This document shows positions 1-64,000 of a stretch of 64,000 bases of DNA, one piece after another. The translations under genes were made by a program, and so were the position numbers. The notes under the pieces were generated by a model. That model saw nothing but the letters and a program-made list of their open reading frames with translations, had not been told where the DNA came from and ran no database searches. Source of the DNA: an uncultured Bacteroidales bacterium (GTDB lineage: Bacteria > Bacteroidota > Bacteroidia > Bacteroidales > UBA11471); contig CANQQA010000003.1 of the NCBI GenBank assembly GCA_947625885.1, forward strand, positions 64,726 to 128,725. Direction: 5' to 3'. How positions within the stretch are numbered: the stretch's first letter is position 1; every line of letters starts with the position of its first letter.

Positions 1-638
1 CGGCGCAGGGGAATTTTCTTGCACCACTCGGCTTTCACTTCATCGGGCAGTTTGGCGGTCATGTCGGTGATGATGAAGCCCGGGGCGATGGCGTTGGCGC
101 GAATGCCGCGCGAGCCCAGTTCTTGTGCGATGGATTTTGCCAAGCCTATCATGCCGGCTTTGGAGGCGGAGTAGTTGGCTTGACCGGCATTGCCGTGTAC
201 GCCCACCACCGATGCCATATTGATGATGCTGCCGTTGCGCTGGCGCATCATGATGGGAGTGCAGGCATGAATGAAGTTGAATGCCGATTTCAGATTGACA
301 GCGATGACGGCGTCCCATTGCGACTCGCTCATGCGCATCATCAGACCGTCTTTGGTGATGCCGGCGTTGTTCACCAGAATGTCGATAGAGCCGAAATCGT
401 CTTTTATCTGATTGACCACTTTTTCGGTCTCCTCGAAGTTGGCGGCGTTGGAGGCATAGCCTTTGGCTTTCACGCCGAGAGCGGCTATTTCGGCTTCGGT
501 GGCTTTGCCGTTTTCGTCGATGACCAAGTCGGTGAAAGCGATGTTTGCCCCTTCGCTCGCCAATTTGAGAGCGACTGCTTTGCCTATACCGCGTGCTGCG
601 CCGGTAATCAAAGCTGTTTTTCCTTCAAGTAATTTCAT
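1..638 (-). CDS. fabG: 3-oxoacyl-ACP reductase-type short-chain dehydrogenase (C-terminus cut by window edge)
   Basis: Minus-strand translation from the ATG at 636-638 reads MKLLEGKTALITGAARGIGKAVALKLASEGANIAF...NNAGIT...YSASKAG. These are the SDR TGxxxGIG, NNAG and YxxxK motifs. It is absent from the ORF track because it has no stop inside the window. Confidence 0.85.
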   Translation of the reverse strand, partial: MKLLEGKTALITGAARGIGKAVALKLASEGANIAFTDLVIDENGKATEAEIAALGVKAKGYASNAANFEETEKVVNQIKDDFGSIDILVNNAGITKDGLMMRMSESQWDAVIAVNLKSAFNFIHACTPIMMRQRNGSIINMASVVGVHGNAGQANYSASKAGMIGLAKSIAQELGSRGIRANAIAPGFIITDMTAKLPDEVKAEWCKKIPLR

Positions 639-649
639 GATTTTCTATT

Positions 650-1264
650 TTAGTGTAATTCGTTATTGTTCGTTGCGATTCCCAGACAGGAAAGCGTCAT
701 GTCGGAAATAAATCCTTTCAACTTCGCCGAGTCGAGTCCCATATCGAAGAACGCCCCCCGCAGGTAAGGCAGCTCCACGCCCCGCAGGCAGCAGTGTATG
801 ACCAGCGCCGTAGCGGCTACGGGACGAGCGCGGAAGATGCCGCGCCGCACGCCGTCTTCGATAATGCGCTGCAAAAATTCCACCTCCTGCCGGTCGATGT
901 TTTTGCGGGCGATTTCCACTTTGCGGGCGTCGCGGAAAAATTCGGCTTTGAGCGTCCCGTTGCGCTGTACGATTTCGCGCAGCGCGTCGAAGCGCGCCTG
1001 TATGTACGTGGCGAGTTTTTCGTCGGGCATCAGATTGCGCGCGACGATGTTTTCGAGCCGTGTCACCAGTGTCGAGAGTTCCGACTCGATGACCGCCTGA
1101 TATATTTCCGATTTGCTGCGGAAGTAGGTGTAGAGCGTGCGCCGCCCTTTCCCCGACGAAAGCGCGATATGGTTCATCGTCGTGTTGTCGATGCCCTTTT
1201 GCGCGAAGAGCTGCCGCGCCGCATCGACAATGAGTTTTCGTGTTTTGGAAACAACATTTTTCAT
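650..1264 (-). CDS. TetR/AcrR family transcriptional regulator
   Basis: N-terminal TetR-type HTH (LIVDAARQLFAQKGIDNTTMNHIALSSGKGRRTLYTYFRSKSEIY). The MKNVV start at 1264 is preferred over the ATG at 1273. It lies directly upstream of fabG on the same strand. Confidence 0.85.
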   Translation of the reverse strand: MKNVVSKTRKLIVDAARQLFAQKGIDNTTMNHIALSSGKGRRTLYTYFRSKSEIYQAVIESELSTLVTRLENIVARNLMPDEKLATYIQARFDALREIVQRNGTLKAEFFRDARKVEIARKNIDRQEVEFLQRIIEDGVRRGIFRARPVAATALVIHCCLRGVELPYLRGAFFDMGLDSAKLKGFISDMTLSCLGIATNNNELH

Positions 1265-1327
1265 AATGCACACTTACATTCCTTTGTGCAAAAGTATAAA
1301 ATATCCTTCGATTTATCCAATATTCGG

Positions 1328-1370
1328 AAAAAAAACGCATCGCCCGATGTACATTCTGCATCGGGCGATG
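1328..1370 (-). terminator. Rho-independent terminator, probably the original tRNA-Ser terminator displaced by the prophage
   Basis: Perfect 12-bp inverted repeat catcgcccgatg (1338-1349) / catcgggcgatg (1359-1370). On the minus strand it is followed by a T8 run (A8 at 1328-1335 on the plus strand). It sits about 30 nt beyond the displaced tRNA 3' fragment. Confidence 0.6.
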
Positions 1371-1401
1371 TTGGGAAAATGCGCTCATAATTGGCGCCGT
1401 C

Positions 1402-1415
1402 TGCGGAGTGAGGGG
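1402..1415. repeat. attL core, a duplicated 3' end of tRNA-Ser
   Basis: tgcggagtgagggg is identical to 49080-49093, which covers the last 12 nt of the intact tRNA-Ser plus 2 nt. The GC drop begins immediately to its right. Confidence 0.65.
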
Positions 1416-1532
1416 CACTATACACAACCCGTTCATACAATACCATACACTACCAATTGCCGCAGAAAAAGGGCAAATCAACGATTGAACAATATTTTAT
1501 AATACATTAGAATACCATTCAAATACCATAAA

Positions 1533-1553
1533 TTCGTGTACGAAATCGTGTAC
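1533..1553. repeat. Left copy of a 21-bp direct repeat, candidate integrase arm-type sites
   Basis: ttcgtgtacgaaatcgtgtac is identical to 49026-49046. It contains two TCGTGTAC units and lies just inside attL, next to the integrase stop codon. Confidence 0.5.
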
Positions 1554-1561
1554 CAATATTG

Positions 1562-2839
1562 TCATAATAAATCAAATTTTGTCATTAAACGGGCTTTCAA
1601 TTCATCAACAATTTTTACGTATGGTTTCATTGCCGAAAAATCCGAATGACCAGTCCACTTCATTATTACTTCACTTGGGATTCCAAGCTGCAATGCGGTA
1701 ATGACAAATGTACGTCTACCGCAATGTGTTGTAAGCAATGCCCATTTGGGCAATACTTGTTCCATTCGTTTGTTACCTTGAAAATAAACAATGCGTGTCG
1801 GCGCATCAATTCCGCACACTTGACCGAGATTTTTCAAGTAGACGTTCATTTTTACATTGGAAATTACGGGCAATGCCAAATCGTCTGGAAATTGAATATC
1901 TTTGTACTTATCAAGTATGACTTGCGAATGCTTATTTAATTCAATACGCAATCCGTCATTCGTTTTCTTGGTTACAACCTCAATGAATCCATCTTTGATG
2001 TCGCTTCGTTTTAGCTTTGCAACGTCAGAATATCGAAGCCCCGTGAAGCAAGAAAACAAAAAAACGTCCCGGACACGTTCGAGTGATGATTGTGATGGCA
2101 AAAATTGATGTGTTTCTAAAATCTTTATTTCGTTTTGTGTCAAATATATTATTTCCTTAGAATTGCCATTAATGCCTTTCATTTTTGGTCTGAATGTGTT
2201 ATGGGCGGTTCCGTTGTAATACCCATTGTTTGCCGCCCAACGCAAGAACCAGCGTACAAATGCAAGATGTTTTGCAATGGTCGTATTTCTGAAATCTTTA
2301 TGTTGTAGATACTCAAAGTAACGTTGCATCTTTGCATCGTCAATTTGAGAGAACGACAAAGAGGGGTCAAAATCTTTCAAGTGTTTGCGAATCGCTGCAA
2401 ATTTTTCAAAAGTTGATATAGTCCATTGGTTTTGCCTGCCCATTGTTTCGGTAAAAATATCGAATCCGCGAAACAAGTCGTCGGGTTCATCTGTAATTTG
2501 GCTGTTTGTTTCCAGTTTTCGACCAATTATATCATTGAATAATTCTTTGATTTCGCAAGGTGTCGGGACACGTTTTTCTAACAGTTCAAAGCGAGCAAAG
2601 ATTTCATTCGTTATTGATTTCCATTCATCAATGGTTCGATTGATTTCTGTCGCAGCCTTACAAGATTGAAAGGCGCATTGGTGTTCAATATCCCAATCGG
2701 AAGCATTTATATTATGCCCTGTCGGAAAATCAATTGGCGTTTGCCCGCGCAAAGTTACACGCATACGGATTGCAAGGTTTTTGGAATCACCCTTGACCCT
2801 TTTGTGCAATAAGAATTTTACGCCCCGTTGAATGTGCAT
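1562..2839 (-). CDS. int: Site-specific tyrosine recombinase (phage integrase)
   Basis: 425 aa. The C-terminal catalytic region shows GLRYSDV, HCGRRTF and GHSDFSAMKPYVKI (H-x-x-R and catalytic Tyr context). It is located at the prophage edge next to the att site. Confidence 0.9.
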   Translation of the reverse strand: MHIQRGVKFLLHKRVKGDSKNLAIRMRVTLRGQTPIDFPTGHNINASDWDIEHQCAFQSCKAATEINRTIDEWKSITNEIFARFELLEKRVPTPCEIKELFNDIIGRKLETNSQITDEPDDLFRGFDIFTETMGRQNQWTISTFEKFAAIRKHLKDFDPSLSFSQIDDAKMQRYFEYLQHKDFRNTTIAKHLAFVRWFLRWAANNGYYNGTAHNTFRPKMKGINGNSKEIIYLTQNEIKILETHQFLPSQSSLERVRDVFLFSCFTGLRYSDVAKLKRSDIKDGFIEVVTKKTNDGLRIELNKHSQVILDKYKDIQFPDDLALPVISNVKMNVYLKNLGQVCGIDAPTRIVYFQGNKRMEQVLPKWALLTTHCGRRTFVITALQLGIPSEVIMKWTGHSDFSAMKPYVKIVDELKARLMTKFDLL

Positions 2840-3129
2840 TATTTATCGTTTTTAAGCATTTTACCACGTCCAAGCAACAACCATTCAGCCGATACGCCAA
2901 AGTCCGTGCAGATGCCCGCCAACGCATCAATATCAATCATTTTATATGTCATTTCATTAAATGGCTTTCCCAAGTCATTCTTTATACGTGAATACTTTGT
3001 TCGGTTTAATTTGTGGGCTTCACAAAAACCCTTCAAACCGTTCATCTTACCCAAAGATATTGCCATTTCCAAGGCTTCAAAAAATCGGCGCTGGATTTCA
3101 ATTGCTCGTGGATTGATGGATTTTTTCAT
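2839..3129 (-). CDS. HTH DNA-binding protein (XRE-like), possible excision or immunity regulator
   Basis: 96 aa with the C-terminal GVSAEWLLLGRGKM signature typical of XRE-type HTH proteins. Its stop overlaps the integrase start. Confidence 0.55.
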   Translation of the reverse strand: MKKSINPRAIEIQRRFFEALEMAISLGKMNGLKGFCEAHKLNRTKYSRIKNDLGKPFNEMTYKMIDIDALAGICTDFGVSAEWLLLGRGKMLKNDK

Positions 3130-3575
3130 TGGATTATTCTTTTGACTTTTATTGTTGATGATTGAAGTGGAGTTCGTCCCTTAATATCAAAAGTTGCACG
3201 ATGCAAACCATCATTTATTTCATTGTCAAATTCAACAGAAATATACAAATTCCACCCGCGTTCTTCTTCAACATATATCTGTTGCGATTCGGCAGAATAA
3301 GACCAGACGCCTTTGTGCAAAATTTCCTTTTCACCGCTTTCATCAATAGTATATTGTGCATATTGATTAGAGGCGTCAAATTCATAATACATATTATAAC
3401 CCGTGTTGGATATATCTGTAAAATAATTATCGCTATTAAGATATGCGTATTCAAGCCAAGTTCCCACAATCGTACTTAATTTAATTGGCGGTTCTTCTTC
3501 GTTTGATTTAGAACAACTTGATAATGATAATGCAAATGCGCATATCAATAATACGTTACGAATCATCTTTTCCAT
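3126..3575 (-). CDS. Lipoprotein (prophage moron candidate)
   Basis: Signal peptide plus lipobox, MEKMIRNVLLICAFALSLSSCSK. 149 aa, in the lysogeny-expressed minus-strand block. Confidence 0.7.
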   Translation of the reverse strand: MEKMIRNVLLICAFALSLSSCSKSNEEEPPIKLSTIVGTWLEYAYLNSDNYFTDISNTGYNMYYEFDASNQYAQYTIDESGEKEILHKGVWSYSAESQQIYVEEERGWNLYISVEFDNEINDGLHRATFDIKGRTPLQSSTIKVKRIIQ

Positions 3576-3754
3576 TTTTTCATCTTTTCTTGATATTCAA
3601 CAATCATTTTATCGAACAGGGCTTTATTTACAACGGCGCATTCTTCTCCTTTCAGGCTTGCCAATTCGAGTTCGTCAAAAATTTCTTCGGGCATAACTGA
3701 ATAATAAGATGCGATTCCGTAATAGTCATTGACATTGATTTTTATCGTTTCCAT
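3563..3754 (-). CDS. Hypothetical protein
   Basis: 63-aa ORF packed between the lipoprotein and repressor genes on the same strand. No recognisable motif. Confidence 0.4.
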   Translation of the reverse strand: METIKINVNDYYGIASYYSVMPEEIFDELELASLKGEECAVVNKALFDKMIVEYQEKMKKWKR

Positions 3755-4139
3755 TGTATTTCTCTTTGGTTAAATTTCCGATAATTTCCAACAATTTGTC
3801 GATGTGTTCTTGGGCTTTTGCCAACGACGCTTCTTTCATTGATAGAATTTCCAATAACTTATTCATATCGGTTGGGTTCACTGTTACGTTGTTGCCGTTG
3901 ATATTGTTTCCATTTATGTTTGTTTGTTCGCCACCACCTGCATACCGCTGGGGTTTTAACATCAAATCGCGCAAAATTACGTGTTTTGATTGCGGAATCG
4001 TTGAGCCGGATTCCCAATTTTGAATTGTTCGTGGGTGAACGCCAACCATTTCGGCAAGCTGTTCTTGGGTAATGCCTAATTTTTCACGAATTTTCTTTAT
4101 ATCGAAATCGTTCATAATCAACGAATTGTTTGTTTTCAA
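3726..4139 (-). CDS. XRE-family repressor (CI-like)
   Basis: HTH IREKLGITQEQLAEMVGVHPRTIQNWESG. Divergent from the early plus-strand operon. The C-terminal half is a coiled coil. An alternative start MNDFD lies at 4115. Confidence 0.8.
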   Translation of the reverse strand: MKTNNSLIMNDFDIKKIREKLGITQEQLAEMVGVHPRTIQNWESGSTIPQSKHVILRDLMLKPQRYAGGGEQTNINGNNINGNNVTVNPTDMNKLLEILSMKEASLAKAQEHIDKLLEIIGNLTKEKYNGNDKNQCQ

Positions 4140-4317
4140 TAAAATTTAACACGCAAAATTACGCGAAAACACACAATATGCCGTATATTTGCGCTTGTAA
4201 AGTTTGGCAATGCAAAATTAAAGCACAAACAAACTTTTGCAAATAGCGAAATTACGTCATTTTATTGAAAATGCAAAAAACGATACGAAAAATTGACATT
4301 TTTAATTCTTAAAAAAT
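4140..4317. promoter_or_regulatory. Divergent immunity switch region with repeated boxes
   Basis: 178-bp AT-rich intergenic region between the divergent repressor and early operon. GCAAAATTA occurs at 4153-4161 and 4212-4220, and GCGAAATTA at 4246-4254. GCAATGCAAAAT is at 4207-4218. A TAtaTTTG (Bacteroides -7 type TAnnTTTG) is at 4184-4191 on the plus strand. Confidence 0.45.
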
Positions 4318-4539
4318 ATGAGCAAAGAACTGTTTTCATTTAACAAAGGGTGGTCGAAAGTAAAGAATGGCGACATTCCAGAATGCCGAAAGAAGCTAAT
4401 GGCGGCATTGAACATCAAAACAAGGGCGGCTTTTCTCAACCGCTTGAATGGAGATGTTGAGCCGAAAATTTCGGAAGTTAAGGCAATCGAAAATGTGTTT
4501 GCCGAGTATGGCGTATTAGATGTTTGGGGTGTTGCGTAA
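4318..4539 (+). CDS. Small early protein (Cro-like position)
   Basis: 73 aa, first gene of the rightward early operon. Its stop overlaps the next start (TAATG). Confidence 0.45.
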   Translation: MSKELFSFNKGWSKVKNGDIPECRKKLMAALNIKTRAAFLNRLNGDVEPKISEVKAIENVFAEYGVLDVWGVA

Positions 4540-4931
4540 TGGACGAAGCAAATAACCTTACAAAACGCGAATCCGAAATTGCCGAATTATTCGCTTGGGG
4601 GGCAAGTAAGAAAGACATTGCAAATCGGCTTTTTATTTCGGAACGGACGGTTGAGAATCATACCCGGAATATATATGAAAAAACGGGGTGTTCAAAAGTC
4701 AATGAGTTATCGGCATGGTGGTTTTGCACGACATTCCACATTTCCTTTGATTTGTCGCCGTTCAAACGAAAGGCAATTGCAATAATGCTTCTTATATTGA
4801 CAATGCCGCAAGCATTTGACTTTGATAATGTAGCGGTAAGAACACGCACAAACACTTGCCCAATTGTTCGTACAATTCGAGCAAGAAGAAAAACAGAAAA
4901 CAACAATTCAACTATCTATTTAGCAATGTAG
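4539..4931 (+). CDS. LuxR/GerE-type HTH regulator with C-terminal membrane segment
   Basis: LTKRESEIAELFAWGASKKDIANRLFISERTVENHTRNIYEKTG is a canonical LuxR-type HTH. A hydrophobic stretch RKAIAIMLLILTMPQAF lies near the C-terminus. The track ORF starts at a TTG at 4524, but the ATG at 4539 is preferred. Confidence 0.8.
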   Translation: MDEANNLTKRESEIAELFAWGASKKDIANRLFISERTVENHTRNIYEKTGCSKVNELSAWWFCTTFHISFDLSPFKRKAIAIMLLILTMPQAFDFDNVAVRTRTNTCPIVRTIRARRKTENNNSTIYLAM

Positions 4932-4953
4932 AACAATAAAAAATTTCGCAACA

Positions 4954-5184
4954 ATGAAAAACAACGGATTAATGAAAAAAGTAAGAACGTTCATCGTTGG
5001 AATATTAGGCGGTATCGCATGGATTCTTATATGTAGCGAACCAGTCGAAGAAGAAACATGGTTTCTTGTATTTTTCGCGACAAGGGTGGGTGCTTTACTG
5101 ATTGGGGGTGTCGCATACGCCCTTTTTGTCCGTTGGAAATCCAAAGGCTTATTATTTGAATTTGAAATAGATGATGAAGTTTAA
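4954..5184 (+). CDS. Small membrane protein
   Basis: 76 aa with two hydrophobic helices (FIVGILGGIAWILI and VGALLIGGVAYALFV). Confidence 0.5.
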   Translation: MKNNGLMKKVRTFIVGILGGIAWILICSEPVEEETWFLVFFATRVGALLIGGVAYALFVRWKSKGLLFEFEIDDEV

Positions 5185-5189
5185 CTACA

Positions 5190-5471
5190 ATGATGCAAAT
5201 TGACCCAAATACAAGGATTATTGACCTTACTGTTGGTGAGCTGGTGGAATTGCTTGGCACTATCAAGGAAACGCCGCAAAAAGCCCCGCAAATGCCAGAT
5301 AGGCGGTTGGTTTATGGCATCTTAGGAATCGCAAAACTGTTTAATTGCAGTATGACGACGGCAAACCGAATCAAGGCGAGCGGGCGAATTGATAAGGCAA
5401 TAAAACAACATGGGCGAATCATTGTAGTTGATGCCGACCTTGCTTTGGAATTATACAGTAATAACAAATAA
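5190..5471 (+). CDS. Putative HTH DNA-binding protein (DUF3853-like)
   Basis: 93 aa. GILGIAKLFNCSMTTANRIKASGRIDKAIKQHGRIIVVDADLALEL resembles small Bacteroidetes HTH proteins. This comparison is from memory only. Confidence 0.45.
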   Translation: MMQIDPNTRIIDLTVGELVELLGTIKETPQKAPQMPDRRLVYGILGIAKLFNCSMTTANRIKASGRIDKAIKQHGRIIVVDADLALELYSNNK

Positions 5472-5482
5472 ATATCGCAACA

Positions 5483-7441
5483 ATGAAAAAAATAATTTTG
5501 AAATCCATTACCCTTTGCAACTTCAAGGGCGAAAAGGAAAGGACAACCAATTTCAATGCCGATGTTACAACGATAACAGGTGATAATGGTCTTGGGAAGT
5601 CAAGACACTTCGATGCTTTCATTTGGCTCCTTTTTGGAAAGGACGCGCAAGACCGTAAAGATTATGAAGTGAAAACACGTGTCAATGGTGAAGAATTGCA
5701 CAATGTTGAATGCAGTGTATCTGGTGTTATAGTCGTTGATGGTGAAGAAATATTGTTGAAGCGTGCATTCGTTGAAGATTGGGTAAAGCCTCGTGGGCAA
5801 GTAAAGCGAATATTCAAGGGGAATCACACCGAATGTGAATGGAATGGAACCCCGGTGAATGTTGGCGAATATTCAAAACGCATTGATGCAATCATTGATT
5901 CATCATTGTTTAAGATGATAACCAACCCGGCATTTTTTGTCAATATGAATTGGAAATTGCAGCGCGAACAATTGTTTCAACTTGCCGGGACAATTACAGA
6001 CGCCGAGATTGCTTCACAAAAGCCAGAATTTGCCGCTTTACTTGATAAAATAAGTGGTAAATCATTTGCAGACTTCAAAGCCGAATTGTTGGCACGAAAG
6101 AAGCGATTGAAAGATAACTTGGCGCAAATACAACCAAGGATTGACCAAACATATAAAATGATGCCGGAAAATGAAGATTTCCACGAAATAGAGGTGGAAA
6201 TTGAATCAATCGACAACGAACTTAACAGTATTGATAAGGCAATTTCAGATATTACAATTGCGTTTCGTCGTCAATATGAAGCCGAACAAGCTAAGCGAAA
6301 CAAAATAAACGCCTTGAAGTCTGAATGCGACCAGATAATTTTCAAGGCTAACGAGAAAATACAAACGTCTGTATATGAATCAAATGCCAATCGCCGAAAA
6401 CTTGACAGACAAATAAGAGAGAGTACACGATTGATTGATAGCACGAACAAGGACATTGAGATATGGAATGCCGCGATTGCCAAAATTCAAAGCGAAATCG
6501 AGAAAATCAAAACCGAGCAAGACAACTTGCGAAATAATTGGTTCCTTGAAAATGGCAAGAAGTACACTGGCGAAACTGTTTGCCCGCATTGTGGTCAAGC
6601 GTTGCCCGAAGAAATGATAATAAAAGCCCGTGAGGTGTTTGTAACAGCGCAAACGGAAAAGTGTAATGATATAAGCAATAAAGGAAAGCAGCTTGGCGAA
6701 AAGATTACTTCGCTTAAAGAGCGCATTGCCGAAATTCAACAATACTTAGACAAAGCAATAAAGGACAAAGAAACTTTGAATGCAGACATTGAAGCACTCA
6801 AAGCAAGATTTGTTGAATTTCCTATTATTGATGTTGCAGCCGTTATTCCGGAACAAATACCCGAATGGGTGGAAAAGCAAAAGGAAATTGCCGACATAGA
6901 AGCAACTATTTCAGACAACAATTCAAGTGTGGACACAACACAATTGCAAACGCAAAAGGCTGCCTTGGATAAAAAACGTGGCGAATTGGTTGTACGTCTT
7001 TCCAAAAGGGATATAATCATTCGTTGCGAAAGGGAAATTGCCAATCTTGAAGAAAAGGGAAAGACAATTGCACAACAAATAGCCGACGCAGAGCGCGAAG
7101 AATATACCGTTGAGCAATTTACAAAAGCAAAGGTAGAAGAATGCGAAAACCGCATCAATGCAATGTTCAAGTTCGTATCATTCCGATTATTTGATTATAC
7201 CATTGATGGCAACCCTGTTGAAACTTGCGTTGCAACCATTGGTGGTGTCATTTATGGCAGCGCAAATAAGGCAGGGCAAATGAATGCGGGTCTTGACATA
7301 ATAAACACGTTATGCAGGTTTTATGGCGTTTGCGCCCCAATATTCATTGATAATCGCGAATCCGTCAATAATATTATTGAAACTGAAAGTCAAATTATAA
7401 ACTTAGTCGTGAATCACGACAAATTTTTAACAATTAAATAA
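5483..7441 (+). CDS. SbcC/Rad50-like AAA ATPase with coiled coil and CxxC hook
   Basis: 652 aa. N-terminal Walker A GDNGLGKS, a long central coiled coil containing CPHCGQ (zinc-hook-like CxxC), and a C-terminal ABC-type signature region. Confidence 0.75.
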   Translation: MKKIILKSITLCNFKGEKERTTNFNADVTTITGDNGLGKSRHFDAFIWLLFGKDAQDRKDYEVKTRVNGEELHNVECSVSGVIVVDGEEILLKRAFVEDWVKPRGQVKRIFKGNHTECEWNGTPVNVGEYSKRIDAIIDSSLFKMITNPAFFVNMNWKLQREQLFQLAGTITDAEIASQKPEFAALLDKISGKSFADFKAELLARKKRLKDNLAQIQPRIDQTYKMMPENEDFHEIEVEIESIDNELNSIDKAISDITIAFRRQYEAEQAKRNKINALKSECDQIIFKANEKIQTSVYESNANRRKLDRQIRESTRLIDSTNKDIEIWNAAIAKIQSEIEKIKTEQDNLRNNWFLENGKKYTGETVCPHCGQALPEEMIIKAREVFVTAQTEKCNDISNKGKQLGEKITSLKERIAEIQQYLDKAIKDKETLNADIEALKARFVEFPIIDVAAVIPEQIPEWVEKQKEIADIEATISDNNSSVDTTQLQTQKAALDKKRGELVVRLSKRDIIIRCEREIANLEEKGKTIAQQIADAEREEYTVEQFTKAKVEECENRINAMFKFVSFRLFDYTIDGNPVETCVATIGGVIYGSANKAGQMNAGLDIINTLCRFYGVCAPIFIDNRESVNNIIETESQIINLVVNHDKFLTIK

Positions 7442-7450
7442 TAAGCAACA

Positions 7451-7732
7451 ATGGAAAAAAAAGAAAGCGAATTTACGCTTGCGACAAAAGCATTCGCAAA
7501 TGAAATTGAAAGCCTTACAAAAAAAGATGGCGTGAAACGTGGCATCATCATTATTGCCGGTGAGGATTTAGGCGAAACAACAGCACAAATAATCGCGGTT
7601 GTCGGCGATAGAATGGAAGCCATTTTGGCAATGGCTGAATTTGTAACAAGAAACGAAACAAGAGATTTGTGCCATGAGGGCATCAAGATGGGCGCATTCA
7701 AACAGATATGGGAACATTCAAAAAATAATTAA
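7451..7732 (+). CDS. Hypothetical protein
   Basis: 93-aa ORF in the operon between the ATPase and the RecT-like gene. Confidence 0.45.
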   Translation: MEKKESEFTLATKAFANEIESLTKKDGVKRGIIIIAGEDLGETTAQIIAVVGDRMEAILAMAEFVTRNETRDLCHEGIKMGAFKQIWEHSKNN

Positions 7733-7744
7733 AAGATTAAGAAA

Positions 7745-8629
7745 ATGAACGAAATTCAAAAAACAAATGGTGGCGCAATGACAGCCGTTGTGCCGCAACA
7801 AAATCAAGTAGGGTTTAACTTCTTCGACCCGGTACAATTTGACACAATACAACGTATCTGCAAGATGTTTGCAAATTCAGAACTTGTGCCGGATATGTAT
7901 AAAGTTTCTGATAAGAACTCTATCGAAAAGGCGATGGCAAATTGTATGATTGCCATCGAGGTTGCACAACGCATTGGCGCAAGCCCCTTAATGGTAATGC
8001 AAAATATGGCGCCGATTTACGGCAAGCCGTCTTGGTCGTCAAAGTTTCTTGTTGCGACCGTAAACACTTGTGGTCGATTCAACCCGCTGCAATATCGTTT
8101 TGTGGAAAAAGGTATGTTGGGAATGGTTGATTACGTCGAATATGTTTATGACAATACAACGAAAAGAAAAAATGCCGTAACAAAACAATTTGACGGCAGA
8201 AAAACAATGGATATTGAATGCGTTGCATTCACAACAGCAAAAGGGTCGGACAAAGTGTTGGAGAGTTCACCCGTTTCTGTACGCCTTGCAATTCAAGAGG
8301 GGTGGTACACAAAAAATGGTTCTAAATGGCAGACGATGACACGTCAAATGTTGATGTATCGCGCAGCTTCATTTTGGACAAGTGCTTATGCACCAGAATT
8401 GTCAATGGGTATGCGCACTGTTGAAGAAATGCAAGACATTCAAGATGCCGATTATCAAGAAGTTGTCGAAAATACAGCCGCGGAAGAAAAAGCAGAAAGA
8501 GCCAACAAGGTAAATATCGGTTCAGATATTGCCGATACAGACACTTCAAACAGTGAAACCCCAAACAACGAATCGGTAGAAACAAAAACTGAAACAGCGA
8601 AAGAAGAACAAAAAATACCGGGATTCTAA
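7745..8629 (+). CDS. RecT-like single-strand annealing protein
   Basis: 294 aa. The core AQRIGASPLMVMQNMAPIYGKPSWSSKFLVA resembles the RecT family pattern. It has an acidic C-terminal tail and a recombination-module context. Confidence 0.55.
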   Translation: MNEIQKTNGGAMTAVVPQQNQVGFNFFDPVQFDTIQRICKMFANSELVPDMYKVSDKNSIEKAMANCMIAIEVAQRIGASPLMVMQNMAPIYGKPSWSSKFLVATVNTCGRFNPLQYRFVEKGMLGMVDYVEYVYDNTTKRKNAVTKQFDGRKTMDIECVAFTTAKGSDKVLESSPVSVRLAIQEGWYTKNGSKWQTMTRQMLMYRAASFWTSAYAPELSMGMRTVEEMQDIQDADYQEVVENTAAEEKAERANKVNIGSDIADTDTSNSETPNNESVETKTETAKEEQKIPGF

Positions 8630-8650
8630 CAATCAAAATCCGAAAGGTTT

Positions 8651-9403
8651 ATGGAGTTGAAAATTTTGGGTTCAAGTTCAAATGGTAATTGTTATATGCT
8701 TGACAACGGCAAAGACTGTTTGATGATTGAATGCGGTGTTGCTTTCAAAGAAGTGCAAAAAGCCGTGAATTTCGACATTTCACGCATTTGCGGTGTTATT
8801 ATATCGCACGAACACGGCGACCACGCCAAACACGTTCAAAAGTGCCTTGATTCACGCATTCCGATATATGCTTCACATGGCACACTTGATTCGCTTGGGG
8901 TTGAAACCGCGAATGTGCCGAATTTGGTGCGCCCAATGAGTGAGTTGAAAATACATCAAATTGGTAAATTTAAGGTGCAGCCATTCAAAACCCAACATGA
9001 CGCCAATGAACCTTTCGGATTTCTTATCTATCACCCAGAATGCGGCAAGGTCTTGTTCGCTACCGATACATATTACTTGCATTACACATTTGATGGATTG
9101 AACAACATCTTGATAGAGTGTAATTATCGCCAAGACATATTGGATTCCAATGTTGAATCGGGCAAGATACACCCGGCAATGAGGGCAAGAACAATGAAAA
9201 GCCATTGCAGCTTTGACACTTGCCGGGAAATATTGCTTGCAAACGATTTGTCGAAAGTGAACAACATTGTGTTGATTCATATTTCAGACGGCAACGCCAA
9301 TGCGGGCGAGTTCAAGCAAGGAATCGTTGAAGCCACGGGAAAGACCGTTCACATTGCAGAAAGGGGAATGACAATCAAGAATTTTAATGTATCACCATTT
9401 TAA
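8651..9403 (+). CDS. Metallo-beta-lactamase fold hydrolase (probable recombination nuclease)
   Basis: HEHGDH motif (ISHEHGDHAKH) and downstream His/Asp residues. 250 aa, follows the RecT-like gene. Confidence 0.8.
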   Translation: MELKILGSSSNGNCYMLDNGKDCLMIECGVAFKEVQKAVNFDISRICGVIISHEHGDHAKHVQKCLDSRIPIYASHGTLDSLGVETANVPNLVRPMSELKIHQIGKFKVQPFKTQHDANEPFGFLIYHPECGKVLFATDTYYLHYTFDGLNNILIECNYRQDILDSNVESGKIHPAMRARTMKSHCSFDTCREILLANDLSKVNNIVLIHISDGNANAGEFKQGIVEATGKTVHIAERGMTIKNFNVSPF

Positions 9404-9412
9404 TTTATAACA

Positions 9413-10027
9413 ATGAAGAAATTTATATTGATTCAAAACGGCAAAGATGAGCCGATTGGAAAGTATAACACCAAGGCTGAAGCCTCCGACACTGTGGAAT
9501 ACATCATTGAAAAAAACAATGTTGGTTTACATTCGAGCGACGACCTATATTTGACAGTGTTTGACTTCAAAATAGAAGAATCAGAGGTCGAAGAAATCAA
9601 CGAAGTTGTTGCTAATTTTGACAATGCCAGATTTTACCTTAATATCAAGCCAAATGCGGATTTCACCTTTCCGAAAAAAATTTCTGGAAGCATTCTTGCA
9701 GACATTCGGCGTTTGGTTCGGGACGTAAACCCAAATCACATCAAAGCACTTATAGCCCTTAACGAGTTGTTCACCATTGCAGAGGCATGGAATAAGGCGG
9801 ATAACTTTGTTCCAGATTTCGGAAATACAAGTCAATACAAGTATTTCCCTTGGTTTGTATATAACAAGGGGGCTGCGGGGTTCGTTTGTGCGGCTGCGAA
9901 TGCTGCGGCGTCGTATACGAATGCGTCTGTCGGCTCTCGGCTTTGCTTCAAAACAGCGGAACGCGCGGAGCAATTCGGAAAGCAATTTGAGCCATTGTAT
10001 AATCAAGTTTTCTTACTTGGCAAATAA
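9413..10027 (+). CDS. Remote DGR target protein (carries VR2)
   Basis: 204 aa with no signal peptide. The C-terminal GAAGFVCAAANAAASYTNASVGSRLCF is encoded by a 76-bp copy of the TR, with mismatches only at TR adenines. Confidence 0.8.
   Translation: MKKFILIQNGKDEPIGKYNTKAEASDTVEYIIEKNNVGLHSSDDLYLTVFDFKIEESEVEEINEVVANFDNARFYLNIKPNADFTFPKKISGSILADIRRLVRDVNPNHIKALIALNELFTIAEAWNKADNFVPDFGNTSQYKYFPWFVYNKGAAGFVCAAANAAASYTNASVGSRLCFKTAERAEQFGKQFEPLYNQVFLLGK
9873..9948 (+). repeat. DGR variable repeat 2 (VR2)
   Basis: Gap-free alignment to TR positions 41-116 (45090-45165). By hand count there are 62 identities and 14 mismatches, all at TR adenines. It has the same 3' boundary (tgctt) and the same codon phase as VR1. 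Confidence 0.85.
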
Positions 10028-10044
10028 ATGTATCACTATAAAAC
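10027..10044 (+). promoter_or_regulatory. Recurrent phage motif copy 1 (aatgtatcactataaaac)
   Basis: Identical to the copy at 19982-19999. It overlaps the stop of the upstream gene and ends 7 nt before the ATG at 10052. Confidence 0.6.
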
Positions 10045-10051
10045 TTTTATT

Positions 10052-10483
10052 ATGGAAAAACAACTTGGACATGAATATCAAAATCTTGCACAACGTGAAG
10101 CATTCCTTAAAGACAATTGTGATGCTTGCGAACAAAAAGGTTATATGAAACCATACACCATGCAAGAATTGCAAGGACACAAAGAGAAACTTGCCAATGT
10201 TTCGATTGAGATTGCCGAAATAGAAGCAGAAAAGAAACGGATTGAATCCGACTTCAAGGGGCGCTTGAAACCCTTGAAAGAATCAAGGGCGATAATGGTT
10301 TCAAACATCAAGTCAAAGGCTGAATACGTGAACGAAGTGTGTTACCGCTTCACAGACCAAGAAACCAAGGAAACCGGGTATTACAACAAAGAGGGCATTT
10401 TGGTTGAATGCCGTCCGGCAACGGCTGATGAACTACAACCAAACATCTTTTCGATGGCGAGAAAGACAGGAACAAACGATTAA
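10052..10483 (+). CDS. Hypothetical coiled-coil protein
   Basis: The ORF track starts at 10028 (MYHYKTFIM...), but that ATG lies inside the recurrent motif. The ATG at 10052 (MEKQLGH) is preferred. Confidence 0.5.
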   Translation: MEKQLGHEYQNLAQREAFLKDNCDACEQKGYMKPYTMQELQGHKEKLANVSIEIAEIEAEKKRIESDFKGRLKPLKESRAIMVSNIKSKAEYVNEVCYRFTDQETKETGYYNKEGILVECRPATADELQPNIFSMARKTGTND

Positions 10484-10502
10484 CTTTTAATTTTTGAAGA
10501 AT

Positions 10503-11243
10503 ATGCAAAACGAAAAAATGCAAATCAATCTTGCGCCCGGAATTACAACCGCAGAAGTAATCTTGCGTGAGGGTGCAGCACCCAAGACACTTGACCCGAA
10601 AGCACCCGTAAAAACCGACCTGAAAGGTGTTATCGGTTGCGTTGTTGAGTACCTAACAAAGCGAATCAATGTTGGTCAGTTCGCCCAAAAGGATTCCCAC
10701 ATTCTTATCGACCGCGACAATGTGGAAATCACCTTGATAACCAACGAATCGGACGAATACACACGTGGAAAGGTTGTCGGCAAATTGAGTTACAACCCGA
10801 AATTCATTGAGTTTGGAATCAACCGCAACAAGGTATGGACACCGACAGAACTTGGTTTGTTTATCAAGATGAACCGTGCATTCTTTTCAGACCGCCAAAC
10901 CAATATGGCGTTGGTTTCAACCTTGATGAACTTTACCGCCACCGTGAACAACAAGATTGAACGTGCAATTGCCGAAAATGGCAATCGTACCGACAATTTC
11001 GCCCAAGTGGTCAATTCCAACTTGCCAGATTCATTCACTATTCAAATGCCGATTTTCAAGGGAATGCCAGCCGAAACAATCGAGGTCGAAATCTTTGCAC
11101 AGGTGAACGGGCGTGAAGTTGCATTCGTGCTTCTTTCGCCGGGCGCACAAGCAACACTTGAAGATTTACGCAACAAGGTGATTGATGATGAAATTGCAAA
11201 AATCAAAGAAATTGCACCCGAAATCGCAATCATTGAAATTTAG
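10503..11243 (+). CDS. Hypothetical protein
   Basis: The track ORF begins at a TTG at 10494. The first ATG is at 10503 (MQNEKMQ). No motif recognised. Confidence 0.5.
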   Translation: MQNEKMQINLAPGITTAEVILREGAAPKTLDPKAPVKTDLKGVIGCVVEYLTKRINVGQFAQKDSHILIDRDNVEITLITNESDEYTRGKVVGKLSYNPKFIEFGINRNKVWTPTELGLFIKMNRAFFSDRQTNMALVSTLMNFTATVNNKIERAIAENGNRTDNFAQVVNSNLPDSFTIQMPIFKGMPAETIEVEIFAQVNGREVAFVLLSPGAQATLEDLRNKVIDDEIAKIKEIAPEIAIIEI

Positions 11244-11301
11244 TGTATAATATCCAACCGACTTTCCATTTGGTTGGTCGGTTGGAATAACACTCTCAAC
11301 A

Positions 11302-12012
11302 ATGAAAGATACATTCTATTTTTCGCACGATTATAACGCACGAAGCGACCCCAAATTGCAAGATGTATTGATAACACACGGTGTTGCTGGCTTGGGTGTG
11401 TATTGGTGTATCATCGAACAAATGTACGAACAAGGTGGCGTGTTGCCTTTGAAATCATGCAAAAGCATTGCATTTGCATTGCACGTGGAAAGCAAGGTTG
11501 TTGAAAGCATCGTGAATGACTTTGAATTGTTCGTGAATGACGGCGAAAACTTTTGGTCTGAATCGGTAAAAAAACGTCTTGTAAAGATTTTGGACATTGC
11601 AGAAAAGCGCAAAGCGGCTGCCGCAAAAAGATGGCAATCAACGCAATTGCATAAAAACGACAACAAATGCAATGCAAATGCAGAGCAAATGCAATGCAAC
11701 TCGATGCAAAATAAAATAAAAGAAAATAAAATAAATAATAATATAAAAGAGAATATAAAAGAGAAAAGCGGAAGCCGCTTTTCACCGCCAACGATTGATG
11801 AAATAAGAAATTATATCATTGATAAGGGTTATTCCTTTGATGCTGAAAGTTTCTTTGATTTTTACGAAAGCAAGGGTTGGTTCGTGGGAAAAAATAAAAT
11901 GAAAGATTGGAAAGCTGCCGTCAGAAATTGGGCAAGAGGCGAAGAAGAACGCCAAGTAAAGCAGCGCCGAAAGGCTGTTTCAACAAACAATGTAAATGAT
12001 ATATGGAAATAG
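11302..12012 (+). CDS. Replication organiser/initiator-like protein (DUF4373-like N-terminus, phage replisome-organiser-like C-terminus)
   Basis: N-terminus is MKDTFYFSHDYNARSDPKLQDVLITHGVAGLGVYWCIIEQMYEQGG. C-terminus is IDEIRNYIIDKGYSFDAESFFDFYESKGWFVGKNKMKDWKAAVRNWA. The low-complexity linker is encoded by the iteron and AT-rich block. Confidence 0.6.
   Translation: MKDTFYFSHDYNARSDPKLQDVLITHGVAGLGVYWCIIEQMYEQGGVLPLKSCKSIAFALHVESKVVESIVNDFELFVNDGENFWSESVKKRLVKILDIAEKRKAAAAKRWQSTQLHKNDNKCNANAEQMQCNSMQNKIKENKINNNIKENIKEKSGSRFSPPTIDEIRNYIIDKGYSFDAESFFDFYESKGWFVGKNKMKDWKAAVRNWARGEEERQVKQRRKAVSTNNVNDIWK
11643..11768. promoter_or_regulatory. Candidate phage replication origin (iterons plus AT-rich block) inside the organiser gene
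   Basis: caaatgcaatgcaa occurs at 11664-11677 and again at 11686-11699, 22 bp apart. There are six ATGCA(A/G) units in about 45 bp. An inverted 15-bp copy (tgcatttgcattgca) is at 11469-11483. A nearly C-free AT-rich tract follows at 11707-11768. Confidence 0.4.
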
Positions 12013-12716
12013 ACTTAACAAAGGCATTGGAAATGGTCAAGGAACGTGGGTTGTTTCAAGGAATCACACGGTTCAAAAATCGTGATGATTATGACTTGAA
12101 AGAATCCTTGCAACTTGTAGAAGCCATCGGCAAAAAGCGAAATCCAAAATTCGTGATTGACGATGAAAATCGCTTCGTCTATGAAAACATTGTAAAATGG
12201 CTGCATTGCGATATGACAATGAAAGCAATTCACCCAGAAACGAAACATGAGGTTTCTGGCGATATGAAAAAAGGTATTTATATCGCTGGAAACACAGGTT
12301 CTGGCAAGTCTTGGTGCATGGAAGTGATGTTGGCTTATGCCTGCTTGTTTAACTTCAAAATAAAGTTCGGTATTGAAGATGCACGGATTTGGTGGCGAAT
12401 CGTAAGGGCTGATGAAATCGTAGCGAGGTTCATCGAAACAACTTCAATTGATGAATATAAGAAAACAAAAATTCTTTGTATTCAAGATTTGGGCAGTGAA
12501 CCACTTGAAGCGGTATCTATGGGAAACCGAATGAACGTATTGCGCACATTGCTCGAATACCGTGGCGACCAGTCAGACAATTTGACAATGATAACATCAA
12601 ACATTCCTATATGCCATAAATCATTGACAGAAAATTATGATGATAGGGTTAAAAGTCGATTGGTGGAAATGTGTAATTATTTTGAAATCAAGGGTAAAGA
12701 CAGAAGAAAACTTTAA
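12003..12716 (+). CDS. DnaC/IstB-like AAA+ helicase loader
   Basis: Walker A GNTGSGKSW and Walker B-like ILCIQDLG. 237 aa, overlaps the end of the organiser gene. Confidence 0.7.
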   Translation: MEIDLTKALEMVKERGLFQGITRFKNRDDYDLKESLQLVEAIGKKRNPKFVIDDENRFVYENIVKWLHCDMTMKAIHPETKHEVSGDMKKGIYIAGNTGSGKSWCMEVMLAYACLFNFKIKFGIEDARIWWRIVRADEIVARFIETTSIDEYKKTKILCIQDLGSEPLEAVSMGNRMNVLRTLLEYRGDQSDNLTMITSNIPICHKSLTENYDDRVKSRLVEMCNYFEIKGKDRRKL

Positions 12717-12734
12717 CAACCAAAAAATTGCAAA

Positions 12735-13322
12735 ATGAAAATTTATATATCTGGTAAAGTAACAGGTTTGCCGTATGACTATGTTAAAGATAAGTTCAAT
12801 AGTGTAGAAGAATTATTGACTGAAATTGGCTTTGAAGTGGTGAACCCTTTGAACAATGGTCTTGACAAAGATGATATGTGGGAAAAACATATTTGCAAAT
12901 GTATTGAAATGTTATTGCCTTGTGATGCTATCTATATGATGAACAATTGGGTCGATTCAATAGGTGCTTCAATCGAATATGATATTGCAAATAGAACATC
13001 AAAGTATATCTGGTTTGAATCTAATGTTCTACGCAACAACACTATCTTAACAAGGATTCATAACGCAATTCACGAAGTGATGGGTTTGAAGATAGAAGAT
13101 TATATCGTCAAGTCGCGAAAACGTGATGGATTTTTTGCAAGAATGATTCTTGTTTACCATTGTAGGAGAGAGAAGATGCGTTTGGCGGATATTGCTGCGT
13201 ATGTGAAACGCGACCATTCAACAGTGCTTCATTTGTTGAAGAAATATCAAGACGATTTCACCTACAATTCAGATTTTAGGAATTTGGCAACAAGAGTGAA
13301 TGATATATTGAATAAAAAATAA
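12735..13322 (+). CDS. Fusion of a DUF4406 (nucleoside deoxyribosyltransferase-like) domain with a DnaA domain IV-like HTH
   Basis: N-terminus is MKIYISGKVTGLPYDYVKDKFNSVEELLTEIGFEVVNPL...CDAIYMMNNWVDSIGASIEYDIA. C-terminus is RKRDGFFARMILVYHCRREKMRLADIAAYVKRDHSTVLHLLKKY. Confidence 0.55.
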   Translation: MKIYISGKVTGLPYDYVKDKFNSVEELLTEIGFEVVNPLNNGLDKDDMWEKHICKCIEMLLPCDAIYMMNNWVDSIGASIEYDIANRTSKYIWFESNVLRNNTILTRIHNAIHEVMGLKIEDYIVKSRKRDGFFARMILVYHCRREKMRLADIAAYVKRDHSTVLHLLKKYQDDFTYNSDFRNLATRVNDILNKK

Positions 13323-14386
13323 TGCACAAGTTTGATTTCCGTTGGACATTAAAAGATGCAAACTTCACAAAAGACAAAGGAGTTGTATTTTCGTGTTTCG
13401 CTGGTGGTGGCGGGTCGTCAATGGGATATAAATTAGCCGGATATGACGTTATTGGTTGTAATGAGATAGACCAAAGAATGATGTACGTATATTGTCAGAA
13501 TAACAACCCAAAGTTTCCTTTCCTTGAACCGATACAGACGTTCAAGGAAAGAGCGGACTTACCAACAGAATTGTTCAATCTTGATATTTTGGACGGTTCG
13601 CCACCCTGTTCTACATTTTCAATCGCTGGAAGTCGTGAATATTATTGGGGTAAGATGAAACATTTTCGCGAGGGGCAGGCGAAACAGGTGTTGGACACGT
13701 TGTTTTTTGACTTCATTGACCTTGCTAAAAAACTAAAACCGAAAGTTGTTGTTGCCGAAAATGTCAAAGGGTTATTGTTGGGTAAAGCAAAAGACTACGT
13801 AAGGCGAATTTATGAATGCTTCAACGATGCTGGGTATTATTGCCAGCATTTTGTTCTTGACGCACAAAATATGGGCGTCCCTCAAAGGCGTGAACGGGTG
13901 TTTTTTGTGTGCTTACGAAAAGACCTTGCCATGCCATTGTTGGAACGTGTATCATTATTTGAAAGAAAACCACGAATGAAGATGTGTTTTAACGAAATAC
14001 CTATTCTTTTTTGCGATGTTGCCGATTATTCCGGTCGAGAAATAACGTCAAATGTAATTCGCGCGTTATGGGACAACCGAAAGTATGGAGATTCAGACCA
14101 AGGAGATACAAACCAAAGATTGTATGGTAAAAGGTCTGATTTCAACCAATCATACGTTTACAGAGATAGAATTTGCCCAACTTTGCCGAGTAAAGAAACG
14201 AGCTTGATACATTTTGACCGACCGCAATTTCTTGGAAAAAGTGAAGTGTGTTGCATTTCATCATTTCCGCAAGATTATAATTTTTGCGGTCAATTGCCAC
14301 ATTATGTGTGCGGAATGAGCGTTCCGCCAATTATGATGGCGCAAGTGGCAAATCAAATTTGGGAACAATGGTTATCAAAATTATAG
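13322..14386 (+). CDS. dcm: DNA (cytosine-5)-methyltransferase
   Basis: Motif I FSCFAGGGGSSMG, motif IV GSPPCSTFS, motif VI ENVKGLL and motif VIII QRRERVFF. No restriction enzyme gene is adjacent. Confidence 0.9.
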   Translation: MHKFDFRWTLKDANFTKDKGVVFSCFAGGGGSSMGYKLAGYDVIGCNEIDQRMMYVYCQNNNPKFPFLEPIQTFKERADLPTELFNLDILDGSPPCSTFSIAGSREYYWGKMKHFREGQAKQVLDTLFFDFIDLAKKLKPKVVVAENVKGLLLGKAKDYVRRIYECFNDAGYYCQHFVLDAQNMGVPQRRERVFFVCLRKDLAMPLLERVSLFERKPRMKMCFNEIPILFCDVADYSGREITSNVIRALWDNRKYGDSDQGDTNQRLYGKRSDFNQSYVYRDRICPTLPSKETSLIHFDRPQFLGKSEVCCISSFPQDYNFCGQLPHYVCGMSVPPIMMAQVANQIWEQWLSKL

Positions 14387-14391
14387 AATTT

Positions 14392-14409
14392 AATGTGTTA
14401 TTATAAAAC
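14392..14409 (+). promoter_or_regulatory. Recurrent phage motif copy (aatgtgttattataaaac)
   Basis: Variant of the 18-nt motif, ending 9 nt before the ATG at 14419. Its internal ATG opens a 9-codon mini-ORF (MCYYKTEMR) whose TGA overlaps the downstream ATG. Confidence 0.5.
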
Positions 14410-14418
14410 AGAAATGCG

Positions 14419-14991
14419 ATGAAATTAGTATTTTATGACCTTGAAACAACGGGGACAAATCCCGGAAAAAACGGCATTCACCAAATATCTGGGCAAATAG
14501 TGATTGATGGTGTTGTGAAAGAATCATTCGACTTTCATGTTCAACCTAATCCCAAAGCAATAATCGAAGATGAAGCATTGAAAGTTGCGGGCGTTACCCG
14601 CGAACAAGTAATTGCATACCCGCCAATGCGCGATGTGTATAACAAATTTGTTTCGATGCTTGGAAAGTATGTTGATAAGTTCAACAAAAAAGATAAATTC
14701 TTTTTGGTTGGATATAACAACGCAGCTTTCGACAACCAATTTTTACGGGGATTCTTCTTGCAAAATGGCGATAATTATTTTGGTTCTTGGTTTTGGTCGA
14801 ACACTATTGACGTGATGGTTCTTGCAACGGCGTTTCTTTCGACCCGTCGCCATGATATGGAAAACTTCAAATTGTCCACCGTTGCAAAAACACTTGGAAT
14901 CGAGGTAAAAGATGATTCCTTGCACAATGCGATGTACGATATTGAATTGACGAAAGCAATTTTTGATATTGTAACCAATGGCAAGGGGTAA
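14419..14991 (+). CDS. DEDDh 3'-5' exonuclease (DnaQ-like)
   Basis: ExoI FYDLETTG, ExoII GYNNAAFD and ExoIII HNAMYDIEL. Confidence 0.8.
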   Translation: MKLVFYDLETTGTNPGKNGIHQISGQIVIDGVVKESFDFHVQPNPKAIIEDEALKVAGVTREQVIAYPPMRDVYNKFVSMLGKYVDKFNKKDKFFLVGYNNAAFDNQFLRGFFLQNGDNYFGSWFWSNTIDVMVLATAFLSTRRHDMENFKLSTVAKTLGIEVKDDSLHNAMYDIELTKAIFDIVTNGKG

Positions 14992-15271
14992 AACGACAAC
15001 CAAGCCGTGCTTTTCCAATGGTACGGAGTTTATGGCGTGGCAAGACCGAAATTGTTGCCGTTGTGTCAAGGCGGTTTGGTTCAATGAAAAGAAAAACGAT
15101 TTCCCGGCTTACCGATGTGCGGTGCAAGGGCAAATCGAGGGGCAAGCCGCCGGACTGTATGAGGTCAGCGAAAGAACCTATAATGCAACCCAACAAAATG
15201 ATTGCCCATATATCAAGATGGAAAGAACGAAGCCAAGAAAGAAAAGCGATGGTTCACCGTCCTTGTTTTGA
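14978..15271 (+). CDS. Hypothetical Cys-rich protein
   Basis: 97 aa with a CCRC cluster. In the operon. Confidence 0.4.
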   Translation: MARGKTTTKPCFSNGTEFMAWQDRNCCRCVKAVWFNEKKNDFPAYRCAVQGQIEGQAAGLYEVSERTYNATQQNDCPYIKMERTKPRKKSDGSPSLF

Positions 15272-15304
15272 GAAAAACCTTGTAGAACATAAATTTTTCA
15301 AGAA

Positions 15305-15829
15305 ATGAACTTTAATGATTTAGCGAACAAAGCACATACCAACGCCGTGAATCACGGATTTTGGAAATGTGAATTGAGCATCGAACATTACTTGATGCTT
15401 GTAATAAGTGAGGTTGGCGAACTTGTTTCGGCAGACAGAAACGGACGACACGCCGATATTGACCGATTTGTTGAAGATGACAAACAGCCTCCCGACGGTC
15501 GTTTTGAAGATTGGATAAAAGACACGGTTGAAGATGAATTTGCAGACATTGTAATTCGCTTGCTTGACCTTGCCGGGGCGTTGGGTATTGATTTGAGTAA
15601 AACGAATCATTACGATTATCTTTTTTGTAATTCCTGTTTTACCGAAATCGCCTTTGCTTTATGCAAGTGTCTTACCAGATTCGATATAAGAATTGAAACT
15701 CGTATTCGATTCGGCATTTATTACGTTAAGAGTTGGGCGGAATCCCTCAATATTGATTTGGATTGGCATATCGACAAAAAAATGAAATACAATGAAAGTC
15801 GCCCGATTCTACACGGGAAACGTTATTAA
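15305..15829 (+). CDS. MazG-like nucleotide pyrophosphohydrolase
   Basis: ISEVGELVSA and EDEFADIVIRLLDLAG motifs typical of all-alpha NTP-PPases. Confidence 0.6.
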   Translation: MNFNDLANKAHTNAVNHGFWKCELSIEHYLMLVISEVGELVSADRNGRHADIDRFVEDDKQPPDGRFEDWIKDTVEDEFADIVIRLLDLAGALGIDLSKTNHYDYLFCNSCFTEIAFALCKCLTRFDIRIETRIRFGIYYVKSWAESLNIDLDWHIDKKMKYNESRPILHGKRY

Positions 15830-15875
15830 ACAAATGTAATGCAATTGCATAAATGGTTCAAAAAAAATAAATATT

Positions 15876-16268
15876 ATGTTACAGTTAGAAGTAATTGGAA
15901 ATCTTGGCAATGATGCCGAAATTAAAGAGTTTGGCGGCAAGAAGTATGTTTCAATGAATGTCGCACATTCGGAAAAGCGAAAAGATGGTGGCGAAACCAC
16001 CGTTTGGGTGTCGGTTCTTTGGTATGGTGAGGGTGGCGGACTATTCCAATACCTGAAAAAGGGCACAAAGGTATTCTTGCGTGGTCGCATTTCGGTAAAA
16101 GCATATTTAGACAAACAAAATCAACCGCAATGTTCCGTGAATATGTATGCCACCGAAGTAACTTTGTGTGGCGCAAAAACCGAGAACAACGCCAATGCGC
16201 AGGAACAGCCAACCAATGTTGCGCCAACAGCTGCACAGACACGGGGTGAAGATGATTTACCATTTTAA
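15876..16268 (+). CDS. ssb: Single-stranded DNA-binding protein
   Basis: OB-fold N-terminus (LEVIGNLGNDAEIKEF...VWVSVLWYG) and an acidic C-terminal tip DDLPF. A 13-bp box gcaattgcataaa (15841-15853) lies upstream and also occurs at 11643-11655. Confidence 0.85.
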   Translation: MLQLEVIGNLGNDAEIKEFGGKKYVSMNVAHSEKRKDGGETTVWVSVLWYGEGGGLFQYLKKGTKVFLRGRISVKAYLDKQNQPQCSVNMYATEVTLCGAKTENNANAQEQPTNVAPTAAQTRGEDDLPF

Positions 16269-16281
16269 TTCTTGATACATT

Positions 16282-16773
16282 ATGCCAAGGTTTGACAACA
16301 TCATTGCCATTGACCCAGATAAGGAAAAATCGGGCGTGGCGTTCCTAAAACCGTCTACAAGACAACTTGAAGTTACAAACTTGACATTTCCATTGTTGCT
16401 TGACTATCTGCAACACGCCAAAATGGTTCAAGAAGAAAAACAAGAATCCTTGATTGTAGTCGTTGAGGCTGGGTGGATTGTGAGAAAGTCCAATTTCCAC
16501 GAAGCGCAAGGACACAGGGCGGAAAAAATCGCAAAGGACGTTGGGGCAAATCACGAAACTGGGCGAAAAATTATTGAAATGTGCAAGCATTATGGAATCA
16601 ACGTCGTGCAACACCCACCATTGATTAAGTGTTGGAAAGGTAATGACAGAAAGATTACACATGAAGAATTGGCGTCATTTACCGGTTTGAGTGGTCGGAC
16701 AAATCAAGATTCCCGCGACGCAGCTTTGCTTGCTTGGGTGTTTGCAAACTTACCTATAAGGGTGAATGTTTGA
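16282..16773 (+). CDS. Possible RuvC-fold Holliday junction resolvase
   Basis: N-terminal IIAIDPDKEKSGVAFL resembles the first catalytic Asp strand of RNase H/RuvC-fold resolvases. Context is replication and recombination. Weak call. Confidence 0.35.
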   Translation: MPRFDNIIAIDPDKEKSGVAFLKPSTRQLEVTNLTFPLLLDYLQHAKMVQEEKQESLIVVVEAGWIVRKSNFHEAQGHRAEKIAKDVGANHETGRKIIEMCKHYGINVVQHPPLIKCWKGNDRKITHEELASFTGLSGRTNQDSRDAALLAWVFANLPIRVNV

Positions 16774-16805
16774 TAACTTTTTCCTATCTTTTTTTGTTAA
16801 GGTGT

Positions 16806-16823
16806 GTTTTATAGTGATTCACC
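16806..16823 (-). promoter_or_regulatory. Recurrent phage motif copy in opposite orientation (ggtgaatcactataaaac on the minus strand)
   Basis: This is the only copy not co-oriented with a downstream gene. It lies in the 16774-16858 gap, 35 nt before the ATG at 16859 on the other strand. Confidence 0.45.
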
Positions 16824-16858
16824 TCTTAACTTTGCGATTTCATCGCAAAACAGTAAAT

Positions 16859-17422
16859 ATGAAACCAATTGATTTTTCACAATCCACAAAAGTGTTGCAA
16901 AAACCGTCCACAATGACTGACAGTGAATGTCAATCATTGCACGTATGGAATGATGGCAAACAATGTGTATCATGTTGGAAAGCATCATTCAAGGAAAGAT
17001 TGAATATTTTATTTACGGGGATAGTTTGGTTGGGCGTGTTTTCTGGCAAGACACAACCGCCCGTTTTCGTGTCTGGCGAAGAAGTCTTTGAAAATTCGAC
17101 GTTAAAAGCCCGAATTTTGACGTTTGTTGCCGAAATTAAGGAGAAGTTCATTGACGTATGGGAAAATGTCAAGGAAGCCGCAAAACAGACCGACAAACGC
17201 AAATATTTTATTGTCGGTTTGACAATATCCATTGTTTTGGGGTCTTTGCTTGGTTGGCTGTTCGGATTTACAATCGGAATACTTGCCAAAATTTTCAAGG
17301 ATTTGTTGGATTCAAAAGGAAATGAAATGGTTGAGGTGATGGACATTGTATTTATGATGTTCGGTGCAGCTTGCGCAATTCCATTTTCTATTCTGTTTTA
17401 TTATTTCTTGATTTTGCGATGA
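16859..17422 (+). CDS. Membrane protein
   Basis: The MKPIDF start is preferred over the track start at 16766. C-terminal hydrophobic helices are YFIVGLTISIVLGSLLGWLFGFTIGILA and FMMFGAACAIPFSILFYYFLIL. The stop overlaps the next start (ATGA). Confidence 0.5.
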   Translation: MKPIDFSQSTKVLQKPSTMTDSECQSLHVWNDGKQCVSCWKASFKERLNILFTGIVWLGVFSGKTQPPVFVSGEEVFENSTLKARILTFVAEIKEKFIDVWENVKEAAKQTDKRKYFIVGLTISIVLGSLLGWLFGFTIGILAKIFKDLLDSKGNEMVEVMDIVFMMFGAACAIPFSILFYYFLILR

Positions 17423-17964
17423 AAAAGGTTGTTGAGGTAAACATTGATTCGTTGATTCCCGATGATAAAAATTTCAATAGGGGAACGGAGTATGGCGACC
17501 ACCTTATGGACGAATCATTGCGAAAATTCGGGCTTGGGCGTTCGGTTTTACTTGATAAGAACGACCGCATTATTGCCGGAAACAAAACCGTCGAAAAGGC
17601 TGCCGAACTTGGATTTGAAAATGCCATTATTGTAGAAACGGACGGAAAGACCCTTGTTGCGGTTCGGCGAAATGACATCGACTTGGATTCGGCAAAAGGT
17701 CGGGAATTTGCACTTGCTGACAATGCAACAAGCAAAGCGAACATTTGCTTTGACACCGACTTGATAATGCAAGAAGCAGAAATATACGACTTTGACCCCG
17801 AAGATTGGGGCGTTACAATGGAACAACCCGAAGAAGAACAACCCGAAGATGGCAAAAAGGTGATTGACACACGATTGATTGTTGAGTGTAGCGATGTTTC
17901 CAAATTGTCGTTGTTATACAGCGAGTTACAAGATAGGGGCTTTAAGTGTGAGTTGAAGAAATAA
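17419..17964 (+). CDS. ParB/sulfiredoxin-domain protein
   Basis: VVEVNIDSLIPDDKNFNRG...SVLLDKNDRIIAGNKTVEKAAELG is a ParB N-terminal-type motif. It has the typical position upstream of terS. Confidence 0.65.
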   Translation: MKKVVEVNIDSLIPDDKNFNRGTEYGDHLMDESLRKFGLGRSVLLDKNDRIIAGNKTVEKAAELGFENAIIVETDGKTLVAVRRNDIDLDSAKGREFALADNATSKANICFDTDLIMQEAEIYDFDPEDWGVTMEQPEEEQPEDGKKVIDTRLIVECSDVSKLSLLYSELQDRGFKCELKK

Positions 17965-18006
17965 GTGATAATTGTAACAAAATCAACCTAAAAAAGAGTA
18001 TTGACA

Positions 18007-18513
18007 ATGGCAAAGTTCAGTAAAAAAACGGTGGAAAAGATTGTTGGGCTTATCAAGTCCGACACATACACCATTGCCGAAATTTGCCGCCAAGTTGGAA
18101 TAACGCCGAAAACATACCATCAATGGGTGAACGACTACCCAGATTTTGCCGAAGCTATCGAAGATGCAAAGGACGAAAGAATGCAAACGATGGTGATTGA
18201 GGCGAAAAAATCCTTGATGAAAAAGATACAAGGTTATGATGTAACTGAAACAAAGGTTGTAACCATTCCCGGTACAAAAAAGGACGAAAATGGCAATCCG
18301 AAACCCATAATCAAGGAACAAACGACCAGCAAAAAGCACATTCAACCAGACACGGCGGCGATTATATTCGCATTGACTAATGGCGACCCAGAGCATTGGC
18401 GAAATAGACAATCAAACGAAATAACAGGCAAGGACGGTAAAGACTTGTTCGCTGGCAAAACAGATGAAGAATTGGACAATGAGATTGCAGAATTGAAGCG
18501 CAAATTGGAGTGA
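18007..18513 (+). CDS. terS: Terminase small subunit
   Basis: HTH YTIAEICRQVGITPKTYHQWVNDYPDFAEAIEDAKDE. Its stop overlaps the terL start (TGATG). The track start at 18001 is a TTG. Confidence 0.7.
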   Translation: MAKFSKKTVEKIVGLIKSDTYTIAEICRQVGITPKTYHQWVNDYPDFAEAIEDAKDERMQTMVIEAKKSLMKKIQGYDVTETKVVTIPGTKKDENGNPKPIIKEQTTSKKHIQPDTAAIIFALTNGDPEHWRNRQSNEITGKDGKDLFAGKTDEELDNEIAELKRKLE

Positions 18514-19982
18514 TGAATAAAAAGGCGGACAAAATAAAGTTGTGCAAGGCGTTGAAAGAAAGGCTTATTCGTGAAAGTCGTTCTGATTTGTTGCGTTTTA
18601 CCCTTTCAACAATGCCGACATTTCGTCCGGCAGACTTTCACCGCCGATATTATCAAGTCTTGACCGATTTTGCAGATGGCAAGATTCGCAAACTTATGGT
18701 CTTTATGCCCCCGCAGCACGGTAAAAGCGAGGGTTCAACAAGGCGTTTACCCGCATTCCTATTAGGCAAGAATCCAGACAAAAAGTTGGCAATTGTGTCG
18801 TATAATGCGCCAAAGGCAAGGAAGTTTAATCGAGAAATACAACGTATCATTGACACCAAAGAATATCACGATATATTTCCGAACACCGCACTGAACACTT
18901 CAAATGTTACAACGGTGGCGGGTTCTTGGTTGCGAAATGCTGATGAATGCGAAATTGTTGGTTATCGTGGCGGATTCAAGACGGTTGGTGTTGGTGGTGC
19001 TTTGACGGGTGAACCCGTAGATATTTTGATAATGGACGACATTTATAAGGACGCAAAAACGGCTTGGTCGCCCGTTGTTCGTGAAAGTGTTGTCGATTGG
19101 TACGATACAGTTGCCGAAACCAGACTTCATAACGATTCGCAACAATTGATTGTGTTCACCAGATGGCACGAAGATGACTTGGCGGGAACGTTGTTGCGCC
19201 AACAAGGTGTTTATGACCCAGAAACAAACACAGATGGTTGGGTTGTCGTGATATACAAGGCTATCAAAGAGGGAAAACCGACAGAGTACGACCCACGCCA
19301 AGAGGGTGAAGCCCTTTGGAGTGAACGCCATAATTTGAGCAAGTTGCAGTCGATACGAAAGAGAAATCCGCAAGTGTTTGAATCTTTGTACCAGCAAGAC
19401 CCGCAGCCTCGTTCTGGGTTGATGTACGAAAGTGGATTTGTGGAATATTCGATTCGCCCGGCAACAAAATATGTCAAGCGAAAGTGTTATGTGGACACAG
19501 CCGATACGGGAGCAGATTATTTGTGCGCAATCGTATATGACGAAACAGATGTTGGGAACTACATTGTCGATGTTCTTTACACCACTCGCCCCGTTGAATA
19601 TACCGAACCAGCCCTTGCAAAGATGCTTACCAAACACCAAGTTGCGGAATGTGTTGTGGAAGCAAACAATGGCGGGCGATTGTTCAAGAACAATGTTGAA
19701 CGGCAATGCAGATTGATGGGCAATGCCAAGACAAAGTTTTCGTCTTTTCACCAATCCGAGAACAAAGACACGCGCATTTATCAAAATTCTGCAATGGTGC
19801 AGAATCTTACGTTTATGCCGCAAGGTTGGAAAAACTTATTTCCAGATTTCTCAAAGGCGATATGTAGTTACTTGAAAGCTGGACAAAATGAACATGATGA
19901 CGCCCCAGATGCTTTGACTGGAACAATAGAAAAACGAACAAACCACAAAAAATCGGACGTGGCAAGTCTTTTTGGGTATTAA
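18513..19982 (+). CDS. terL: Terminase large subunit
   Basis: Walker A-like FMPPQHGKSE and Walker B ILIMDD. C-terminal nuclease residues are VDTADTGADY and NEHDDAPDAL. Confidence 0.85.
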   Translation: MNKKADKIKLCKALKERLIRESRSDLLRFTLSTMPTFRPADFHRRYYQVLTDFADGKIRKLMVFMPPQHGKSEGSTRRLPAFLLGKNPDKKLAIVSYNAPKARKFNREIQRIIDTKEYHDIFPNTALNTSNVTTVAGSWLRNADECEIVGYRGGFKTVGVGGALTGEPVDILIMDDIYKDAKTAWSPVVRESVVDWYDTVAETRLHNDSQQLIVFTRWHEDDLAGTLLRQQGVYDPETNTDGWVVVIYKAIKEGKPTEYDPRQEGEALWSERHNLSKLQSIRKRNPQVFESLYQQDPQPRSGLMYESGFVEYSIRPATKYVKRKCYVDTADTGADYLCAIVYDETDVGNYIVDVLYTTRPVEYTEPALAKMLTKHQVAECVVEANNGGRLFKNNVERQCRLMGNAKTKFSSFHQSENKDTRIYQNSAMVQNLTFMPQGWKNLFPDFSKAICSYLKAGQNEHDDAPDALTGTIEKRTNHKKSDVASLFGY

Positions 19983-19999
19983 ATGTATCACTATAAAAC
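19982..19999 (+). promoter_or_regulatory. Recurrent phage motif copy (aatgtatcactataaaac)
   Basis: Identical to copy 1. It overlaps the terL stop and ends 7 nt before the ATG at 20007. Confidence 0.6.
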
Positions 20000-20006
20000 A
20001 GGTATT

Positions 20007-21467
20007 ATGACTATTAAAGAAATTTTCGGAAAGGCAACGGATAATGATGTGATTGCAGAATTAAAGCTCCACCGTTACACACCGCAGCCCGATGTGGAAG
20101 CCGCGAGAAAAGCGTTGAATCCGGAGTTACACGGCATCAACGACCCTATTACTCGACCAGACAAAAAAGTAAAGGTCGATTCGGATAATGATGCTGATTC
20201 GGCGCAACGGGTTATATCCGTCGATGGCGAATCGGTAAATTATAGAACCGAAAAGGTGGCAAGGGTTTCACTTGCCATTCAAAGGCTTATAATCAACCGT
20301 GCTGTATCGTTTTGCTTCGGCAATCCGCCAGAATATAATTCAACTCCTATCAACGATGTTGAAAGAAGCATTGTGAAAGCTGTTAATCACATTTTGTATG
20401 ACGTCAAAAGCAATTCTTTGAATCGCAAAATTGGGCGTTCAATATTTGGATTTAAGGAGTGTGCAGAGTATTGGTACACTGTTGATAAGGAACACACAAA
20501 ATATGGATTCAACGCAAAGCACAAATTGCGCTGCGCTATCTTTTCGCCCGAATTTGACGATAAACTTTACCCGTATTTTGATGAAACAGGTGATATGCTC
20601 GCTTTTTCGCGTGCATTTAGCCGTAAGATTTTGAAAAGCGCCATTGATTACTTTGAAACATTCACGGCAGATGAACATTGGTTGTGGGCAAATGGCGCAA
20701 ATGGTTATGAAGTCGTGCCCGGTTATCCAAAGCCTATTGCAATCGGTAAAATACCCGTTGTGTATGGCTATCAATCAAAGTTTGAAACCGAGGACGTGAA
20801 CAAATTGATTGACCGTCTGGAAACTCTTTTGTCAAATTTTGCAGACACAAATGATTATCATGCAAGTCCAAAGATTTTTGTTACCGGGCAAATTAATGGG
20901 TGGTCGAAAAAGGGCGAATCTGGCTCTGTAATTGAGGGCGAAGATGGTGCAACCATGCAATATGTATCTTGGCAATCCGCGCCGGAAGCTGTCAAGTTAG
21001 AGATTGAAACCCTGTTAAAGATGATTTATACAATCACACAAACGCCCGACATTTCTTTCGATTCTGTCAAGGGGCTTGGAGCAATAAGCGGTATTGCCTT
21101 GAAGCTGTTGTTTATGGACGCACATTTGAAAGTTCAGGATAAGCGCGAAATTTTCGATGAATATCTGCAACGTCGCGTGAACATCATTTTGGCATACATC
21201 GGGAAAATGAACACCGCTTGGGAAAAGGATTGTGAAAACATCGTGATTGAACCAGAACTTGTGCCGTATATGCTAACGAATGAACTTGACGACTTGAATT
21301 ATTGGCTTACCGCAAACGGAAACAAACCGGTTATTTCGCAAGAAGAATCTATTGAACGCGCCGGAATTTCTAAGGACGTGAACATGACGGTGCAGAAAAT
21401 AAAAGAGCAAACCGCAAGCGAAAATTCATTCATAATTGGAGAGCCTCAAATTGATGGTGATGCGTAA
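20007..21467 (+). CDS. Portal protein
   Basis: About 486 aa, immediately after terL, with size and position typical of SPP1-type portals. The track start at 19983 lies inside the motif. Confidence 0.7.
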   Translation: MTIKEIFGKATDNDVIAELKLHRYTPQPDVEAARKALNPELHGINDPITRPDKKVKVDSDNDADSAQRVISVDGESVNYRTEKVARVSLAIQRLIINRAVSFCFGNPPEYNSTPINDVERSIVKAVNHILYDVKSNSLNRKIGRSIFGFKECAEYWYTVDKEHTKYGFNAKHKLRCAIFSPEFDDKLYPYFDETGDMLAFSRAFSRKILKSAIDYFETFTADEHWLWANGANGYEVVPGYPKPIAIGKIPVVYGYQSKFETEDVNKLIDRLETLLSNFADTNDYHASPKIFVTGQINGWSKKGESGSVIEGEDGATMQYVSWQSAPEAVKLEIETLLKMIYTITQTPDISFDSVKGLGAISGIALKLLFMDAHLKVQDKREIFDEYLQRRVNIILAYIGKMNTAWEKDCENIVIEPELVPYMLTNELDDLNYWLTANGNKPVISQEESIERAGISKDVNMTVQKIKEQTASENSFIIGEPQIDGDA

Positions 21468-21738
21468 GGTATTGTTTGCAATCTTGATGGTGCTTTGTCT
21501 TGCAAGCTGCAAGGAAAACACGATAAGTGGGTATGTTGTTGGGAAAGAATTTGTACCGGCACATACTTACACCCAATACAATGTAGTGTTGAAGATGCCG
21601 CAAACAAGGCGTGTTCCAGACCAATTTATTATGTGGGTGGCTGATTCGTGCGGTGTTCGCCGTTGCCACGTTGATAAAACCACGTTTACCCGAATTAAAA
21701 ACGGTCAGTTCGTAACTTATGGCAAAAAAGAAGATTGA
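21454..21738 (+). CDS. Small lipoprotein
   Basis: MVMRKVLFAILMVLCLASCKEN is a signal peptide plus lipobox Cys. Confidence 0.5.
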   Translation: MVMRKVLFAILMVLCLASCKENTISGYVVGKEFVPAHTYTQYNVVLKMPQTRRVPDQFIMWVADSCGVRRCHVDKTTFTRIKNGQFVTYGKKED

Positions 21739-21922
21739 AGAAATATCTAAGTTGAGGTGTCGTGATTGTGCCAATTCATACGATTGGAGCGACAGGGCAC
21801 ATGATGGACATTTGATATTGTGCCGATGTAAACTTGATAAAAAAACGGAATACGGAAAATGGTGCAAGATGTTGTCCGACTACGTTTGTGAACACTTCAA
21901 GATTCGACCGAAAGGGAATTGA
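21719..21922 (+). CDS. Small Cys-rich (zinc-ribbon-like) protein
   Basis: 67 aa with CRDC...CRC...C pairs. Confidence 0.4.
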   Translation: MAKKKIEEISKLRCRDCANSYDWSDRAHDGHLILCRCKLDKKTEYGKWCKMLSDYVCEHFKIRPKGN

Positions 21923-21925
21923 TTT

Positions 21926-24328
21926 ATGGCAAAGAAAAGGCAGAAAACAACGCGGTTTTCGATTCAATCATACGATTCCGCACATTACAGGCAAACGGAG
22001 CAATACACCAAAGCTGTTGAAGCCTTATTTGACCGAGCCACCGCCGAAGTTTCAAAGGCAGCGGCAAAAGGCACATACAACCCAGATAAGCCATTTTCTT
22101 TTGATGATTACCCCGGTGTAAAGTCCGTTATGCAAGATGTAACCGAACAACTTGCAAGCAGAATGATAACGGTTATTGAAACGGGTTCAAAAAAACAGTG
22201 GTTGTTCGCTTGCAAGAAGAACGATGGCTTTATTGATTCGATAATGGAAACGTCAAAGTTGAGCAAGGCGATGTTGCAAAAGATGCAAGACCGAAACTTG
22301 GACGCATTACAGACATTCCAGCGGCGCAAGGTCGATGGAATGAACCTTTCGCAAAGGGTTTGGAAATATGTCGGTCAATACAAAGAGCAACTGGAATCTG
22401 CCCTTGATGTTGGATTGGGCGATGGTCGAAGTGCCGACCAACTTTCACGTGATGTCCGGAAAAACCTCAAAGAACCGAACCGATTATTTCGCCGTGTGCG
22501 AGATAAACGCGGAAACCTTGTATTGTCGAAAGCCGCAAAAGCCTTTCACCCCGGACAGGGAGTTTACCGTTCGTCGTACAAGAATGCAATGCGTTTGACG
22601 CGCTCCGAAATAAACATGGCATATAGAGAAAGCGACTTTTTGCGCTGGCAATCACTTGATTTCGTTGTTGGCTTTGAGATACACCGAAGTAATCACGAAC
22701 CATTGTGTAAATGCGACATTTGCCAACAATTGGTCGGTCGTTACCCAAAGACATTCAAGTTCAAAGGGTGGCACCCGCAATGTATGTGTTATGCCGTGCC
22801 TATATTGATGGACGAAGAAACCTTTGATGAAAATGAATTGGGCAACCTCAAAGCGGCATTGCGAGGAACGCAATACAAGAAATTGGAAGCGAAGAATATA
22901 GTTTCCGATGTGCCAGATGGATTCAAAGCATGGGTAAAAGACCATATAGATGCGCAAAAGAAATGGGGCTCGACGCCTTATTTTATTAAAGACAATTTCA
23001 AAAATGGCAAGTTGTCCGATGGATTGAAGATTGCATTGCCAACCATTGAATCACCGATTGACCCGATACAACAACAACTTGATGCGTTAAATGTGCAAAT
23101 TGTCCAAGCAAGGCAACAAGCCGCCAAGTGGGGATTATCCGTACAACTCACAATGCTTAACAAGTACGTTTCAGAAAGGGATATTGCTGGCGTGCGTATA
23201 AGAATAGCAACCATTCAATCAAAAGCGAAGATGATGGAACAAGCCGATGCGGATATTCGCCGCAAGTGTTCCGAATGGGGGTTGTCCACATACATTCTCG
23301 ATGAAGCAATGCGCAATCCAGATACAAAGAACATTTTGGAAAAAATGACTGAATTGGAAAATAGGTGCTTCAACGCTGAAAAAGAATACAATCAATTCAT
23401 TGCAAATGCCACAAATGCAATACAGGAAGCGCGAAAATACAAAATTGATGTTTTGGAAATGTTTAATTATGTTGCCACAATTACGAGCGATAAGCGCGAA
23501 TGGGTGATGGGCAAAAGTTCGTATAAACAGGCATTGCAAGATTTGTTGGATAAGATACGCAAAAGTGGTGGTGGCGATTCACCACACAAAGCAATACGAA
23601 CATCATACACAGCAAGTTCCGAACTTGACGACACTTTCAAGGTTATCAACTCCGAGTTTACCACCGAAAAGTGGTTTGAACACGGCGATTGTGTTTTGTC
23701 CGCAACGAAGAAAAGTGATGTAAACGGTTATACGTATATGGACGGGCGAATTTTCTTGAAAACTGAAAGACTTGAATACGTAAAATCCGCAATGGCTAAA
23801 ATCGGAAGTGGCAAATCAAATGAAATCACCTTTGAAGAAGCTGATGCAATGGCAACATTTTGGCACGAAATCACACACAACCGTAATGTTCCGGGCAATA
23901 TGAAAACAACAAAAGCGCAAACCAAAGTTATGGAAATGATGAACGAGTTTGTGGCACGAAAGACATTGCCGGAATTTTACGCAAAATTGGGTTGTGCCAA
24001 TACGCCACACCCGGAGTTCATCAACAATCGAAATTCAACGGGTTACAACCGCCGTGTGCTTATGTATGATTTTGTCATTTCAAAACTTGGTCTTGACCCG
24101 GCAAAAGTTCTTGCATCGGCGCGAAAGTATCTTTTTAGATTGGATTACACACAACAGGAAACAACCGCAATACAAGCATTGTTGGACGGTGGAATGGATA
24201 AGTTCATTCGTTTAGATGGTAAACCGATAGGAAAAGCCCAAATGAAAAAGATTGTTGCTTTATGCCGTAGTGGTGCAGGTGAGCAAACAATTGAAAACTA
24301 TATGCGAAAAGAGGGCATTATAAAATAA
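21926..24328 (+). CDS. MuF/SPP1 gp7-like head protein with a long C-terminal extension carrying HExxH
   Basis: MuF-type region RSEINMAYRESDFLRWQ...CKCDICQQL...WHPQCMCYAVPI lies in the first ~300 aa. A coiled coil follows, then FWHEITHN (HEITH at 23864-23878) with a downstream EMMNEF. Confidence 0.75.
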   Translation: MAKKRQKTTRFSIQSYDSAHYRQTEQYTKAVEALFDRATAEVSKAAAKGTYNPDKPFSFDDYPGVKSVMQDVTEQLASRMITVIETGSKKQWLFACKKNDGFIDSIMETSKLSKAMLQKMQDRNLDALQTFQRRKVDGMNLSQRVWKYVGQYKEQLESALDVGLGDGRSADQLSRDVRKNLKEPNRLFRRVRDKRGNLVLSKAAKAFHPGQGVYRSSYKNAMRLTRSEINMAYRESDFLRWQSLDFVVGFEIHRSNHEPLCKCDICQQLVGRYPKTFKFKGWHPQCMCYAVPILMDEETFDENELGNLKAALRGTQYKKLEAKNIVSDVPDGFKAWVKDHIDAQKKWGSTPYFIKDNFKNGKLSDGLKIALPTIESPIDPIQQQLDALNVQIVQARQQAAKWGLSVQLTMLNKYVSERDIAGVRIRIATIQSKAKMMEQADADIRRKCSEWGLSTYILDEAMRNPDTKNILEKMTELENRCFNAEKEYNQFIANATNAIQEARKYKIDVLEMFNYVATITSDKREWVMGKSSYKQALQDLLDKIRKSGGGDSPHKAIRTSYTASSELDDTFKVINSEFTTEKWFEHGDCVLSATKKSDVNGYTYMDGRIFLKTERLEYVKSAMAKIGSGKSNEITFEEADAMATFWHEITHNRNVPGNMKTTKAQTKVMEMMNEFVARKTLPEFYAKLGCANTPHPEFINNRNSTGYNRRVLMYDFVISKLGLDPAKVLASARKYLFRLDYTQQETTAIQALLDGGMDKFIRLDGKPIGKAQMKKIVALCRSGAGEQTIENYMRKEGIIK

Positions 24329-24329
24329 T

Positions 24330-24359
24330 AAAGTGGGGGGCTTCACGCCCCCCCACTTT
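24330..24359. terminator. Bidirectional hairpin terminator between convergent genes
   Basis: aaagtgggggg (24330-24340) pairs with ccccccacttt (24349-24359) around an 8-nt loop. It sits between the + gene ending at 24328 and the - gene ending at 24358. Confidence 0.7.
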
Positions 24360-24588
24360 ATTCGTTGTTCTCCGCTTCAAGTTCTTTTTTGTATTGCTTT
24401 TCGACGGCTTGCAACAAATCTTTGTTGTTAGTCAATTCCGCAAACTCAATGAGTACGTGAGCATTATAAAGCGGATATTCTTTCAAATCGCGAAAGAAAT
24501 CTTCTTTCGACACGACCAAATCTGCAATTATTTGTTCATCGTTGCAGAAATCAAAGATGGTCTTTTCTTTCAAATTGGTGTAGTCCAT
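24358..24588 (-). CDS. Hypothetical protein (inverted cassette)
   Basis: 76-aa acidic ORF, last gene of the minus-strand cassette. Confidence 0.45.
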   Translation of the reverse strand: MDYTNLKEKTIFDFCNDEQIIADLVVSKEDFFRDLKEYPLYNAHVLIEFAELTNNKDLLQAVEKQYKKELEAENNE

Positions 24589-24594
24589 AATTGT

Positions 24595-24822
24595 TTATTT
24601 TGATGGTTTACGATTCGTTTTCTTTCGGTGGATTGTTCCCCTGTAAATGATGCACTTGTTGTTGCGATATGGCTTTGATTCGGTTATTCCATACGCCCAC
24701 AATCGAGATTTCGACACGCCCAATTCAAGATGATTGAATGTGTCGAAAATCGCGGCAATAGAACCGAAATAATGGTGGTTGTCGTCGCCGAAGCAAACGT
24801 GATATATGGTTGTTCCGTTCAT
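24595..24822 (-). CDS. Hypothetical protein (inverted cassette)
   Basis: 75-aa ORF with a basic C-terminus, tightly packed. Confidence 0.45.
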   Translation of the reverse strand: MNGTTIYHVCFGDDNHHYFGSIAAIFDTFNHLELGVSKSRLWAYGITESKPYRNNKCIIYRGTIHRKKTNRKPSK

Positions 24823-24890
24823 ATTACAATTGCATTTCTTATGGCATCAATTGGTGATTTTGCTGCATTTGGCGAAATCTACCCCTTTGG

Positions 24891-25163
24891 TCATAACACA
24901 TATATTTTTCGTTTACTCATTTCATCGCGGAATTTACTATACGCCGCGTTGTATGATTCGCCGCTGGATTCTGCCAACATGATAAACCCAGCTCGACCGT
25001 CGTTTTTGATGATGATTTTTCCGATAACTCTGACTGATTCAAAATATCCGCCGGCACACTTCATTACCGCTTCTATCTGTTCGCTCGCTGCAAATCTGTT
25101 TTCCGCGTTTATTGCTACTTTTATCTGATTTTTCATATTGCTGCCTCTTTCTTTATTTTCCAT
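24891..25163 (-). CDS. Hypothetical protein (inverted cassette)
   Basis: The MENKERG start at 25163 is preferred because it lies 5 nt after the upstream stop. The track start is 25193. Confidence 0.4.
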   Translation of the reverse strand: MENKERGSNMKNQIKVAINAENRFAASEQIEAVMKCAGGYFESVRVIGKIIIKNDGRAGFIMLAESSGESYNAAYSKFRDEMSKRKIYVL

Positions 25164-25167
25164 TGTC

Positions 25168-25719
25168 TTATATATTAAAATCAAACCATTCACGGGGAGA
25201 ATTGAACGCAGCCTTTTTCACTTGCCGATAAAAAGCCTTATTCAATTTGCGTATCCTTGCCAAACATTCGTGTGGATTCCAACGGAAGTCTGGCATCATT
25301 TCGTTGTTCGCGGCATAAATACCGCCTTGTTTTGGTTCAAAATGTCCAAAGGCAACCAAGTTCCCATCTTTGATGAAAACAACTTCCTTGATGTGTTTGT
25401 TGAGCTTGTGGCGGTATGTTAAGGACGTGCAAGTGTTGTAATACTCAACAATCTTGTGTTGCCGTTCCATCGCTTCTTGCAGCTTGGTTGCCTTATTCTT
25501 TCGGAAGTCCCACATATTTTTGGCAACTTGATGCCGAAGTTCCGCTACATTGATAGGTTCGCTTCCGATTGCCATATCATACGGAAATGTGCCGTTGGCA
25601 AACATTCTTACAGCACGAACAAAGTTCTCTTTGTCCACCACTTTGTCGTGAAGTTCATTCACGAAATCAACACGTAAACCATACTTGGCTGCGAGTGCTT
25701 CAAAATTCATCTTTTCCAT
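25168..25719 (-). CDS. Hypothetical protein (inverted cassette)
   Basis: 183-aa ORF. No motif recognised. Confidence 0.5.
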   Translation of the reverse strand: MEKMNFEALAAKYGLRVDFVNELHDKVVDKENFVRAVRMFANGTFPYDMAIGSEPINVAELRHQVAKNMWDFRKNKATKLQEAMERQHKIVEYYNTCTSLTYRHKLNKHIKEVVFIKDGNLVAFGHFEPKQGGIYAANNEMMPDFRWNPHECLARIRKLNKAFYRQVKKAAFNSPREWFDFNI

Positions 25720-25734
25720 GCAAATGTAACAAAT

Positions 25735-25989
25735 TTATTTAATATAACTATTATTTTTTTGTTGTTTAGTTTTATTCGGTGTGATTAAAAGTGTATGGGC
25801 TGCCAAACTTAATGCACGGGCATTGAAGTCGTGCTTCAAGGCAATTTCTTCTTGCCCGTCATTGTCGGCTTTTGTTGATGTCAAAAGTTCCATGTCCATT
25901 ATCCGTGCTATTGTCTTGAACATTCGTTTTGATGCTTCATACAATCGGCGATTATATTCGTCGTCAGTCATTGTGTTGATTGCTTTCAT
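25735..25989 (-). CDS. Hypothetical protein (inverted cassette)
   Basis: 84-aa ORF. No motif recognised. Confidence 0.45.
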   Translation of the reverse strand: MKAINTMTDDEYNRRLYEASKRMFKTIARIMDMELLTSTKADNDGQEEIALKHDFNARALSLAAHTLLITPNKTKQQKNNSYIK

Positions 25990-25998
25990 ATTCGCTGT

Positions 25999-26952
25999 TT
26001 AATTGTTATTTATACCAATAATATACAAGCAATTCTTTTCCGGAAGCAGTTTGTTTACACCATCAAGGGTTGCGCCTGTTGTCAAGATGTCATCAAACAC
26101 AATGATGTTATGTTCTTTAATATCAACGTGCAATGCGAATTGTGGGTTGATGCGTTGTCTTGTCTTTGCGGTTATTGCATCATTGTAAAATGGGATTCCC
26201 AGCTTTTTAGCAATCACCAAACAAACGCTTTCGGCAAAGTTCGTTTCCTTGTGGCGGCGTTTGGGCGTCGTGAGCAACGCCCAATCATCATTGTGGCGCA
26301 ATCCAACCACACGGCGAATAACATTCAAGGCGGCATCTGCAAACAATCCAACATTGGAGAAATCCGCCTTAATGGTGGATAATGGATAACCTTGTTCGCT
26401 TTTCTTGAAGCAGGAAATGAAAGAAAAATCACGTTTTGGGTGCCAGCCGATGCAATCTTTCAAATCGCACACGCTTTCTTGGGAGTTGGCGGCAGAGTTC
26501 CACCCTGCACGTTTCTTTTCTTGCGGTTGTTCCTCAAATTGCGGTTCCTCAAATTGCGAAATGTCAATTGCCCATTCTTGGAGTTCTACGGCGTCCCACC
26601 CATCAAGAAGTGCTTTGTAATCCCAATCACCGAAATCCCCATTGTCCTTGATGATATAGTTTCGGAGTTTTTCAACTGGCGTTTCCTTTGGGATAATGAT
26701 GCAAGGAACATCATCGAATCCAAGCCGCCTCAATGCTTGTAAACGCATATTTCCGCCGACAGTGATATACTTGCCATCTGCAATCGGATAAACGAGCAGC
26801 CCACGCAATTGCAACATTTCGGGGTCTTGTTTAATGCTTTCAACCAGCTTATCAAGTTTTGCGGGGTTTGTGATACGCGGATTCGGGGGCAAGCCCGGAA
26901 CTTGCCCCGTGTTGTTCTCAATCCGCATGATTGGAATGTTTGTTGTTATCAT
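25999..26952 (-). CDS. ParB-N domain fused to a ComF-like phosphoribosyltransferase domain
   Basis: N-terminus LLVYPIADGKYITVGGNMRLQALRRLGFDDVPCIII is ParB/Srx type. The C-terminal PRPP-binding loop is HNIIVFDDILTTGATLDGV. An acidic linker lies between them. Confidence 0.75.
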   Translation of the reverse strand: MITTNIPIMRIENNTGQVPGLPPNPRITNPAKLDKLVESIKQDPEMLQLRGLLVYPIADGKYITVGGNMRLQALRRLGFDDVPCIIIPKETPVEKLRNYIIKDNGDFGDWDYKALLDGWDAVELQEWAIDISQFEEPQFEEQPQEKKRAGWNSAANSQESVCDLKDCIGWHPKRDFSFISCFKKSEQGYPLSTIKADFSNVGLFADAALNVIRRVVGLRHNDDWALLTTPKRRHKETNFAESVCLVIAKKLGIPFYNDAITAKTRQRINPQFALHVDIKEHNIIVFDDILTTGATLDGVNKLLPEKNCLYIIGINNN

Positions 26953-27293
26953 ATCGAAATAATTAAAGTTTTTACGCCTTTCTTGTTTGCATAATCAATG
27001 GTGTATTTCGTGCCTTTTGATGTGCCATTCCAAAATGCAACGACCATATCGGAATTATCCACAATTTCACGGTTGCGTATGAATGTTGCCCCACGCCCGT
27101 TCTTTGCATAATCTGGGCGAAATTCAATGAGTTCAAGCTCATGTTGCCTTGCATATTGTGCAGCGAGAGAATCAATGCCCTTTGCCCCGCCGGAAATAAT
27201 TGCATCACACGAATGCAAGGTTATGTGCCTTTCAAGTTCTTCTGCAAAAGAAATATTGCCAAGTTCACGTGAACCAACGATTGCGATTTTCAT
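26949..27293 (-). CDS. DprA-like SLOG domain protein (DUF2493-like)
   Basis: MKIAIVGSRE...IISGGAKGIDSLAAQYA...GATFIRNREIV...VVAFWNGTSKGT matches the stand-alone SLOG/DUF2493 pattern. It overlaps the ParB-PRTase start. Confidence 0.7.
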   Translation of the reverse strand: MKIAIVGSRELGNISFAEELERHITLHSCDAIISGGAKGIDSLAAQYARQHELELIEFRPDYAKNGRGATFIRNREIVDNSDMVVAFWNGTSKGTKYTIDYANKKGVKTLIISI

Positions 27294-27301
27294 TGTTGTG
27301 C

Positions 27302-27319
27302 GTTTTATAGTAATACATT
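27302..27319 (-). promoter_or_regulatory. Recurrent phage motif copy (aatgtattactataaaac on the minus strand)
   Basis: Ends 8 nt upstream of the minus-strand ATG at 27293 (SLOG gene). Confidence 0.55.
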
Positions 27320-27327
27320 TTTTTTGA

Positions 27328-27597
27328 CTAAAATAATTTATATGTAGTTGTGAATGAACATTCTTCTATATCACCACGTGTTTCATACTTACCCGTTTCC
27401 ACAAGTTTTGTAATGGCTGCAATGGGGATTAATACGCCCAATCCTTTACCTTTGGATTGGAACACCCATACAGATGTTCCGGATTTAACCATGTAACCGA
27501 TTTTGAAATAATCGTTTGTCCCATTAAACCCATTATAATATGAAATATTCTTACCCATAATGGCTTGTTTGATATATTGCATTGTAATTGCTGCCAT
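27328..27597 (-). CDS. Hypothetical protein (inverted cassette)
   Basis: 89-aa ORF. Confidence 0.45.
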   Translation of the reverse strand: MAAITMQYIKQAIMGKNISYYNGFNGTNDYFKIGYMVKSGTSVWVFQSKGKGLGVLIPIAAITKLVETGKYETRGDIEECSFTTTYKLF

Positions 27598-27608
27598 CGT
27601 AGAACGTT

Positions 27609-27944
27609 TTAATCATTTGAAATTGGTTTGGTTGGAATGCTGTTCAAAGCCGTAATGATGTCATTTTTATATGACCACCTTTTGGCTAAAATAATGCCGC
27701 GAAAGGCATTTGATTTGACAATGCCCCATTTCTCCACAACTGAAAATTCGTTGTTGTCAAAAGGGTTGTCATATACTCTCCATTTAGCGAATCTTTCAAA
27801 GTGTGTTACCCATACAGATGAGCCGGAAAGGCGGTTTGAATGCCTTTGCCCGCATAAACGTATTGATGATGTCAATTCAACACACAGTTTTGTTGGTGTT
27901 GATTCTATGATTTTGAATTTTTGGATTATTGCTTGTTTCTTCAT
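27609..27944 (-). CDS. Hypothetical protein (inverted cassette)
   Basis: 111-aa ORF. Confidence 0.45.
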   Translation of the reverse strand: MKKQAIIQKFKIIESTPTKLCVELTSSIRLCGQRHSNRLSGSSVWVTHFERFAKWRVYDNPFDNNEFSVVEKWGIVKSNAFRGIILAKRWSYKNDIITALNSIPTKPISND

Positions 27945-27992
27945 TGTTGCGATTTTTTTTGATTGGTTGTTTCGTTTTTAGAATGCCCAACA

Positions 27993-28220
27993 TTATTCCC
28001 AGTATGCGACTGCGTAGACCTCTTTATTGCTATCTTCATCAATCACGTATATAGCGTATGTTTCTCCGCTCCAACTTTCAAGCTCTCTCGGACACGGGAA
28101 AGCCGAACAATCGGCGCTTCGGTATTCTATGCGGCAATTGCCGCCATAATAATTTACAAAATCGTTTACCATTTCTTCTGCCTCGCTGTATGTGTAGGCA
28201 CTTTCTCTTTTTGTTTTCAT
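27993..28220 (-). CDS. Hypothetical protein (first gene of the inverted cassette)
   Basis: 75-aa acidic ORF. Confidence 0.45.
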   Translation of the reverse strand: MKTKRESAYTYSEAEEMVNDFVNYYGGNCRIEYRSADCSAFPCPRELESWSGETYAIYVIDEDSNKEVYAVAYWE

Positions 28221-28254
28221 TTTTCTTTTTGTTTTAAGCTGTTATTGTTAGCGT

Positions 28255-28272
28255 GTTTTATAGTAACACACC
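28255..28272 (-). promoter_or_regulatory. Recurrent phage motif copy (ggtgtgttactataaaac on the minus strand)
   Basis: Ends 34 nt upstream of the minus-strand ATG at 28220. Confidence 0.5.
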
Positions 28273-28376
28273 GCAAATATAATAGTTATATTTAATATAA
28301 CAAACTTTTTCGGCAAAAAATGCACTTGCAATGCAAAATGTTGATAAGTTAAGCACAAATAGACTTGCATATATCA

Positions 28377-28394
28377 TTTGTATCACTATAAAAC
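28377..28394 (+). promoter_or_regulatory. Recurrent phage motif copy (tttgtatcactataaaac)
   Basis: Ends 44 nt upstream of the ATG at 28439. It lies between the candidate -33 and -7 boxes. Confidence 0.55.
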
Positions 28395-28438
28395 ATTATA
28401 TTTTTGTGATGATTTGTTGAACATAAATTTTCAAAAAA

Positions 28439-29131
28439 ATGAAAGAAACGATTTTGGCACTACTGATTGCGAAGTTTTCAGGCGTGCGAAAGGACGGATT
28501 GGCGGTGCTGGCACGTTCCCTTGCGTTACAGTGCGCAACCGAAGATGATGCGAAAGCCCTTGTTGAAAAAATCACCGATGCGCAAGTGAATGAATACGTC
28601 AAGGACTATCGCACCGAAGTGGATAAAGAAGTGTCCAACAGTAACAAGACATTTGAATCGAACTTGCGAAAGAAGTACAACTTCGTTGAGCGGCAAACGG
28701 AACCCGGCAACGAGCCACAACGCGAAGATATGGACAGCGTCCGCAAGATTGTGAAAGAGGCTGTTGCGGAAGCGGTAACGCCACTTCAAGAAAGATTGTC
28801 AAGTTACGAACAAGGCAACATTGAGAAAACAAGGCTTCAAACATTGAACGAAAAATTGGCTGATTGCAAGGACGAAACTTTCAAGGCGCAAACATTGAAA
28901 GATTTTTCCCGCATGAAGTTCGATACGGACAATGACTTCAATGAATACTTGAACGAAAAGGTTGCGGACATTGCAACGGCAAATCAAAATGTTGCCAATG
29001 CAAAATTGAGTAATTCTGGCGGAATACCGCTGTTTTCACAAAAAGAGGAAAGCGGTGTGTCCAAAGGTGTTGCCGATTTCTTGGCAAACCAAAAAACCGA
29101 TAACAACCCGTTATCTGGTAAAGAACTCTAA
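28439..29131 (+). CDS. Probable capsid scaffolding protein
   Basis: 230 aa, acidic and coiled-coil rich, two genes upstream of the major capsid gene. Confidence 0.5.
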   Translation: MKETILALLIAKFSGVRKDGLAVLARSLALQCATEDDAKALVEKITDAQVNEYVKDYRTEVDKEVSNSNKTFESNLRKKYNFVERQTEPGNEPQREDMDSVRKIVKEAVAEAVTPLQERLSSYEQGNIEKTRLQTLNEKLADCKDETFKAQTLKDFSRMKFDTDNDFNEYLNEKVADIATANQNVANAKLSNSGGIPLFSQKEESGVSKGVADFLANQKTDNNPLSGKEL

Positions 29132-29154
29132 GTAAAACAAAAAAAGTCAAAACA

Positions 29155-29721
29155 ATGTCATTGATAATCAAAAGAAAAAAAGACAATCGCGTTGTGAAGT
29201 GTATTCTTCACCGCGTGGCGGACATACCCGGCGGCGTAACTGTATCGGTTGCCAACTTGGGTGGGTCGGCATTGTTTGAGGGTACACCTATTGGCAAGGG
29301 TTCAAACGGTCTTTATACGGTATGTAAGACCGCACAGGTAATCACCGAAGCAGCGGCAGAAGCGACAACTTATGAGGTGGCAAAAGGACACCACTTCAAG
29401 GTAGGCGACAGATTTGCGACTGCGGCTTGTAACGGTCAAGTGATTACAGCCATTGACAAAACAGACGCCTCAAAAGATGTTATAACCGTCGAAGCAACGC
29501 TTGGCGCAAAGGTTAATGCCGGCACTTGCGCATTTGAATCAAGTGGAGCCAACAAAACACTGAAAGTTACACCCGTGGCAATCGCTGGTACAAACTCCGA
29601 TGTGGAAAATGGCGACAACTTGTTTGTTGATGCGTGGGTTATCGGTGTCGTAAATGCCGCAACAACCCCGCCCGTATCTGATGCCCACAAAGCGGCATTA
29701 AAGACAATCGCTTATGTTTAA
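29155..29721 (+). CDS. Head-associated protein (decoration-like position)
   Basis: 188 aa, Gly/Ala/Thr-rich, between the scaffold and major capsid genes. Function inferred from position only. Confidence 0.35.
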   Translation: MSLIIKRKKDNRVVKCILHRVADIPGGVTVSVANLGGSALFEGTPIGKGSNGLYTVCKTAQVITEAAAEATTYEVAKGHHFKVGDRFATAACNGQVITAIDKTDASKDVITVEATLGAKVNAGTCAFESSGANKTLKVTPVAIAGTNSDVENGDNLFVDAWVIGVVNAATTPPVSDAHKAALKTIAYV

Positions 29722-29741
29722 CCCATAAAAAATAAACCAAT

Positions 29742-30845
29742 ATGCAAAAATCATTAATGGTTGGGTTGAATGAAAAGGACATGGAAGCCGTAATTCACTC
29801 TTACGACCTCAAAGATTACTATTATCCAACCCTTTTCCCCCTCAAAGAAACAAATTTCTTGACGTGGAAAATGCTTGAAGCGCAATCGGGCTTGAAGATT
29901 GCAGCAGACCTTGTTTCAAGGGGTGCGACAATTCCTAAAAAGACACGTGAAGCGATTTCGCGCATTCAAGGTGATATACCCAAAATATCAATCGCGCGAG
30001 AGAAAAACGAAGATGAATTGACCGAATACGACATAATGGTGGCAATGTCGAGTACTAACCCCGACTTGAAAGCCCTTGTCGAATTTTGGGCAGAAGATAC
30101 CAAGTTTTGTTGGGACGGCGTGGCAGCCCGTGCGGAATGGATTGCCTTACGGCAAATTTCGCTCGGACAGGTCAGATTCACCAATTCAAACAACGCCGCG
30201 GTCGTTACGGAATACAACGTCGATTATTTGATTCCGTCGGAACAGAAAATTGGCGTGTCCACGTCATACACAAGCGGGACTGGCGCAAAACCCCTTTCGG
30301 TTGATATTCCGAAAGCACTCAAACTTGGTAAAAAGTTGGGCGCATCGTACAAATTCGCATTTATGAACGTGGACACTTTCGAGAAGTTTGCTTCGCAAGA
30401 AGAAGTCTTGAAAAAATGTTCGTCTTACATTCAGAATGTATCTGGTGTTCAAGATGCACCCGACCTTACAACCGTGAACGCCTATCTTGCCAAGAAGAAA
30501 GAGCTTTACCGCGGCTTGCAGATTATTGTAATCGACCAAGAGATTACGATTGAACTTGCCGATGGTTCGCGCCAAACCTCAAATCCATTCGAGGACGATG
30601 TAATTCTTTTCAGCGAGAGCAAGGTTCTTGGAAGCACATATTGGAAAAAACCTATTGATGCAAAGAAGATGCCCGGCAGCGTCGCCGATAAGGTTATGCA
30701 CGGACACACTTTGGTCAAGAAGTATTCCGAAGAATCGCCGGTTAAAGAAGTTACCGAGGGAATTGCAAACCTTTTCCCAGCATGGAATCTTGCCGGTCGA
30801 AGTGTGTTGATGCAGACAAATGACACCGGCTGGAACAAGAACTAA
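29742..30845 (+). CDS. Major capsid protein
   Basis: 367 aa, with size and position typical of HK97-fold / major capsid protein E-like proteins. Followed by a strong terminator. Confidence 0.75.
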   Translation: MQKSLMVGLNEKDMEAVIHSYDLKDYYYPTLFPLKETNFLTWKMLEAQSGLKIAADLVSRGATIPKKTREAISRIQGDIPKISIAREKNEDELTEYDIMVAMSSTNPDLKALVEFWAEDTKFCWDGVAARAEWIALRQISLGQVRFTNSNNAAVVTEYNVDYLIPSEQKIGVSTSYTSGTGAKPLSVDIPKALKLGKKLGASYKFAFMNVDTFEKFASQEEVLKKCSSYIQNVSGVQDAPDLTTVNAYLAKKKELYRGLQIIVIDQEITIELADGSRQTSNPFEDDVILFSESKVLGSTYWKKPIDAKKMPGSVADKVMHGHTLVKKYSEESPVKEVTEGIANLFPAWNLAGRSVLMQTNDTGWNKN

Positions 30846-30850
30846 TATTT

Positions 30851-30887
30851 GACCTTTGGGGCAATTGCTGCGCCCCAAAGGTCTTTT
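30851..30887 (+). terminator. Rho-independent terminator after the major capsid gene
   Basis: gacctttggggc (30851-30862) pairs with gccccaaaggtc (30872-30883) and is followed by tttt. Confidence 0.7.
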
Positions 30888-30902
30888 GCAAGACAATATG
30901 TT

Positions 30903-31217
30903 ATGACGAACAAAGAGTATTTGACCAAATCATTAAACGGGCTTAACGTAAGCGAAGATGATATTGATATTATCTTGGTGAAAGGTGGGCTTGGTGCCGA
31001 TGATACGGTGGACACAAAATCTTGCGATGTATCTGTTTACAATCGAATGTCGGTTGTTCTAAAAGGTATGTTGCAAAACGTGTCCGAGGGTGGTTATTCC
31101 ATTTCGTGGAATATGGAAGCCGTAAAAATGTATTATTCGGCACTATGTAATGAATTGGGAAAAGAAAACGTGTTGGTCGCACGCCCTAAAATTCGTAACC
31201 GTTCAAATATTTGGTGA
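30903..31217 (+). CDS. Head-tail connector-region protein
   Basis: MTNKEYL start. Called from position only. Confidence 0.4.
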   Translation: MTNKEYLTKSLNGLNVSEDDIDIILVKGGLGADDTVDTKSCDVSVYNRMSVVLKGMLQNVSEGGYSISWNMEAVKMYYSALCNELGKENVLVARPKIRNRSNIW

Positions 31218-31219
31218 TT

Positions 31220-31555
31220 ATGGAATTGGTGAAACAATACCCGCATTTTCTTTTCATCGAAGAAGCTACCGAATCCGTGCAAGATTCGCAAGGTAATTGG
31301 ACGGAATGCACACAATTGCGCAAATTCATTTCAATGTGTCGCGAGGAATCCGACGGGAAAGGTACCGAATACCAAGTTGCAGGTGGTGAATACATCAAGG
31401 CGACATCTGTTATTCAGTTGCCAATCACTTGCCCAAAGGTGGACAAAGGCACAAAGGTGATAGTTGCAAATGACCATGATTGTAACGACATACGCATTGC
31501 CGGTATATGTTTGAACTTTGACCCAGCGCAGCTTCATTCAAGATTATGGGTATAA
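31220..31555 (+). CDS. Head-tail adaptor-region protein
   Basis: The ATG at 31220 (MELVKQ) is preferred over the TTG at 31211. Called from position only. Confidence 0.4.
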   Translation: MELVKQYPHFLFIEEATESVQDSQGNWTECTQLRKFISMCREESDGKGTEYQVAGGEYIKATSVIQLPITCPKVDKGTKVIVANDHDCNDIRIAGICLNFDPAQLHSRLWV

Positions 31556-32013
31556 AAGCGAACTTCACCAAAGACGATGTAAGAAAACAATTCGATGCTT
31601 TTCTTGACATGGTCGAGCAAAAGCAAATCGAGAGGTTGCAAAGGCTTGGTGAAATGTGCTTGATAGAAGCACGCAACAACAAAGGTTATATGGTTCAGAC
31701 GGGGGCATTGCTTTCGTCCACTGGTTATGAAGTCTTTGTTGATGGTGTTGCAATACATTCACAATTTGATGTGGCAAGCGGCGCGGAAAGCGAAGCAGCG
31801 GCAAGGGGTATAAAAACTGGGCAATCAATTGCCGAAAAGGTTGGCAAGGAAACTACGGGTGTTGCCCTTGTTGTGGTTGCTGGTATGAATTACGCGGCTT
31901 ATGTCGAAGCAAAAGGGTATAACGTATTGTCGAGTGCAGAACATCTTGCAGAGCGGGAATTACCCCGAATGCTGGAAAAACTGATTACAAACATCAAACG
32001 TGCGGCGGAATAA
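31546..32013 (+). CDS. Head closure / neck-region protein
   Basis: 155 aa, with overlapping starts and stops in the neck-gene run. Confidence 0.4.
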   Translation: MGIKANFTKDDVRKQFDAFLDMVEQKQIERLQRLGEMCLIEARNNKGYMVQTGALLSSTGYEVFVDGVAIHSQFDVASGAESEAAARGIKTGQSIAEKVGKETTGVALVVVAGMNYAAYVEAKGYNVLSSAEHLAERELPRMLEKLITNIKRAAE

Positions 32014-32417
32014 TGAAAACCACATTTGACACTGATGGAATCTTGTTTGACTTGTTGAATGGAAAGATGACCAACAAAGGTGGTTGTTATGTCGGTGATG
32101 ATAGACCAGAAAATTCAACAAGTGAAGATGTTGTTGTAAATACTATTGATTTGACGCAAGATTGTTTGCCTCAAATTGGTACGTCCAACATCAACATTTA
32201 TGTTCAAGACACAAGCAAGAAAATCAACGGTAAAATGCAGATTTCAGCAAATCGCACACGATTGAAATCTTTGGCAAAAGAAGCATTAGAACTTGTAAGA
32301 AATGCGAATCTTGAAGGCTTAATGATTATTCCCGGCAACATGACAATTATGTACGAGCCAAATACGAAGCAACATTTCGCCAACATTCGCATTGATTGGA
32401 ACATTCAAATCGAATAA
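32013..32417 (+). CDS. Tail completion-region protein
   Basis: 134 aa. Called from position only. Confidence 0.4.
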   Translation: MKTTFDTDGILFDLLNGKMTNKGGCYVGDDRPENSTSEDVVVNTIDLTQDCLPQIGTSNINIYVQDTSKKINGKMQISANRTRLKSLAKEALELVRNANLEGLMIIPGNMTIMYEPNTKQHFANIRIDWNIQIE

Positions 32418-32433
32418 TTTTAATTTATATAGT

Positions 32434-32934
32434 ATGGACAGAACATCATTAATCACGCTTGGGCTTTGCGAAATCAAAGTCGGTGCTGCCGCACCCGATG
32501 GAACAATGCCCGCAGAAATGAACAAGATTGGCAAGACTTATCAAGACACTTGCAAGATTGCGCAAGATGCCGCAGAGGTAACGGAGCATTACGAAGAGGG
32601 TATGGCAGCTCCGGAAGTTCGCAAAAAGAAACGAAAAATCCCCCGTCTTACATTCTCCATTATGGACGCAAATGTGGACGACCTTGTTTCATACGTTGGC
32701 GGTGAAAAACTTGAAGATGAATCTTGGGGCTATAACGGCGACGAAGTAGTTGCAAACAAGGCAATCCGTGTGATTACCGAAAAGGGGCTTGACTTCGACA
32801 TTCCGAATGGCGACATTGAAGCGGTAATCAACGCCGATATGTCGTCAAAGGGAATTTTCCTTGTGGATTTCACTGTTACCCCAATGGCTGTGTCGAAAGG
32901 AAAAGCCTTGAAAGGTGTACCCAAGAAAGGCTAA
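32434..32934 (+). CDS. Probable major tail protein
   Basis: 166 aa from the ATG at 32434. It is the last gene before the chaperone and tape measure genes and is followed by a terminator hairpin. Confidence 0.5.
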   Translation: MDRTSLITLGLCEIKVGAAAPDGTMPAEMNKIGKTYQDTCKIAQDAAEVTEHYEEGMAAPEVRKKKRKIPRLTFSIMDANVDDLVSYVGGEKLEDESWGYNGDEVVANKAIRVITEKGLDFDIPNGDIEAVINADMSSKGIFLVDFTVTPMAVSKGKALKGVPKKG

Positions 32935-32953
32935 TCGGGGTGCATTAACGTAA

Positions 32954-32988
32954 GAAGCCCCCGGAATGTTTCAGTTTTCGGGGGCTTC
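32954..32988 (+). terminator. Hairpin terminator/attenuator after the major tail gene
   Basis: gaagcccccg (32954-32963) pairs with cgggggcttc (32979-32988). Confidence 0.6.
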
Positions 32989-33009
32989 AATTATTTAATA
33001 TCAACTGGT

Positions 33010-33579
33010 ATGGACGACGATAAGAAGAAACTTGAACAAGAACGTGCGGAGCTTAACACATTGATTGGTAAGGGTGTGTCATTTGAGGTAAAAGACACCG
33101 AATTTGATGTGGAACGGCGGTTCTTTGGAATTGTTAAGAAATACAAGCCACGTGAGGTAACAAGAACATTCAAAATTGAAGAAATGACGCTTGCCACACT
33201 TGACCGTATTTCAGTAGAAACAATCGAATTTGCAATTGATGAAAAGGCAATGAAATCGGCAGATTCAATGCAACGTGCAAGAAGTCTTGCCCGTGAACAT
33301 TCCATTCGTTGTGCAAGGGTTGTTGCTATCGCAGTTCTTGGTGAAGATAGATTGGTTCCTATTCACGGTAAAGGGGTAACAAGGTGGGTTGAAGATACAA
33401 AACGGCTTGACGAATTAACGGCATTGTTCGCAAGAAAAATAAAACCATCGGTACTATACAAACTTTACGTCATTGTGAATGCAATGAGCAATTTGGGGGA
33501 TTTTATGAACTCTATTCGATTGATGCAACAAGAAAGAACCACAATGCCGATTCGGATAGAGAAAACCAACAAGGATTAA
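33010..33579 (+). CDS. Tail assembly chaperone (G-like)
   Basis: 189 aa, immediately upstream of the tape measure gene. An overlapping -1-frame extension is present. Confidence 0.6.
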   Translation: MDDDKKKLEQERAELNTLIGKGVSFEVKDTEFDVERRFFGIVKKYKPREVTRTFKIEEMTLATLDRISVETIEFAIDEKAMKSADSMQRARSLAREHSIRCARVVAIAVLGEDRLVPIHGKGVTRWVEDTKRLDELTALFARKIKPSVLYKLYVIVNAMSNLGDFMNSIRLMQQERTTMPIRIEKTNKD

Positions 33580-33782
33580 ACAGTCCTTATGGTCGTCGAG
33601 GGGCTATATGTCAGCACTTCGGGTGGACTTATGATTACTTGTTACATGGCATTACGTGGTCGGTTGTTCAACGTATGATGATTGATGCCCCAAGTTATGA
33701 TTTAGACAATGGGGTTGAAGAAATCAAATTAACAGAGAACAACGGGGAACAAATATTGAATTACGTAAACAGTATGATGTAA
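33411..33782 (+). other. ATG-less -1-frame extension of the chaperone gene (GT-like programmed frameshift product)
   Basis: The -1 frame relative to 33010..33579 is open from 33411 to a TAA at 33780-33782, one nt before the tape measure ATG. The 33580-33782 gap is otherwise non-coding. An A-rich run gaaaaataaaac lies at 33434-33445. Confidence 0.5.
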
Positions 33783-33783
33783 T

Positions 33784-36700
33784 ATGGCAGAAATTAACGG
33801 CGGTTCTTTGTCATTCAAGTCCGAAATGGACAACAACCAATTGAATGCGGCGATTGACGAAACATTGCGACGTGTTCAAGGCTTTTCCGATGCTGTTGTT
33901 GGAAGTGGCGACGTGATGGATAACACAACGCAAGAAATGATTGCCCAAGTTCGTTCGGCGCTTGCGAAGATTGGTGATGCTTGCGATGAACACGAACAAG
34001 CACTTGACCGTTTGGGGCAAGAATATGACCGTTTGGGGCAAGAAATGGGTCGTGCCTTTGCAAGTGGGCGTGATGATGAATTTCGTGCATTACAGGAAAG
34101 AAGAAACGCCATACAAGGCGAAATAACGGTTCGCAAGCAATTATTAAACGAATTACACGAGCAATCCAACGTGCTTGAAAGTGAAGCTGCCAAGTTGGAA
34201 GAATCGGCAAGGCAAGCGGAAGAAGCGGCAAACAAGCACGTTTCGTTGCGTAGTAGAATCAAAGAGCTACGCGAAGAAATGGCATTGTATCGCGAAGCGT
34301 ATGGCGACCAGACAGAAGATTACAAAAAGATGGCTGCCGAATTGGGGCGTTTGCAAGATATTCAAGGGGACATTCAAGCGCAAGGAAAGATTTTTGCAAA
34401 TGATGAAGCCCAATTTCAAGGTATTATCACTGGATTAAGTGGCGTCGCAGGCGGATTTACGGCAGCACAAGGGGCGATGGCATTGTTTACGGGCGAAAAC
34501 GAAAATCTGCAAAAGGTGATGTTGAAAGTTCAATCCTTGATGTCTATAACAATGGGGTTGCAGCAAACCGCCCAAGCCCTAAACAAGGATTCGGCTTTTC
34601 GACTTGTAACACTTAACCGACTTAAAGAGTGGTGGAACAAACTTTTGGCTGTCGGCCGTGGCGAACAAATTGCGGCAACCGCCGCAACCGTTGCCGGAAC
34701 AACGGCAAATATAGGTCTTGCCGGGGCTTTTCGTATGGTTGGGGCAGCAATAAAATCAATCCCTGTTTTTGGTTGGGTTCTTACTGGAATTTCGGCTCTT
34801 ATTGCCCTTGTTACCCATTTTGTTAGCAAGGCGCGAGAAGCCAAAAAGGCGCAAGAAGAATGGTATAAATCCATTGCAGAAAATTCCTACAAACCAATTG
34901 CAAAGATTGAAGAATTGTCATTAAAGTGGAACGCACTTAGTGATGATTTTGAAGCAAAGAGAAAGTTCATTGAGCAAAACAAGAAAGCATTTGACGAATT
35001 GGGTGTTTCAATCAATGGGGTTACAGATGCAGAAAATATACTTAACAAAAACAAAGGCGCATTCATTCAGGCACAAATAGATAAGGCAAAAGCAATGCTT
35101 CTTGTTCAACAAGCCCAAGACAAAGTGAAAACCTTGATGGAAAAGGAACAAGAATATAATGCGATGCCGGATAAGGTTAGAGAAAGTGTAATGGTGGGCA
35201 TATCACCGGGTAATGAAGCTCCCGTTTATGAACAAGTTTGGGTTGTGAACAAAGCCAAGGAAGAAGTCGGAAAGAGCATTAAAGCATTGCGCGACGAAAT
35301 CACGCAAGGTTTTGAAGATGCGTCAATAGCCGAATCCGCAGGATTCAACGCATTAAAACAAGCCGGAATTGAAGCAACAGAAACTTATGCCGACGGAACA
35401 CTTGGGGCAATCGAACAAGCCATTCAAAGGGAACAAGCAACATTAAAGTCCATTACCAATAACGCCGATTATGAAGATGCCTTGAAAAGAATTTCGGACT
35501 TGCAGAAACAAGCCGAAGCAATCACGGGAAAAGGGACTACGGGTAGCAATGTGGGCGACAAAAAAGACCTGTTCTTGGAAAAATTGAACGCCAGAAAAGC
35601 CGAATACCAACGATTCGCAAAGTGGTTAAATTCGGGTGATGCGATATTGGTTCAATCGGCGAACAAGGAATTTGAGGGTCTTTTGAAAGAGGGTTCGACA
35701 TATATTGATTATTTGAAGAATCAACGCGACCAAATCTTATCCATTGATGTTGCCAACCGTACCAAGGCGCAAAATAAACAGTTGCGACAACTCAACGATG
35801 CTATTGCCGAAGAAACCAAACAAACGGTTTTGGAAGCGTTCAACACCGAGTTGAACGAACAATTGACCAATGCCAAAACGACCCTTGAAATGCTAAAAAT
35901 AATTGAGCAAAAGCGCAAGGAGTTGGCGAATGACGGAACGGAGTTGGACACGGCAAAAGGCAAGACCCTTGATGATGCAGAGAAAAATGCCAAAGAACAA
36001 TTGGTTGAAGAAACCCAAGAACTGTTGGAGAATTATGCTTCATACGCCAAGCAAAAGGGGCTTATAGATGAAGCATACAACCGAGATTATGAAGCGTTGA
36101 TGGCGAGGCGAAAGCAAACAACAGACGAAGCGGCGAAAGCCGAAATTGATGCAGCCATTGCCAACAGAAAGAAGAAACGTGATGATGATGTGAACAATAT
36201 TGGTGGTGTTGATTACAATGCCTTATTGTCCGAGTATGGCACGTTTGAGCAACGCAAGCAAGCAATTATCGACGAATACGAAGAAAAGCGAAAGGCGGCA
36301 CAAGCGGTTGGCAACGCAGAAATGGTGGAAGCCCTGAACAAAGCACAAGCCGAAGCCCTTTCAAAATTTGCGCTTGATGAATTGCAAGCACACCCTGACT
36401 GGGAATTGATGTTTGGCGACCTTGACGAAATAAGCACGCGAAAACTTCAAGAATTGATTGATAAAATCAACGGTCTTGATGGCGTATATCTTGGCATCGA
36501 ATTTGACCCAAAAGACCTTGAAGTTTTGAAAGACAAAGTCGAGGCAATGAAAAGCGAAATAAAAGAACGCAACCCGTTCAAATCGCTTGTTTCTTCGATT
36601 AAGGATTACGGTAAAGCGGCAAACGATGAAAGCAAGAAAAAGGCTTTGACCAATATGTTTGAAAGTGCAAGCGGTGCAATCGACCTTATCGGTGGGACAC

Positions 36701-37788
36701 TTGACGCAGTAACAAACGGGTTGGAGAAGATGGGCGTTACAATGGACGACGAAACCAAAGCAATAATGGGTGATATTGGCGGAATACTTGACGGCGCAAG
36801 TCAAATCGCAAGTGGTATTGCAACGGGAAATCCTTTGTCCATCATTCAAGGTTCGATAGGGTTGCTTACGTCTGCATTCGACCTTTTCAACACGAAAGAC
36901 AGACAGGCGGAAAGGCAAATAAAGAAGCATCAAGAAGCCATCGCGAAACTTGAAAAAGAATACACGCAATTGTCGTGGGCTATTGACAAAGCGCTTGGCG
37001 GCGATGTATATAAGAACCAACAATCCGCCATTCGCAACATGAAAGAGCAACAAGAACATTTGCGAGAATCTTGGAATGCCGAAATTTCAAAGAAAAAGAC
37101 CGATTGGGATAAAGTGGACGATTTCAAAGAACAATATGCTGAATTGGAGCGCCAAATTACAGATATGTACGATGAAATTTCTAACGACCTTTTACAGGTA
37201 ACGGCAAAAGACTTTGCCACTCAATTGTCTGATAGCTTAACAACGGCATTTAAGTCGGGCGAAGATTCGGCAAAGGCATTTGAAGATACGGTAAATGCGG
37301 TATTGCAAAACGTTGTCGTGAACCAATTGAAGAAGAAGTTTTTGGAACAACAACTTCAAGGCGCACTTGACCAATTAGAGGGTGCGATGGGTTATTGGAA
37401 TGGCGATGATTTTGTTTTCACCGGATTGACAGACGCGGAAATTGCATCGTTCAAGGCAAGGGTTCAAACAGCCGCCAACAACTACGAACAAGCATTAAGC
37501 GTTTATTCGGACTTGTTCAAGGATATGAACATTGAAGAATCTGATGATTCATTGACGGGGGCAGTCAAGGGTGTTTCAGAGGAAACCGCAAGCATTGTTG
37601 CCGGGCAAATGAATGCAATCCGCATCAATCAACTTGAAGCAACCAACATTTTACGACAACAGTTGCAGACGTTGAACGCAATTGCCACAAATACGTCATA
37701 CAACCGATATTTGGCAAGGATTGAAAGAATTATTACAATACTTGAAACCTATTCTGGCGATTCTTTAAGGTCAAAGGGTTTATCGTAG
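33784..37788 (+). CDS. Tail tape measure protein
   Basis: 1334 aa, coiled-coil rich, with a hydrophobic central segment (AATAATVAGTTANIGLAGAFRMVGAAIKSIPVFGWVLTGISALIALV). Confidence 0.9.
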   Translation: MAEINGGSLSFKSEMDNNQLNAAIDETLRRVQGFSDAVVGSGDVMDNTTQEMIAQVRSALAKIGDACDEHEQALDRLGQEYDRLGQEMGRAFASGRDDEFRALQERRNAIQGEITVRKQLLNELHEQSNVLESEAAKLEESARQAEEAANKHVSLRSRIKELREEMALYREAYGDQTEDYKKMAAELGRLQDIQGDIQAQGKIFANDEAQFQGIITGLSGVAGGFTAAQGAMALFTGENENLQKVMLKVQSLMSITMGLQQTAQALNKDSAFRLVTLNRLKEWWNKLLAVGRGEQIAATAATVAGTTANIGLAGAFRMVGAAIKSIPVFGWVLTGISALIALVTHFVSKAREAKKAQEEWYKSIAENSYKPIAKIEELSLKWNALSDDFEAKRKFIEQNKKAFDELGVSINGVTDAENILNKNKGAFIQAQIDKAKAMLLVQQAQDKVKTLMEKEQEYNAMPDKVRESVMVGISPGNEAPVYEQVWVVNKAKEEVGKSIKALRDEITQGFEDASIAESAGFNALKQAGIEATETYADGTLGAIEQAIQREQATLKSITNNADYEDALKRISDLQKQAEAITGKGTTGSNVGDKKDLFLEKLNARKAEYQRFAKWLNSGDAILVQSANKEFEGLLKEGSTYIDYLKNQRDQILSIDVANRTKAQNKQLRQLNDAIAEETKQTVLEAFNTELNEQLTNAKTTLEMLKIIEQKRKELANDGTELDTAKGKTLDDAEKNAKEQLVEETQELLENYASYAKQKGLIDEAYNRDYEALMARRKQTTDEAAKAEIDAAIANRKKKRDDDVNNIGGVDYNALLSEYGTFEQRKQAIIDEYEEKRKAAQAVGNAEMVEALNKAQAEALSKFALDELQAHPDWELMFGDLDEISTRKLQELIDKINGLDGVYLGIEFDPKDLEVLKDKVEAMKSEIKERNPFKSLVSSIKDYGKAANDESKKKALTNMFESASGAIDLIGGTLDAVTNGLEKMGVTMDDETKAIMGDIGGILDGASQIASGIATGNPLSIIQGSIGLLTSAFDLFNTKDRQAERQIKKHQEAIAKLEKEYTQLSWAIDKALGGDVYKNQQSAIRNMKEQQEHLRESWNAEISKKKTDWDKVDDFKEQYAELERQITDMYDEISNDLLQVTAKDFATQLSDSLTTAFKSGEDSAKAFEDTVNAVLQNVVVNQLKKKFLEQQLQGALDQLEGAMGYWNGDDFVFTGLTDAEIASFKARVQTAANNYEQALSVYSDLFKDMNIEESDDSLTGAVKGVSEETASIVAGQMNAIRINQLEATNILRQQLQTLNAIATNTSYNRYLARIERIITILETYSGDSLRSKGLS

Positions 37789-37793
37789 CAAAA

Positions 37794-37811
37794 TGTGTTT
37801 CACTATAAAAC
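37794..37811 (+). promoter_or_regulatory. Recurrent phage motif copy (tgtgtttcactataaaac)
   Basis: Lies between the tape measure stop and the next gene, ending 6 nt before the ATG at 37818. Confidence 0.55.
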
Positions 37812-37817
37812 GGAAAT

Positions 37818-38327
37818 ATGAAACTATCGAAAGAACTTGCAAGACAGGCAAAAGTCAAGGGTATTTGCGCCCCTTGGCACGCCCAATTGCTAAAATTACA
37901 AGACAAAGAAGCAATGGTCGATATGTACTTGAAAGGTATTGACTTTTGCTTGGCGAATGATTATCCGTCAAACGACTTCATAAGGGAGCATTTCAAAGGA
38001 GTTATGGAAGCGCAAGGGGTTTTCCTCGACGACAATATAAAAGTCGAAAATAAGCCAAAATGTGTGTGTTTGGGGGCAACAACTGGGCGCATTGATGTGA
38101 ACGGGTTTGAAGTGTGCGAGGTTTTCGCCAAGCACAATGCCGAAGTGAACGTGATTGCAAAGGACAATGCGTTTGTGATGATAGATATTTTTGATGATGC
38201 CATTGTGGCTGTTCACGCAAGCGACCGTGCAAAAGTTTGTGTAAACCATTATGGTGGGTCTATAACAAGAAATACAATGGGTGATGCCATTGTGAAGATA
38301 CGAGAAAAGAACAAAAAAACTTATTGA
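37818..38327 (+). CDS. Hypothetical tail-region protein
   Basis: 169 aa. No motif recognised. Confidence 0.45.
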   Translation: MKLSKELARQAKVKGICAPWHAQLLKLQDKEAMVDMYLKGIDFCLANDYPSNDFIREHFKGVMEAQGVFLDDNIKVENKPKCVCLGATTGRIDVNGFEVCEVFAKHNAEVNVIAKDNAFVMIDIFDDAIVAVHASDRAKVCVNHYGGSITRNTMGDAIVKIREKNKKTY

Positions 38328-38328
38328 T

Positions 38329-39534
38329 ATGAATGCAAATAATATAATTTTTCAAATGCCTTTTGATGAAAGCGACGGTTCGACTGTTGCTTTCGATTAC
38401 AGCCAAAACCGCGCAGATGGCGCAATTGTAGGTGCAAAGTTTGTCGCTGGAAAGAACGGTAATGCTATTTCATTTGGCGGTTCGGACACGTGTACGGTTT
38501 CAAAGACGGTATTATCAAATATGAACGTCGAATTTTCAATGACAATGTGGGTTCAAGGTCGGGAAATTGAATGCGGTTCGCCACAAAAGATGATTTGGGT
38601 TCTCAACTTTTCAGGTCTAAACAATTATGTCGAAGTCCCAATTGAAATGACGCCCGGTACATGGTATTATTTGGCAATAACAAGACGTGGGACGGCATAC
38701 AATTTTTACGTAAATACATCATTGGTAAAACAGTTGTCTTTGTCCGGTACTTTGCTTGGAATTTCTGTATGTCAAGACTATTACGGCGGCGAATATGGAT
38801 TTGGGTTACTCGACGATGTAAAGATTTACAATATTGCATTGTCGCAATCGGAGCTTATCAACGAATTAACGTCAAGCAAGCAACAAGCATATTTGTTGGA
38901 CGGTGTAGACTTCAAACAATATGGCGTGTTTGTATCTGGTTCGGACGGTATTATGAATCGACCGAAGTTGAAAGCACCCACCACATTGAATTGGGATAAT
39001 TATCACGGTGAAAGTGTAGACTTGGCGCATAAGTTTTATGAAGCACGGGAAATCACGTTGTCTTGCTTTATAAAAGCTGATTCAAAGATGGATTTCATCA
39101 AGAAGATAACCACGTTTGAACAACAGTTCGACAAAGTAGGGACAAATAGACTTGTGATTGACGTTCACCCGGTGAAACCATTGATTTATGAAGTCTATTG
39201 CAAAGATGCGATAGAAATTTCAAAAGAATGGAATGACAAACTGATGGTTGGAACATTCAAATTAAAATTGGTTGAGCCGGAACCCGTAAAGAAAGTATTG
39301 AAGCACATTCGGGTTAGTGATGCGACAAAGAGGTGTTCAATTACATTAACAAGTGCCAAGTATTTGAACATTTATTGGGGTGATGGTAACGTCGATTACG
39401 ATGTAAGCGGTGAAAACCGTACAATTACACATGATTATGATGTAAACGGTGATTATTTCCCCGTGATAACGGGCTGCATTGATGAAATTTCTTTATTTAC
39501 TACAAACGCAATTGTGGTATGGGAGCAAATCTAA
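38329..39534 (+). CDS. LamG/concanavalin-like domain fused to a distal-tail-protein-position domain
   Basis: N-terminal NGNAISFGG...WYYLAITRRGTAYNFYVN...DDVKIYNIALSQSEL is a LamG-type pattern. The C-terminal half occupies the Dit position after the tape measure. Confidence 0.55.
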   Translation: MNANNIIFQMPFDESDGSTVAFDYSQNRADGAIVGAKFVAGKNGNAISFGGSDTCTVSKTVLSNMNVEFSMTMWVQGREIECGSPQKMIWVLNFSGLNNYVEVPIEMTPGTWYYLAITRRGTAYNFYVNTSLVKQLSLSGTLLGISVCQDYYGGEYGFGLLDDVKIYNIALSQSELINELTSSKQQAYLLDGVDFKQYGVFVSGSDGIMNRPKLKAPTTLNWDNYHGESVDLAHKFYEAREITLSCFIKADSKMDFIKKITTFEQQFDKVGTNRLVIDVHPVKPLIYEVYCKDAIEISKEWNDKLMVGTFKLKLVEPEPVKKVLKHIRVSDATKRCSITLTSAKYLNIYWGDGNVDYDVSGENRTITHDYDVNGDYFPVITGCIDEISLFTTNAIVVWEQI

Positions 39535-42500
39535 CAAATATTATTATTACGCAACCAAACGGGAACCGTGTGCCTATGCAAAATAGGCGCACGGCAACCA
39601 TGGTTGTGTCTGCAAAGCAGAATCGGGCATTGAATGCAGAAGATACGGTGGACATTACCGTTGAATCGTCTTTTCCGCAAACATATAACATTGGCGATAA
39701 AATCACCGTGTTTGGAAGCGATTATAAGTTGAACCGCTTGCCGGCTGTTAAGAAAACAGGAATGCACCAATTCCAATATACCTTGCAATTCGAGGGGGTG
39801 CAATATGACTTGTTCCGTGTAATATACGACTTGACTATTGACACGACAAACAACCAATTGCAAGATATACAAGGCGACAGCTTGACAGGGAATTTACGGC
39901 GATTTATGACCGTTCTTATTGCCAACGCAAACCGTGTTTTCCCAAACAAGTGGGCATTGGGCGTTTGCCCCGAAACAATTGGTGATAAGACATTGACATT
40001 CGGAGAATCGGACAATTGCTTATCGGTGCTTCAAAACCTTTGCGATAAATCCAATTTCAATGTTGAATTTGACATTGTGCAAAATGGCGGGGTTTACACC
40101 GTCAATCTTTATGAACGTGTCGGACAAACATTGCCTTTCTTGTTTGAATTTGGAAAAGGACGTGGATTGTATGAATTGCACCGTGAAAATGTTTCTTCAT
40201 CAAACATTGTTACACGGTTGAAAGTATATGGTTCTACCGAAAATATTACTTCAAAATATCGTGCCGACCGTCTTTGTTTACCGGGTAAGACAAAGGGACA
40301 ATCATATATTGAAAAGCCCGAAATGGTAGCCAAATATGGTATTTTTGAGAGCCGCAAAAACTTTGACGATATAAAGCCCACATTTACCGGGTCGATAGAA
40401 TCAAAGGTTGATGAATTTTCGTTCACCGATACCAAATTCCCATTCGACTTGAACGCAACAGATGCAAGCGGTGAAACACTGTATCTTATCAATGGTGTTG
40501 CAGCAAAGATTCATTTCAACACGGGTAATCTTGCCGGATATGATTTCGAGGTAAAAAGTTACGACCACGCAACGCATAAGTTCACGTTGTTAAAGACGAC
40601 CGACGACCGCGGCGATGTGTTCCCGTCCGAAAAATTTTCGGCATTTCAATTTGCGAAAGGTGATGAATATAAGGTTCTTGATATTGCCTATTCGCAAGAA
40701 ATAGAAGCACAGGCAGAGGCAAAATTAGAAGAAGCCGGAAATAAGTATTACGACCAAAATTGCCAACCAAAAGTGCAATACGGGTTGAGTGTAACCGAAG
40801 CACATTTGAAGAAGTTTTACGGAACAGATGATTCGGTAACAAACATCTTTGCGCCCGGTGATTTCTTGCACATTGTTGATGCAGACATTGATGTGGACAA
40901 AGCAATTCGCATTAAATCATTTTCGCGCAATATCCTTTCCCCATACGATTACACATTGACCATTTCGGACATTACAACCAACGCAACTATTACTAACCGT
41001 GTAATTTCCGAATTGTTGGAACTTGACAAAATTGCTACCATTAATAATTTGAAAGACCCAACACGCGCCCGCGCAAATTGGCGGTCAAGTCGCGAAGTTT
41101 TGAACATGGTCTTTGACCCAGATGGCGATTATTATACCGATAAGATAAAACCAAATTCCATTGACACATTGGCATTGGCTGTTGGGGCTAAATCCATGCA
41201 ATTCGGATTGACAAATACGGTGTTTCAACCGAATTTTCAAAGCAACGCCAATGTGGTGAAATGGAAAGGCGGCGTCTTGACGCATTACACCATAAACGAA
41301 GAAGCTGCGGTATCTTGGGTTATGGCAGACGGTCAAACCACGCTGAATAATAATGCCCCATATTATTTGTATGCTAAATGTGAAAGAAATGGGAATGCGG
41401 GTGCATTCATTTTTACAGAATCACAAATAAGGGTTGATAAAGACGCAAATTATTATCATTTCTTGGTTGGTACATTGTCAAGCATTGACCCAGAATTGGG
41501 AGCGCGCGCCCTCGCTTTGACGTATGGTTTTTCAATGATAAACGGGGGCTTCATCAAGACCGGGCGCATTGAATCGGCTGACGGGATAACATACTTTGAC
41601 TTGGCAAACGGCGAGATAGGCGGGAATATAAAGATAAAATCGGGCTCGGCAGGACTTCATAACTTTGACGAATGGGGCGTACTGAATGGGCAGATTGAAG
41701 CCATTGAGAAATCCGTTGATGATGTAGACAAGTCCGTTGATAGCTTGAACGAGTACGTGGACGGGGCTTTTGCCGACGGCATCATTACCGAAGTCGAGGC
41801 AAGGGCAATCGAAAAATACATCAACACGGTAAACAACACGAAAGCCGCCGTAGAGGCTACCTACAACAAGTTGTACGAAAACCCTTATTTGTCTGGGCAG
41901 GCAGTCAAAAACTCTCTTAGCGTTGCAAAAACCACTTTATCTACGGCTATTGAAAATCTCCTTAAAGCAATAAACACAGCTATTTCTGACGGAAAGACGA
42001 CTGTTGCAGAAAAGAATGATGTTGATAGCAAGTTTGCAACGTTCAATTCTGCGTTATCAATGTTCAATAACTACGTAGAACTTGCAAATAAAACCATTCA
42101 AGATGTCTTAAAAGGCTATTCAGATGATTGCTTTGCAGAGTTGGGCGTACTGAATGGGCAGATTGAAGCGCAAGTTTCAAGGGTTGATAATATACAGAAT
42201 ACGATAGATACGGCTGGTTGGATAACAACGGCAGACGGAAACAAGTTGTACGCCTCGAAGAACAATATAATATCATTTATCAACCAATCCGCTGAAAGTA
42301 TAACAATTAATGCGTCGAAGATAAATTTGAGCGGGGTCGTTTCGGTCAGTTCGTTTAACTCGGCGATAACAACATTTACAGCAGAACTTAACAAAAAAGT
42401 AAATTCGAGTTCTCTTGGGGATTGGGCATACAAGAGCGGATTAATTGAATCCGCCATGCTTGGCGAAACAATCATCGTCGGCGGCTTCCTAAATACCGAC

Positions 42501-42974
42501 TACATAAAGGTGAAGAGTATAGAAGCAGAGGGGGCTAAGATAGGCAGCTTTGTAGTCAATAAAGGACGGTTGGATTGGCGGGGCTACGGGTATCTGTTAA
42601 GCACACCCGGAACTTTGACGTTGGGAATGGCGGAAGAAAGTGATGCAATCGTTGAAACAAAGTTTAACGCAAGTATTGCGAAGTTCGGGGTTTCATCTAT
42701 CGGTACGGCACCCGGTGGAGCTTGCATATACGCATCGTCTAACACCTCGCAGAAAAAACCCGTAGCAAGTAATACCTATGCCGGATACTTCGACGGCGAT
42801 GTAGAAGTAAACGGCAATGTTTATTGCGAAACATTGCTGGCTAATGAAATAGGTACATCTTGGTCACTTGATGGAAACGGAACTTACACCTACAAGAAAG
42901 GGATAAATAAAACTATCCAACTTGTAGGAGGGCTTGCAATGCAATTTGCCAATGGCATACTAATATCTGCGTAA
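39519..42974 (+). CDS. Tail tip / host-specificity protein (Tal-like)
   Basis: 1151 aa in the position after Dit. Its coiled-coil C-terminal part contains a perfect 27-bp internal direct repeat. Confidence 0.65.
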   Translation: MGANLTNIIITQPNGNRVPMQNRRTATMVVSAKQNRALNAEDTVDITVESSFPQTYNIGDKITVFGSDYKLNRLPAVKKTGMHQFQYTLQFEGVQYDLFRVIYDLTIDTTNNQLQDIQGDSLTGNLRRFMTVLIANANRVFPNKWALGVCPETIGDKTLTFGESDNCLSVLQNLCDKSNFNVEFDIVQNGGVYTVNLYERVGQTLPFLFEFGKGRGLYELHRENVSSSNIVTRLKVYGSTENITSKYRADRLCLPGKTKGQSYIEKPEMVAKYGIFESRKNFDDIKPTFTGSIESKVDEFSFTDTKFPFDLNATDASGETLYLINGVAAKIHFNTGNLAGYDFEVKSYDHATHKFTLLKTTDDRGDVFPSEKFSAFQFAKGDEYKVLDIAYSQEIEAQAEAKLEEAGNKYYDQNCQPKVQYGLSVTEAHLKKFYGTDDSVTNIFAPGDFLHIVDADIDVDKAIRIKSFSRNILSPYDYTLTISDITTNATITNRVISELLELDKIATINNLKDPTRARANWRSSREVLNMVFDPDGDYYTDKIKPNSIDTLALAVGAKSMQFGLTNTVFQPNFQSNANVVKWKGGVLTHYTINEEAAVSWVMADGQTTLNNNAPYYLYAKCERNGNAGAFIFTESQIRVDKDANYYHFLVGTLSSIDPELGARALALTYGFSMINGGFIKTGRIESADGITYFDLANGEIGGNIKIKSGSAGLHNFDEWGVLNGQIEAIEKSVDDVDKSVDSLNEYVDGAFADGIITEVEARAIEKYINTVNNTKAAVEATYNKLYENPYLSGQAVKNSLSVAKTTLSTAIENLLKAINTAISDGKTTVAEKNDVDSKFATFNSALSMFNNYVELANKTIQDVLKGYSDDCFAELGVLNGQIEAQVSRVDNIQNTIDTAGWITTADGNKLYASKNNIISFINQSAESITINASKINLSGVVSVSSFNSAITTFTAELNKKVNSSSLGDWAYKSGLIESAMLGETIIVGGFLNTDYIKVKSIEAEGAKIGSFVVNKGRLDWRGYGYLLSTPGTLTLGMAEESDAIVETKFNASIAKFGVSSIGTAPGGACIYASSNTSQKKPVASNTYAGYFDGDVEVNGNVYCETLLANEIGTSWSLDGNGTYTYKKGINKTIQLVGGLAMQFANGILISA

Positions 42975-42999
42975 TAATCAACAAAAAAACAAAAGAGCT

Positions 43000-43287
43000 A
43001 TGAAAGTAGATTTTAACAAGAAATTCAAGGATTTCAAAGGACAGGAAACAAATGTGGTAATCGCGGACAAAGTGGCAGAGGCACTATATTCTGCCGGCGC
43101 GACGCCAGAGTGTGCAATCAAGAACGATAACAAGTTCCGAGCTTACAAGTTGTGCCAGAAGATAATCAACTCGGACGGGGCTATCGAAATCGAGAGCGAG
43201 GACGCCACGCTGATAAAGAGCGTATGCGCCAACTTCCTCACGGCGGGGGCTTACGGGCAGGTACACGAAATAATAGAGGGAGTATGA
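43000..43287 (+). CDS. Hypothetical protein
   Basis: 95-aa ORF. Confidence 0.45.
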   Translation: MKVDFNKKFKDFKGQETNVVIADKVAEALYSAGATPECAIKNDNKFRAYKLCQKIINSDGAIEIESEDATLIKSVCANFLTAGAYGQVHEIIEGV

Positions 43288-43390
43288 CGTCGGCATTCTC
43301 CACAACCCAATAAGTTATGATTGATTTATCAACAAATGGGTTATTATAACACACAACAAAGTAGTTTTGTGTAACTTATAAATATTGAAA

Positions 43391-43666
43391 ATGGGTACAA
43401 CAAGAAGTGGCGAACAAGTTTCCGCGCAAATTGGCAAGATTGGAGTTATTGACGGATTGAGCGATAAAAACTTTATGTTGAATGACGGTCAATGCTTCAA
43501 CATCAAGAATGATGGAACACAACCCGTTACACTATCGGTGCAGCTTGCCAGAATGAAAGATGGCGATTTCATCGAAACACAGTTTGAGTGTGGGTGGAAT
43601 CCCGAAATTGTTAAGGCAGTGAAACAAACTTCATTGTCGGGTATTAACTTAAAATGGGGCTATTGA
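43391..43666 (+). CDS. Hypothetical protein immediately upstream of DGR target 1
   Basis: The ATG at 43391 is preferred over the TTG at 43385. A TAgtTTTG box lies at 43362-43369 upstream. Confidence 0.45.
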   Translation: MGTTRSGEQVSAQIGKIGVIDGLSDKNFMLNDGQCFNIKNDGTQPVTLSVQLARMKDGDFIETQFECGWNPEIVKAVKQTSLSGINLKWGY

Positions 43667-43667
43667 T

Positions 43668-44966
43668 ATGGGCTTAATTATTGGAGTAGGTGGCGCAAAG
43701 CCAACCTTTGCTTATGATTATTATTACGGAATCGAATGGGATTCGACAGTTTCAAATCCAAAGCCAAGCAGAATTGGTAAAATGGAATTGCACAAAACCT
43801 TGCCCGTTCAATCGTTGATGCGCCGTTGCATCTTGGCAGATGATGGCACAGTGAAATACTATCTTCACGCAAACGATTCGACAAAGCGCGACAATGGCGC
43901 TGCGGCAAACCTTACGGGCGCAGATGGGCAATATATGGTCGAGATACCGGAAGTTTATGTGCGCTTTGAAACAGACGGAACAAAAAACCGTGCATTGATT
44001 TCGACAACTGAATTACCCGGATTCCATCTTTGGAAAAAGGATTATATTTCGGCGGTAGAAGCAACCGTTCAACGTTCAACAACAAAATTGGCTTCGGTAG
44101 TAAATAATAGTACAGATTATCGCGGCGGAAATAACGATGCAAACCGCGACGGGAAAAACACAACCCAGCTCGGTATGCCCGCCACGCAAATATCACTAAC
44201 AACATTCCGTGATTATGCGCGCAAACGCGGTGCAAAGTGGAATTGCAATGTGTACCAAACACACAGAAAAATGTGGTGGTTGTATGCTATTGAATATGCT
44301 AATTTCAATTGCCAAGATGCGTTTAATGCGGCATTGACCAATGACGGTTACAAGCAAGGCGGTTTGGGTAATGGTGTAACCACATGGGATTGGACACAGT
44401 GGTCAAACTTTAACGGTAACTACCCTTTTGTGCCTTGCGGTACAACGAACAGTCTTGGCAATCATTCTGGGGCAGTTGATTATACGATTAAAAATGCAGA
44501 GGGTGGAGATTTGAAAACATTTTCCGTACCCTCGTATAGGGGTGTTGAAAACCCATTTGGACACATTTGGAAGTGGACGGACGGTTGCAAATGTTTGATT
44601 CAGTCGGACGAAAATGGCGGGTTATCCGAGTTTTATGTTTGTGATAATCCGGCAAATTTCACAAGTTCCGGAACGACAAATTATCAACTCCGAGGCGTTT
44701 TGCCAAGAAAAGAAGGTTATGTCAAATCCATGGTTCTTGGCGAAGATGGCGATATTATGCCGCTTGAAATTGGTGCTGGTTCAACCACATACTTTTGCGA
44801 TTACTTTTATACAAGTATTCCCGCAAGTGGTGTAAGTGAACGTGGCGTGTTGTTCGGCGGTGATGCGGATAATGGTGCGTATGCGGGGTTCGTTTTTGCG
44901 TCTACGCATCTTGCGGCGTCGGATACGTATGCGAATGTCGGCTCTCGGCTTTGCTTTTTACCGTAA
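43668..44966 (+). CDS. DGR target protein 1 (tail fibre / receptor-binding candidate with C-terminal VR)
   Basis: 432 aa. Its last 39 full codons before ..LP-stop are VR1, ending NVGSRLCF as expected for a C-type-lectin-fold-like variable C-terminus. Confidence 0.85.
   Translation: MGLIIGVGGAKPTFAYDYYYGIEWDSTVSNPKPSRIGKMELHKTLPVQSLMRRCILADDGTVKYYLHANDSTKRDNGAAANLTGADGQYMVEIPEVYVRFETDGTKNRALISTTELPGFHLWKKDYISAVEATVQRSTTKLASVVNNSTDYRGGNNDANRDGKNTTQLGMPATQISLTTFRDYARKRGAKWNCNVYQTHRKMWWLYAIEYANFNCQDAFNAALTNDGYKQGGLGNGVTTWDWTQWSNFNGNYPFVPCGTTNSLGNHSGAVDYTIKNAEGGDLKTFSVPSYRGVENPFGHIWKWTDGCKCLIQSDENGGLSEFYVCDNPANFTSSGTTNYQLRGVLPRKEGYVKSMVLGEDGDIMPLEIGAGSTTYFCDYFYTSIPASGVSERGVLFGGDADNGAYAGFVFASTHLAASDTYANVGSRLCFLP
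44841..44956 (+). repeat. DGR variable repeat 1 (VR1)
   Basis: 116-bp gap-free match to the TR with 16 mismatches, all at TR adenines (hand alignment). Confidence 0.9.
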
Positions 44967-45049
44967 ATCGAAACGGCGTGAAACGCCAAATCGACAATAA
45001 GGGTGAATGATGAAAATTTGATGGTTGAATGAAAAAGGTTGTCCGATGT

Positions 45050-45165
45050 CGTGGCGTGTTGTTCAGCGGTAATGCGAATAATGGTGCGAATGCAGGGTTC
45101 GTTTATGCGAATACGAATAATGCGGCGTCGAATACGAATGCGAATATCGGCTCTCAGCTATGCTT
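45050..45165 (+). repeat. DGR template repeat (TR), non-coding
   Basis: Adenine-rich copy of VR1 and VR2, with ten AAT codons in the targets' reading frame. It lies 167 nt upstream of the RT gene. Confidence 0.9.
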
Positions 45166-45332
45166 GTAAAAATATAGTTGCATATCGGAAACCTTGCCAC
45201 AAAAACGACCCAATCGGGTTGAATGAGTTGGAAATATCCAACGGCAAAAAATAAAATGTGTAGAACGGTTTTGGTAGGGGAAGCACCCGAAAAATCCTAA
45301 TATACAAGCAAATTTGTGTTATGGCAATATAA

Positions 45333-46361
45333 ATGAAACGAATTGGCAATATATTTGACAAAGTGATTTCGCTTGAAAATTTACGCCTTGCAGACGAAAA
45401 GGCAAGGAAAGGAAAAACGAAGTCTTACGGTGTTATGTTTCACGATAAAAATCGCGAAGCCAATTTACTTGCTTTGCACGAAAGTTTGAAAAATGGAACA
45501 TTCAAAACATCGAAGTATCACATATTCACGATTTACGAGCCGAAAGAACGTCGTATTTATCGGTTGCCATATTACCCTGACCGCATATTGCATCACGCCA
45601 TAATGAATGTTCTTGAACCAATATGGGTTTCGGTATTTACAAAAGACACATATTCTTGCATAAAGAATCGGGGAATCCATAAGTGTGCAAGAAGCGTGAA
45701 ACAATCGTTGAAGCAAGACCCGGACGGAACGCGATATTGTCTGAAAATAGACATTCGCAAATTTTACCCGTCAATCAACCATGAAATTTTGAAAAAGGTT
45801 GTGCGAAGAAAAATAAAAGATGAACGCCTTTTTGCGCTGCTTAACGAAATCATTGATTCGGTTGATGGTGTGCCAATTGGAAATTATCTTTCGCAATATT
45901 TTGCCAACCTTTTCTTGGCATATTTCGACCACTGGTTGAAAGAAAAAAAACGTGTAAAGTATTACTGGCGTTATGCCGACGATATTGTTATTCTTGCACC
46001 AAATAAGGACTTTTTGCACGAATTGTTGCACGAAATTCGTGCTTATTTGCGAAACAACCTGAAATTGGCTGTCAAGCGTAATTACCAAGTCTTTCCCGTA
46101 GATTCACGGGGAATTGATTTCTTGGGATATGTCTTTTATCATTCCCACACCCTTTTGCGAAAATCAATCAAACAAAAACTTTGTCGCCGGGTGGCAAGGT
46201 TGAATAAACGAAAGATTGGCGCAACAAAAGAATACTACAAACAACAAATTTGTAGTTGGTGGGGGTGGTGCAAGTATTGTGATTCTACCAATTTAATAAA
46301 CAAACTTTCAAAAACATTTCCGTATGAAATTAAATTCAATCGAAGCAAATGCGCATTATGA
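45333..46361 (+). CDS. DGR-type reverse transcriptase
   Basis: 342 aa with IGNYLSQYF (the DGR-typical [I/L]GxxxSQ motif) and RYADDIVIL (YADD catalytic box). It is adjacent to the TR. Confidence 0.9.
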   Translation: MKRIGNIFDKVISLENLRLADEKARKGKTKSYGVMFHDKNREANLLALHESLKNGTFKTSKYHIFTIYEPKERRIYRLPYYPDRILHHAIMNVLEPIWVSVFTKDTYSCIKNRGIHKCARSVKQSLKQDPDGTRYCLKIDIRKFYPSINHEILKKVVRRKIKDERLFALLNEIIDSVDGVPIGNYLSQYFANLFLAYFDHWLKEKKRVKYYWRYADDIVILAPNKDFLHELLHEIRAYLRNNLKLAVKRNYQVFPVDSRGIDFLGYVFYHSHTLLRKSIKQKLCRRVARLNKRKIGATKEYYKQQICSWWGWCKYCDSTNLINKLSKTFPYEIKFNRSKCAL

Positions 46362-46362
46362 C

Positions 46363-46710
46363 ATGGCGCACGGGAAGCCCGAAATTTTGGAAAAAGATAA
46401 TGACGGTTCTTATTTGTACCGTTTCAACATCGAACCAGAAATGGGCATTCCTTATGGTGGTGAAAAAGAAGTTCAAATCGGTTGGAAATGCTACGAGGTA
46501 CGCACATTCAACAAGCCGACAAAATCGAACTTGAAAAAAGTCATCATACGTTCAGTACTTGACGAAACGGCAGAATTTGACCTTGTAAATTCGTACAACA
46601 AACACATCTTGGGCGTTGTCGTTGATAAAAATGCGGTTGCAGCATACAAGGAATATTTGCAATTTACCGAGGATTTGGACGGGTTATTGGTAAACACATT
46701 GTCGAACTAA
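46363..46710 (+). CDS. Hypothetical protein downstream of the RT
   Basis: The ATG at 46363 lies 1 nt after the RT stop codon (TGA 46359-46361). The track start at 46324 overlaps the RT. It is not obviously Avd-like. Confidence 0.45.
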   Translation: MAHGKPEILEKDNDGSYLYRFNIEPEMGIPYGGEKEVQIGWKCYEVRTFNKPTKSNLKKVIIRSVLDETAEFDLVNSYNKHILGVVVDKNAVAAYKEYLQFTEDLDGLLVNTLSN

Positions 46711-46723
46711 AATCAACCAAACC

Positions 46724-47140
46724 ATGGCAAAGTTTTGTGAACTTGGCGTTGAATCGGACGTGATTATTGGCAAGGGAATCGAGATTGAAGAATTGTTCGG
46801 TCGTCGAATCTTGATTGAAAAGACAATCATTCAGCCAACAAAATATCCGGGTAAGAATGCTTCGGGTTTGAGAATGCAAATGCAAGTTGTACTTGCAACA
46901 TTCAATGAATTGCCAGACAAATACGGTGATTATTATACAAAAAACCAAGATGGCGTACCGCTTGGCGAAAGACGCTCTTGTTTTACGGGTTCGGACATAT
47001 TGATTTCGGCGATTCAGAAAGCCGAAAGCAATTTACCTGTTATAAACAAGTCAAGAAGCGAAAATGGGTTGCCGTATTTGTCTTTATACCCGATGGACAC
47101 AACGATTGTCAAGGTTGGAAAATGCTTTCAATTTACTTAA
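46724..47140 (+). CDS. Hypothetical protein
   Basis: 138-aa ORF. Confidence 0.45.
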   Translation: MAKFCELGVESDVIIGKGIEIEELFGRRILIEKTIIQPTKYPGKNASGLRMQMQVVLATFNELPDKYGDYYTKNQDGVPLGERRSCFTGSDILISAIQKAESNLPVINKSRSENGLPYLSLYPMDTTIVKVGKCFQFT

Positions 47141-47141
47141 A

Positions 47142-47747
47142 ATGGAATATATACCAGCTATCATTACAGCAATCGGCGTTATTATCACAGCATGGTTTGC
47201 ATACAATCAAAAGACGAAAGACAAAATGACGGACTTGAAGATTGAGCAAATTCGCGCGGAAAATGCCGAAAAGAAGAAAAGGCGTGCCGATAATTCCGCA
47301 ATCGTACACGGGGAGTTGTGGGAAGCATTACACATATTACACGCCGACCGCGTTTATATAGTACAACCACACCCGCTCGGTAATGAATCAATGATAAGTG
47401 TTTATTTTGAATCTAAACGAAAGGGCGTGGAATCAATGAAACCAAAGATTCAACACCTTAAAATGTGTGAGTGTGCCACATTTTGTGCGGACATGGCGAA
47501 AAATCTTTATATGTTTTTTGACGACATTGATGCACAAGTAAAAGACAGGTATGCAAAATCGCTTCTTTCTGCGTGCGGAACAAGCAAGGTTGCCATCAAA
47601 CGATTAAGCGACAACACACACGATTGGGTTGGGTCTATCTTTTGCGAGTTCACACACGATGTTACGGTGAATGAAAGTGAAGTTCGCGCAACGCTTCACG
47701 ACGTGGCAATGAACATTCAATATCTTTTGCCGGAATATAGAGATTAA
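47142..47747 (+). CDS. N-terminally membrane-anchored protein (holin-position, atypically large)
   Basis: MEYIPAIITAIGVIITAWFAY is a TM helix, followed by a ~175-aa soluble domain. It lies directly upstream of the endolysin gene. Confidence 0.45.
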   Translation: MEYIPAIITAIGVIITAWFAYNQKTKDKMTDLKIEQIRAENAEKKKRRADNSAIVHGELWEALHILHADRVYIVQPHPLGNESMISVYFESKRKGVESMKPKIQHLKMCECATFCADMAKNLYMFFDDIDAQVKDRYAKSLLSACGTSKVAIKRLSDNTHDWVGSIFCEFTHDVTVNESEVRATLHDVAMNIQYLLPEYRD

Positions 47748-47750
47748 TTT

Positions 47751-48329
47751 ATGGCAAGCGTTGAAATTTTATTGCCGTTCATCTTGAAGTGGGAACGTGG
47801 TTTTGTAAACGACCCGGCAGACGCTGGTGGCGCGACGAATAAGGGCGTAACCATTGCAACTTGGCAAAATGTCGGTTATGACAAAGATGGCGACGGTGAT
47901 ATTGATGTGCTTGACTTGAAGTTGCTTTCAGATGCAGACGTGATGAATCGGGTTTTGAAGCCACATTATTGGAACCGCTGGAAAGCCGACCAGATACATT
48001 CACAAAATGTTGCAAACATCTTAGTTGATTGGGTGTGGTGTTCCGGCAAACACGGAATTGTCATTCCGCAAAGGGTGCTTGGTGTTGAGCCGGACGGAAT
48101 TGTCGGTAACAAAACGTTGTCGGCGGTGAACTTCGCAGACCCTTACAAATTGTTTGAAGCCCTATTCGATGCCCGAGTTGATTTCTTGAACGACATTACC
48201 AATGCAAGCATTGCTAAGTTTGAAAGGAAAATTGGACGCAAAGCGACAGAAAAAGAGTTGTTGGAATACACGAATAAACGCTTCTTGAAAGGTTGGTTGA
48301 ATCGCTTAAATTCGATTCGCACGCTATAA
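47751..48329 (+). CDS. Endolysin (GH108-type muramidase with PG_binding_3-like C-terminus)
   Basis: [24 protein letters not shown] is the GH108 signature, with [12 protein letters not shown] in the C-terminal part. An EF-hand/dockerin-like loop [12 protein letters not shown] is encoded at 47880-47915. Confidence 0.8.
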
Positions 48330-48344
48330 AATGATGATGAGAGT

Positions 48345-48884
48345 ATGAAAAAGATAATTATTATTGCAGCGCTGCTTTTATTGCTCGTGTCTTGCGGTGC
48401 GACCAAAAAGACAATGCAAACAAATGAAATGCACATTGATAGTTTGGCGGCTTCCAAGTCAATGAGCGAGCAAGTGGAAAAGATTGTGGACACAACACGA
48501 ACGGAGCATGGAAAAATTACTATCACCGAGATTGATTTTTTTCAATCGCCAATAATCGAGCCAAATGCCCGTGCCGATTTGACAAATTTTGGAAATGTTC
48601 AAGGGGTTGTAAAGTCCATAAGACAAACGGTGATTGAATCAAACGTTGAGGAAAAGGGAGAAAGCAACGAATCACGCGAAAGCAACGAATCCGATAATGT
48701 AGCAACCGTTACCAAGATAATGGAATGTACCGATAAACAGCAAGAACCCGCCAAAGACCCTTATCGTTGGCGGTACATATTTTTCATTTCCTTGTTTGCT
48801 GGCGGTGTGTTGTTGTATTTGAAAAGAATGCCCGTATGCAATTGGATAAAGAAAATACTTCAAGGATTCTTGAAGATTTTATAA
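48345..48884 (+). CDS. Candidate unimolecular spanin
   Basis: N-terminal lipoprotein signal MKKIIIIAALLLLLVSCG plus a C-terminal TM helix YIFFISLFAGGVLLYL. It is the gene directly after the endolysin. Confidence 0.55.
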   Translation: MKKIIIIAALLLLLVSCGATKKTMQTNEMHIDSLAASKSMSEQVEKIVDTTRTEHGKITITEIDFFQSPIIEPNARADLTNFGNVQGVVKSIRQTVIESNVEEKGESNESRESNESDNVATVTKIMECTDKQQEPAKDPYRWRYIFFISLFAGGVLLYLKRMPVCNWIKKILQGFLKIL

Positions 48885-48939
48885 ATTATTCCTATATTTG
48901 CTCCACATTGTTGCGAAAGCCTCGGTGCAACTCCGGGGT

Positions 48940-48980
48940 ACAATGTCGAATCCCGGCAAGAAGCCGGGATTCATTGTTTT
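48940..48980 (+). terminator. Hairpin terminator at the end of the lysis operon
   Basis: gaatcccggc (48948-48957) pairs with gccgggattc (48963-48972). The stem is extended by acaat/attgt and followed by ttt. Confidence 0.5.
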
Positions 48981-49025
48981 CAAATGGTAATAAAAAACGT
49001 CCAAAATCGTGTTGAATTTGGACGT

Positions 49026-49046
49026 TTCGTGTACGAAATCGTGTAC
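49026..49046. repeat. Right copy of the 21-bp direct repeat, candidate integrase arm-type sites
   Basis: Identical to 1533-1553. A third degenerate unit aatcgtgtt lies at 49005-49013. Confidence 0.5.
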
Positions 49047-49079
49047 GTAATTTATAAATTGCTAATTTTCAATGTTTAT

Positions 49080-49093
49080 TGCGGAGTGAGGGG
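49080..49093. repeat. attR core
   Basis: tgcggagtgagggg is identical to 1402-1415 and overlaps the tRNA-Ser 3' end. Confidence 0.65.
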
Positions 49094-49169
49094 GATTCGA
49101 ACCCCCGAACCGGTTTTGCCGATTACACGCTTTCCAGGCGTGCCTCTTCAACCGCTCGAGCATCACTCC
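49082..49169 (-). tRNA. tRNA-Ser (anticodon GGA)
   Basis: The minus strand reads GGAGTGA..CACGC-CTGGAAA-GCGTG..long variable arm..GGGGG-TTCGAAT-CCCCC-TCACTCC-G. It has a 7-bp acceptor stem, an anticodon loop with GGA, a class II variable arm, a canonical T-loop and no encoded CCA. Confidence 0.9.
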
Positions 49170-49491
49170 AATGGTTTGCCTTTGAAAATCGGGTGCAAAT
49201 ATAGAAATTTTTATTTGCATTCCGCCTACATTTCCTTTTTTATTTTGTTCTCTTTGGATTTTTTCCCGCAGCGGCACGGCGCCGCATCGGGCAATCGGAC
49301 AAAATGGCAGTGCCAGCCCCGATGCCTAATCGGAAGTTTTTGTGCCGATTAACATTCCGGTGGTTTTCCGGTAGTGCCGTTTTGTCATATTAACCGATTG
49401 ATAAACAGACGAATTGGCACGTTTTCGGCATGGCATTTTCTTTGCGGATAGAAAAGCAAAATTAAGTTGAAAAAAGAAAGGAGAACGATAT

Positions 49492-52080
49492 ATGAACTTC
49501 AACAATTTCACCATCAAGTCGCAAGAAGCCGTGCAGAAAGCGGTGGAGTTGGCGCGCGGGCAGAGCCAGCAAGCCATCGAGCCGTCGCATCTGCTGCGGG
49601 GTGCCATGGAGGCGGGCGAGAGCGTTGTTTCCTACCTGTTCCAAAAGTCGGGGGTAAACGTGGCGATGCTGAAATCGGCGCTCGACCGCGACATCGCGTC
49701 GCTGCCGCGTGTGAGCGGTGGTGAGCCGTATCTCAGTCAGGACAGCGAAAAGGCGTTGCAGAAAGCCGTCGATTATTCGTCGGGATTGGGCGATCGCTTT
49801 GTGCCGCTCGAAGCCGTCGTCATGGCGATATTGCAGACCAAATGCCGCGCATCGGTGCTGATGCAGGACGCCGGCATATCCGAAAAAGAGCTGGGCGCCG
49901 CCATTGCGGAGCTGCGCAAGGGGCAGAGCGTGAAAGAAGCGTCGGCCGAAGACACCTACGACTCGCTGAGCAAGTATGCCATCAATCTGAACGAGCGCGC
50001 CCGCTCGGGCAAGCTCGACCCCGTCATCGGGCGCGACGAGGAAATACGCCGCGTCTTGCAGATATTGAGCCGCCGCACCAAGAACAACCCCATACTCATC
50101 GGCGAACCCGGTACCGGAAAAACGGCTATCGCCGAAGGGCTGGCGCACCGTATCGTGCGGGGCGACGTGCCCGAAAACCTGAAATCGAAACAGATTTTTT
50201 CGCTCGACATGGGCGCGCTGATTGCCGGCGCAAAATACAAAGGCGAGTTCGAGGAGCGGCTCAAAGCCGTTGTCAATGAAGTGATAAAAGCCGACGGCGA
50301 AATCATTTTGTTCATCGACGAAATACACACTTTGGTGGGTGCCGGCAAGGGCGAGGGCGCCATGGACGCCGCCAACATTCTGAAGCCTGCGCTGGCGCGG
50401 GGCGAGCTGCGCGCTATCGGCGCCACCACGCTCGACGAATACCAAAAGTATTTCGAGAAAGACAAGGCGCTCGAACGGCGTTTCCAAATCGTCATGGTCG
50501 ATGAGCCCGACGAGTTGAGCACCATTTCCATACTGCGCGGACTGAAAGAGCGCTACGAAAACCACCACAAGGTGCGTATCAAAGACGACGCTATCATCGC
50601 CGCCGTGCGCCTGTCGGAGCGGTACATCACCGACCGTTTCCTGCCCGACAAGGCGATAGACCTGATGGACGAAGCCGCCGCCAAACTGCGCCTCGAAGTC
50701 GATTCGGTGCCGCAGGAACTCGACGAAATATCCCGCCGCATCAAGCAGCTGGAAATCGAACGCGAAGCCATCAAGCGCGAAAACGATACGGCGAAAATCG
50801 AATCGTTGGGAAAAGAAATCGCCGACCTCAAAGAGGAGGAGAGCCGCTACAAAGCGCAGTGGAAAGCCGAGAAAGAGCTGCACGAAAAAATACAGCAGAA
50901 CAAAATCGACATCGAAAACCTGCGCTTCGAAGCCGACCGCGCCGAGCGCGAAGGCAACTACGAAAAAGTGGCGGAAATACGCTACGGTAAAATCCGCGCC
51001 AAAGAAGACGAAATAAAGGCGGTGCAGGAGCAGCTGCGCCAACATCAGGGCGGCAGCGCCTTGATAAAGGAGGAAGTCGATGCCGACGACATTGCCGACG
51101 TCGTGTCGCGCTGGACGGGAATCCCCGTGAAGAAGATGATGCAGAGCGAAAAAGAAAAACTGCTGCACCTCGAAGAGGAGCTGCACCGCCGTGTCGTGGG
51201 ACAGGACGAGGCCATACGCGCCGTTGCCGACGCCGTGCGCCGCAGCCGCGCCGGACTGAGCGACCCGCGCCGTCCCATCGGTTCGTTCATCTTCTTGGGA
51301 ACGACCGGTGTCGGAAAGACCGAGCTGGCGAAAGCCTTGGCGGAATATCTGTTCGACGACGAGAACATGATGACCCGTATCGACATGAGCGAGTATCAGG
51401 ACAAGTTCAGCGTAACCCGCCTCATCGGGTCGCCTCCCGGATACGTCGGCTACGAAGAGGGCGGACAGCTCACCGAAGCCATACGCCGCAAACCCTATTC
51501 CGTCGTGCTGTTCGATGAAATCGAAAAAGCGCACCCCGATATCTTCAATATCCTGTTGCAGGTGCTCGACGACGGGCGGCTTACCGACAACAAAGGACGG
51601 CTGGTGAATTTCAAGAACACGATCATTATCATGACCTCCAACATGGGTTCGCAGCTCATACGCGAAAACTTCGAGCATATCGACGCTGCGAACAAAGAGG
51701 AGATTATCGAACGGACGAAAACGCAGGTCTTGGAGCTGCTCAAACAGAGCATACGCCCCGAGTTCCTCAACCGTATCGACGAAACGATTATGTTCACGCC
51801 GCTCGACAAGGACGAAATCCGCGAAATCGTTTCGATGCAGCTTCGCGGCATAGCCAAGATGTTGGAGGCGAACGACGTGAAACTCGACGTTTCGCCGGCG
51901 GCGCTCGACTTCATCGCCCGCGAGGGCTACGACCCACAGTTCGGTGCGCGCCCCGTCAAACGGGTTATTCACCGCTACGTGCTCAACCAGCTGTCGAAAG
52001 ACCTGTTGGCGCAAAAGGTCGATAAGAGCCGTCCTATCGTCATCGACGCCGATGCTACCGGACTGGTATTCCGCAACTGA
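49492..52080 (+). CDS. clpB: ATP-dependent chaperone ClpB
   Basis: 862 aa with two AAA+ modules ([15 protein letters not shown] and [15 protein letters not shown]), a middle coiled coil and an N-terminal Clp repeat. Confidence 0.95.
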
Positions 52081-52304
52081 AACTCTGCTGTGGCACAAGC
52101 CTTGGTATGAATAAGAAAGCAGGGCGTATCCCAATGCGGGTGCGCCTTGCTCTGTTTTATGACATAGGTATCGAATTTCGAATAGCAATGGTTTTAGAGC
52201 GATTAAAGTCCGATTCCGAAATAAAGGACAAAAGAAAACAAGTAGAAAACTTTTTGCATTCCGCAGTTTGCACTATCTTTGCGCCGGTTTTTGATAAGGG
52301 ATTA

Positions 52305-53231
52305 ATGAAAAACGGGGACCATTCGTGGAAAGGGCATGTAGCGCTGCTTGCCGCCAACATTATTTGGGGTCTGAATGCGCCGATAGGCAAAGAGGCGCTG
52401 CTCTCGCTTTCGGCAAACGCCGTTACCGCATACCGTATGCTCGGGGCGTGCGCCGCCTTTTGGATATTGTCTCTTTTTCTCCCGCACGAACATGTGTCCC
52501 GTCGCGACAAGATACGGTTCATTTTCGCGGCGCTTTTGGGCATCACGTTCAATCAGGGCATGTTCATTTACGGACTTTCGCTCACATCGCCCATTGATGC
52601 TTCTATCATCACCTCCACGCCGCCTATCATCACCATGATATTGGCAGCCTTGTTCCTGCGCGAACCGATTACATGGAAAAAAGTCATCGGCATCGCACTC
52701 GGCATATCGGGCGCGCTGATACTTATCGCGGGCAATGCCGCCCACGCCTCCGGCGGTAATGGCAGCAGTACGCTGGGCAACCTGCTCTGTTTCTTGGCGC
52801 AGGTAAGTTTCTGCATCTATCTCACGCTGTTCAAAGGACTTATATCGCGCTACTCGCCCGTAACCGTAAGCAAATGGCTTTTTCTTTTCGCCTCGATTTT
52901 CTTTCTGCCCGTTTCGGCGCACGACATCGTGGCGGTCGATTACCTCGCCATGCCTTTTTCGCTTTGGTGGCGCGTACTCTACATCGTGTTCGGAGCCACG
53001 TTCCTGTCGTATCTCTTTATGACGACGGGGCAGCACCTGCTGCGCCCCACCATCATCAGTATGTACAACTATGCCCAGCCCGTTGTGGCGACCGTCGTTT
53101 CGGTGGCGATGGGGTTGAGCGTTTTCGGCGTGAAAAGCGGTATGGCGGTGCTGCTTATCTTTGCCGGCGTCTATTTCGTTACGCAGAGCAAGTCGCGCGC
53201 CCAGCTCGACAGCGAGCGAAGTGCCGCGTGA
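52305..53231 (+). CDS. EamA/DMT family transporter
   Basis: About 10 hydrophobic helices in an EamA-like repeat pattern. The ATG at 52305 is preferred over the track start at 52107. Confidence 0.75.
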   Translation: MKNGDHSWKGHVALLAANIIWGLNAPIGKEALLSLSANAVTAYRMLGACAAFWILSLFLPHEHVSRRDKIRFIFAALLGITFNQGMFIYGLSLTSPIDASIITSTPPIITMILAALFLREPITWKKVIGIALGISGALILIAGNAAHASGGNGSSTLGNLLCFLAQVSFCIYLTLFKGLISRYSPVTVSKWLFLFASIFFLPVSAHDIVAVDYLAMPFSLWWRVLYIVFGATFLSYLFMTTGQHLLRPTIISMYNYAQPVVATVVSVAMGLSVFGVKSGMAVLLIFAGVYFVTQSKSRAQLDSERSAA

Positions 53232-53335
53232 TTTTTCCGCCCGCCGGCACGCTTCCCGAATAAAAAAGTTTCCGCAGCGTTTGTATATGCCGTGCGACTT
53301 GCGTATCTTTACCGTCGGAAATAAACTCTACGACT

Positions 53336-53656
53336 ATGTTCCCGAAAAAAGACGATTTGTTTGAATACGACGAAGATGCGTCGGTAGCCTTTATCCGCAG
53401 AAAAAATCCGTCGCTCGCCCTTACCGACGACGAGATAAATTATATCATCGACTTGGTGTACGACTATTACGAGTCGCGCGGATTGCTCGACGAAAACACC
53501 GAACAAGAGGTGGACATCGTCGACGACGAACTCACGGAGTATGTGGCTGCCCAAGCCCGCAAGGAGGCGATATACACGCTCGCCGACGATGATATTGCCA
53601 CCGTCGTGCAGGGCGAATTGGATTATTGCGAATCGCTCGGAATTTTTGAAAACTGA
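53336..53656 (+). CDS. Hypothetical acidic protein
   Basis: 106-aa ORF, strongly acidic. Confidence 0.5.
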   Translation: MFPKKDDLFEYDEDASVAFIRRKNPSLALTDDEINYIIDLVYDYYESRGLLDENTEQEVDIVDDELTEYVAAQARKEAIYTLADDDIATVVQGELDYCESLGIFEN

Positions 53657-53662
53657 CAACCG

Positions 53663-54271
53663 ATGCGCCGCCCGTTCTTTTATCCGGTTCTTACCCTTTT
53701 GCTCTGCCTCCTGCCCATGACGGCACAGGGGCAGAAAACGAATGTGCCTTTCGCCGCTCCGCCGGCGTCGGCTGTGAGTAAATATATAGCGCAGCTTACG
53801 CTTACCCCCAAGACCAAACCCGCCGTGCGGGCGCGTATGCAGCAGGAAATCGAGCGGCTGACGTCGCTCTGCACGGGCGAAGTCGTTGCCGTGCGCGACA
53901 GCGTGATAGCCTGCGTTATCGTGCCGTCCGCCCGTCTTTTTGCCGGTGGCGGCACGGCGGTAAGCGATGCCGGCAAAATTTTGCTGGAAAAACTTCTGCC
54001 TCCGGCTCCGACCGCCTGCCGCATCGTCGTGGCGGTGCATACCGACGACACGGGTACGCCCGACTACTTGCAGCAGCTTTCCGACCGGCGCGCCGAGTCG
54101 GTTGCCGCCTTTTTCGCTGCCGCCGGTACCGAAGTCGCCGCATTGGGTCGGGGAGCCGGCGAGCCGCTTGCACGGAACGACACCTACCGCGGGCGCGAAA
54201 CCAACCGCCGCACCGAAATCTATTTCATTCCCGCCGATGCGAAGGCGCGCCGTGCGGCACGCCGTAGGTAA
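53663..54271 (+). CDS. OmpA-family protein
   Basis: Signal peptide plus C-terminal OmpA-like motifs (HTDDTGTPDYLQQLSDRRAESV...NRRTEIYF). Confidence 0.75.
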   Translation: MRRPFFYPVLTLLLCLLPMTAQGQKTNVPFAAPPASAVSKYIAQLTLTPKTKPAVRARMQQEIERLTSLCTGEVVAVRDSVIACVIVPSARLFAGGGTAVSDAGKILLEKLLPPAPTACRIVVAVHTDDTGTPDYLQQLSDRRAESVAAFFAAAGTEVAALGRGAGEPLARNDTYRGRETNRRTEIYFIPADAKARRAARRR

Positions 54272-54362
54272 TGCCGCGAAAAATAATTCCCGTTCGGAAA
54301 AAATCTTGACACATCTTTTTGTACCTTTGCACTCCGAATGAAGATGAAAATATAAAAACGAT

Positions 54363-55844
54363 ATGGCAACAGAATTGAAAGACCTGACCAAACGCAGCGA
54401 AAACTATTCGCAGTGGTATAACGACTTGGTGGTGAAAGCCGATTTGGCGGAGCAGTCTGCCGTGCGCGGCTGCATGGTGATAAAGCCTTACGGATACGCA
54501 ATATGGGAAAAAATGCAGCGGCAGCTCGACGATATGTTCAAGGAAACGGGACACGTCAATGCCTATTTCCCGCTGCTCATTCCGAAATCGTTTCTGAGCC
54601 GCGAAGCCGAACACGTGGAAGGTTTTGCCAAAGAGTGCGCCGTGGTAACCCACTATCGCCTGAAAACCGCCTCCGACGGCTCCGGCGTCGTGGTCGATCC
54701 CGCCGCCCGCCTCGAAGAAGAGTTGATTATCCGCCCCACATCGGAAACCATTATATGGAGTACATATAAGAATTGGATACAGTCGTACCGCGACCTCCCC
54801 ATACTCTGCAACCAGTGGGCAAACGTCATGCGCTGGGAAATGCGCACCCGACTTTTCCTGCGCACCGCCGAATTTCTTTGGCAGGAGGGGCACACCGCCC
54901 ATGCCACCCGCGAAGAGGCGGAAGCCGAAGCCGTGAAGATGCTCAATGTCTATGCCGACTTTGCCGAAAACTACATGGCGATGCCGGTAATCAAAGGCGT
55001 GAAGTCGGCGAACGAACGTTTTGCCGGCGCCGTCGAGACTTACACCATCGAAGCCCTGATGCAGGACGGCAAGGCGTTGCAGTCGGGCACGTCGCACTTC
55101 TTGGGACAGAATTTCGCCAAGGCTTTCGATGTGCAGTTCGTCAATAAAGACAACCAGCCCGAATACGTGTGGGCGACCTCGTGGGGCGTATCGACCCGCC
55201 TGATGGGCGCGCTCATCATGTCGCACTCCGACGACAACGGTCTTGTGCTGCCGCCGAAGTTGGCGCCGATACAGGTCGTCATCGTGCCTATCTATAAAAA
55301 TGCCGAGCAGCTGGCGAAAATCGACGAAAAAGTCGCCGGCATCGTTGCCCGCCTCAAAGAGCTGGGCATATCGGTGAAATACGATAATGCCGAAAACAAA
55401 CGTCCGGGATTCAAATTCGCCGATTACGAACTGAAAGGCGTTCCCGTGCGCTTAGTTATGGGCGGACGCGATCTCGAAAACAACACCATCGAGGTGATGC
55501 GCCGCGATACGCTCGAAAAAGAGACCCGCACCTGCGACAACATCGAACAGTATGTCAAGGAGCTGCTCGCCGACATACAGAAAAACATCTACCGGAAAGC
55601 CTTCGATTTCCGCGCCGCCAACATTTTCAAAGTCGATACCTACGACGAGTTCAAGGAGCAAATCGAAAAAGGCGGATTCATCTTGGCGCACTGGGACGGC
55701 ACGCCCGAAACCGAAGAGCGCATCAAGGACGAAACCAAAGCCACCATACGCTGCATACCGTTGGAGGGCGACACCACGCCGGGTAAATGTATGGTAACCG
55801 GCAAGCCGTCGGCTCGCCGCGTACTCTTCGCCCGCGCGTATTGA
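54363..55844 (+). CDS. proS: Proline--tRNA ligase
   Basis: 493 aa. The N-terminus [20 protein letters not shown]...[16 protein letters not shown] is typical of archaeal/eukaryote-like ProRS, with class II motifs. Confidence 0.95.
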
Positions 55845-55868
55845 TAGACATGCTCTGCCGAAAAACGA

Positions 55869-55900
55869 ACAGCCCCGAAAGAAACCTTTCGGGGCTGTTT
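55869..55900 (+). terminator. Terminator after proS
   Basis: acagccccgaaag pairs with ctttcggggctgt around a 4-nt loop, followed by tt. Confidence 0.65.
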
Positions 55901-55920
55901 GCATGATGCAAGGCTATCAA

Positions 55921-55953
55921 AAAAAAGCCACCCGACCGTCGGTCGGGTGGCTT
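55921..55953 (-). terminator. Terminator of the minus-strand T9SS-cargo gene
   Basis: The aagccacccgacc/ggtcgggtggctt hairpin is followed on the minus strand by T6. Confidence 0.65.
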
Positions 55954-55993
55954 CGAGAAAAATATCGATTAAGGAAATATCCCCTTGATCTTT

Positions 55994-57307
55994 TTATTTG
56001 ACGATGATTTTGCCGTTATCCACCTGTTTGCCGTTTTCGGTGAGGGTGAATATGTAAGTACCGGCATGGAGTCGGCGTGCGCTTACGGCAATGCGGGTGG
56101 CATCGGGAGCGACGGTACGCTGTTCCACCGTGCGACCGGTAGCGTCGCTTATCGAGAGGGTGCGCACGGCATTATTGGCAGACGGTTCGAACTCGATGGT
56201 GATTTCATCGGAAGGACGGGCAATGGTGGGGAACATCTTCATGCCGACAGGCATGGCGACTTTCTGCAACGAGCTGCTGCTCCCTTTGTCGATGCGGTAG
56301 TAACAGTCCCAGTCATCTACCAAGTAAAATTTACCCTTGAATAAATGGAGAAAAGCATAGGTATAATCATCCCAACTGTAATTGTCACCAATATCATTGA
56401 GTTTTATAGATCCCAATGTCGTACCGTTTTCGGAAACGATTTCCCATGAATCGCTTACTGCCCGATAGTTTGTATATCTATGATCTATTTCTCCGTCGCC
56501 GTCCTCGTCGGTTTCACTCGGTTCTCCGGCTTTGACGACATATTTTACCACAAGAAATTCATAATCGGCATCGTCGTTGAAAAGCGTTTGCGATAGGAAT
56601 GTCATACTTTCATAACTCTCTACTGGAAGATCCGTATCATCAAGTATCGGTTTTACATCGACGACTTCTTTTTCATCTGTTGTATATACATTAGCTTTCT
56701 CTTTCTTCCACTCGCCGGTATAACTGGCTTTATAATTGACACTTACCCCATACAGTTTTCCTCCTTCCAAACAGTAATAGAATGTCGGATAATTTTTATC
56801 GGGGATTTCGCCGGGTTGGAAGTAGCTGATGATAAAATAGGTGCGACCGCCGTTGGTATAAGTGGAATCTATATCATAATAAGAATAAGCATCGGACTCG
56901 AAATAACTGTTGCAATCGTCGATGGTCAGTTGATACTCTTCGGGCAAAGATATACCTTTATCATAAGCAAGATACACCAATACGCGATATGAATAGTCAT
57001 AAGCAGAAGTATCGGTTGGGGTAATCACCGGTGTGCGGTATTCTACCAAACTATACTCTTCCAGCTTGCCGCCGGTGGGAGCCGGAATTTCGTGAACGAC
57101 TTTGAAATCATCGTCCAAAATGGAGTATGACACCACGTGGTCGTGTTCGTCGTCATCATAAATTTTGGCATAAAATTTTGCTCCGTCGTAAGAATAGATT
57201 TTCGGCATGAGTTCAAAGTTCCCGGATATTACCGGAGTGATACTCTGCGCCGAAGCGACAGCCATGCCGCCTATAAGCAGGGCGACTGAAAATAAAAACT
57301 TTTTCAT
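55994..57307 (-). CDS. Secreted protein with T9SS C-terminal sorting domain
   Basis: Signal peptide MKKFLFSVALLIGGMAVASAQ. The C-terminal ~80 aa (FPTIARPSDEITIEF...LHAGTYIFTLTENGKQVDNGKIIVK) fit the Por secretion tail pattern. Confidence 0.7.
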   Translation of the reverse strand: MKKFLFSVALLIGGMAVASAQSITPVISGNFELMPKIYSYDGAKFYAKIYDDDEHDHVVSYSILDDDFKVVHEIPAPTGGKLEEYSLVEYRTPVITPTDTSAYDYSYRVLVYLAYDKGISLPEEYQLTIDDCNSYFESDAYSYYDIDSTYTNGGRTYFIISYFQPGEIPDKNYPTFYYCLEGGKLYGVSVNYKASYTGEWKKEKANVYTTDEKEVVDVKPILDDTDLPVESYESMTFLSQTLFNDDADYEFLVVKYVVKAGEPSETDEDGDGEIDHRYTNYRAVSDSWEIVSENGTTLGSIKLNDIGDNYSWDDYTYAFLHLFKGKFYLVDDWDCYYRIDKGSSSSLQKVAMPVGMKMFPTIARPSDEITIEFEPSANNAVRTLSISDATGRTVEQRTVAPDATRIAVSARRLHAGTYIFTLTENGKQVDNGKIIVK

Positions 57308-57481
57308 GTTGTTTCTTATTAAATTGGTATATAAAAGTTGTATATCCGAAATTTTTGAGCTACATTTGCACTCGCAAAGTTTCAAGTTAATTTTTAATTA
57401 TCCAAATTTTTTTGGAGAAAATTTGAGGAAAAAAGAAAAAATCCGATTTTTTAGTCCGGCTTGCGAATAAAATAAGAAAAT

Positions 57482-57512
57482 GCGCCCGAAAGTTTTCACG
57501 ACTTTCGGGCGC
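57482..57512 (-). terminator. Hairpin terminator downstream of the pectinesterase gene
   Basis: 12-bp stem gcgcccgaaagt/actttcgggcgc, flanked by T-runs on both strands. Confidence 0.6.
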
Positions 57513-57538
57513 TTTGTTTTTCCGAATAGAGCGGTGCA

Positions 57539-59113
57539 TCACTGTTCGGGATTCCACTCCAAAATCTGTGCGGGCGAACGGTAAAGGTCGAGAAGGGCGG
57601 CATCGTCGGGCAGCGTGAGTTGTCTCGACAGGTTGTGCCGGCGGCTCACATCGACGGGGCGACCCTCTTTGTCGGTGCTGTTGTATTCCAAGAAACGCAG
57701 GTGGTGCGTCTCTCCGTGTATATCCACCCAACCCTCCGGCGATATGTTTTCGAGCGTGCAATCTATCAACACGGCTTCGGCGTAGGGATAGCCGTTTACG
57801 CCCTTGTTCACCGGCGAGCGGGCTATCGCCGCATTTCCATGCGTGCCCACGAAGCGGCAGTTATTGAAAATGTTTCCGTGATTGGCTTCGGTGTTGCGTA
57901 TTCACATGAAGGGTCCCGGACTTATCAGCAGGCAGTTTTTGAAAAACGACGGTCCGCGACCGAGTATCATGTCGCCGCCGCCGTCGATGATGCAGTCTTC
58001 GAGATATACGGAGCCGTTGATTTGCAGGGCGTCGCCCGAGCCGATGACTTTGACGTTGCGCAGGTAGTTGCGTGCCCCCATGATTAAAAGCCCCTCCGCC
58101 TGTCCGTGCAGGTCGGTTTTGATAGTCAGGTCTTCAAAGCGGAGGTCGTAGCAGTTGTCGGCTGCAAACGCGGCGCGGCGCGACGGAAACGTACCCGGCC
58201 ATTCGTTGGTTTTTACATTGATGGGGTGGGGGTTGAAAGTTTCGTTGTTGGCATAGTGTACCACCGTCTTTTCCCGACTTTCGCCGCGCAGCAGCACGTG
58301 CTGTTTGTTGCGGAAGTAGACGAGTTCTTCGTAATCGCCGTTTTTGATAAACACTTCCCAATTTTCTTGGCTGAAATCGGGAATGAAATCCATCGCCCCC
58401 TGCACCGTGCAGAAGTCGCCGCTGCCGTCGCCGCTTACGACGAGCCGGCGTTGGTCGGCGGCAGGAGCGTTTTTACGGGTGGAGAAGCGCCACGCCTTTT
58501 CGCCGTAGATGCCGGCAAATATCTCGCCCTCGATGCCGAAAGCCTCGCGGTCGATAGTAACGTAATACTCCTTGCCGTATTCGAGCAGATTGTGGTGCGG
58601 GTACAGCGTAACGCGATTGTCGTGCGCTATGGCGGGATAGAAGTGGAACCCGTCGGTGAAGTGTCCGATAATGGTGAGCTGATACGGACCGGTGGTGTCG
58701 CGCACCGCCGTGCCCGACGGTGTGCCGGGCACCGTGTTGGCGTTGGTGCGGTCGGTCGATTCATACACATACGGCACAGCCGTGTAGGTGGCTTTCTGTT
58801 TCCGTATCGTGTCGGGTTGCGTGGGACCGGCGGGTATGCTCAGGTCGAGCGAATCGACGAGCTGTCCGCTGCCGGCTTCGTAGATGCGTATCATGCCTTT
58901 GTCGTTCACGGTTACAGGGGCATTGAATACTAATGTGAGGTGCGTGTCGGGGGCGACCCCTTTGGCACGGTTGGCGGGGAACAGCCGGCAATGGGCGGTT
59001 GTCGCCTCCGCCGGTGTGCTTGCTCCCGACGTGGCGTCGGTCGCCGCATTTTGTCCGGTGAGGCTGCCTGTCGCACCCGACAGCAGCAAAAGGGAGAATA
59101 AGAGTTTCTTCAT
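57539..59113 (-). pseudogene. Pectinesterase (CE8-like) interrupted by an in-frame TGA
   Basis: Track ORFs 57902..59137 and 57539..57850 are in the same frame. They are joined by ...SPGPFM-TGA-IRNTEANHGNIFNNCRFVGTHG..., with the TGA at 57902-57904. CE8-like motifs GSGDALQ and GGGDMILG are present, with a signal peptide MKKLLFSLLLLSG. Confidence 0.6.
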
Positions 59114-59210
59114 GGTAATCTTACAGTTAGACCACAAATCTATAAAATATCTTTTGAATGAAAAAGAAAAATTGCGGAAAAAGAATTATCTTTAACCCCG
59201 TGTAAACGAC

Positions 59211-60503
59211 ATGAAAAATCCTTCGCTGAAATCGGGCTTTCGAGCACTGGCGCCGCTGGCGGTATTCTTGGGCGTATATCTGGTGGCGTCCGTGTGGATT
59301 AATGATTTCTACGCCGTACCCATTACGGTGGCGTTCATCATCGCCTCGGCGGTGGCTGTCGCCCTGACATCGGGCATACCGCTTGCCGAGCGCATAGCCC
59401 GTTTCTCCGAAGGCGCTGCCGACAAGAATATTCTTATAATGATATGGATATTCGTGCTGGCGGGAGCTTTTGCGCAGTCGGCAAAAGCGATGGGCGCTAT
59501 CGACGCCACCGTGCAGCTCACGCTCCTGCTGCTGCCCGAACACTTTCTGCTCGTGGGAATTTTCATCGCCGCCTGTTTCGTTTCGCTTTCGGTAGGTACG
59601 TCGGTGGGCACGATTGTCGCGCTCGTGCCTGTCGTGGCGGGACTGGCTGAAAAAACGGGCATCGACCCCGCTTTCATGACCGCCGTAGTCGTGGGCGGCG
59701 CATTCTTCGGCGACAACCTGTCGTTCATTTCCGACACCACCATTGCGGCGACCCGCACGCAGGAGTGCGAGATGCGCGACAAATTCCGCGTGAATATTCT
59801 TATCGTTTTGCCGGCAGCCCTGCTTCTGTTGGTCTATTATACCGTAACGGGTTACTCTCTCGAACTGAATGCCGTCGATACTGCGCCGGTGGAGTGGGTG
59901 CGCGTGCTGCCCTATCTCGTGGTGCTGTTTACGGCGTTGGCGGGCATGAATGTTATGGCGGTCTTGGCGCTGGGCATACTCTCGGCGGCGGTGGTCGGAT
60001 TATTTTCTGGCGGGTACGGCATTTTCGACTGCCTGAAAGCGATGGGCGAGGGCATTACCGGTATGGGAGAGCTGATTATCGTTACCCTGCTGGCGGGCGG
60101 TATGCTCGAATTGATACGCTACAACGGCGGTATGGACTTCATCATTTCCCGTCTGACGGCGCACGTGTCGTCGAAACGCTGGGCGGAGGCAAGTATCGCC
60201 GCACTGGTGTCGCTGGCGAATCTCTGTACCGCCAACAACACGATAGCCATTATCACCACCGGTTCCATAGCCCGCGACATCAGCCGCCGCTTCGGCATCG
60301 ACCCGCGCAAGACGGCGAGCATACTCGATACGTTTTCGTGCGTCGTGCAGGGGTTGATACCTTACGGGGCGCAGCTGCTTATCGCTTCGGCATTGACGCA
60401 GCTTTCACCGCTCGCGATTATCCGTTACCTTTATTATCCGCTTTTGGTGGCGGTGTGTGCATCGGCGGCGATTTTCTTCCGTTACCCCCGCCGCTATTCC
60501 TGA
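59211..60503 (+). CDS. nhaC: NhaC-family Na+/H+ antiporter-like membrane protein
   Basis: 430-aa polytopic membrane protein. The family call rests on overall resemblance from memory. Confidence 0.65.
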   Translation: MKNPSLKSGFRALAPLAVFLGVYLVASVWINDFYAVPITVAFIIASAVAVALTSGIPLAERIARFSEGAADKNILIMIWIFVLAGAFAQSAKAMGAIDATVQLTLLLLPEHFLLVGIFIAACFVSLSVGTSVGTIVALVPVVAGLAEKTGIDPAFMTAVVVGGAFFGDNLSFISDTTIAATRTQECEMRDKFRVNILIVLPAALLLLVYYTVTGYSLELNAVDTAPVEWVRVLPYLVVLFTALAGMNVMAVLALGILSAAVVGLFSGGYGIFDCLKAMGEGITGMGELIIVTLLAGGMLELIRYNGGMDFIISRLTAHVSSKRWAEASIAALVSLANLCTANNTIAIITTGSIARDISRRFGIDPRKTASILDTFSCVVQGLIPYGAQLLIASALTQLSPLAIIRYLYYPLLVAVCASAAIFFRYPRRYS

Positions 60504-60640
60504 TTTTCGGAAACTCCTTGCAGAGGCTTGTTCCGACCCTTTCGTCAATAAAAACGAACCTATATTTAATAGAAATTCCTATAAATTTATTCCGGATATT
60601 TTTGTAACTTTGCACATTCATTTAATTTGATGTGTCCGGC

Positions 60641-61129
60641 ATGAACGACGATTCGCGTGTGCGCCCTCCATTCTTTCCGCTCTTTATAGCCACCGGCTTC
60701 GGCGCGGGCTATTCGCCCGTAGCGCCCGGTACGGCAGGCGCGCTGGCGGCGGTGCTGCTGTGGGCAGTCGCCGCTCTGTTCGTGCCGTTTGCCGTGTTGC
60801 AGGCGACGTTGGCTGCTGTCGTAGTGCTGTTTACGGCGTTGGGCGTATGGTCGGGCACGGTGATGGAACGCTATTGGGGCGAAGACCCGTCGAAGGTCGT
60901 CGTAGATGAAATGGTGGGCGTGTGGATTCCCCTGCTCGCCGTACCCGAAAATTACGGGCTTTTCTATGCCCTTGCGGCATTTGTGCTTTTCCGCTTTTTC
61001 GACATCGTGAAGCCGCTCGGCGTGCGCCGCATGGAACGCTTCAAGGGCGGGTGGGGCATTATGGCGGACGATATTCTGGCGGGTGTGTACAGTGCAATAT
61101 TGCTGGTCGCCGCCCGTTTGATATGGTGA
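60641..61129 (+). CDS. pgpA: Phosphatidylglycerophosphatase A family protein
   Basis: GFGAGYSPVAPGTAGA, DEMVG, FRFFDIVKP and GGWGIMADD motifs. The ATG at 60641 is preferred over the GTG at 60632. Confidence 0.8.
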   Translation: MNDDSRVRPPFFPLFIATGFGAGYSPVAPGTAGALAAVLLWAVAALFVPFAVLQATLAAVVVLFTALGVWSGTVMERYWGEDPSKVVVDEMVGVWIPLLAVPENYGLFYALAAFVLFRFFDIVKPLGVRRMERFKGGWGIMADDILAGVYSAILLVAARLIW

Positions 61130-61133
61130 TGAG

Positions 61134-61610
61134 ATGACGAAACGTACAGGCATACAGTTGTTGAAAGCGCTTTTCTCCGCGCAGTTGTCAGGGTTGGTCG
61201 ATTTTCTGACCTCCTTTCTGTTGGCAAATGTTTGTCATCTCTATTACGTGGCATCGACATTTCTCGGGGCGCTAACCGGTGGCGTGTTCAACTGCTGCCT
61301 CAATTACCGGTGGGTATTCCGCGCCGCCGGCTGTTCCAAAGCCCTCGTGGCGATAAAGTACGCCATGGTGTGGGCGGGCAGTATTTTTTTCAACACCTAC
61401 GGAACGTATCTGCTCACCGAAGTTATGATGCGCACGGCGTGGGCAGCCTCGTTAAGCGCATACGGTGCGACCAACCTTTTTCTCTTGCCGAAAATCATTG
61501 TCGCCCTCTTGGTGTCCCTGTTCTGGAATTTCCTGCTGCAACGCAATTTCGTCTATCGGAACACGGCGTTCGACACGTTCATTCTCTTACATTGTCATCA
61601 TTCAAAATAG
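61134..61610 (+). CDS. GtrA-like membrane protein
   Basis: 158 aa with four hydrophobic helices and a C-terminal NFLLQRNFVY, typical of GtrA-like proteins. Confidence 0.65.
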   Translation: MTKRTGIQLLKALFSAQLSGLVDFLTSFLLANVCHLYYVASTFLGALTGGVFNCCLNYRWVFRAAGCSKALVAIKYAMVWAGSIFFNTYGTYLLTEVMMRTAWAASLSAYGATNLFLLPKIIVALLVSLFWNFLLQRNFVYRNTAFDTFILLHCHHSK

Positions 61611-61616
61611 ACCGAT

Positions 61617-62273
61617 ATGAAATACAGAGATTTTCTGCAAAAACTCATTTATAAAGTCATCGACCCCGTTGTCAAGGGTATGATAAAAGTCGGCATCACG
61701 CCCAACTTCATCACGACGACAGGTCTGCTGCTGAACATCGTGGCGGCTGCGATTTTCATTTATGCCGGATATACCGGTGCCGATGCCCTCCGGTATGTAG
61801 GCATCGGCGGCGGAGTGGTGCTGTTTGCCGGGCTGTTCGACATGCTCGACGGTCGGGTGGCGCGTGTGGGCAACATGGTATCGCGCTTCGGCGCTTTTTA
61901 TGATTCGGTGCTCGACCGGTACAGCGAGCTGTTCACCCTCTTCGGCATCATCTTTTTCCTGATGCTCAAAGGATATGTGCTGTGGGCGATTGTCGCTTTC
62001 GTGGCGTTGATAGGCTCTATCATGGTAAGCTACGTGCGGGCGCGAGCCGAAGGGTTAGGACTCGATTGCAAAGTGGGCTTGATGCAGCGCCCCGAGCGTG
62101 TCGTACTCACCGCGCTCGGTGCCATTTTCTGCGGCGTGTTTGCTCATATCGAGGCGTTCGACCCTGTGCTTATCTTAGCGGTGCCGCTGGCGCTTATCTC
62201 TCTGCTGGCTAACGCGACGGCTTTCGTGCGCATTGCCCATTGCCACAGATTGTTAAATGATAAAAAACAGTGA
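61617..62273 (+). CDS. CDP-alcohol phosphatidyltransferase
   Basis: DMLDGRVAR...[11 protein letters not shown] matches the D-G-x2-A-R...D-x3-D family motif. Confidence 0.85.
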
Positions 62274-63211
62274 TGATGCGTTATCGTTATACACCTCCTT
62301 CCCGTAAAGAGACGACGGTACTGCTTATTGCCGTAGCGGTATCATTGACTTTTACCGGCATATTCATCGGGTTGCGACCCGAACATATCTTTCTTTGGTC
62401 GCTTTATTGCGCCTTGTTTTTTGCGACGTCGTACACCCGCAAGCTGGCGGTAGCTTTGCTGCCGTTTGCCATTTTTGCAGTTTCTTACGACTGGTTGCGC
62501 GTCTATCCCAATTATCAGGTGAATGCTATCGACGTAGCCGGTCTTTACGGGGCGGAGTTGCAGGGTTTCGGCGTTACCGTCGAGGGTGTGCGAATGACCC
62601 TCTGCGAATATTTCGCGCAGCACCATTGTGCCGTGCTCGATTTCATGGCAGGAATTTTTTATCTCTGCTGGGTGCCGGTGCCGATACTTTTCGGACTAAT
62701 GCTATACATACAGGGGCGTCGTGAGTTGGCATTACGCTTTGCCGTCGTATTCTTGTTGGTCAATCTCATCGGCTTTGCCGGCTACTACATTCACCCTGCC
62801 GCCCCGCCGTGGTATGTCATGGAATACGGATTCGAACCGCTGCTCGGTACTCCCGGCAGCGTGGCAGGGTTGGGACGTTTCGACGAACTTTTGGGCGTGA
62901 ATGTTTTTTCTTCCATGTACACCCGCAACGCCAATGTATTCGCTGCCTTTCCTTCACTGCATTCCGCTTATGTAACGGTGGCATTTGCTTATGCTGTTAT
63001 GGGGCGTTGTAACAAATGGATTGTCGCCTTGCTTGCATTTATCATGGTCGGAATATGGTTTACGGCAGTCTATTCGGGACACCATTATATGATAGATGTA
63101 TTGGGCGGTATCGCTTGTACGGTAATAGGAATCCTGCTCTTTGAACAAGGGTTGATGCGCATTCCAGCTTTTCGCCGTTTCTTTGCACGTTACGTCGCTT
63201 ACGTGTCGTAA
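62273..63211 (+). CDS. PAP2-superfamily membrane protein (inositol phosphorylceramide synthase-like)
   Basis: PSLHSAY and SGHHYMIDVLGG are PAP2 C2/C3-type motifs. Multi-pass membrane protein. The start overlaps the upstream stop (TGATG). Confidence 0.65.
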   Translation: MMRYRYTPPSRKETTVLLIAVAVSLTFTGIFIGLRPEHIFLWSLYCALFFATSYTRKLAVALLPFAIFAVSYDWLRVYPNYQVNAIDVAGLYGAELQGFGVTVEGVRMTLCEYFAQHHCAVLDFMAGIFYLCWVPVPILFGLMLYIQGRRELALRFAVVFLLVNLIGFAGYYIHPAAPPWYVMEYGFEPLLGTPGSVAGLGRFDELLGVNVFSSMYTRNANVFAAFPSLHSAYVTVAFAYAVMGRCNKWIVALLAFIMVGIWFTAVYSGHHYMIDVLGGIACTVIGILLFEQGLMRIPAFRRFFARYVAYVS

Positions 63212-63228
63212 TCGTTGGCGGATAAAAT

Positions 63229-63266
63229 AAAACAGGGTCGGCAAAATTTTTTGCCGACCCTGTTTT
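63229..63266. terminator. Bidirectional terminator between convergent genes
   Basis: 14-bp stem cagggtcggcaaaa/ttttgccgaccctg with A and T runs on each side. Confidence 0.7.
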
Positions 63267-63281
63267 GCATATAGGAACGAA

Positions 63282-64000
63282 TTATTTGTTCAGTGCGGTA
63301 GCCACATCGACGGCGCAGGCTACGGTGCAGCCCACCATCGGGTTGTTGCCGATGCCGAGAAATCCCATCATTTCCACGTGAGCGGGAACGGAGGACGAAC
63401 CGGCAAACTGGGCGTCGCTGTGCATACGTCCCATCGTGTCTGTCATACCGTAGGAAGCGGGACCGGCAGCCATGTTGTCGGGGTGCAGGGTACGACCCGT
63501 ACCGCCGCCCGAAGCAACGGAGAAATAGGGTTTTCCGGCGAGAATGCGCTCTTTCTTGTACGTACCGGCTACGGGGTGCTGGAAGCGGGTGGGGTTGGTG
63601 GAGTTGCCCGTAATGGAAACTTCCACGCCTTCGTGCCACATGATGGCGACACCTTCGCGCACGTCGTCGGCGCCGTAGCATTTTACTTTGGCGCGCGGTC
63701 CGTCGGAGTAAGCGATTTCACGAACGATTTTGAGTTCACCCGTATAGTAGTCGAATTGCGTCTGTACGTAGGTAAAACCGTTGATGCGCGAAATGATTTG
63801 GGCGGCATCTTTTCCCAAACCGTTCAAGATGCAGCGCAGCGGTTCTTTGCGCACCTTGTCGGCTTTGGCGGCGATTTTTATGGCGCCTTCGGCAGCGGCG
63901 AACGATTCGTGTCCGGCGAGGAAAGCGAAGCATTTCGTCTCTTCGCGGAGCAGACGGGCGGCGAGATTGCCGTGTCCCAGTCCCACTTTGCGGTCGTCGG
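63282..64000 (-). CDS. GGGtGRT-motif family protein (function unknown), N-terminus beyond the window
   Basis: The reading frame is open to the window edge. The C-terminal part contains SGGGTGRTLHPDN, the name-giving motif of the uncharacterised GGGtGRT family. The family assignment is from memory. Confidence 0.55.
   Translation of the reverse strand, partial: DDRKVGLGHGNLAARLLREETKCFAFLAGHESFAAAEGAIKIAAKADKVRKEPLRCILNGLGKDAAQIISRINGFTYVQTQFDYYTGELKIVREIAYSDGPRAKVKCYGADDVREGVAIMWHEGVEVSITGNSTNPTRFQHPVAGTYKKERILAGKPYFSVASGGGTGRTLHPDNMAAGPASYGMTDTMGRMHSDAQFAGSSSVPAHVEMMGFLGIGNNPMVGCTVACAVDVATALNK

Follow-up and report, generated by a model that had tools for sequence, protein, structure and literature searches.

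Why would a phage retroelement that diversifies a tail protein also maintain a second variable repeat, in a small gene among recombination and replication functions at the other end of the prophage? Phage DGRs are treated almost wholly as tropism switches, varying the C-type-lectin tips of tail proteins. The initial annotation of this locus had placed such a second repeat (VR2) far from the template, in a gene with no signal peptide, and had regarded the arrangement as unusual. We analysed the whole 64,000-nt stretch of DNA around it (the window), together with related loci from sequence databases.

The prophage occupies ~1.5-49.4 kb of the window, with a GC content of 0.41 as compared to 0.54 in the flanks, and it is organized around a single DGR, with one template repeat (TR) and one reverse transcriptase (RT) serving two targets, VR1 and VR2 (Table 1). 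Three copies of one repeat are present in the window, at 9833/9873-9948, 44841-44956 and 45050-45165. The RT has the signatures of a DGR-type enzyme, namely motif 4 ([I/V]GxxxSQ, here IGNYLSQ) and the catalytic YxDD (here YADD). VR1, unlike VR2, has a downstream stem, GGCGT-GAA-ACGCC, for which relatives carry compensatory variants, and the VR of the VR1-protein family matches the VR of BPP-1 Mtd in register (LFGG...G[SA]R), albeit weakly (hhalign E 0.035). No Avd, HRDC or similar accessory gene was found among the ORFs around the cassette by Pfam, NCBIfam or PHROG matches. A 128-aa ORF (46324-46710; phrog_11557) overlaps the 3′ end of the RT gene and is an Avd candidate by position only. The small ORFs 3′ of the RT are unrelated between the window's clade and the sister clade described below, so that none of them qualifies as a shared accessory gene.

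Table 1. Features of the prophage and of its two DGR target sites, in window coordinates.
Feature	Position	Strand	Description
Integrase	1562-2839		Prophage
Upstream recombination module	5483..9403	+	SbcC-like ATPase, 93-aa ORF, RecT, MBL-fold hydrolase
VR2 target gene	9413..10027	+	ORF, 204 aa; phrog_11581 E 2.8e-18; ~60-aa N-terminal domain and ~140-aa C-terminal domain with VR
VR2, second variable repeat	9873..9948	+	Gap-free against TR 45090-45165, 62/76 identical; register extendable to 9871
5′ homology anchor GGGTTCGTTT	9878..9887	+	10 nt, adenine-free; identical in TR, VR1 and VR2
VR2 mutable tract	9888..9929	+	42 nt; 16 TR adenines; 10 variable codons (residues 159, 161-164, 168-170, 172, 173)
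IMH-like 3′ boundary TCGGCTCTCGGCTTTGCTT	9930..9948	+	19 nt; common to VR1; TR counterpart (IMH* equivalent) is TCGGCTCTCAGCTATGCTT
19-nt repeated upstream element AAATGTATCACTATAAAAC	10026..10044	+	Directly after the VR2 target stop codon
DNA methyltransferase	13322..14386	+	phrog_116 E 7.5e-69; 3.3 kb downstream of the VR2 target
VR1 target, 432-aa tail protein	43668..44966	+	phrog_5302 'tail protein' E 8e-131; VR1 at the end of the gene
VR1, cassette-adjacent variable repeat	44841..44956	+	116 nt; 16 mismatches to TR, 16/16 at A
Template repeat (TR)	45050..45165	+	AAT-codon-rich; 168 nt upstream of the RT ORF; near-identical or identical in close relatives
DGR reverse transcriptase	45333..46361	+	Pfam RVT_1 E 3e-20; IGNYLSQ and YADD
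Endolysin	47751-48329		Prophage

The gap-free alignment of VR2 with TR in the initial annotation (62 identities, 14 mismatches, all at template adenines) was reproduced with no indels and no mismatches at other bases. The 14 mismatches fall on 14 of the 20 adenines in the stretch. Extending the register to 9871-9872 adds a fifteenth A-site mismatch, and homology to TR ends upstream of 9871, so that VR2 is 76-78 nt long compared with 116 nt for VR1; as had been claimed, it is the 5′ end that is shorter. The common 3′ boundary and codon phase also held, since both repeats begin at codon position 2 and share the same 19-nt end. A search with the TR pattern in which every A was replaced by N returned exactly three matches in the window (VR2, VR1 and TR itself) and 0 in 100 shuffles. 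VR2 lies 35.2 kb from TR and encodes the peptide GAAGFVCAAANAAASYTNASVGSRLCF, residues 153-179 of the 204-aa protein.

VR2 is a minimal target site, built from a 5′ anchor, a mutable tract and an IMH-like end. The lineage variants of the anchor (GTGT, GTCT, GGCTTC) are mirrored across TR, VR1 and VR2 of each contig, and the 16 templated adenines of the mutable tract allow about 4^16 DNA variants. On the 5′ side of that tract, VR2 has no more than the anchor and a few further bases in common with TR. At the 3′ end, the VR copies (VR1 and VR2, 21 genomes) finish with ...TCGG(C/T)TCTCGGCTTTGCTT and TR finishes with ...CAGCTATGCTT. Two differences between VR CGGCTT and TR CAGCTA (A/G and A/T) are fixed in both VRs of 21/21 genomes, and one of them, CTA>CTT, is synonymous yet invariant. 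The invariance of both A-site differences places them beyond the transferred tract. The asymmetry between IMH and IMH* gives BPP-1 retrohoming its direction, and by analogy the 3′ boundary of VR2 would behave like an IMH placed opposite IMH*. This 3′ sequence and the short 5′ homology are the only features common to the VR1 and VR2 sites. The weak hairpin that had been noted after VR2 (gcg-gaa-cgc, 9956-9964) is present as sequence but folds no better than shuffles (z = +1.1); it is not conserved, and is missing from many relatives in which VR2 is still diversified.

Is VR2 still being rewritten? The five closest database matches to the 204-aa protein (P0002-P0006, 96% identity) are identical to it outside the VR, bar one substitution in P0006, and each differs from it at ~8 VR residues. 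In the contigs that encode them, the VR2 DNA departs from the window only at TR-adenine positions, TR shows either no change or a single A>G, and VR1 varies independently of VR2. Thus, the comparison with related genomes that the initial annotation had called for bears out its suggestion that the two repeats are diversified independently from one TR, with conserved flanks and changes confined to TR-adenine sites. Among 120 relatives, column entropy averaged 1.88 bits over residues 159-173 against 0.15 elsewhere, and the high-entropy columns were those with an A in the TR codon. The residues observed fit the reach of A-to-N substitution: AAT columns held up to 16 residue types, ACG columns T/A/S/P, and ATC columns I/F/V/L. 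The TAT columns held C/Y/F/S, plus A.

More diverged phages were retrieved from IMG/VR as 80 loci with a relative of the target (46-72% identity) and 80 loci with a relative of the RT (68-92%). Both genes were present on 21 contigs, of which 20 were usable for comparing VR2 with TR. Measured against the TR of its own contig, VR2 had 258 mismatches at A and 3 at non-A positions. Lineage-specific changes at non-A positions of TR (GTTT/GTGT/GTCT; GCGGCGTCG/ACGGCTACG/ACGCCGTCG; CGGCTCTC/CGGTTCTC) reappeared in VR1 and VR2 of the same contig, and VR2 followed its own TR in this way across phages with target proteins just 53-63% identical. Such mirroring of non-A changes in both VRs can be accounted for only by continued copying from TR. 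The spectrum of bases at A sites was alike in VR1 and VR2, with ~45% of adenines kept and G, T and C at ~17-21% each. The exact TR/VR pattern of the window had 0 matches in IMG/VR because the relatives differ at non-A sites. Judged by these sequence comparisons, VR2 is almost certainly a genuine and active DGR target templated by the single TR, and its diversification is A-specific, independent of that at VR1, and evolutionarily persistent. Mechanistically, copies of TR mutagenised at adenines enter VR2 again and again, besides the adjacent VR1, and the difference between the IMH-like end and IMH* would set the direction of transfer from TR to VR2.

The location of the target is as stable as its repeat. 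In the window, an SbcC-like ATPase, a 93-aa ORF, RecT and an MBL-fold hydrolase lead up to the target, which is followed by phrog_12688, DUF2303, Lin1244_N, a DnaC-like loader, a nucleoside deoxyribosyltransferase-like gene, the DNA methyltransferase and, further on, terminase and portal. This order agrees with the earlier placement of the gene at the end of the recombination module; the target lies outside the tail module, between the MBL hydrolase and the replication genes. The order SbcC-RecT-MBL-target-...-DnaC-like-MTase recurs in ~63/80 IMG/VR loci. The remaining loci belong to other phage types, and the motif ...AGFV...GSRLCF is still present in them. Hosts of the family are Bacteroidales, including B. 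pyogenes, Prevotella, Parabacteroides, Alistipes, Muribaculaceae, Tannerellaceae and Dysgonomonas. The 19-nt element after the target stop codon occurs 6 times in the window (0.01 expected), every copy just upstream of a start codon, and here the next expression unit probably begins with it.

The 204-aa protein is soluble and acidic by sequence (pI 5.5). The statement that it lacks a signal peptide and a TM segment held (maximum Kyte-Doolittle score over a 19-residue window, 0.94), as did the position of the VR short of the extreme C-terminus, with 25 residues and the stop codon beyond it. The protein has no Pfam match (E ≤ 0.1), and searches of the target and its neighbours against Pfam, NCBIfam and PADLOC returned nothing informative, the target itself having no match in any of the three, and none to profiles of defence or anti-defence proteins. 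Its sole match to a 'tail' PHROG spans residues 154-181, 28 residues that are the VR itself. Searched exhaustively with HMMER, 1.84 billion representatives yielded 1082 clusters at 50% identity for the phrog_11581 family at E ≤ 1e-3, and 207 at E ≤ 1e-10. The conserved part of the family corresponds to residues ~95-204 of the window protein. Some members have longer N-termini, in which no Pfam domain hints at a function.

An AlphaFold2 model of the protein (132-sequence alignment; pLDDT 93.3, pTM 0.82) predicts a β-β-α-β domain at residues 1-60, short helices at 62-75, and a C-terminal part, a compact α/β domain, composed of helices 92-104 and 107-129, a β-hairpin (143-151/156-165), a loop (166-178) and helices 182-191 and 193-200. 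In this model, the variable residues occupy the second hairpin strand and the following loop, ahead of the two C-terminal helices formed by the residues after the VR, and model confidence dips there. The proposed C-type-lectin or DUF1566-like fold was not found by Pfam, Foldseek, a profile search of PDB sequences or hhalign. Foldseek gave no fold match and no lectin among 350,542 PDB chains (best E 0.37, TM < 0.2), a library in which lectins are numerous and the solved DGR variable proteins are included; among predicted viral structures, the model matched only uncharacterised phage proteins. The profile search of PDB sequences returned nothing relevant, no similarity to the FGE-sulfatase, DUF1566 or Mtd families was detected by Pfam, that profile search or hhalign, and the hhalign comparison with BPP-1 Mtd was in the wrong register (E 0.79). 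In a profile-profile comparison of the target family with the VR1-protein family, only 38 columns aligned, and these are the VR.

The scaffold thus has no detectable similarity to C-type lectins and is apparently non-lectin, in a comparison for which the positive control, an AlphaFold2 model of the VR1 protein from a shallow alignment (≥ 75% identity), reached a pLDDT of only 31 and was too poor to use. The predicted α-α-β-β-loop order could be a reduced variant of the lectin fold. As modelled, the same templated peptide would be displayed both by a lectin-type tail protein and by a small scaffold that is unrelated, or undetectably related, to it.

The phrog_11581 domain is a recurrent partner of DGRs. 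In distant members, the ~140-aa domain is duplicated in tandem, and in their DNA the copies are divergent except for one block, which has identical flanks and differences of the NNT/NNC type; such proteins therefore contain two VRs. In a sister clade, for which 20 loci were retrieved from IMG/VR, the RT is 59-64% identical to that of the window, and phrog_11581 genes lie immediately upstream of TR in 14/15 loci with an RT match, with 2-3 copies of the domain directly upstream of TR and RT. The stretches compared in this clade (VR plus 6-nt flanks) had 483 mismatches at TR adenines and 81 at other bases, the latter mostly in the flanks. In one locus, a pair of neighbouring single-domain genes (E 3e-33 and 6e-29) precedes TR and RT. 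On one side of this cassette lie a DnaC-like loader and a replication-initiator-like gene, on its other side lies a DNA methyltransferase, and the head genes come downstream of the whole group. A DNA methyltransferase lies near the RT in three further loci of the clade. The phrog_11581 profile matches the window protein and the sister clade's cassette-adjacent targets with E-values of 3e-18 to 3e-33. Thus, the domain is tied to a DGR and to a non-structural region in two lineages with different cassette layouts. A few members may be undiversified, such as P0146, which has no RT within 10 kb of its gene on a contig of ~99 kb, and whose VR region lacks the Tyr/Ser/Asn-rich composition.

What might such a protein do? 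Since the gene sits in an early recombination, replication and methyltransferase region in two lineages, and the protein has no export signal and no similarity to structural proteins, it is probably not a virion component. We propose that it acts as an intracellular binder whose hypervariable loop would track a variable partner. This partner would be a factor of host defence or DNA processing encountered at an early stage of infection. The location of the gene downstream of RecT and nuclease-like genes and near a methyltransferase would suggest a host nuclease or defence factor, and recalls host-nuclease inhibitors of the Gam or Abc type. We consider it somewhat better than an even bet that this DGR is a two-target system in which the second target is a putative early intracellular binder of a variable host partner. 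The broader claim, that phrog_11581 is a widespread non-lectin class of DGR variable proteins, expressed early as intracellular hypervariable host-factor binders in anti-defence or host takeover and separate from tropism switching, is tentative, and we lean against it.

The strongest competitor is a virion protein whose gene simply lies away from the structural module. It would be an accessory adhesin of the tail or head, or another receptor-binding protein, varied by the DGR for recognition of cell surfaces just as VR1 is. To our knowledge, the experimentally characterised phage DGR targets are all receptor-binding proteins of the virion. The second targets of other gut phages (tentaclins) are read as adhesins, and with one TR templating both VR1 and VR2, the two loops sample the same chemical space. 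Virion proteins, too, normally carry no signal peptide. Set against these points are the fixed position between the MBL hydrolase and the replication genes in ~63/80 loci, and the sister-clade cassette, which places 2-3 such genes in a replication and methyltransferase module. The protein is also very small, has no recognisable virion-attachment domain, and resembles no structural protein by PHROG, Pfam or fold outside the 28 residues of the VR. On balance, we regard a virion role as unlikely, though still a serious contender.

Alternatively, the protein could be made in the lysogen as a hypervariable sensor of incoming competitors, comparable to the proposed DGR-diversified sensors of cellular conflict systems. 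Intracellular, DGR-diversified putative antigen sensors are reported from bacteria (PMC10907252), and the window protein is cytoplasmic by sequence and has a DNA methyltransferase and other conflict-type genes nearby. The minimal unit of the family, however, is a ~140-aa binding domain with no effector or NTPase domain; the gene lies within a co-oriented lytic early operon rather than at the repressor or integrase positions typical of morons, and there is no PADLOC match, all of which makes a sensor quite improbable. Finally, that VR2 is a decayed relic or a chance similarity, as its shortness and the lack of a significant hairpin downstream might hint, has next to no probability left, being refuted by the flank-identical relatives that differ at A sites only, the tracking of TR in 20 contigs, the entropy pattern, the IMH-like end conserved in 21/21 genomes and the absence of chance matches in shuffles.

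Under the preferred reading of an early intracellular binder, DGR hypermutation would reach from adsorption into the arms race that follows entry, and the phrog_11581 family would offer a small (~140 aa), naturally evolvable binding scaffold. In either case, one retroelement here has kept a second protein hypervariable over long evolutionary periods, encoded amid recombination, replication and methyltransferase functions, and related phages use the same target family as their cassette-adjacent target. Surveys that demand adjacency of VR and RT miss such remote targets, and Roux et al. 2021 concede that these were undetectable in their own survey. If a non-lectin intracellular class exists, metagenome surveys that require a VR beside the RT would largely have missed the phrog_11581 targets.

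How does this system compare with those already described? As in BPP-1 (Mtd/VR1, TR, Avd, Brt), a single TR and RT operate, mutagenesis is specific to adenines, the VR lies within the 3′ part of its target ORF, and the repeat has an asymmetry of the IMH/IMH* type at its 3′ end (an element summarised in PMC5758913); the VR1 of the tail protein also aligns in register with the Mtd VR. In BPP-1, however, the only target is adjacent and has a C-type-lectin fold, an Avd gene is present, and the IMH is followed by a GC-rich hairpin. VR2, by contrast, is 35 kb away in a small protein of non-structural context for which no lectin fold was detected; another 25 residues follow it, but no significant hairpin, and no Avd was found for its cassette. 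The tentaclins (Baykov et al. 2023, PMC10743442) are a gut-phage precedent for one TR feeding two functionally different target genes. In that system, however, both targets are C-type lectins inside the cassette and are read as receptor or adhesin proteins, while the VR2 target is remote, lies in the early region and has no detectable lectin fold. In PHROGs v4, phrog_11581 has no annotation, and we found no record there of a link to DGRs.

Roux et al. 2021 describe annotated VR regions as 'systematically' lectin-fold and expect reduced lectin variants for uncharacterised VR domains. The Bacteroides and gut-phage targets of Macadangdang et al. and the UHGV preprint are lectin-fold pilins or tail proteins, and recent large gut-virome analyses still treat phage DGRs as tropism-switching (PMC12636319).

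Remote second targets as such have been reported. According to Wu et al. 2018 (NAR, PMC5758913), DGRs associated with phages frequently possess a target that is not adjacent but lies within 50 kb on the same prophage, an arrangement like the one found here, with one target beside the cassette and one elsewhere. That survey, as far as its available text goes, gives positions and domain categories, mostly CLec variants, and we came across no small target family of the early region in it. Dahlman et al. 2025 (Nature, PMC12629997) report that four Bacteroidota prophages (Wilby, Shia, LoVEphage and Saffi) have a second VR at a distal position close to a DNA methyltransferase, a context that the methyltransferase 3.3 kb downstream of the VR2 target matches, and note that these VRs adjoin counter-defence genes. 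Like the window prophage, the four are temperate Bacteroidota phages with a DGR cassette by a tail gene and no annotated Avd, and Wilby, at 46.7 kb, is close to it in size. Judging by the published description, their distal VRs are very likely the same phenomenon. Megablast and tblastn searches of a phage collection that did not include these four gave no near match and one weak match. The account in Dahlman et al. 2025 differs from ours in consisting of one sentence and a figure, and describes no target protein, family, fold or second-VR activity.

The central claim of the initial annotation, a second, remote VR in a small gene of the early region without a signal peptide, is borne out in each of its elements. 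As an arrangement, a non-adjacent second target within a prophage is known already (Wu et al. 2018; Dahlman et al. 2025). What appears to be new is the target class, which those reports do not describe: small phage proteins that form a large family, with a VR scaffold that is apparently not a lectin, encoded in the early, non-structural replication region here and beside the cassette in a sister clade.

Some phages of the sister clade, in which phrog_11581 genes lie directly upstream of the template repeat (TR) and the reverse transcriptase (RT) gene, have one TR serving three variable repeats (VRs) in phrog_11581 domains, and one of the three VRs in L200 lies ~5 kb away from the cassette. Two IMG/VR loci on different contigs (L088 and L090) encode homologues of the VR2 target whose VR peptides are identical and end in GSQLCF; the Gln in this ending matches the TR-type CAG rather than the CGG that is otherwise universal in VRs. 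This homologue may have lost its IMH, the 3′ VR boundary, and stopped diversifying.

At a GCA codon, the TR adenine at 45094 is replaced by G in both VR1 (44885), in the tail protein gene, and VR2 (9877). The change is synonymous, and G was found in both VRs in all genomes having A at this TR position (20/20); the VR1 A sites flanking 44885 on either side are freely variable. The G may reflect context-biased misincorporation, or else an unexplained fixed difference between TR and VRs.

The VR2 target also has single hypervariable positions beyond the TR-homologous tract, and these are not TR-templated. Among 120 relatives (mean entropy outside the VR 0.15 bits), Tyr142 (9836-9838) reached 1.85 bits, with S, Y, P, T, D or C at this residue, and Pro194 (9992-9994) reached 1.37 bits. 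Both may be contact residues under selection, next to the VR loop.

The neighbouring MBL-fold hydrolase may act as a nuclease in recombination or as an anti-defence enzyme that degrades cyclic nucleotides; its match to the anti-Pycsar Apyc1 family was weak and sub-threshold, scoring 16.7 bits (E 0.005) where the cut-off is 50.

When up to three mismatches were permitted, the 19-nt motif AAATGTATCACTATAAAAC occurred six times in the window (0.01 expected), each time with a start codon shortly downstream (6/6), at gene junctions, for example between the VR2 target and the gene after it, between terminase and portal, and between the tape-measure gene and the one that follows. The motif is a candidate promoter or translation-initiation element specific to the phage. 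Because of the two exact copies, the ORFs after them seem to share the N-terminal peptide MYHYKT; gene callers take the next ATG as the start.

Coordinates of features in the window and of three-VR arrangements in sister-clade loci
Feature	Position	Strand	Remark
MBL-fold hydrolase	8651-9403		directly upstream of VR2 target; Lactamase_B match
AAATGTATCACTATAAAAC copy	10026-10044	+	≤3 mismatches
AAATGTATCACTATAAAAC copy	16806-16824	-	≤3 mismatches
AAATGTATCACTATAAAAC copy	19981-19999	+	≤3 mismatches
AAATGTATCACTATAAAAC copy	27302-27320	-	≤3 mismatches
AAATGTATCACTATAAAAC copy	28376-28394	+	≤3 mismatches
AAATGTATCACTATAAAAC copy	37793-37811	+	≤3 mismatches
128-aa ORF, phrog_11557	46324-46710		unknown function; overlaps RT gene 3′ end
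Three VRs, L200	2244-2312		sister clade
Three VRs, L201	1168-1840		sister clade
Three VRs, L217	10211-11033		sister clade

No match to the profile of Avd, the accessory factor of BPP-1 type, was found anywhere in the DGR cassette. Most sister-clade loci carry a 101-aa ORF (phrog_19665), unrelated to the phrog_11557 ORF of the window, at the equivalent position after the RT gene; by position, either ORF is a candidate for the gene of an accessory factor resembling Avd.

Follow-up and report, generated by a model that had tools for sequence, protein, structure and literature searches.

A dispersed 17-bp dyad as a candidate operator at promoters and between genes in a family of Bacteroidales prophages

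The closest described counterparts of the site reported here are the stoperators of cluster A mycobacteriophages (L5 gp71, Bxb1, TipsytheTRex), in which one short site is dispersed genome-wide over promoters and operon gaps. In L5-like phages, repressor sites are documented at promoters and also, with a constant orientation with respect to transcription, in the short gaps between genes (PMC9283540). Stoperators are 13-bp asymmetric sites present in more than 20 copies and read by a monomer with two DNA-binding domains, and the immunity repressor of L5 reads both the stoperators and the early lytic promoter. The C1 repressor of phage P1 controls many separate operons through a site of about 17 bp dispersed over the genome; its operators are asymmetric and placed at promoters, and promoterless inter-cistron sites are not their hallmark. 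In P2/P4, the Ogr/Delta dyad TGT-N12-ACA, centred near -55, is common to all late operon promoters. Operators of the lambda/434/P22 type and the boxes of R-M C-proteins are pseudo-palindromes of 14-19 bp with half-sites one turn apart that overlap the core promoter, the classical operators being clustered in one or two control regions. To our knowledge, almost nothing is known about gene control in Bacteroidales temperate phages.

The window considered here is a stretch of 64,000 nucleotides from an uncultured Bacteroidales bacterium (GCA_947625885.1 CANQQA010000003.1:64726-128725) that holds such a prophage. A first-pass annotation had listed eight copies of a short motif ahead of gene blocks, and all eight were confirmed, position and strand alike, together with the identity of the 18-mers at 10027-10044 and 19982-19999 and the gaps from the 16-mer to the ATG (7, 9, 7, 8 and 6 nt in the five copies nearest their genes; 44 and 34 nt at the divergent region, one for each arm). 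The copy at 16806, assigned to the minus strand, is present, but its strand is ambiguous owing to its near-palindromic sequence; it forms part of a rightward promoter-like module, and the orientation call flips among relatives. The sequence TGTRTYAYTATAAAAC has six exact matches against 0.00 expected from 100 dinucleotide-preserving shuffles, and nine against 0.54 when up to three mismatches are allowed, one of the nine (at 45436, in a reverse-transcriptase ORF) being probably due to chance. An additional, degenerate ninth copy was found at 43337-43353, so that the copies are dispersed from 10.0 to 43.4 kb. Within the prophage, the octamer TATAAAAC is confined to motif copies, and the early block 4318-10027 has none. 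No description of the motif was found in the literature searched. The nine copies are as follows.

S1, 10029..10045, plus strand: between genes, TGTATCACTATAAAACT; 1 nt past the stop codon that ends ORF 9413-10027, with the ATG at 10052 following after 6 nt
S2, 14394..14410, plus strand: between genes, TGTGTTATTATAAAACA; 8 nt before the ATG (14419) of a DnaQ-like exonuclease
S3, 16805..16821, plus strand: promoter-associated, preceding the packaging block, TGTTTTATAGTGATTCA
S4, 19984..20000, plus strand: between the large terminase and portal genes, TGTATCACTATAAAACA; 6 nt before the ATG at 20007
S5, 27301..27317, minus strand: between genes of the leftward operon, TGTATTACTATAAAACG; 7 nt before the ATG (27293) of the SLOG gene
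S6, 28254..28270, minus strand: putative operator of the leftward promoter PL, TGTGTTACTATAAAACA
S7, 28379..28395, plus strand: promoter-associated, preceding the head/tail block, TGTATCACTATAAAACA
S8, 37796..37812, plus strand: between genes, past the tape-measure gene, TGTTTCACTATAAAACG; 5 nt before the ATG at 37818
S9, 43337..43353, plus strand: degenerate, promoter-associated, TGGGTTATTATAACACA; preceding the tail-fibre/DGR/lysis block

More than 100 related viral contigs (IMG/VR) keep the motif at the gene boundaries where it stands in the window, and so do prophages in contigs labelled Alistipes, Prevotella, Parabacteroides, Bacteroides pyogenes, Muribaculaceae and Alloprevotella, although the flanks have diverged; a variant is present in a Porphyromonas gingivalis phage; S9 is the counterpart of the 44872 site in the Porphyromonas phage phage005b. 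The unit is a 17-bp pseudo-palindrome, TGTnTYA-CTA/TAG-TRAnACA, composed of half-sites TGTnTYA around a 3-bp centre, with the half-site centres 10 bp apart. Among 213 non-redundant family sites, five of the eight position pairs (1/17, 2/16, 3/15, 5/13 and 7/11) show complementarity at frequencies of 81-100%, whichever class is considered. Many of these sites are homologous, so that the family counts overstate independent events. Perfect palindromes occur in relatives: phage005b has three identical copies of TGTTTTA-ATA-TAAAACA, and others carry TGTATTA-CTA-TAATACA, TGTGTTA-CTA-TAACACA or TGTCTTA-CTA-TAAGACA. Where a -7 box lies downstream, the central trinucleotide reads CTA in 33 sites and its reverse complement TAG in 32. 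The promoter-associated class collapses to about four ancestral positions.

A pseudo-palindrome with half-sites one helical turn apart agrees with the operators of XRE/Cro-C1 dimers, and in this respect the site resembles the lambda/434/P22-type operators and C-protein boxes; unlike the classical operators, its copies extend over 33 kb and more than half of them lie away from promoters. The dispersal of a single site is shared with the P1 C1 operators, whereas the dyad and the between-gene copies are not. Compared with the stoperators, which it resembles in its dispersal over promoters and operon gaps and in the single orientation of the between-gene copies, the site is a 17-bp dyad, suggesting a dimer, and is present in only nine copies; neither this phage nor the cluster A phages have a polymerase of their own. 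On balance, and with moderate confidence, we regard the motif as a DNA operator for a dimeric HTH regulator of this prophage family that would act at promoters and as a roadblock between genes. The sequences themselves show the symmetry, the two classes of site, the fixed phasing with -7 boxes, the conservation in the family and the independence from the LuxR-type protein considered below; protein binding, repression and the identity of the protein are what we infer. The regulator dimer would read the 17-bp pseudo-palindrome as its operator at all nine sites.

Four of the nine window copies have a perfect Bacteroidetes -7 box (TAnnTTTG) at a distance of 3-8 nt, the offsets being fixed. The first-pass annotation had seen no match to the Bacteroidetes promoter, which is true of the motif itself (TATAAAAC is not TAnnTTTG) but not of its immediate surroundings at these four copies. 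The promoter features are listed below.

16827..16834, plus strand: -7 box of the S3 module, perfect TAACTTTG, 5 nt downstream of S3; ATG at 16859
28274..28303, minus strand: PL, a complete Bacteroidetes-type promoter with TTG (28303-28301), a 19-nt spacer and TATATTTG (28281-28274); an arrangement kept in about 25 relatives
28339..28356, plus strand: upstream box, TGTTGATAAGTTAAGCAC, DnaA-box-like with ATAAGT repeats
28399..28406, plus strand: -7 box of the head/tail promoter, perfect TATTTTTG, 3 nt downstream of S7; ATG at 28439
43362..43369, plus strand: -7 box of the S9 module, perfect TAGTTTTG, 8 nt downstream of S9; ATG at 43391

The complete promoter form TTG-N18/19-TAnnTTTG is seen in PL and in the head promoter. 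S6 begins 3 nt downstream of the PL -7 box and thus covers the predicted start site, and S7 fills the spacer of TTG(28378)-N18-TATTTTTG. The three copies that lie 3-8 nt upstream of their -7 box precede the packaging, head and tail-fibre/lysis blocks, and S3 is embedded in a longer hairpin whose stem shows compensatory changes among relatives. The upstream box goes along with the promoter-associated sites, related boxes being present at 16770-16779 and 43310-43334. A perfect TAnnTTTG lies within a few nucleotides of 97 of the 162 family sites that are not gene-proximal, and the offsets are sharply peaked: in 65 sites the box follows after 3 or 5 nt, and in 19 it precedes the site by 3 nt. All four promoter-associated window sites fit this pattern. 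By a rough estimate, a box that near would be expected by chance at well under 1% of sites. Overlap with core promoter elements, as for XRE/Cro-C1 dimer operators, was thus found at four of the nine window copies. At PL the bound protein would sit on the predicted transcription start, and at the three rightward promoters (packaging, head/tail, tail-fibre/lysis) it would occupy the -33/spacer region, immediately before the -7 box. Judging from position only, protein bound there should block RNA polymerase, and the overlap of four copies with ordinary host-type (sigma-A) promoters would then mean repression.

A site in the promoter spacer could instead serve an activator of the MerR type. According to this explanation, which we consider unlikely, the dimer would be an activator of late genes, of class II, MerR-like or working in the manner of the P2 Ogr dyads, that switches on the packaging, head and tail promoters from the spacer/-33 region. 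The dimer would also shut PL by covering its start site, as phi29 p4 does, and the between-gene copies would be secondary or titration sites. This explanation accords with the common layout before each of the three late blocks (ATAAGT/DnaA-like box, site, -7 box), with the divergence of PL and the head promoter from one region with a site on each, and with the -33 TTTG elements, which are mostly missing at these promoters in relatives, so that the promoters may need help. However, the -7 boxes are perfect and the window head promoter has TTG at N18, so that it need not rely on an activator, and with only 3-8 nt between the end of the site and the -7 box, one would normally expect a bound dimer to collide with polymerase. 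Nor does an activator give a role to the five promoterless copies, the majority class in this subfamily. The site has in common with P2/P4 a TGT...ACA dyad at the late operon promoters, but TGT and ACA are N11 apart, the site adjoins the -7 box, and one copy covers a start site, a repressing position. No zinc-finger Ogr-like protein was seen in the phage.

The leading idea of the first-pass annotation was a phage-specific promoter giving near-leaderless transcripts; its reader would be a phage factor. The motif presumably shares the octamer TCACTATA with T7/SP6 promoters and a TATAAA core with T4 late promoters, so that TATAAAAC might be a -10-like element comparable to T4 late TATAAATA, or TCACTATA a T7-like core. 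Like those promoters, it is a contiguous conserved block repeated at the starts of gene blocks; it is AT-rich, highly conserved (about 28 bits) and absent from the early block. In contrast to T7/SP6 and T4, no matching polymerase or gp55-like sigma factor accompanies it. No phage RNA polymerase or sigma factor came up in searches with Pfam, PHROGs and NCBIfam or in scans for catalytic motifs; looking for DxDGD and T7 motif A/C in all six frames yielded nothing credible, and the 800-aa ORF is a head-morphogenesis protein and not a polymerase; the only sigma-like signal was a weak region-4-like match in the GerE protein considered below. The dyad and the perfect palindromes in relatives are at odds with recognition by a sigma factor or single-subunit polymerase, the centre occurs in both orientations, and the site, with its set offsets to host -7 boxes, lies upstream of the box at three promoters and downstream at PL. 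A promoter function of its own is not supported for the motif, and we rate it as distinctly improbable; a further point against it is that in B. thetaiotaomicron 5' UTRs shorter than 10 nt make up only about 3.7% (PMC7366714).

The five remaining window copies (S1, S2, S4, S5 and S8) have no promoter and lie in gaps of 24-34 nt between co-directional genes, just past a stop codon and 5-8 nt before an ATG, all oriented with the genes. The neighbourhood of S1 holds no -7 box, and none of 123 gene-proximal family sites has one downstream. Nine of the 123 were excluded for a perfect box upstream (mostly PL sites); among the 114 left, a relaxed box within 8 nt upstream was found in none, against 19 of 570 in the background. 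No terminator-like hairpin was found ahead of gene-proximal copies. The centre reads CTA in the sense direction in 101 of the 114, which are not phylogenetically independent sites. Of 33 gene-proximal variants, not one reaches a folding energy of -1 kcal/mol or better, in contrast to the PL-type variants, 7 of 10 of which make a perfect 7-bp hairpin; pair 4/14 is complementary in 21 of 114 gene-proximal sites compared with 15 of 27 PL-type sites, and pair 6/12 in 16 of 114 compared with 26 of 27. The A-rich arm (TAAAACA) of the gene-proximal copies occupies roughly positions -10 to -14 relative to the ATG, and translation in Bacteroidetes is favoured by adenines at -3, -6 and -11 to -15 (PMC7366714).

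By analogy with the cluster A stoperators, the between-gene copies are most likely roadblocks, at which bound protein would gate or silence read-through transcription in the long co-directional arrays. In contrast to the cluster A case, the promoters with a site here are accessory and late, not early lytic. Against a roadblock, a dimer on a symmetric site would not obviously give a block with polarity. The constant orientation and spacing of the between-gene copies can be ascribed to constraints on the mRNA, namely an A-rich arm in the initiation region and no hairpin: the arm would serve translation initiation, and the two free positions of each arm would keep the transcript unfolded before the start codon. 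A direct transcriptional or translational role explains the one orientation and the narrow spacing to the ATG equally well. A more far-reaching reading, to which we give a low probability, is that the between-gene copies, instead of being passive roadblocks, would form a new kind of intra-operon switch that joins a DNA dyad and its bound protein to the translation initiation region. The 17 bases would serve twice, as an operator in the DNA and, in mRNA, as an A-rich ribosome landing pad, and the bound factor would gate polymerase in a polar manner or re-start transcription, giving leaders of 10-13 nt.

The first-pass annotation had also suggested an RNA processing or translation element. Such an element would be an inter-cistron recognition site in the RNA, bound by a processing nuclease or by a protein that activates or represses translation. 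In agreement with this, the distance from the end of the site to the start codon is 5-12 nt, in the sense orientation, for the five window copies and for 114 family sites, PL transcripts are predicted to start with the motif, and the A-rich arm occupies a translation-relevant region of Bacteroidetes. As a function shared by all copies, however, it is not supported: the packaging, head and tail sites are upstream of the predicted start site, and their centre occurs in either orientation. Moreover, the conserved bases form the DNA dyad, the gene-proximal variants are exactly those without an RNA hairpin, no Rfam family matched, and no RNA-binding protein was recognised. What stands of the suggestion is the A-rich arm near -11 to -15, and we rate an element acting in RNA as distinctly improbable.

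The between-gene copies might also be mainly recombination linkers, short stretches of identity at module borders through which related phages would exchange gene cassettes; this would be compatible with any other model, but we think it very improbable. The 16-mer is identical among phages with diverged flanks, gene-proximal copies head at least 15 different, alternative gene families, the phage encodes RecT and an SbcC-like ATPase, and across S1 the identity falls from 79% (ORF 10052) to 58% (ORF 9413). On the other hand, 17 bp is short for homologous exchange, the dyad symmetry and -7 box phasing are left unexplained, other junctions show no clear identity step, and the low identity of ORF 9413 may reflect the DGR variable region.

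The operator reading calls for a protein, and the further suggestion of the first-pass annotation that the motif is the site of a phage regulator is supported, at the level of sequence, by the dyad, the -7 box phasing and the conservation in the family. Three proteins were considered.

2839..3129, minus strand: candidate binding protein, 96-aa XRE/Cro-C1-type HTH, adjoining the integrase
4318..4539, plus strand: alternative candidate binding protein, 73 aa, first gene of the early rightward operon
4539..4931, plus strand: LuxR/GerE-type HTH protein of the first-pass annotation, not required for the site

Of the lysogeny-module proteins, the product of ORF 2839-3129 is the best conserved one; every family member with sequence extending that far has it. 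Its model (pLDDT 91) is closest in fold to ImmR, R-M controller proteins, 434 Cro and lambda cI; it is the best candidate for the binding protein. The 4318-4539 product, which the whole family has, shows a small helical XRE-like fold with weak matches; the structural matches of both candidates are weak (E-value 0.26 or worse). The small XRE-fold proteins of the family have ImmR, C.BclI, C.Esp1396I, 434 Cro and lambda cI among their nearest folds. The LuxR-type protein, put forward earlier as a possible regulator, is not required for the site: locus L153 and phage005b lack it and keep the sites, and L172, L183 and L184 have it without a copy before the replication gene. In contrast to L5, no copy is present at the immunity switch, that is, in the CI/cro intergenic (immunity) region 4116-4317 or its counterparts, with a look-alike only in L146; the binding protein is therefore not the CI/Cro pair of the switch.

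Two other DNA-binding systems were compared and rejected. The non-canonical LexA (SOS) motifs reported for Bacteroidetes, GGA-N5-TCC or CTAA-N5-TTAG, are unlike TGTnTYA-N3-TRAnACA (PMC8565304). The 16-bp parS palindrome of ParB, TGTTNCACGTGAAACA, resembles the site in its left half only, and the ParB_N ORF 25999-26952 is not conserved, being present in only three family loci.

The prophage family is widespread in gut and oral Bacteroidales genomes, and a single operator marking an accessory promoter, three late promoters and several block borders would provide a first regulatory map of these phages. The operator reading predicts a master regulator, and the operator/regulator pair could be of use for Bacteroides genetic engineering. 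Should the between-gene copies stop elongation, silencing of the stoperator type would have evolved a second time, independently, in an unrelated phylum and with a symmetric site. It would also be an example of a single sequence shaped at once by the protein that binds it as DNA and by the translation signals it carries as mRNA. If the intra-operon switch were true, Bacteroidales phages would have evolved a stoperator-like system of their own, built on another protein-DNA architecture.

A re-scan of the window recovered the eight motif copies reported in the first-pass annotation, and their coordinates, strands and distances to start codons were confirmed. The degenerate 16-mer TGTRTYAYTATAAAAC gave 6 exact matches against 0.00 expected, and the consensus with at most 3 mismatches gave 9 against 0.54 expected, eight of them being these copies; the remaining match, at 45436 inside a reverse-transcriptase ORF, is probably due to chance. 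Within the prophage, the octamer TATAAAAC was found exclusively inside motif copies. An arm-based search added a ninth window copy at 43337-43353 (S9 in our numbering, S1-S9). The prophage itself spans about 48 kb with 41% G+C, surrounded by host DNA of about 55% G+C, and is organized as follows.

Ends: integrase, 1562-2839, to tRNA-Ser, 49081-49169
Gene order, start: lysogeny module, early block, replication genes, exonuclease/SSB/resolvase
Early block: Cro-position gene, GerE/LuxR HTH, DUF3853, SbcC-like ATPase, RecT, Apyc1-like MBL nuclease
Gene order, later part: packaging, portal and minor head protein, leftward accessory operon, head-tail operon, DGR, lysis genes

Several features of this setting were recorded in passing. 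ORF 8651-9403 is an MBL-fold nuclease whose homologue in the Porphyromonas gingivalis phage phage005b is annotated as the anti-Pycsar protein Apyc1, and the 800-aa minor head protein (21926-24328) matches a PHROG annotated as Bxa ADP-ribosyltransferase. The DGR template repeat (45050-45165) and the variable region (44841-44956) in a tail-fibre-like gene show 16 differences, all at template adenines. A third copy of the repeat lies in the early ORF 9413-10027, directly upstream of the first motif copy, and by eye its last ~75 nt, at 9874-9948, differ from the template at adenines only; ORF 9413-10027 is predicted to hold a second variable region of the DGR. The rightward operon (minor head) and the leftward operon converge on a strong 14-bp GC-rich hairpin at 24327-24362. 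Flanked on each side by T-rich or A-rich sequence, it probably terminates transcription in both directions.

The motif unit is 17 bp long and symmetric about its centre. In phage005b it forms a perfect inverted repeat, TGTTTTA-ATA-TAAAACA, and other relatives carry the perfect dyads TGTATTA-CTA-TAATACA, TGTGTTA-CTA-TAACACA and TGTCTTA-CTA-TAAGACA. Among 213 non-redundant sites of the family, pairs 1/17, 2/16, 3/15, 5/13 and 7/11 were complementary in 81-100% of sites in every class, whereas pairs 4/14 and 6/12 are free (N and Y/R) and the centre reads CTA or, in reverse complement, TAG. One subgroup combines the same arms with a flipped centre in the copy ahead of the replication gene (TGTTTCA-TAG-TAAAAC). 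Half-sites TGTnTYA with centres 10 bp apart are the pattern expected of a helix-turn-helix dimer; neither a sigma factor nor a single-subunit polymerase would give rise to it, and nor would an RNA-binding protein.

Other readers of the motif were considered and rejected. The motif contains TCACTATA, which is also found in the T7 core; no T7-like or other phage RNA polymerase was detected by Pfam, PHROGs, PDB sequence search or catalytic-motif scans, and neither a phage sigma factor nor a T4 gp55 analogue was found in the prophage. The LuxR-type protein at 4539-4931, suggested in the first-pass annotation as a possible binder, had to be abandoned, as L153 (one of the related loci compared, which carry L numbers) and phage005b keep the sites without it. 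The GerE/LuxR protein was conserved in all 12 motif-bearing loci reaching far enough upstream, and in L172, L183 and L184 it was present with the copy before the replication gene missing. The left half of the motif looks like half of a parS site, but few members of the family have the ParB_N ORF, and few carry the SLOG gene. Published Bacteroidetes SOS motifs differ from the site, which excluded a host LexA box (PMC8565304).

Four of the nine window copies adjoin perfect Bacteroidetes -7 boxes (TAnnTTTG), in two arrangements.

S3, 16805: 5 nt upstream of the -7 box TAACTTTG at 16827
S7, 28379: 3 nt upstream of the -7 box TATTTTTG at 28399; the site shares its first bases with the TTG at N18
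S9, 43337: 8 nt upstream of the -7 box TAGTTTTG at 43362
S6, 28254, minus strand: 3 nt downstream of the -7 box, at 28274 on the minus strand, of a complete leftward promoter, TTG-N19-TATATTTG

The leftward promoter, here called PL, was kept almost base for base in about 25 relatives, and with S6 lying 3 nt past its -7 box the predicted start site is covered. Family-wide, 162 sites fall outside the gene-proximal class, and 97 of them had a perfect -7 box at sharply peaked offsets: in 65 the box lay 3 or 5 nt downstream, and in 19 it lay 3 nt upstream. The rightward promoter modules lie ahead of the packaging, head-tail and tail-fibre/DGR/lysis blocks and also share an upstream box of ATAAGT repeats plus the DnaA-box-like TGTKGATAA. 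Such ATAAGT/ATAACT repeats, including TGTKGATAA, precede each promoter-associated site (28339-28356, 43310-43334 and 16770-16779; in L141 near 15200, 30500 and 44850), and could be read by a phage protein with a DnaA C-terminal HTH domain (12735-13322).

At 16798-16830, the flanks of S3 lengthen the dyad into a longer hairpin followed by a T-rich tract, and its stem shows compensatory changes between phages (GGGGTGT/ACACCCC, AGCGTGT/ACACGCT, GGGTGTG/CACACCC). An equivalent was present in L121, L122, L124, L125, L127-L131 and L138. This hairpin looks like a terminator ending the replication/recombination block, with the operator inside it. Further repeats, TGCAATGCA / ATGCAAAA, resembling origin iterons, cluster at 11457-11712 in the replication-initiator gene (11302-12012) and recur at 4210-4278 in the immunity region and at 28320-28340 in the divergent late region, and palindromes such as TTTGCGAT-N3-ATCGCAAA occur downstream of the -7 box at 16827; these repeats and palindromes may be sites of a second regulator.

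A second copy of the PL region, 76% identical and without the operator, was found at 25720-25757, upstream of a conserved 183-aa ORF (25168-25719). Its -7 box TACATTTG ends 1 nt before the annotated ATG, and the transcript of this ORF may be leaderless, or the second ATG may be the true start codon. In about 25 related loci, the gene that opens the leftward operon (27993-28220 in the window) is different almost every time, whereas promoter, operator and the end of the 5' UTR (TTTCGCAACAATG) stay conserved. Accessory genes, possibly with an anti-defence role, thus have a hot spot directly after PL. An invertible promoter between the two divergent copies was rejected, since the segment was arranged alike in all relatives examined and the apparent inversions were strand calls on a palindrome.

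S1, S2, S4, S5 and S8 lie between genes. At such gene-proximal sites across the family, between co-directional genes and shortly before an ATG, no downstream -7 box was found (0/123). A perfect upstream box was present in nine of the 123, seven of which are misclassified PL sites, with L036 and L108 as true exceptions. After these nine were set aside, even a relaxed -7 box within 8 nt upstream occurred in none of the remaining 114 sites, against a background of 19/570, and hidden promoters of this type upstream of the between-gene copies were rejected on this count. The gene-proximal sites begin 0-9 nt past a stop triplet, their 17-mer ends 5-12 nt before the ATG (mode 7-8), at least 15 different gene families stand behind them, and no terminator-like hairpin was found before them.

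The first-pass annotation had also raised an RNA element. Rfam matched only the tRNA-Ser at the prophage end, which spoke against a known RNA family or tRNA-linked element. In the gene-proximal class, pair 4/14 was complementary in 21/114 sites and pair 6/12 in 16/114 (mostly A/A and C/A), and no variant out of 33 folded at -1 kcal/mol or better. At PL-type sites, those like S6, the same pairs were complementary in 15/27 and 26/27, and 7 of 10 variants formed a perfect 7-bp hairpin of about -4 kcal/mol. The 16-mer is usually followed by a gap of 8-9 nt, which puts the AAAA of its proximal arm at about -10 to -14 from the ATG; in Bacteroidetes translation, adenines at -11 to -15 are favourable and Shine-Dalgarno pairing is not used (PMC7366714). 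We suggest that TGTnTYA-N3-TRAnACA is kept constant by a protein, whereas the free positions follow what the transcript requires. This would explain why the consensus reads TGTATCACTATAAAAC and how it is oriented and spaced, with no RNA function assigned to the motif.

With a site over the start site, as S6 at PL, repression would be the only option, and for a dimer site whose end lies 3-8 nt away from a perfect -7 box, repression is the most likely outcome as well. These positions make a single repressor the simplest model: it would hold the accessory leftward promoter and three late promoters, and on the between-gene copies the same protein would act as a roadblock or gate. Both modes of action, repression and roadblock, are inferences, as is the choice of binding protein. 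L5-like mycobacteriophages have operators at promoters and stoperators in short intergenic gaps, in a single orientation relative to transcription (PMC9283540). The sites described here likewise lie at promoters and in short gaps between genes in one orientation, whereas the site is a symmetric 17 bp, has 9 copies and is absent from the immunity switch, whose CI is encoded at 3726-4115. Because these differences are real, we liken the sites to stoperators in their working and do not place them in that family. In L146, a Bacteroides pyogenes prophage with a CI of a different, S24-peptidase type, a look-alike dyad (AGTATCA-TTG-TGATACA, 1755-1775) lies in the immunity region, with a -7 box 10 nt away; no site was found in the immunity region of any other relative examined.

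The DNA-binding candidates that occur throughout the family, phage005b included, are three: ORF 2839-3129, ORF 4318-4539 and DUF3853 (5190-5471). ORF 2839-3129 is the best conserved lysogeny-module protein, with 78-90% identity in the subfamily with gene-proximal sites and 55-69% in L153, L172, L183/L184 and phage005b. Its model is a five-helix XRE fold (pLDDT 91), closest to ImmR, ClgR, R-M controller proteins, 186 CI, SinR, 434 Cro and lambda cI, although the E-values of these matches are weak (0.26 or worse). ORF 4318-4539 was modelled as a small helical protein (pLDDT 94) with weaker matches to the same folds. Our guess favours ORF 2839-3129, because a lysogeny-module protein suits a silencing role.

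The exact 16-mer was found in at least 120 IMG/VR stretches, about 20 being chance matches within unrelated genes; the others occupy the same boundaries between genes as the window copies, and their flanks have diverged. Prophages were also retrieved through the portal protein only, with the motif not used for selection; those that proved to carry it come from contigs with the labels Alistipes, Prevotella, Parabacteroides, Bacteroides pyogenes, Muribaculaceae and Alloprevotella. Down to a portal identity of about 69%, most relatives kept the copy before the portal gene; more distant ones lost it and carry copies elsewhere. A nucleotide search of the phage collection returned no close relative; among annotated phages, phage005b comes closest (76% identity in the large terminase). 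It has three identical copies of the variant TGTTTTAATATAAAACA, the counterparts of the three rightward promoter modules of the window, and no gene-proximal copy; it is active and can be cultured, in ATCC 49417. Its large terminase gene (L141, 17686-20133) exceeds the window gene by about 1 kb and matches in two pieces, which suggests an insertion, e.g., an intein or added domain.

In the collection of papers searched, four 12-mers of the motif or its reverse complement matched only unrelated primer or siRNA sequences, and the words 'promoter' and 'repressor' are both absent from the paper on the closest isolated phage. A phage operator with dispersed copies is a known kind of element. This variant of it is not a known one: a symmetric site that is placed in two geometries on promoters of the host type, that also merges with translation initiation regions, and that is conserved across a widespread family of Bacteroidales prophages.

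Follow-up and report, generated by a model that had tools for sequence, protein, structure and literature searches.

Variable regions, or 'genomic islands', with many small hypothetical genes have been noted in phages of Porphyromonas gingivalis (Matrishin et al., 2023; PMC10367356). In the P2 prophage hotspot, a DprA protein paired with a phosphoribosyltransferase (PRTase) is a proven defence system that protects against T7 and lambda (PMC9122126). In the ShosTA system, ShosT combines a Rossmann hydrolase with a PRTase domain in 424 aa, and ShosA combines a SAM domain with a DprA fold in 328 aa (PMC12961424). ComFC-like PRTase domains have also been described as fusions to MuF, and ParB-like domains have been described beside virion genes (Iyer et al., 2017; PMC5512222). 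Here we analysed a 64,000-nucleotide stretch of Bacteroidales DNA (the window), in which ten tiled minus-strand ORFs (c1-c10, 24358-28220) lie between a MuF minor-head gene and a scaffold gene. With a probability of about 0.75, we read this block as a variable accessory (cargo) island of a Bacteroidales siphovirus prophage family related to Porphyromonas phage005, assembled as a mosaic of modules. The host of the phage is probably Alistipes-like. The block combines a probable toxin-immunity gene with a travelling enzyme pair, two semi-conserved genes and several orphans, and it belongs to a class that is already known, the phage accessory hotspot. The block and its two flanking genes are as follows.

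21926-24328, plus strand: MuF-like minor head protein, 800 aa (PHROG minor-head/head-morphogenesis matches and a Bxa MuF-ART family match)
24358-24588, minus strand: c1, 76 aa, acidic (pI 4.5), probable immunity protein, from its co-occurrence with the MuF C-terminal domain and its type VI secretion system (T6SS) homology
24595-24822, minus strand: c2, 75 aa, basic, semi-core island gene (PHROG 10608)
24891-25193 (24891-25163 from the likely ATG start), minus strand: c3, 81-100 aa, orphan ORF in a variable slot between c2 and c4
25168-25719, minus strand: c4, 183 aa, basic, semi-core island gene
25735-25989, minus strand: c5, 84 aa, orphan ORF (90% cluster of three members)
25999-26952, minus strand: c6, 317 aa, with a ParB/Noc-like N-terminal domain, a disordered linker and a ComF-like PRTase domain (Pfam, AlphaFold, Foldseek)
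26949-27293, minus strand: c7, 114 aa, minimal SLOG (YAcAr/DprA-like Rossmann) protein (Pfam YAcAr 6.5e-12, above cut-off; DNA_processg_A 1.3e-8; PHROG 289)
27328-27597, minus strand: c8, 89 aa (homologues about 43-52% identical, on the minus strand every time)
27609-27944, minus strand: c9, 111 aa, basic, near-orphan (marginal coding score)
27993-28220, minus strand: c10, 75 aa, acidic (pI 4.4), orphan and first in the predicted leftward transcription unit (90% cluster of four members)
28439-29131, plus strand: scaffold-position head gene, 230 aa, conserved, right-hand island anchor (60% identity to its positional counterpart in phage005; PHROG 5824)

The ten ORFs listed in the initial annotation are real. 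In a 3-periodic Markov coding model trained on conserved plus-strand phage genes, the annotated frame scores best of the six for every ORF, even for two with weak scores (c2, -0.03, and c9, 0.007 nats/codon), and public assemblies of the same phage annotate eight of the ten as genes, giving c3 a length of 81 aa. AT skew goes negative over 24-28 kb. As had been claimed, the packaging, head and tail genes all lie on the plus strand, in synteny with phage005, with the scaffold and capsid genes running from 28439 onward. Eight products had been described as lacking a recognisable motif, and Pfam matches are indeed absent for eight of the ten; c6 matches below cut-off, c7 above it, and c2 finds its match in PHROG.

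Using the scaffold-position gene as bait, we recovered 101 related loci. Each of the 62 related phage loci that have both anchor genes holds a block at this site, mostly on the minus strand (433 of 493 ORFs), and these blocks comprise about 150 protein families, among them antirepressors, PAPS-reductase-like proteins, HTH proteins, a DUF4942 protein and an ADP-ribosylglycohydrolase. The block had been called inverted; its minus orientation stands, but a recent event is not implied, since the leftward orientation is common to all relatives examined. Among the 62 loci, c2 (by tblastn, on the minus strand every time) and c4 each occur in 53, c8 in 17, c1 in 16, c6 and c7 together in eight, and c9 in one (L027, 77% identity), with c3, c5 and c10 having no homologue there. 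Phage005, though it has the same site and orientation, gave no match to any of the ten ORFs genome-wide at E<=1e-5. The distribution of c6 and c7 is patchy: the closest relatives (scaffold 78-80% identical) lack them, and L061 has them at 93% and 85% identity, though its scaffold is just 66% identical. Rather than a single unit, the island is a mosaic in which at least three parts are distributed independently.

The block carries its own promoter-like and terminator-like signals.

24327-24362, both strands: terminator-like hairpin, bidirectional, where the MuF and c1 genes converge, with 14-nt arms (24327-24340 and 24349-24362) that are 100% complementary and an 8-nt loop
25720-25757, minus strand: promoter-like segment inside the block and upstream of c4, which duplicates the core of the island promoter and has a -7 box TACATTTG at 25729-25722
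27300-27317, minus strand: internal copy of an 18-nt dyad motif that stops 6 nt short of the c7 ATG
28253-28304, minus strand: predicted leftward island promoter, with -33 TTTG (28304-28301) and -7 TATATTTG (28279-28272)
28328-28359, plus strand: composite box GCAATGCAAAAT...AAGCACAAA, also present in the immunity region (4207-4229), within a conserved block of the intergenic alignment
28379-28406, plus strand: predicted rightward head-operon promoter, with the 18-nt dyad motif (28379-28396) directly upstream of a -7 box TATTTTTG (28399-28406)

The hairpin was rightly described as perfect and bidirectional: its folding energy is -23.4 kcal/mol on one strand (z = -5.9) and -25.3 kcal/mol on the other (z = -6.2), and it is flanked by A/T runs on both sides and appears on both strands in a terminator scan. 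Most relatives have a differing but equally strong hairpin at the MuF 3' end. At the other end, the 218-bp divergent intergenic region (28221-28438) does hold two divergent copies of the 18-nt motif, which has seven copies in the window against 0.03 expected. The minus-strand copy (28253-28270, three mismatches) immediately follows the leftward -7 box, over the expected transcription start; the plus-strand copy (28379-28396) is exact and lies at about -62 in nearly all relatives. A minus-strand TAnnTTTG is found at the place of the leftward promoter in 80 of 88 related loci (background 2.8%) and a plus-strand TAnnTTTG at -60 to -15 of the head operon in 72 of 88 (background 1.6%), and the positions of both -7 boxes and both motif copies are conserved among relatives. 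By sequence, the island promoters are of the Bacteroidota type (TTTG/TAnnTTTG). The boxes reported as shared with the immunity region were recovered too, the pattern GCAATGCAAAAT-N(2-11)-AAGCACAAA matching at those two places only in the window, with 0 expected.

Within the block, the segment upstream of c4 is a 38-nt direct repeat of 28273-28310 (76% identity), and in 17 of 42 loci a TAnnTTTG lies in the 70 nt preceding c4, mostly within a shared TTGTTATATTAAATAAA...TAnnTTTG element. The 18-nt motif lies directly upstream of c7 in L061 and L075 as well, and it also occurs in late structural operons. Because it overlaps each of the divergent promoters and also recurs through the late operons, the island genes nearest the promoter are probably switched together with the structural genes. 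Thus, of the claim that the block is insulated, the possession of its own signals holds, but independence does not: with an operator-like motif shared with late structural operons, the island looks co-regulated rather than independent.

The left-hand end of the island is tied to its neighbour. The N-terminal ~545 aa of MuF are conserved in relatives, and the C-terminal ~255 aa (23561-24325) form a polymorphic HExxH...E domain with invariant H102, E103, H106, E125 and E129; relatives align just to residues ~375-577 unless their C-terminal domain is of the same type. All 15 loci with this domain have c1, compared with none of 34 without it (Fisher 6e-13, a value that overstates the link because related loci are not phylogenetically independent). 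The strand of c1 varies among loci, but its position is constant, always adjoining the MuF 3' end. T6SS homology gives independent support from sequence: a DUF4280/PAAR-like protein encoded in a T6SS locus shares 63% identity, over its C-terminal half, with the MuF domain, and c1 is 66% identical (E 5e-35) to an 84-aa gene immediately downstream of that effector. Since the close homologues of both are an effector and its downstream gene, c1 is probably the immunity partner of a MuF C-terminal toxin domain.

The c7-c6 pair is a second distinct part. The c7 stop and c6 start overlap by 4 nt. In c6, Pfam ParB_N and Pribosyltran both match under cut-off; in Foldseek its AlphaFold model (pLDDT 83) matches Noc/ParB at 7e-7 and H. 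pylori ComF, the best PRTase match, at 1e-5. ParB-DNA-methyltransferase fusions carry a ParB domain 50-57% identical to the one in c6. Among 36 homologues, conservation is complete at P230, R232-H234 and P270 and reaches at least 90% at K231 and in the DDIxTxGxT loop. A c7 homologue adjoins the c6 homologue in five of seven other, unrelated phage contexts, co-directional or convergent, and the pair there usually lies directly upstream of terS/terL, beside DNA methylase, PAPS-reductase or epimerase genes. This is a mobile pair that occurs in unrelated phages, and its genomic context favours a DNA- or nucleotide-directed role.

Of the remaining products, c2 belongs to a family of 232 cluster representatives library-wide, mostly small stand-alone proteins of 66-110 aa; searches of Pfam and the PDB gave no relative. 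For c4, none of 222 homologues carries a Pfam domain or a name, and although its fold is predicted confidently (AlphaFold pLDDT 91), a structure search of the PDB and BFVD found no significant neighbour. For cargo, c2 and c4 are unusually stable, each being present in 53 of the 62 relatives, and they could have a conserved phage function. Five of the ten ORFs lack an informative homologue, and for these five 'cargo' is a label given by exclusion.

How well do other readings account for these data? The initial annotation had proposed one autonomous, insulated cassette, for a function such as anti-defence, DNA protection or superinfection control, gained and lost as a unit. The block has clean boundaries, with the hairpin on one side and the divergent promoter on the other, and is on one strand throughout with short gaps. 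However, in the synteny comparison suggested for scoring its presence or absence as a unit, the genes occur independently in 0 to 53 of the 62 loci and the ten-gene set in none, identical copies being confined to what are essentially assemblies of one and the same phage; c1 follows the MuF C-terminal domain and not the other nine genes, and the block contains an internal promoter copy and an internal 18-nt motif copy. We find a unit cassette scarcely credible. The other part of that proposal, an accessory rather than morphogenetic nature, holds up, as content turns over while the flanking head genes stay conserved. A morphogenesis or assembly accessory role on the opposite strand, for c2 and c4 or for the whole block, is very unlikely: it would fit the frequency of c2 and c4 and the c2 homologue that follows MuF even in a distant phage (MuF 40% identical), but both genes are missing from five loci with intact head genes, phage005 forms particles without them (PMC10367356), neither resembles any structural PHROG, Pfam family or solved fold, and small stand-alone members of the c2 family are widespread. 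It is also improbable that the products are made with the structural genes, packaged in the capsid and injected with the DNA as early-phase effectors, for which P1 Dar/DdrB, T4 Alt and MuF-fused effectors provide parallels. The site between head genes, the motif common to late operons, the effector-type domain on the adjoining MuF, the location of P1 DdrB in the head, and the PRTase-MuF fusions and virion-linked ParB-like domains cited above (PMC5512222) speak for it; against it, c6 homologues elsewhere are mostly in a DNA-metabolism module upstream of terminase and not among virion genes, no island product is fused to a structural domain, and content turns over completely among relatives.

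Another alternative, possible though in our view doubtful, is that c7-c6 is a DprA-like/PRTase toxin-antitoxin defence of the ShosTA/PsyrTA kind that kills or arrests the lysogen when a competing phage infects, the island being mainly a superinfection-exclusion hotspot like those of P2 and P4. Beyond the P2 precedent (PMC9122126), c6 matches the PADLOC models of ShosT (1e-5) and PsyrT, c7 matches those of PsyrA (3e-7) and ShosA (1e-6), the two genes overlap within one operon, and the PRPP loop is conserved in c6, PRPP binding being required for ShosT toxicity (PMC12961424). Yet the likeness is loose. The matches are limited to the PRPP loop in c6 and, in c7, to the first ~50 residues of the SLOG domain; the architectures of ShosT and ShosA are unlike those of c6 (ParB_N and PRTase) and c7 (114-aa SLOG), and no ShosT structure is among the top 50 Foldseek hits of c6. 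In two of the seven contexts no c7 homologue lies within 7 kb of the c6 homologue, which an unneutralised toxin should not tolerate, and all seven contexts are phage genomes, mostly a replication/modification module beside terminase, not defence islands.

We thus return to the mosaic island. It would be read leftward, away from the head operon, from a host-type Bacteroidota promoter, its transcript ending at the hairpin shared with MuF, with c4-c1 served by a second promoter copy that lacks the 18-nt motif. Three modules can be proposed: the leftward promoter with c10-c9-c8; the internal 18-nt motif with c7-c6, and possibly c5; and the duplicated promoter core with c4-c3-c2-c1. Within them, c1 would neutralise a zincin-like toxin domain on the MuF C-terminus, the same toxin/immunity pair apparently being in use by a type VI secretion system; c7 may be a SLOG nucleotide- or ssDNA-binding protein and c6 a ParB-tethered, ComF-like PRTase, the pair most likely having DNA or nucleotides as its target while the phage develops, with a part in DNA modification, handling or counter-restriction; c2 and c4 would be semi-conserved yet dispensable proteins, and c3, c5, c8, c9 and c10 cargo with fast turnover. 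Thus, rather than being acquired whole, islands of this phage family may grow by the accretion and exchange of small promoter-led modules.

Ten minus-strand ORFs, c1 to c10, are tiled over 24358-28220 between the 800-aa MuF-like minor head gene (21926-24328) and the gene in the scaffold position (28439-29131), as the initial annotation had described. Under a 3-periodic Markov model fitted to the conserved plus-strand genes, each of the ten has its best score of the six frames in the annotated one, which bears out their coding status, with weak scores for c2 and c9. Long plus-strand ORFs across the block have negative scores in the same model and were rejected as shadow ORFs. AT skew flips sign over the block, 8/10 of the ORFs are called as genes in public assemblies of the same phage (this phage is present on 17-20 contigs), and all ten proteins are soluble. 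Pfam picks out only c6 and c7, in agreement with the earlier statement that eight products have no recognisable motif.

Island ORFs, all on the minus strand, and their occurrence among 62 related loci with both MuF and scaffold genes
24358-24588: c1, small gene adjoining the MuF 3' end; 16/62
24595-24822: c2, 75 aa, with a basic tail; 53/62
24891-25193: c3; 0/62
25168-25719: c4, 183 aa; 53/62
25735-25989: c5; 0/62
25999-26952: c6, 317 aa, ParB/Noc-like and phosphoribosyltransferase (PRTase) domains; 8/62, always together with c7
26949-27293: c7, 114 aa, SLOG protein; 8/62, always together with c6
27328-27597: c8; 17/62
27609-27944: c9; 1/62
27993-28220: c10; 0/62

The prophage in the window is about 47.5 kb long, with a G+C content of about 41% against about 55% in the flanks, and its edges carry the following features.

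1533-1553 and 49026-49046: 21-bp direct repeat TTCGTGTACGAAATCGTGTAC, at both edges of the low-G+C region
1562-2839: integrase gene
49081-49169: tRNA-Ser gene, adjoining the repeat

The repeat is a candidate attachment-site core, beside rather than within the tRNA-Ser gene. Gene order and proteins match those of phage005, a Porphyromonas gingivalis phage (PP754928.1), from the integrase to the lysis genes at 35-84% amino acid identity, and an Alistipes MAG holds a closer relative. This relative, together with the G+C content of the flanks and the type of promoter, suggests an Alistipes-like Bacteroidales host. The window also has a second ParB-like gene (17419-17964), only distantly related to c6, in the usual position just 5' of the small terminase gene; its product is 71% identical to a phage005 protein with the annotation ParB-like partition protein, whose gene has a glucosyltransferase gene after it. 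Also encoded in the window are an HTH repressor (3726-4139) and, next to it, a 149-aa protein (3126-3575).

The block had been interpreted as an inverted unit and as one autonomous cassette. Neither interpretation survived a comparison with 101 related loci, gathered from viral, genome and metagenome collections with the scaffold protein as anchor (the genome-collection scan yielded three loci only, one of them the Alistipes MAG). At every one of the 62 loci with both MuF and scaffold genes, the gap between them (2.3-7.5 kb, counting from where conserved MuF sequence stops) consists largely of minus-strand ORFs; the minus strand carries 433 of the 493 gap ORFs, and the number of families, taken over 63 loci, is about 150. 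At the identical site, phage005 has a 15-gene minus-strand block that encodes an ADP-ribosylglycohydrolase, a regulator, an integrase, an antirepressor, a DUF1566 protein and others, and the phage005 genome contains no match at E<=1e-5 to any of c1 to c10. The minus-strand block is thus ancestral and hypervariable rather than inverted. A search around the block found no flanking or terminal repeats of the sort left by the insertion of a mobile element or by an inversion, only a promoter duplication.

Nor do the ten genes travel as a unit: they are spread independently over the 62 loci, and their occurrence ranges from 0 to 53. Both c2 and c4 are absent from 5/62 loci and are, on this distribution, common yet seemingly dispensable in the lineage. 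The c6/c7 pair is missing from the closest relatives (scaffold 78-80% identical), yet in locus L061, where the scaffold is only 66% identical, c6 is 93% and c7 85% identical, which means that horizontal transfer of the pair has taken place. Among the products of other island versions are Bro-N/KilAC antirepressors, PAPS-reductase-like proteins, an HTH protein and a DUF4942 protein; from our own reading of the sequences, these versions also appear to encode a lipoprotein-like protein, and the N-terminal part of the DUF4942 protein looks methyltransferase-like.

Because genes are distributed independently and about 150 families occupy a fixed site, we interpret the island as a phage accessory hotspot, and the proposal that its function is accessory and not morphogenetic is supported, its content varying between conserved MuF and scaffold genes. 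Judged from these loci, the island is a cargo hotspot or moron island, an already known kind: its position between core genes is fixed, its content varies among similar phages, and it has predicted promoter and terminator signals of its own. The G+C content of the block is 0.38-0.44 against about 0.41 for the phage, so that the atypical composition of morons is not seen here. Morons are known from lambdoid phages. Like the P2/P4 hotspots (Rousset et al. 2022, PMC9122126) and lambdoid morons, the island has a fixed site amid core genes, gene turnover among close relatives, numerous small genes of unknown function, and its own promoter-like and terminator-like signals. Unlike them, it lies inside the head module as a multi-gene leftward operon that diverges from the head promoter, with c2 and c4 as a semi-conserved core and with the same G+C content as the rest of the phage. 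A close precedent is the set of P. gingivalis prophage islands (PMC10367356, PP754928.1), with the genome plan of the window prophage and, in phage005, a minus-strand block of different genes at the identical site. Passages of Matrishin et al. 2023 (PMC10367356) describe variable regions, or 'genomic islands', in P. gingivalis phages, with many small hypothetical genes, lone toxin/antitoxin genes and candidate anti-CRISPRs; these passages do not single out the MuF-scaffold site or analyse its promoters, motif or modules.

The boundaries of the island are as first described. On the MuF side, a perfect hairpin with 14-nt arms (24327-24340 and 24349-24362) is flanked on each side by A and T runs and has a folding energy of about -24 kcal/mol on either strand (z about -6); most relatives have hairpins at the MuF 3' end that differ in sequence and are alike in strength. 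On the scaffold side, the intergenic region is 218 bp long and indeed holds two divergent copies of the 18-nt motif, along with a box otherwise found only in the immunity region. An alignment of this region from 18 phages contains conserved blocks, among them the elements of a leftward island promoter (P_cass) and a rightward head-operon promoter (P_head).

28304-28301, minus strand: -33 TTTG of P_cass
28279-28272, minus strand: -7 box of P_cass, TATATTTG, 21 nt after the TTTG
28270-28253: 18-nt motif copy, directly after the P_cass -7 box and over the expected transcription start
28399-28406, plus strand: -7 box of P_head, TATTTTTG, an invariant TAnnTTTG directly after the other 18-nt motif copy, with TTTG 18 nt upstream
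4207-4229 and 28328-28359: composite box GCAATGCAAAAT-N(2-11)-AAGCACAAA, the first in the intergenic space of the immunity region, the second midway through the divergent promoter region

The housekeeping promoter of Bacteroidota reportedly consists of a -33 TTTG and a -7 TAnnTTTG. Both elements are present here and, taking a spacing of about 19-21 nt as the standard, we judged the promoters to be of this type. Across 88 loci, the -7 boxes stand at the expected places in 72 for P_head (background 1.6%) and in 80 for P_cass (background 2.8%). A sigma-70 promoter scan found 27 sites against 22 expected and is uninformative for this phylum. The composite box occurs at only two places in the window, where it may serve as another site of regulation, separate from the 18-nt motif.

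The 18-nt motif has seven copies in the window against 0.03 expected, and is dyad symmetric, TGT-N11-ACA (TGTATTA-N3-TAATACA in some relatives). Since it lies upstream of the -7 box at one promoter and downstream of it at the other, an operator that would occlude RNA polymerase fits better than an activator site. The other copies are co-oriented with transcription and lie between a stop codon and the next ATG, ending 2-6 nt before it, in both early and late operons.

10029-10046: 18-nt motif copy
14394-14411: 18-nt motif copy
19984-20001: 18-nt motif copy
27300-27317: 18-nt motif copy, ahead of c7
37796-37813: 18-nt motif copy

The segment 16804-16821, in a short gap between genes, is also listed as a copy. 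The listed ORF starts at 10028 and 19983 are probably inside the motif, with the real ATGs at 10052 and 20007. Relatives keep the copies that lie at the terminase/portal junction and behind the tape-measure gene, and the copy ahead of c7 travels with c7-c6 in loci L061 and L075. By analogy, the motif looks like a stoperator-type or late-regulator site. Stoperators are reportedly a feature of cluster A mycobacteriophages; like them, the motif is a short repeat at promoters and in intra-operon gaps, co-oriented with transcription. Unlike them, it is a 17-18 bp dyad, TGT-N11-ACA, in only about 7 copies and in a Bacteroidota phage, and a role as activator site would be just as likely.

A 38-nt copy of the island promoter core (25720-25757, -7 box TACATTTG) lies directly 5' of c4, and a TAnnTTTG is found no more than 70 nt upstream of c4 in 17/42 relatives, mostly within the same shared element. 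From this copy and the motif copy ahead of c7, the island can be divided into three promoter- or motif-led modules (c10-c8, c7-c5 and c4-c1), and recombination at such repeated regulatory segments would be a plausible source of its mosaicism.

One gene of the block has a closer tie to the head protein than to its neighbors. The MuF N-terminal part matches PHROG 115, 7625 and 1657 (minor head/head morphogenesis, E down to 6e-81), with no match to Pfam Phage_Mu_F, and the MuF part also matches the PHROG of Bxa, an ADP-ribosyltransferase of Bacteroides phages. Relatives align with it only to residues ~375-577 unless they have the same C-terminal domain. This domain (residues 546-800, 23561-24325) has an invariant HExxH and downstream glutamates and is zincin-like; no Pfam family was found for it, and a single-sequence search of the PDB gave no match. 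The gene c1 is present in 15/15 loci with this domain and in 0/34 without it (Fisher 6e-13, a value that overstates independence, given the kinship between these loci). Its identity varies in step with that of the domain, and it always adjoins the 3' end of MuF; 12 loci have it on the minus strand, 4 on the plus strand. The same combination occurs at a type VI secretion (T6SS) locus (L106 5001-6469), where, after TssC, two Hcp genes and VgrG, a gene encodes a 391-aa DUF4280 (PAAR-like) protein whose C-terminal half is 63% identical to the MuF domain (E 1e-115). The 84-aa gene immediately 3' of it encodes a product 66% identical to c1 (E 5e-35).

The C-terminal domain is thus swapped among relatives and present in another toxin delivery context, and c1 is its adjacent, co-varying partner. 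Based upon this co-occurrence and the T6SS homologues, the two are predicted to be a polymorphic toxin and its immunity protein, a pair that serves two delivery systems, and c1 should not be counted as island cargo in a functional sense. MuF-fused polymorphic toxins and effectors reportedly have downstream immunity genes. MuF-fused effectors were already known (Iyer et al. 2017, PMC5512222), and the window protein resembles them in its conserved MuF N-terminal domain and swappable C-terminal domains, in the small neighboring gene that co-varies with the C-terminal domain, and in having that domain in common with a second delivery system, a PAAR-like T6SS effector. It differs from known MuF toxins in its zincin-like HExxH...E domain lacking a Pfam family, and in the putative immunity gene, which is convergent at the end of the island operon rather than downstream on the same strand. 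In several of the loci L102-L105, metagenome copies of nearly the same phage, the gene calls split MuF into an overlapping pair (360 aa and 459+ aa), probably owing to a frameshift or to faulty assembly; they also omit c2.

The SLOG protein c7 matches Pfam YAcAr (PF10686) at 45.5 bits against a gathering cut-off of 28.2, and its YAcAr and DNA_processg_A matches span residues 1-63. The c6 model (pLDDT 83) has two domains joined by a disordered linker (residues 133-157), in which a perfect 15-nt tandem duplication (26529-26558) encodes a repeated PQFEE segment. The N-terminal domain resembles Noc/ParB CTP-binding domains (Foldseek E 7e-7 to 1e-5) and has the ParB/Srx fold and a GGNMR motif with G67 and N68 invariant and R70 at least 90% conserved; its Pfam ParB score of 21.1 is below the cut-off of 26.3, and it shares 50-57% identity with the corresponding domain of ParB-DNA-methyltransferase fusions. 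The C-terminal domain resembles PRTases, with H. pylori ComF the best match (Foldseek 1e-5). The aligned family has P230, R232-H234 and P270 in every sequence, and K231 and the PRPP loop (DDIxTxGxT) in at least 90% of them. PDB sequence searches gave only ParB/Srx and generic PRTase matches for c6 (single sequence and family profile) and weak DprA matches for c7 (single sequence).

Homologues of c6, which number about 60 full-length cluster representatives, were examined in seven other phage contexts. A c7 homologue is adjacent in 5/7, co-directional and overlapping in L013 and L017/18 and convergent in L014, L015/16 and L112, and is absent within 7 kb in L111 and L113. The c6 homologue stands directly 5' of terminase genes, amid DNA methylase, PAPS-reductase or epimerase genes, in 5/7 contexts. 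At L112 (6174-8280), in an unrelated phage, it begins at the stop of an NAD-dependent epimerase/dehydratase gene, with a PAPS reductase upstream and the convergent SLOG gene after it; this neighborhood hints at a sugar- or nucleotide-based DNA modification pathway.

Our preferred reading, to which we give a probability of roughly 0.45, is that c7-c6 would be a phage-side enzyme pair directed at DNA or nucleotides, acting in modification, handling or counter-restriction. Next in rank, though rather unlikely, is an abortive-infection pair like ShosTA. ShosTA, PsyrTA (RqlHI) and the DprA+PRTase system of a P2 hotspot, which is a proven defence system (PMC9122126), likewise combine two genes in a prophage variable region, one for a PRTase protein and one for a protein of the DprA/SLOG fold, and PADLOC models for ShosT/PsyrT and ShosA/PsyrA match c6 and c7. 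These matches are confined to the PRPP loop of c6 (residues 267-305) and to the first 50 or so SLOG residues of c7 (residues 2-53), and no ShosT chain is among the top 50 Foldseek matches of c6. The architectures also differ: ShosT is a Rossmann hydrolase fused to a PRTase (424 aa) and ShosA a SAM domain fused to a DprA fold (328 aa) (PMC12961424, PMC11961720). Where ShosT has its hydrolase and PsyrT a RecQ-like helicase, c6 has the ParB/Noc-like fold, and its PRTase is structurally nearest to ComF. Similarly, a full DprA-like antitoxin has SAM and Rossmann domains in ~300 aa, dimerizes and binds RecA, whereas c7 is the SLOG core only, one third the size of ShosA and without its SAM domain. 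Unlike in ShosTA/PsyrTA, moreover, the partner of c6 may not be obligatory, and its usual context is a phage DNA-metabolism module.

The ComF match invites a further comparison. ComFC and DprA (structure 7p0h) reportedly function in natural transformation, where ComFC acts with the SLOG-fold protein DprA on single-stranded DNA. Apart from this structural match, c6 lacks the zinc-finger N-terminus and competence context of ComFC, has a ParB-like N-terminal domain, and is phage-borne. A conserved arginine after the second strand has been noted for ComFC-like and invasive-element PRTases (PMC5512222). A further reading, which we regard as a long shot, is that the ParB-like clamp domain, fused to DNA methyltransferases in sister proteins, would bring the ComF-like PRTase to phage DNA, and that this DNA-tethered enzyme and its SLOG partner would add or edit a phosphoribosyl-type modification on DNA or nucleotide precursors, evading restriction. 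If true, this would be a previously undescribed restriction-evasion route for Bacteroidales phages. In architecture, the ParB-PRTase/SLOG pair is a new variant among PRTase-SLOG pairings.

Searches of all ten proteins with Pfam, PHROGs, NCBIfam and PADLOC left c1, c3, c4, c5, c8, c9 and c10 unmatched, apart from one sub-threshold Pfam match of c4, its only match, which we took as chance. The 222 homologues of c4 include none that is named or has domains; its model (pLDDT 91) has a helical N-terminal half, a long helix, a four-stranded sheet and C-terminal helices, with no significant structural neighbors by Foldseek in the PDB and BFVD. Three local matches of c4 to SAUGI-type uracil-DNA-glycosylase inhibitors (43-105 aligned columns, E 0.45-1.9) were rejected as too weak. 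The c2 protein belongs to PHROG 10608, a broad small-protein family with 232 cluster representatives, and an exhaustive search found no informative fusion and no known relative. A reading of the c2 alignment as a degenerate GIY-YIG/HTH protein is supported by no tool, and its PDB matches in a family-profile search are artefacts from expression tags. No informative homologues were found for c3, c5, c8, c9 and c10.

Taken at the level of the family, the island provides a defined cargo site, with promoters mapped from sequence, in widespread gut and oral Bacteroidales prophages. Because about 150 families pass through it, the site is a good place to find new defence, counter-defence and DNA-modification genes, few of which have been characterised in this phylum. 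Three parts stand out: the MuF/T6SS toxin-immunity pair, the ParB-PRTase/SLOG pair and the stoperator-like motif. The ParB-PRTase/SLOG pair moves between unrelated phages and is a testable lead, and the 18-nt dyad motif, which connects the island with the late operons, may act in Bacteroidota phages as a switch resembling stoperators. Finally, since a head protein and a T6SS effector appear to share a toxin/immunity pair, the prophage may confer on its host immunity to a neighbor's T6SS toxin.
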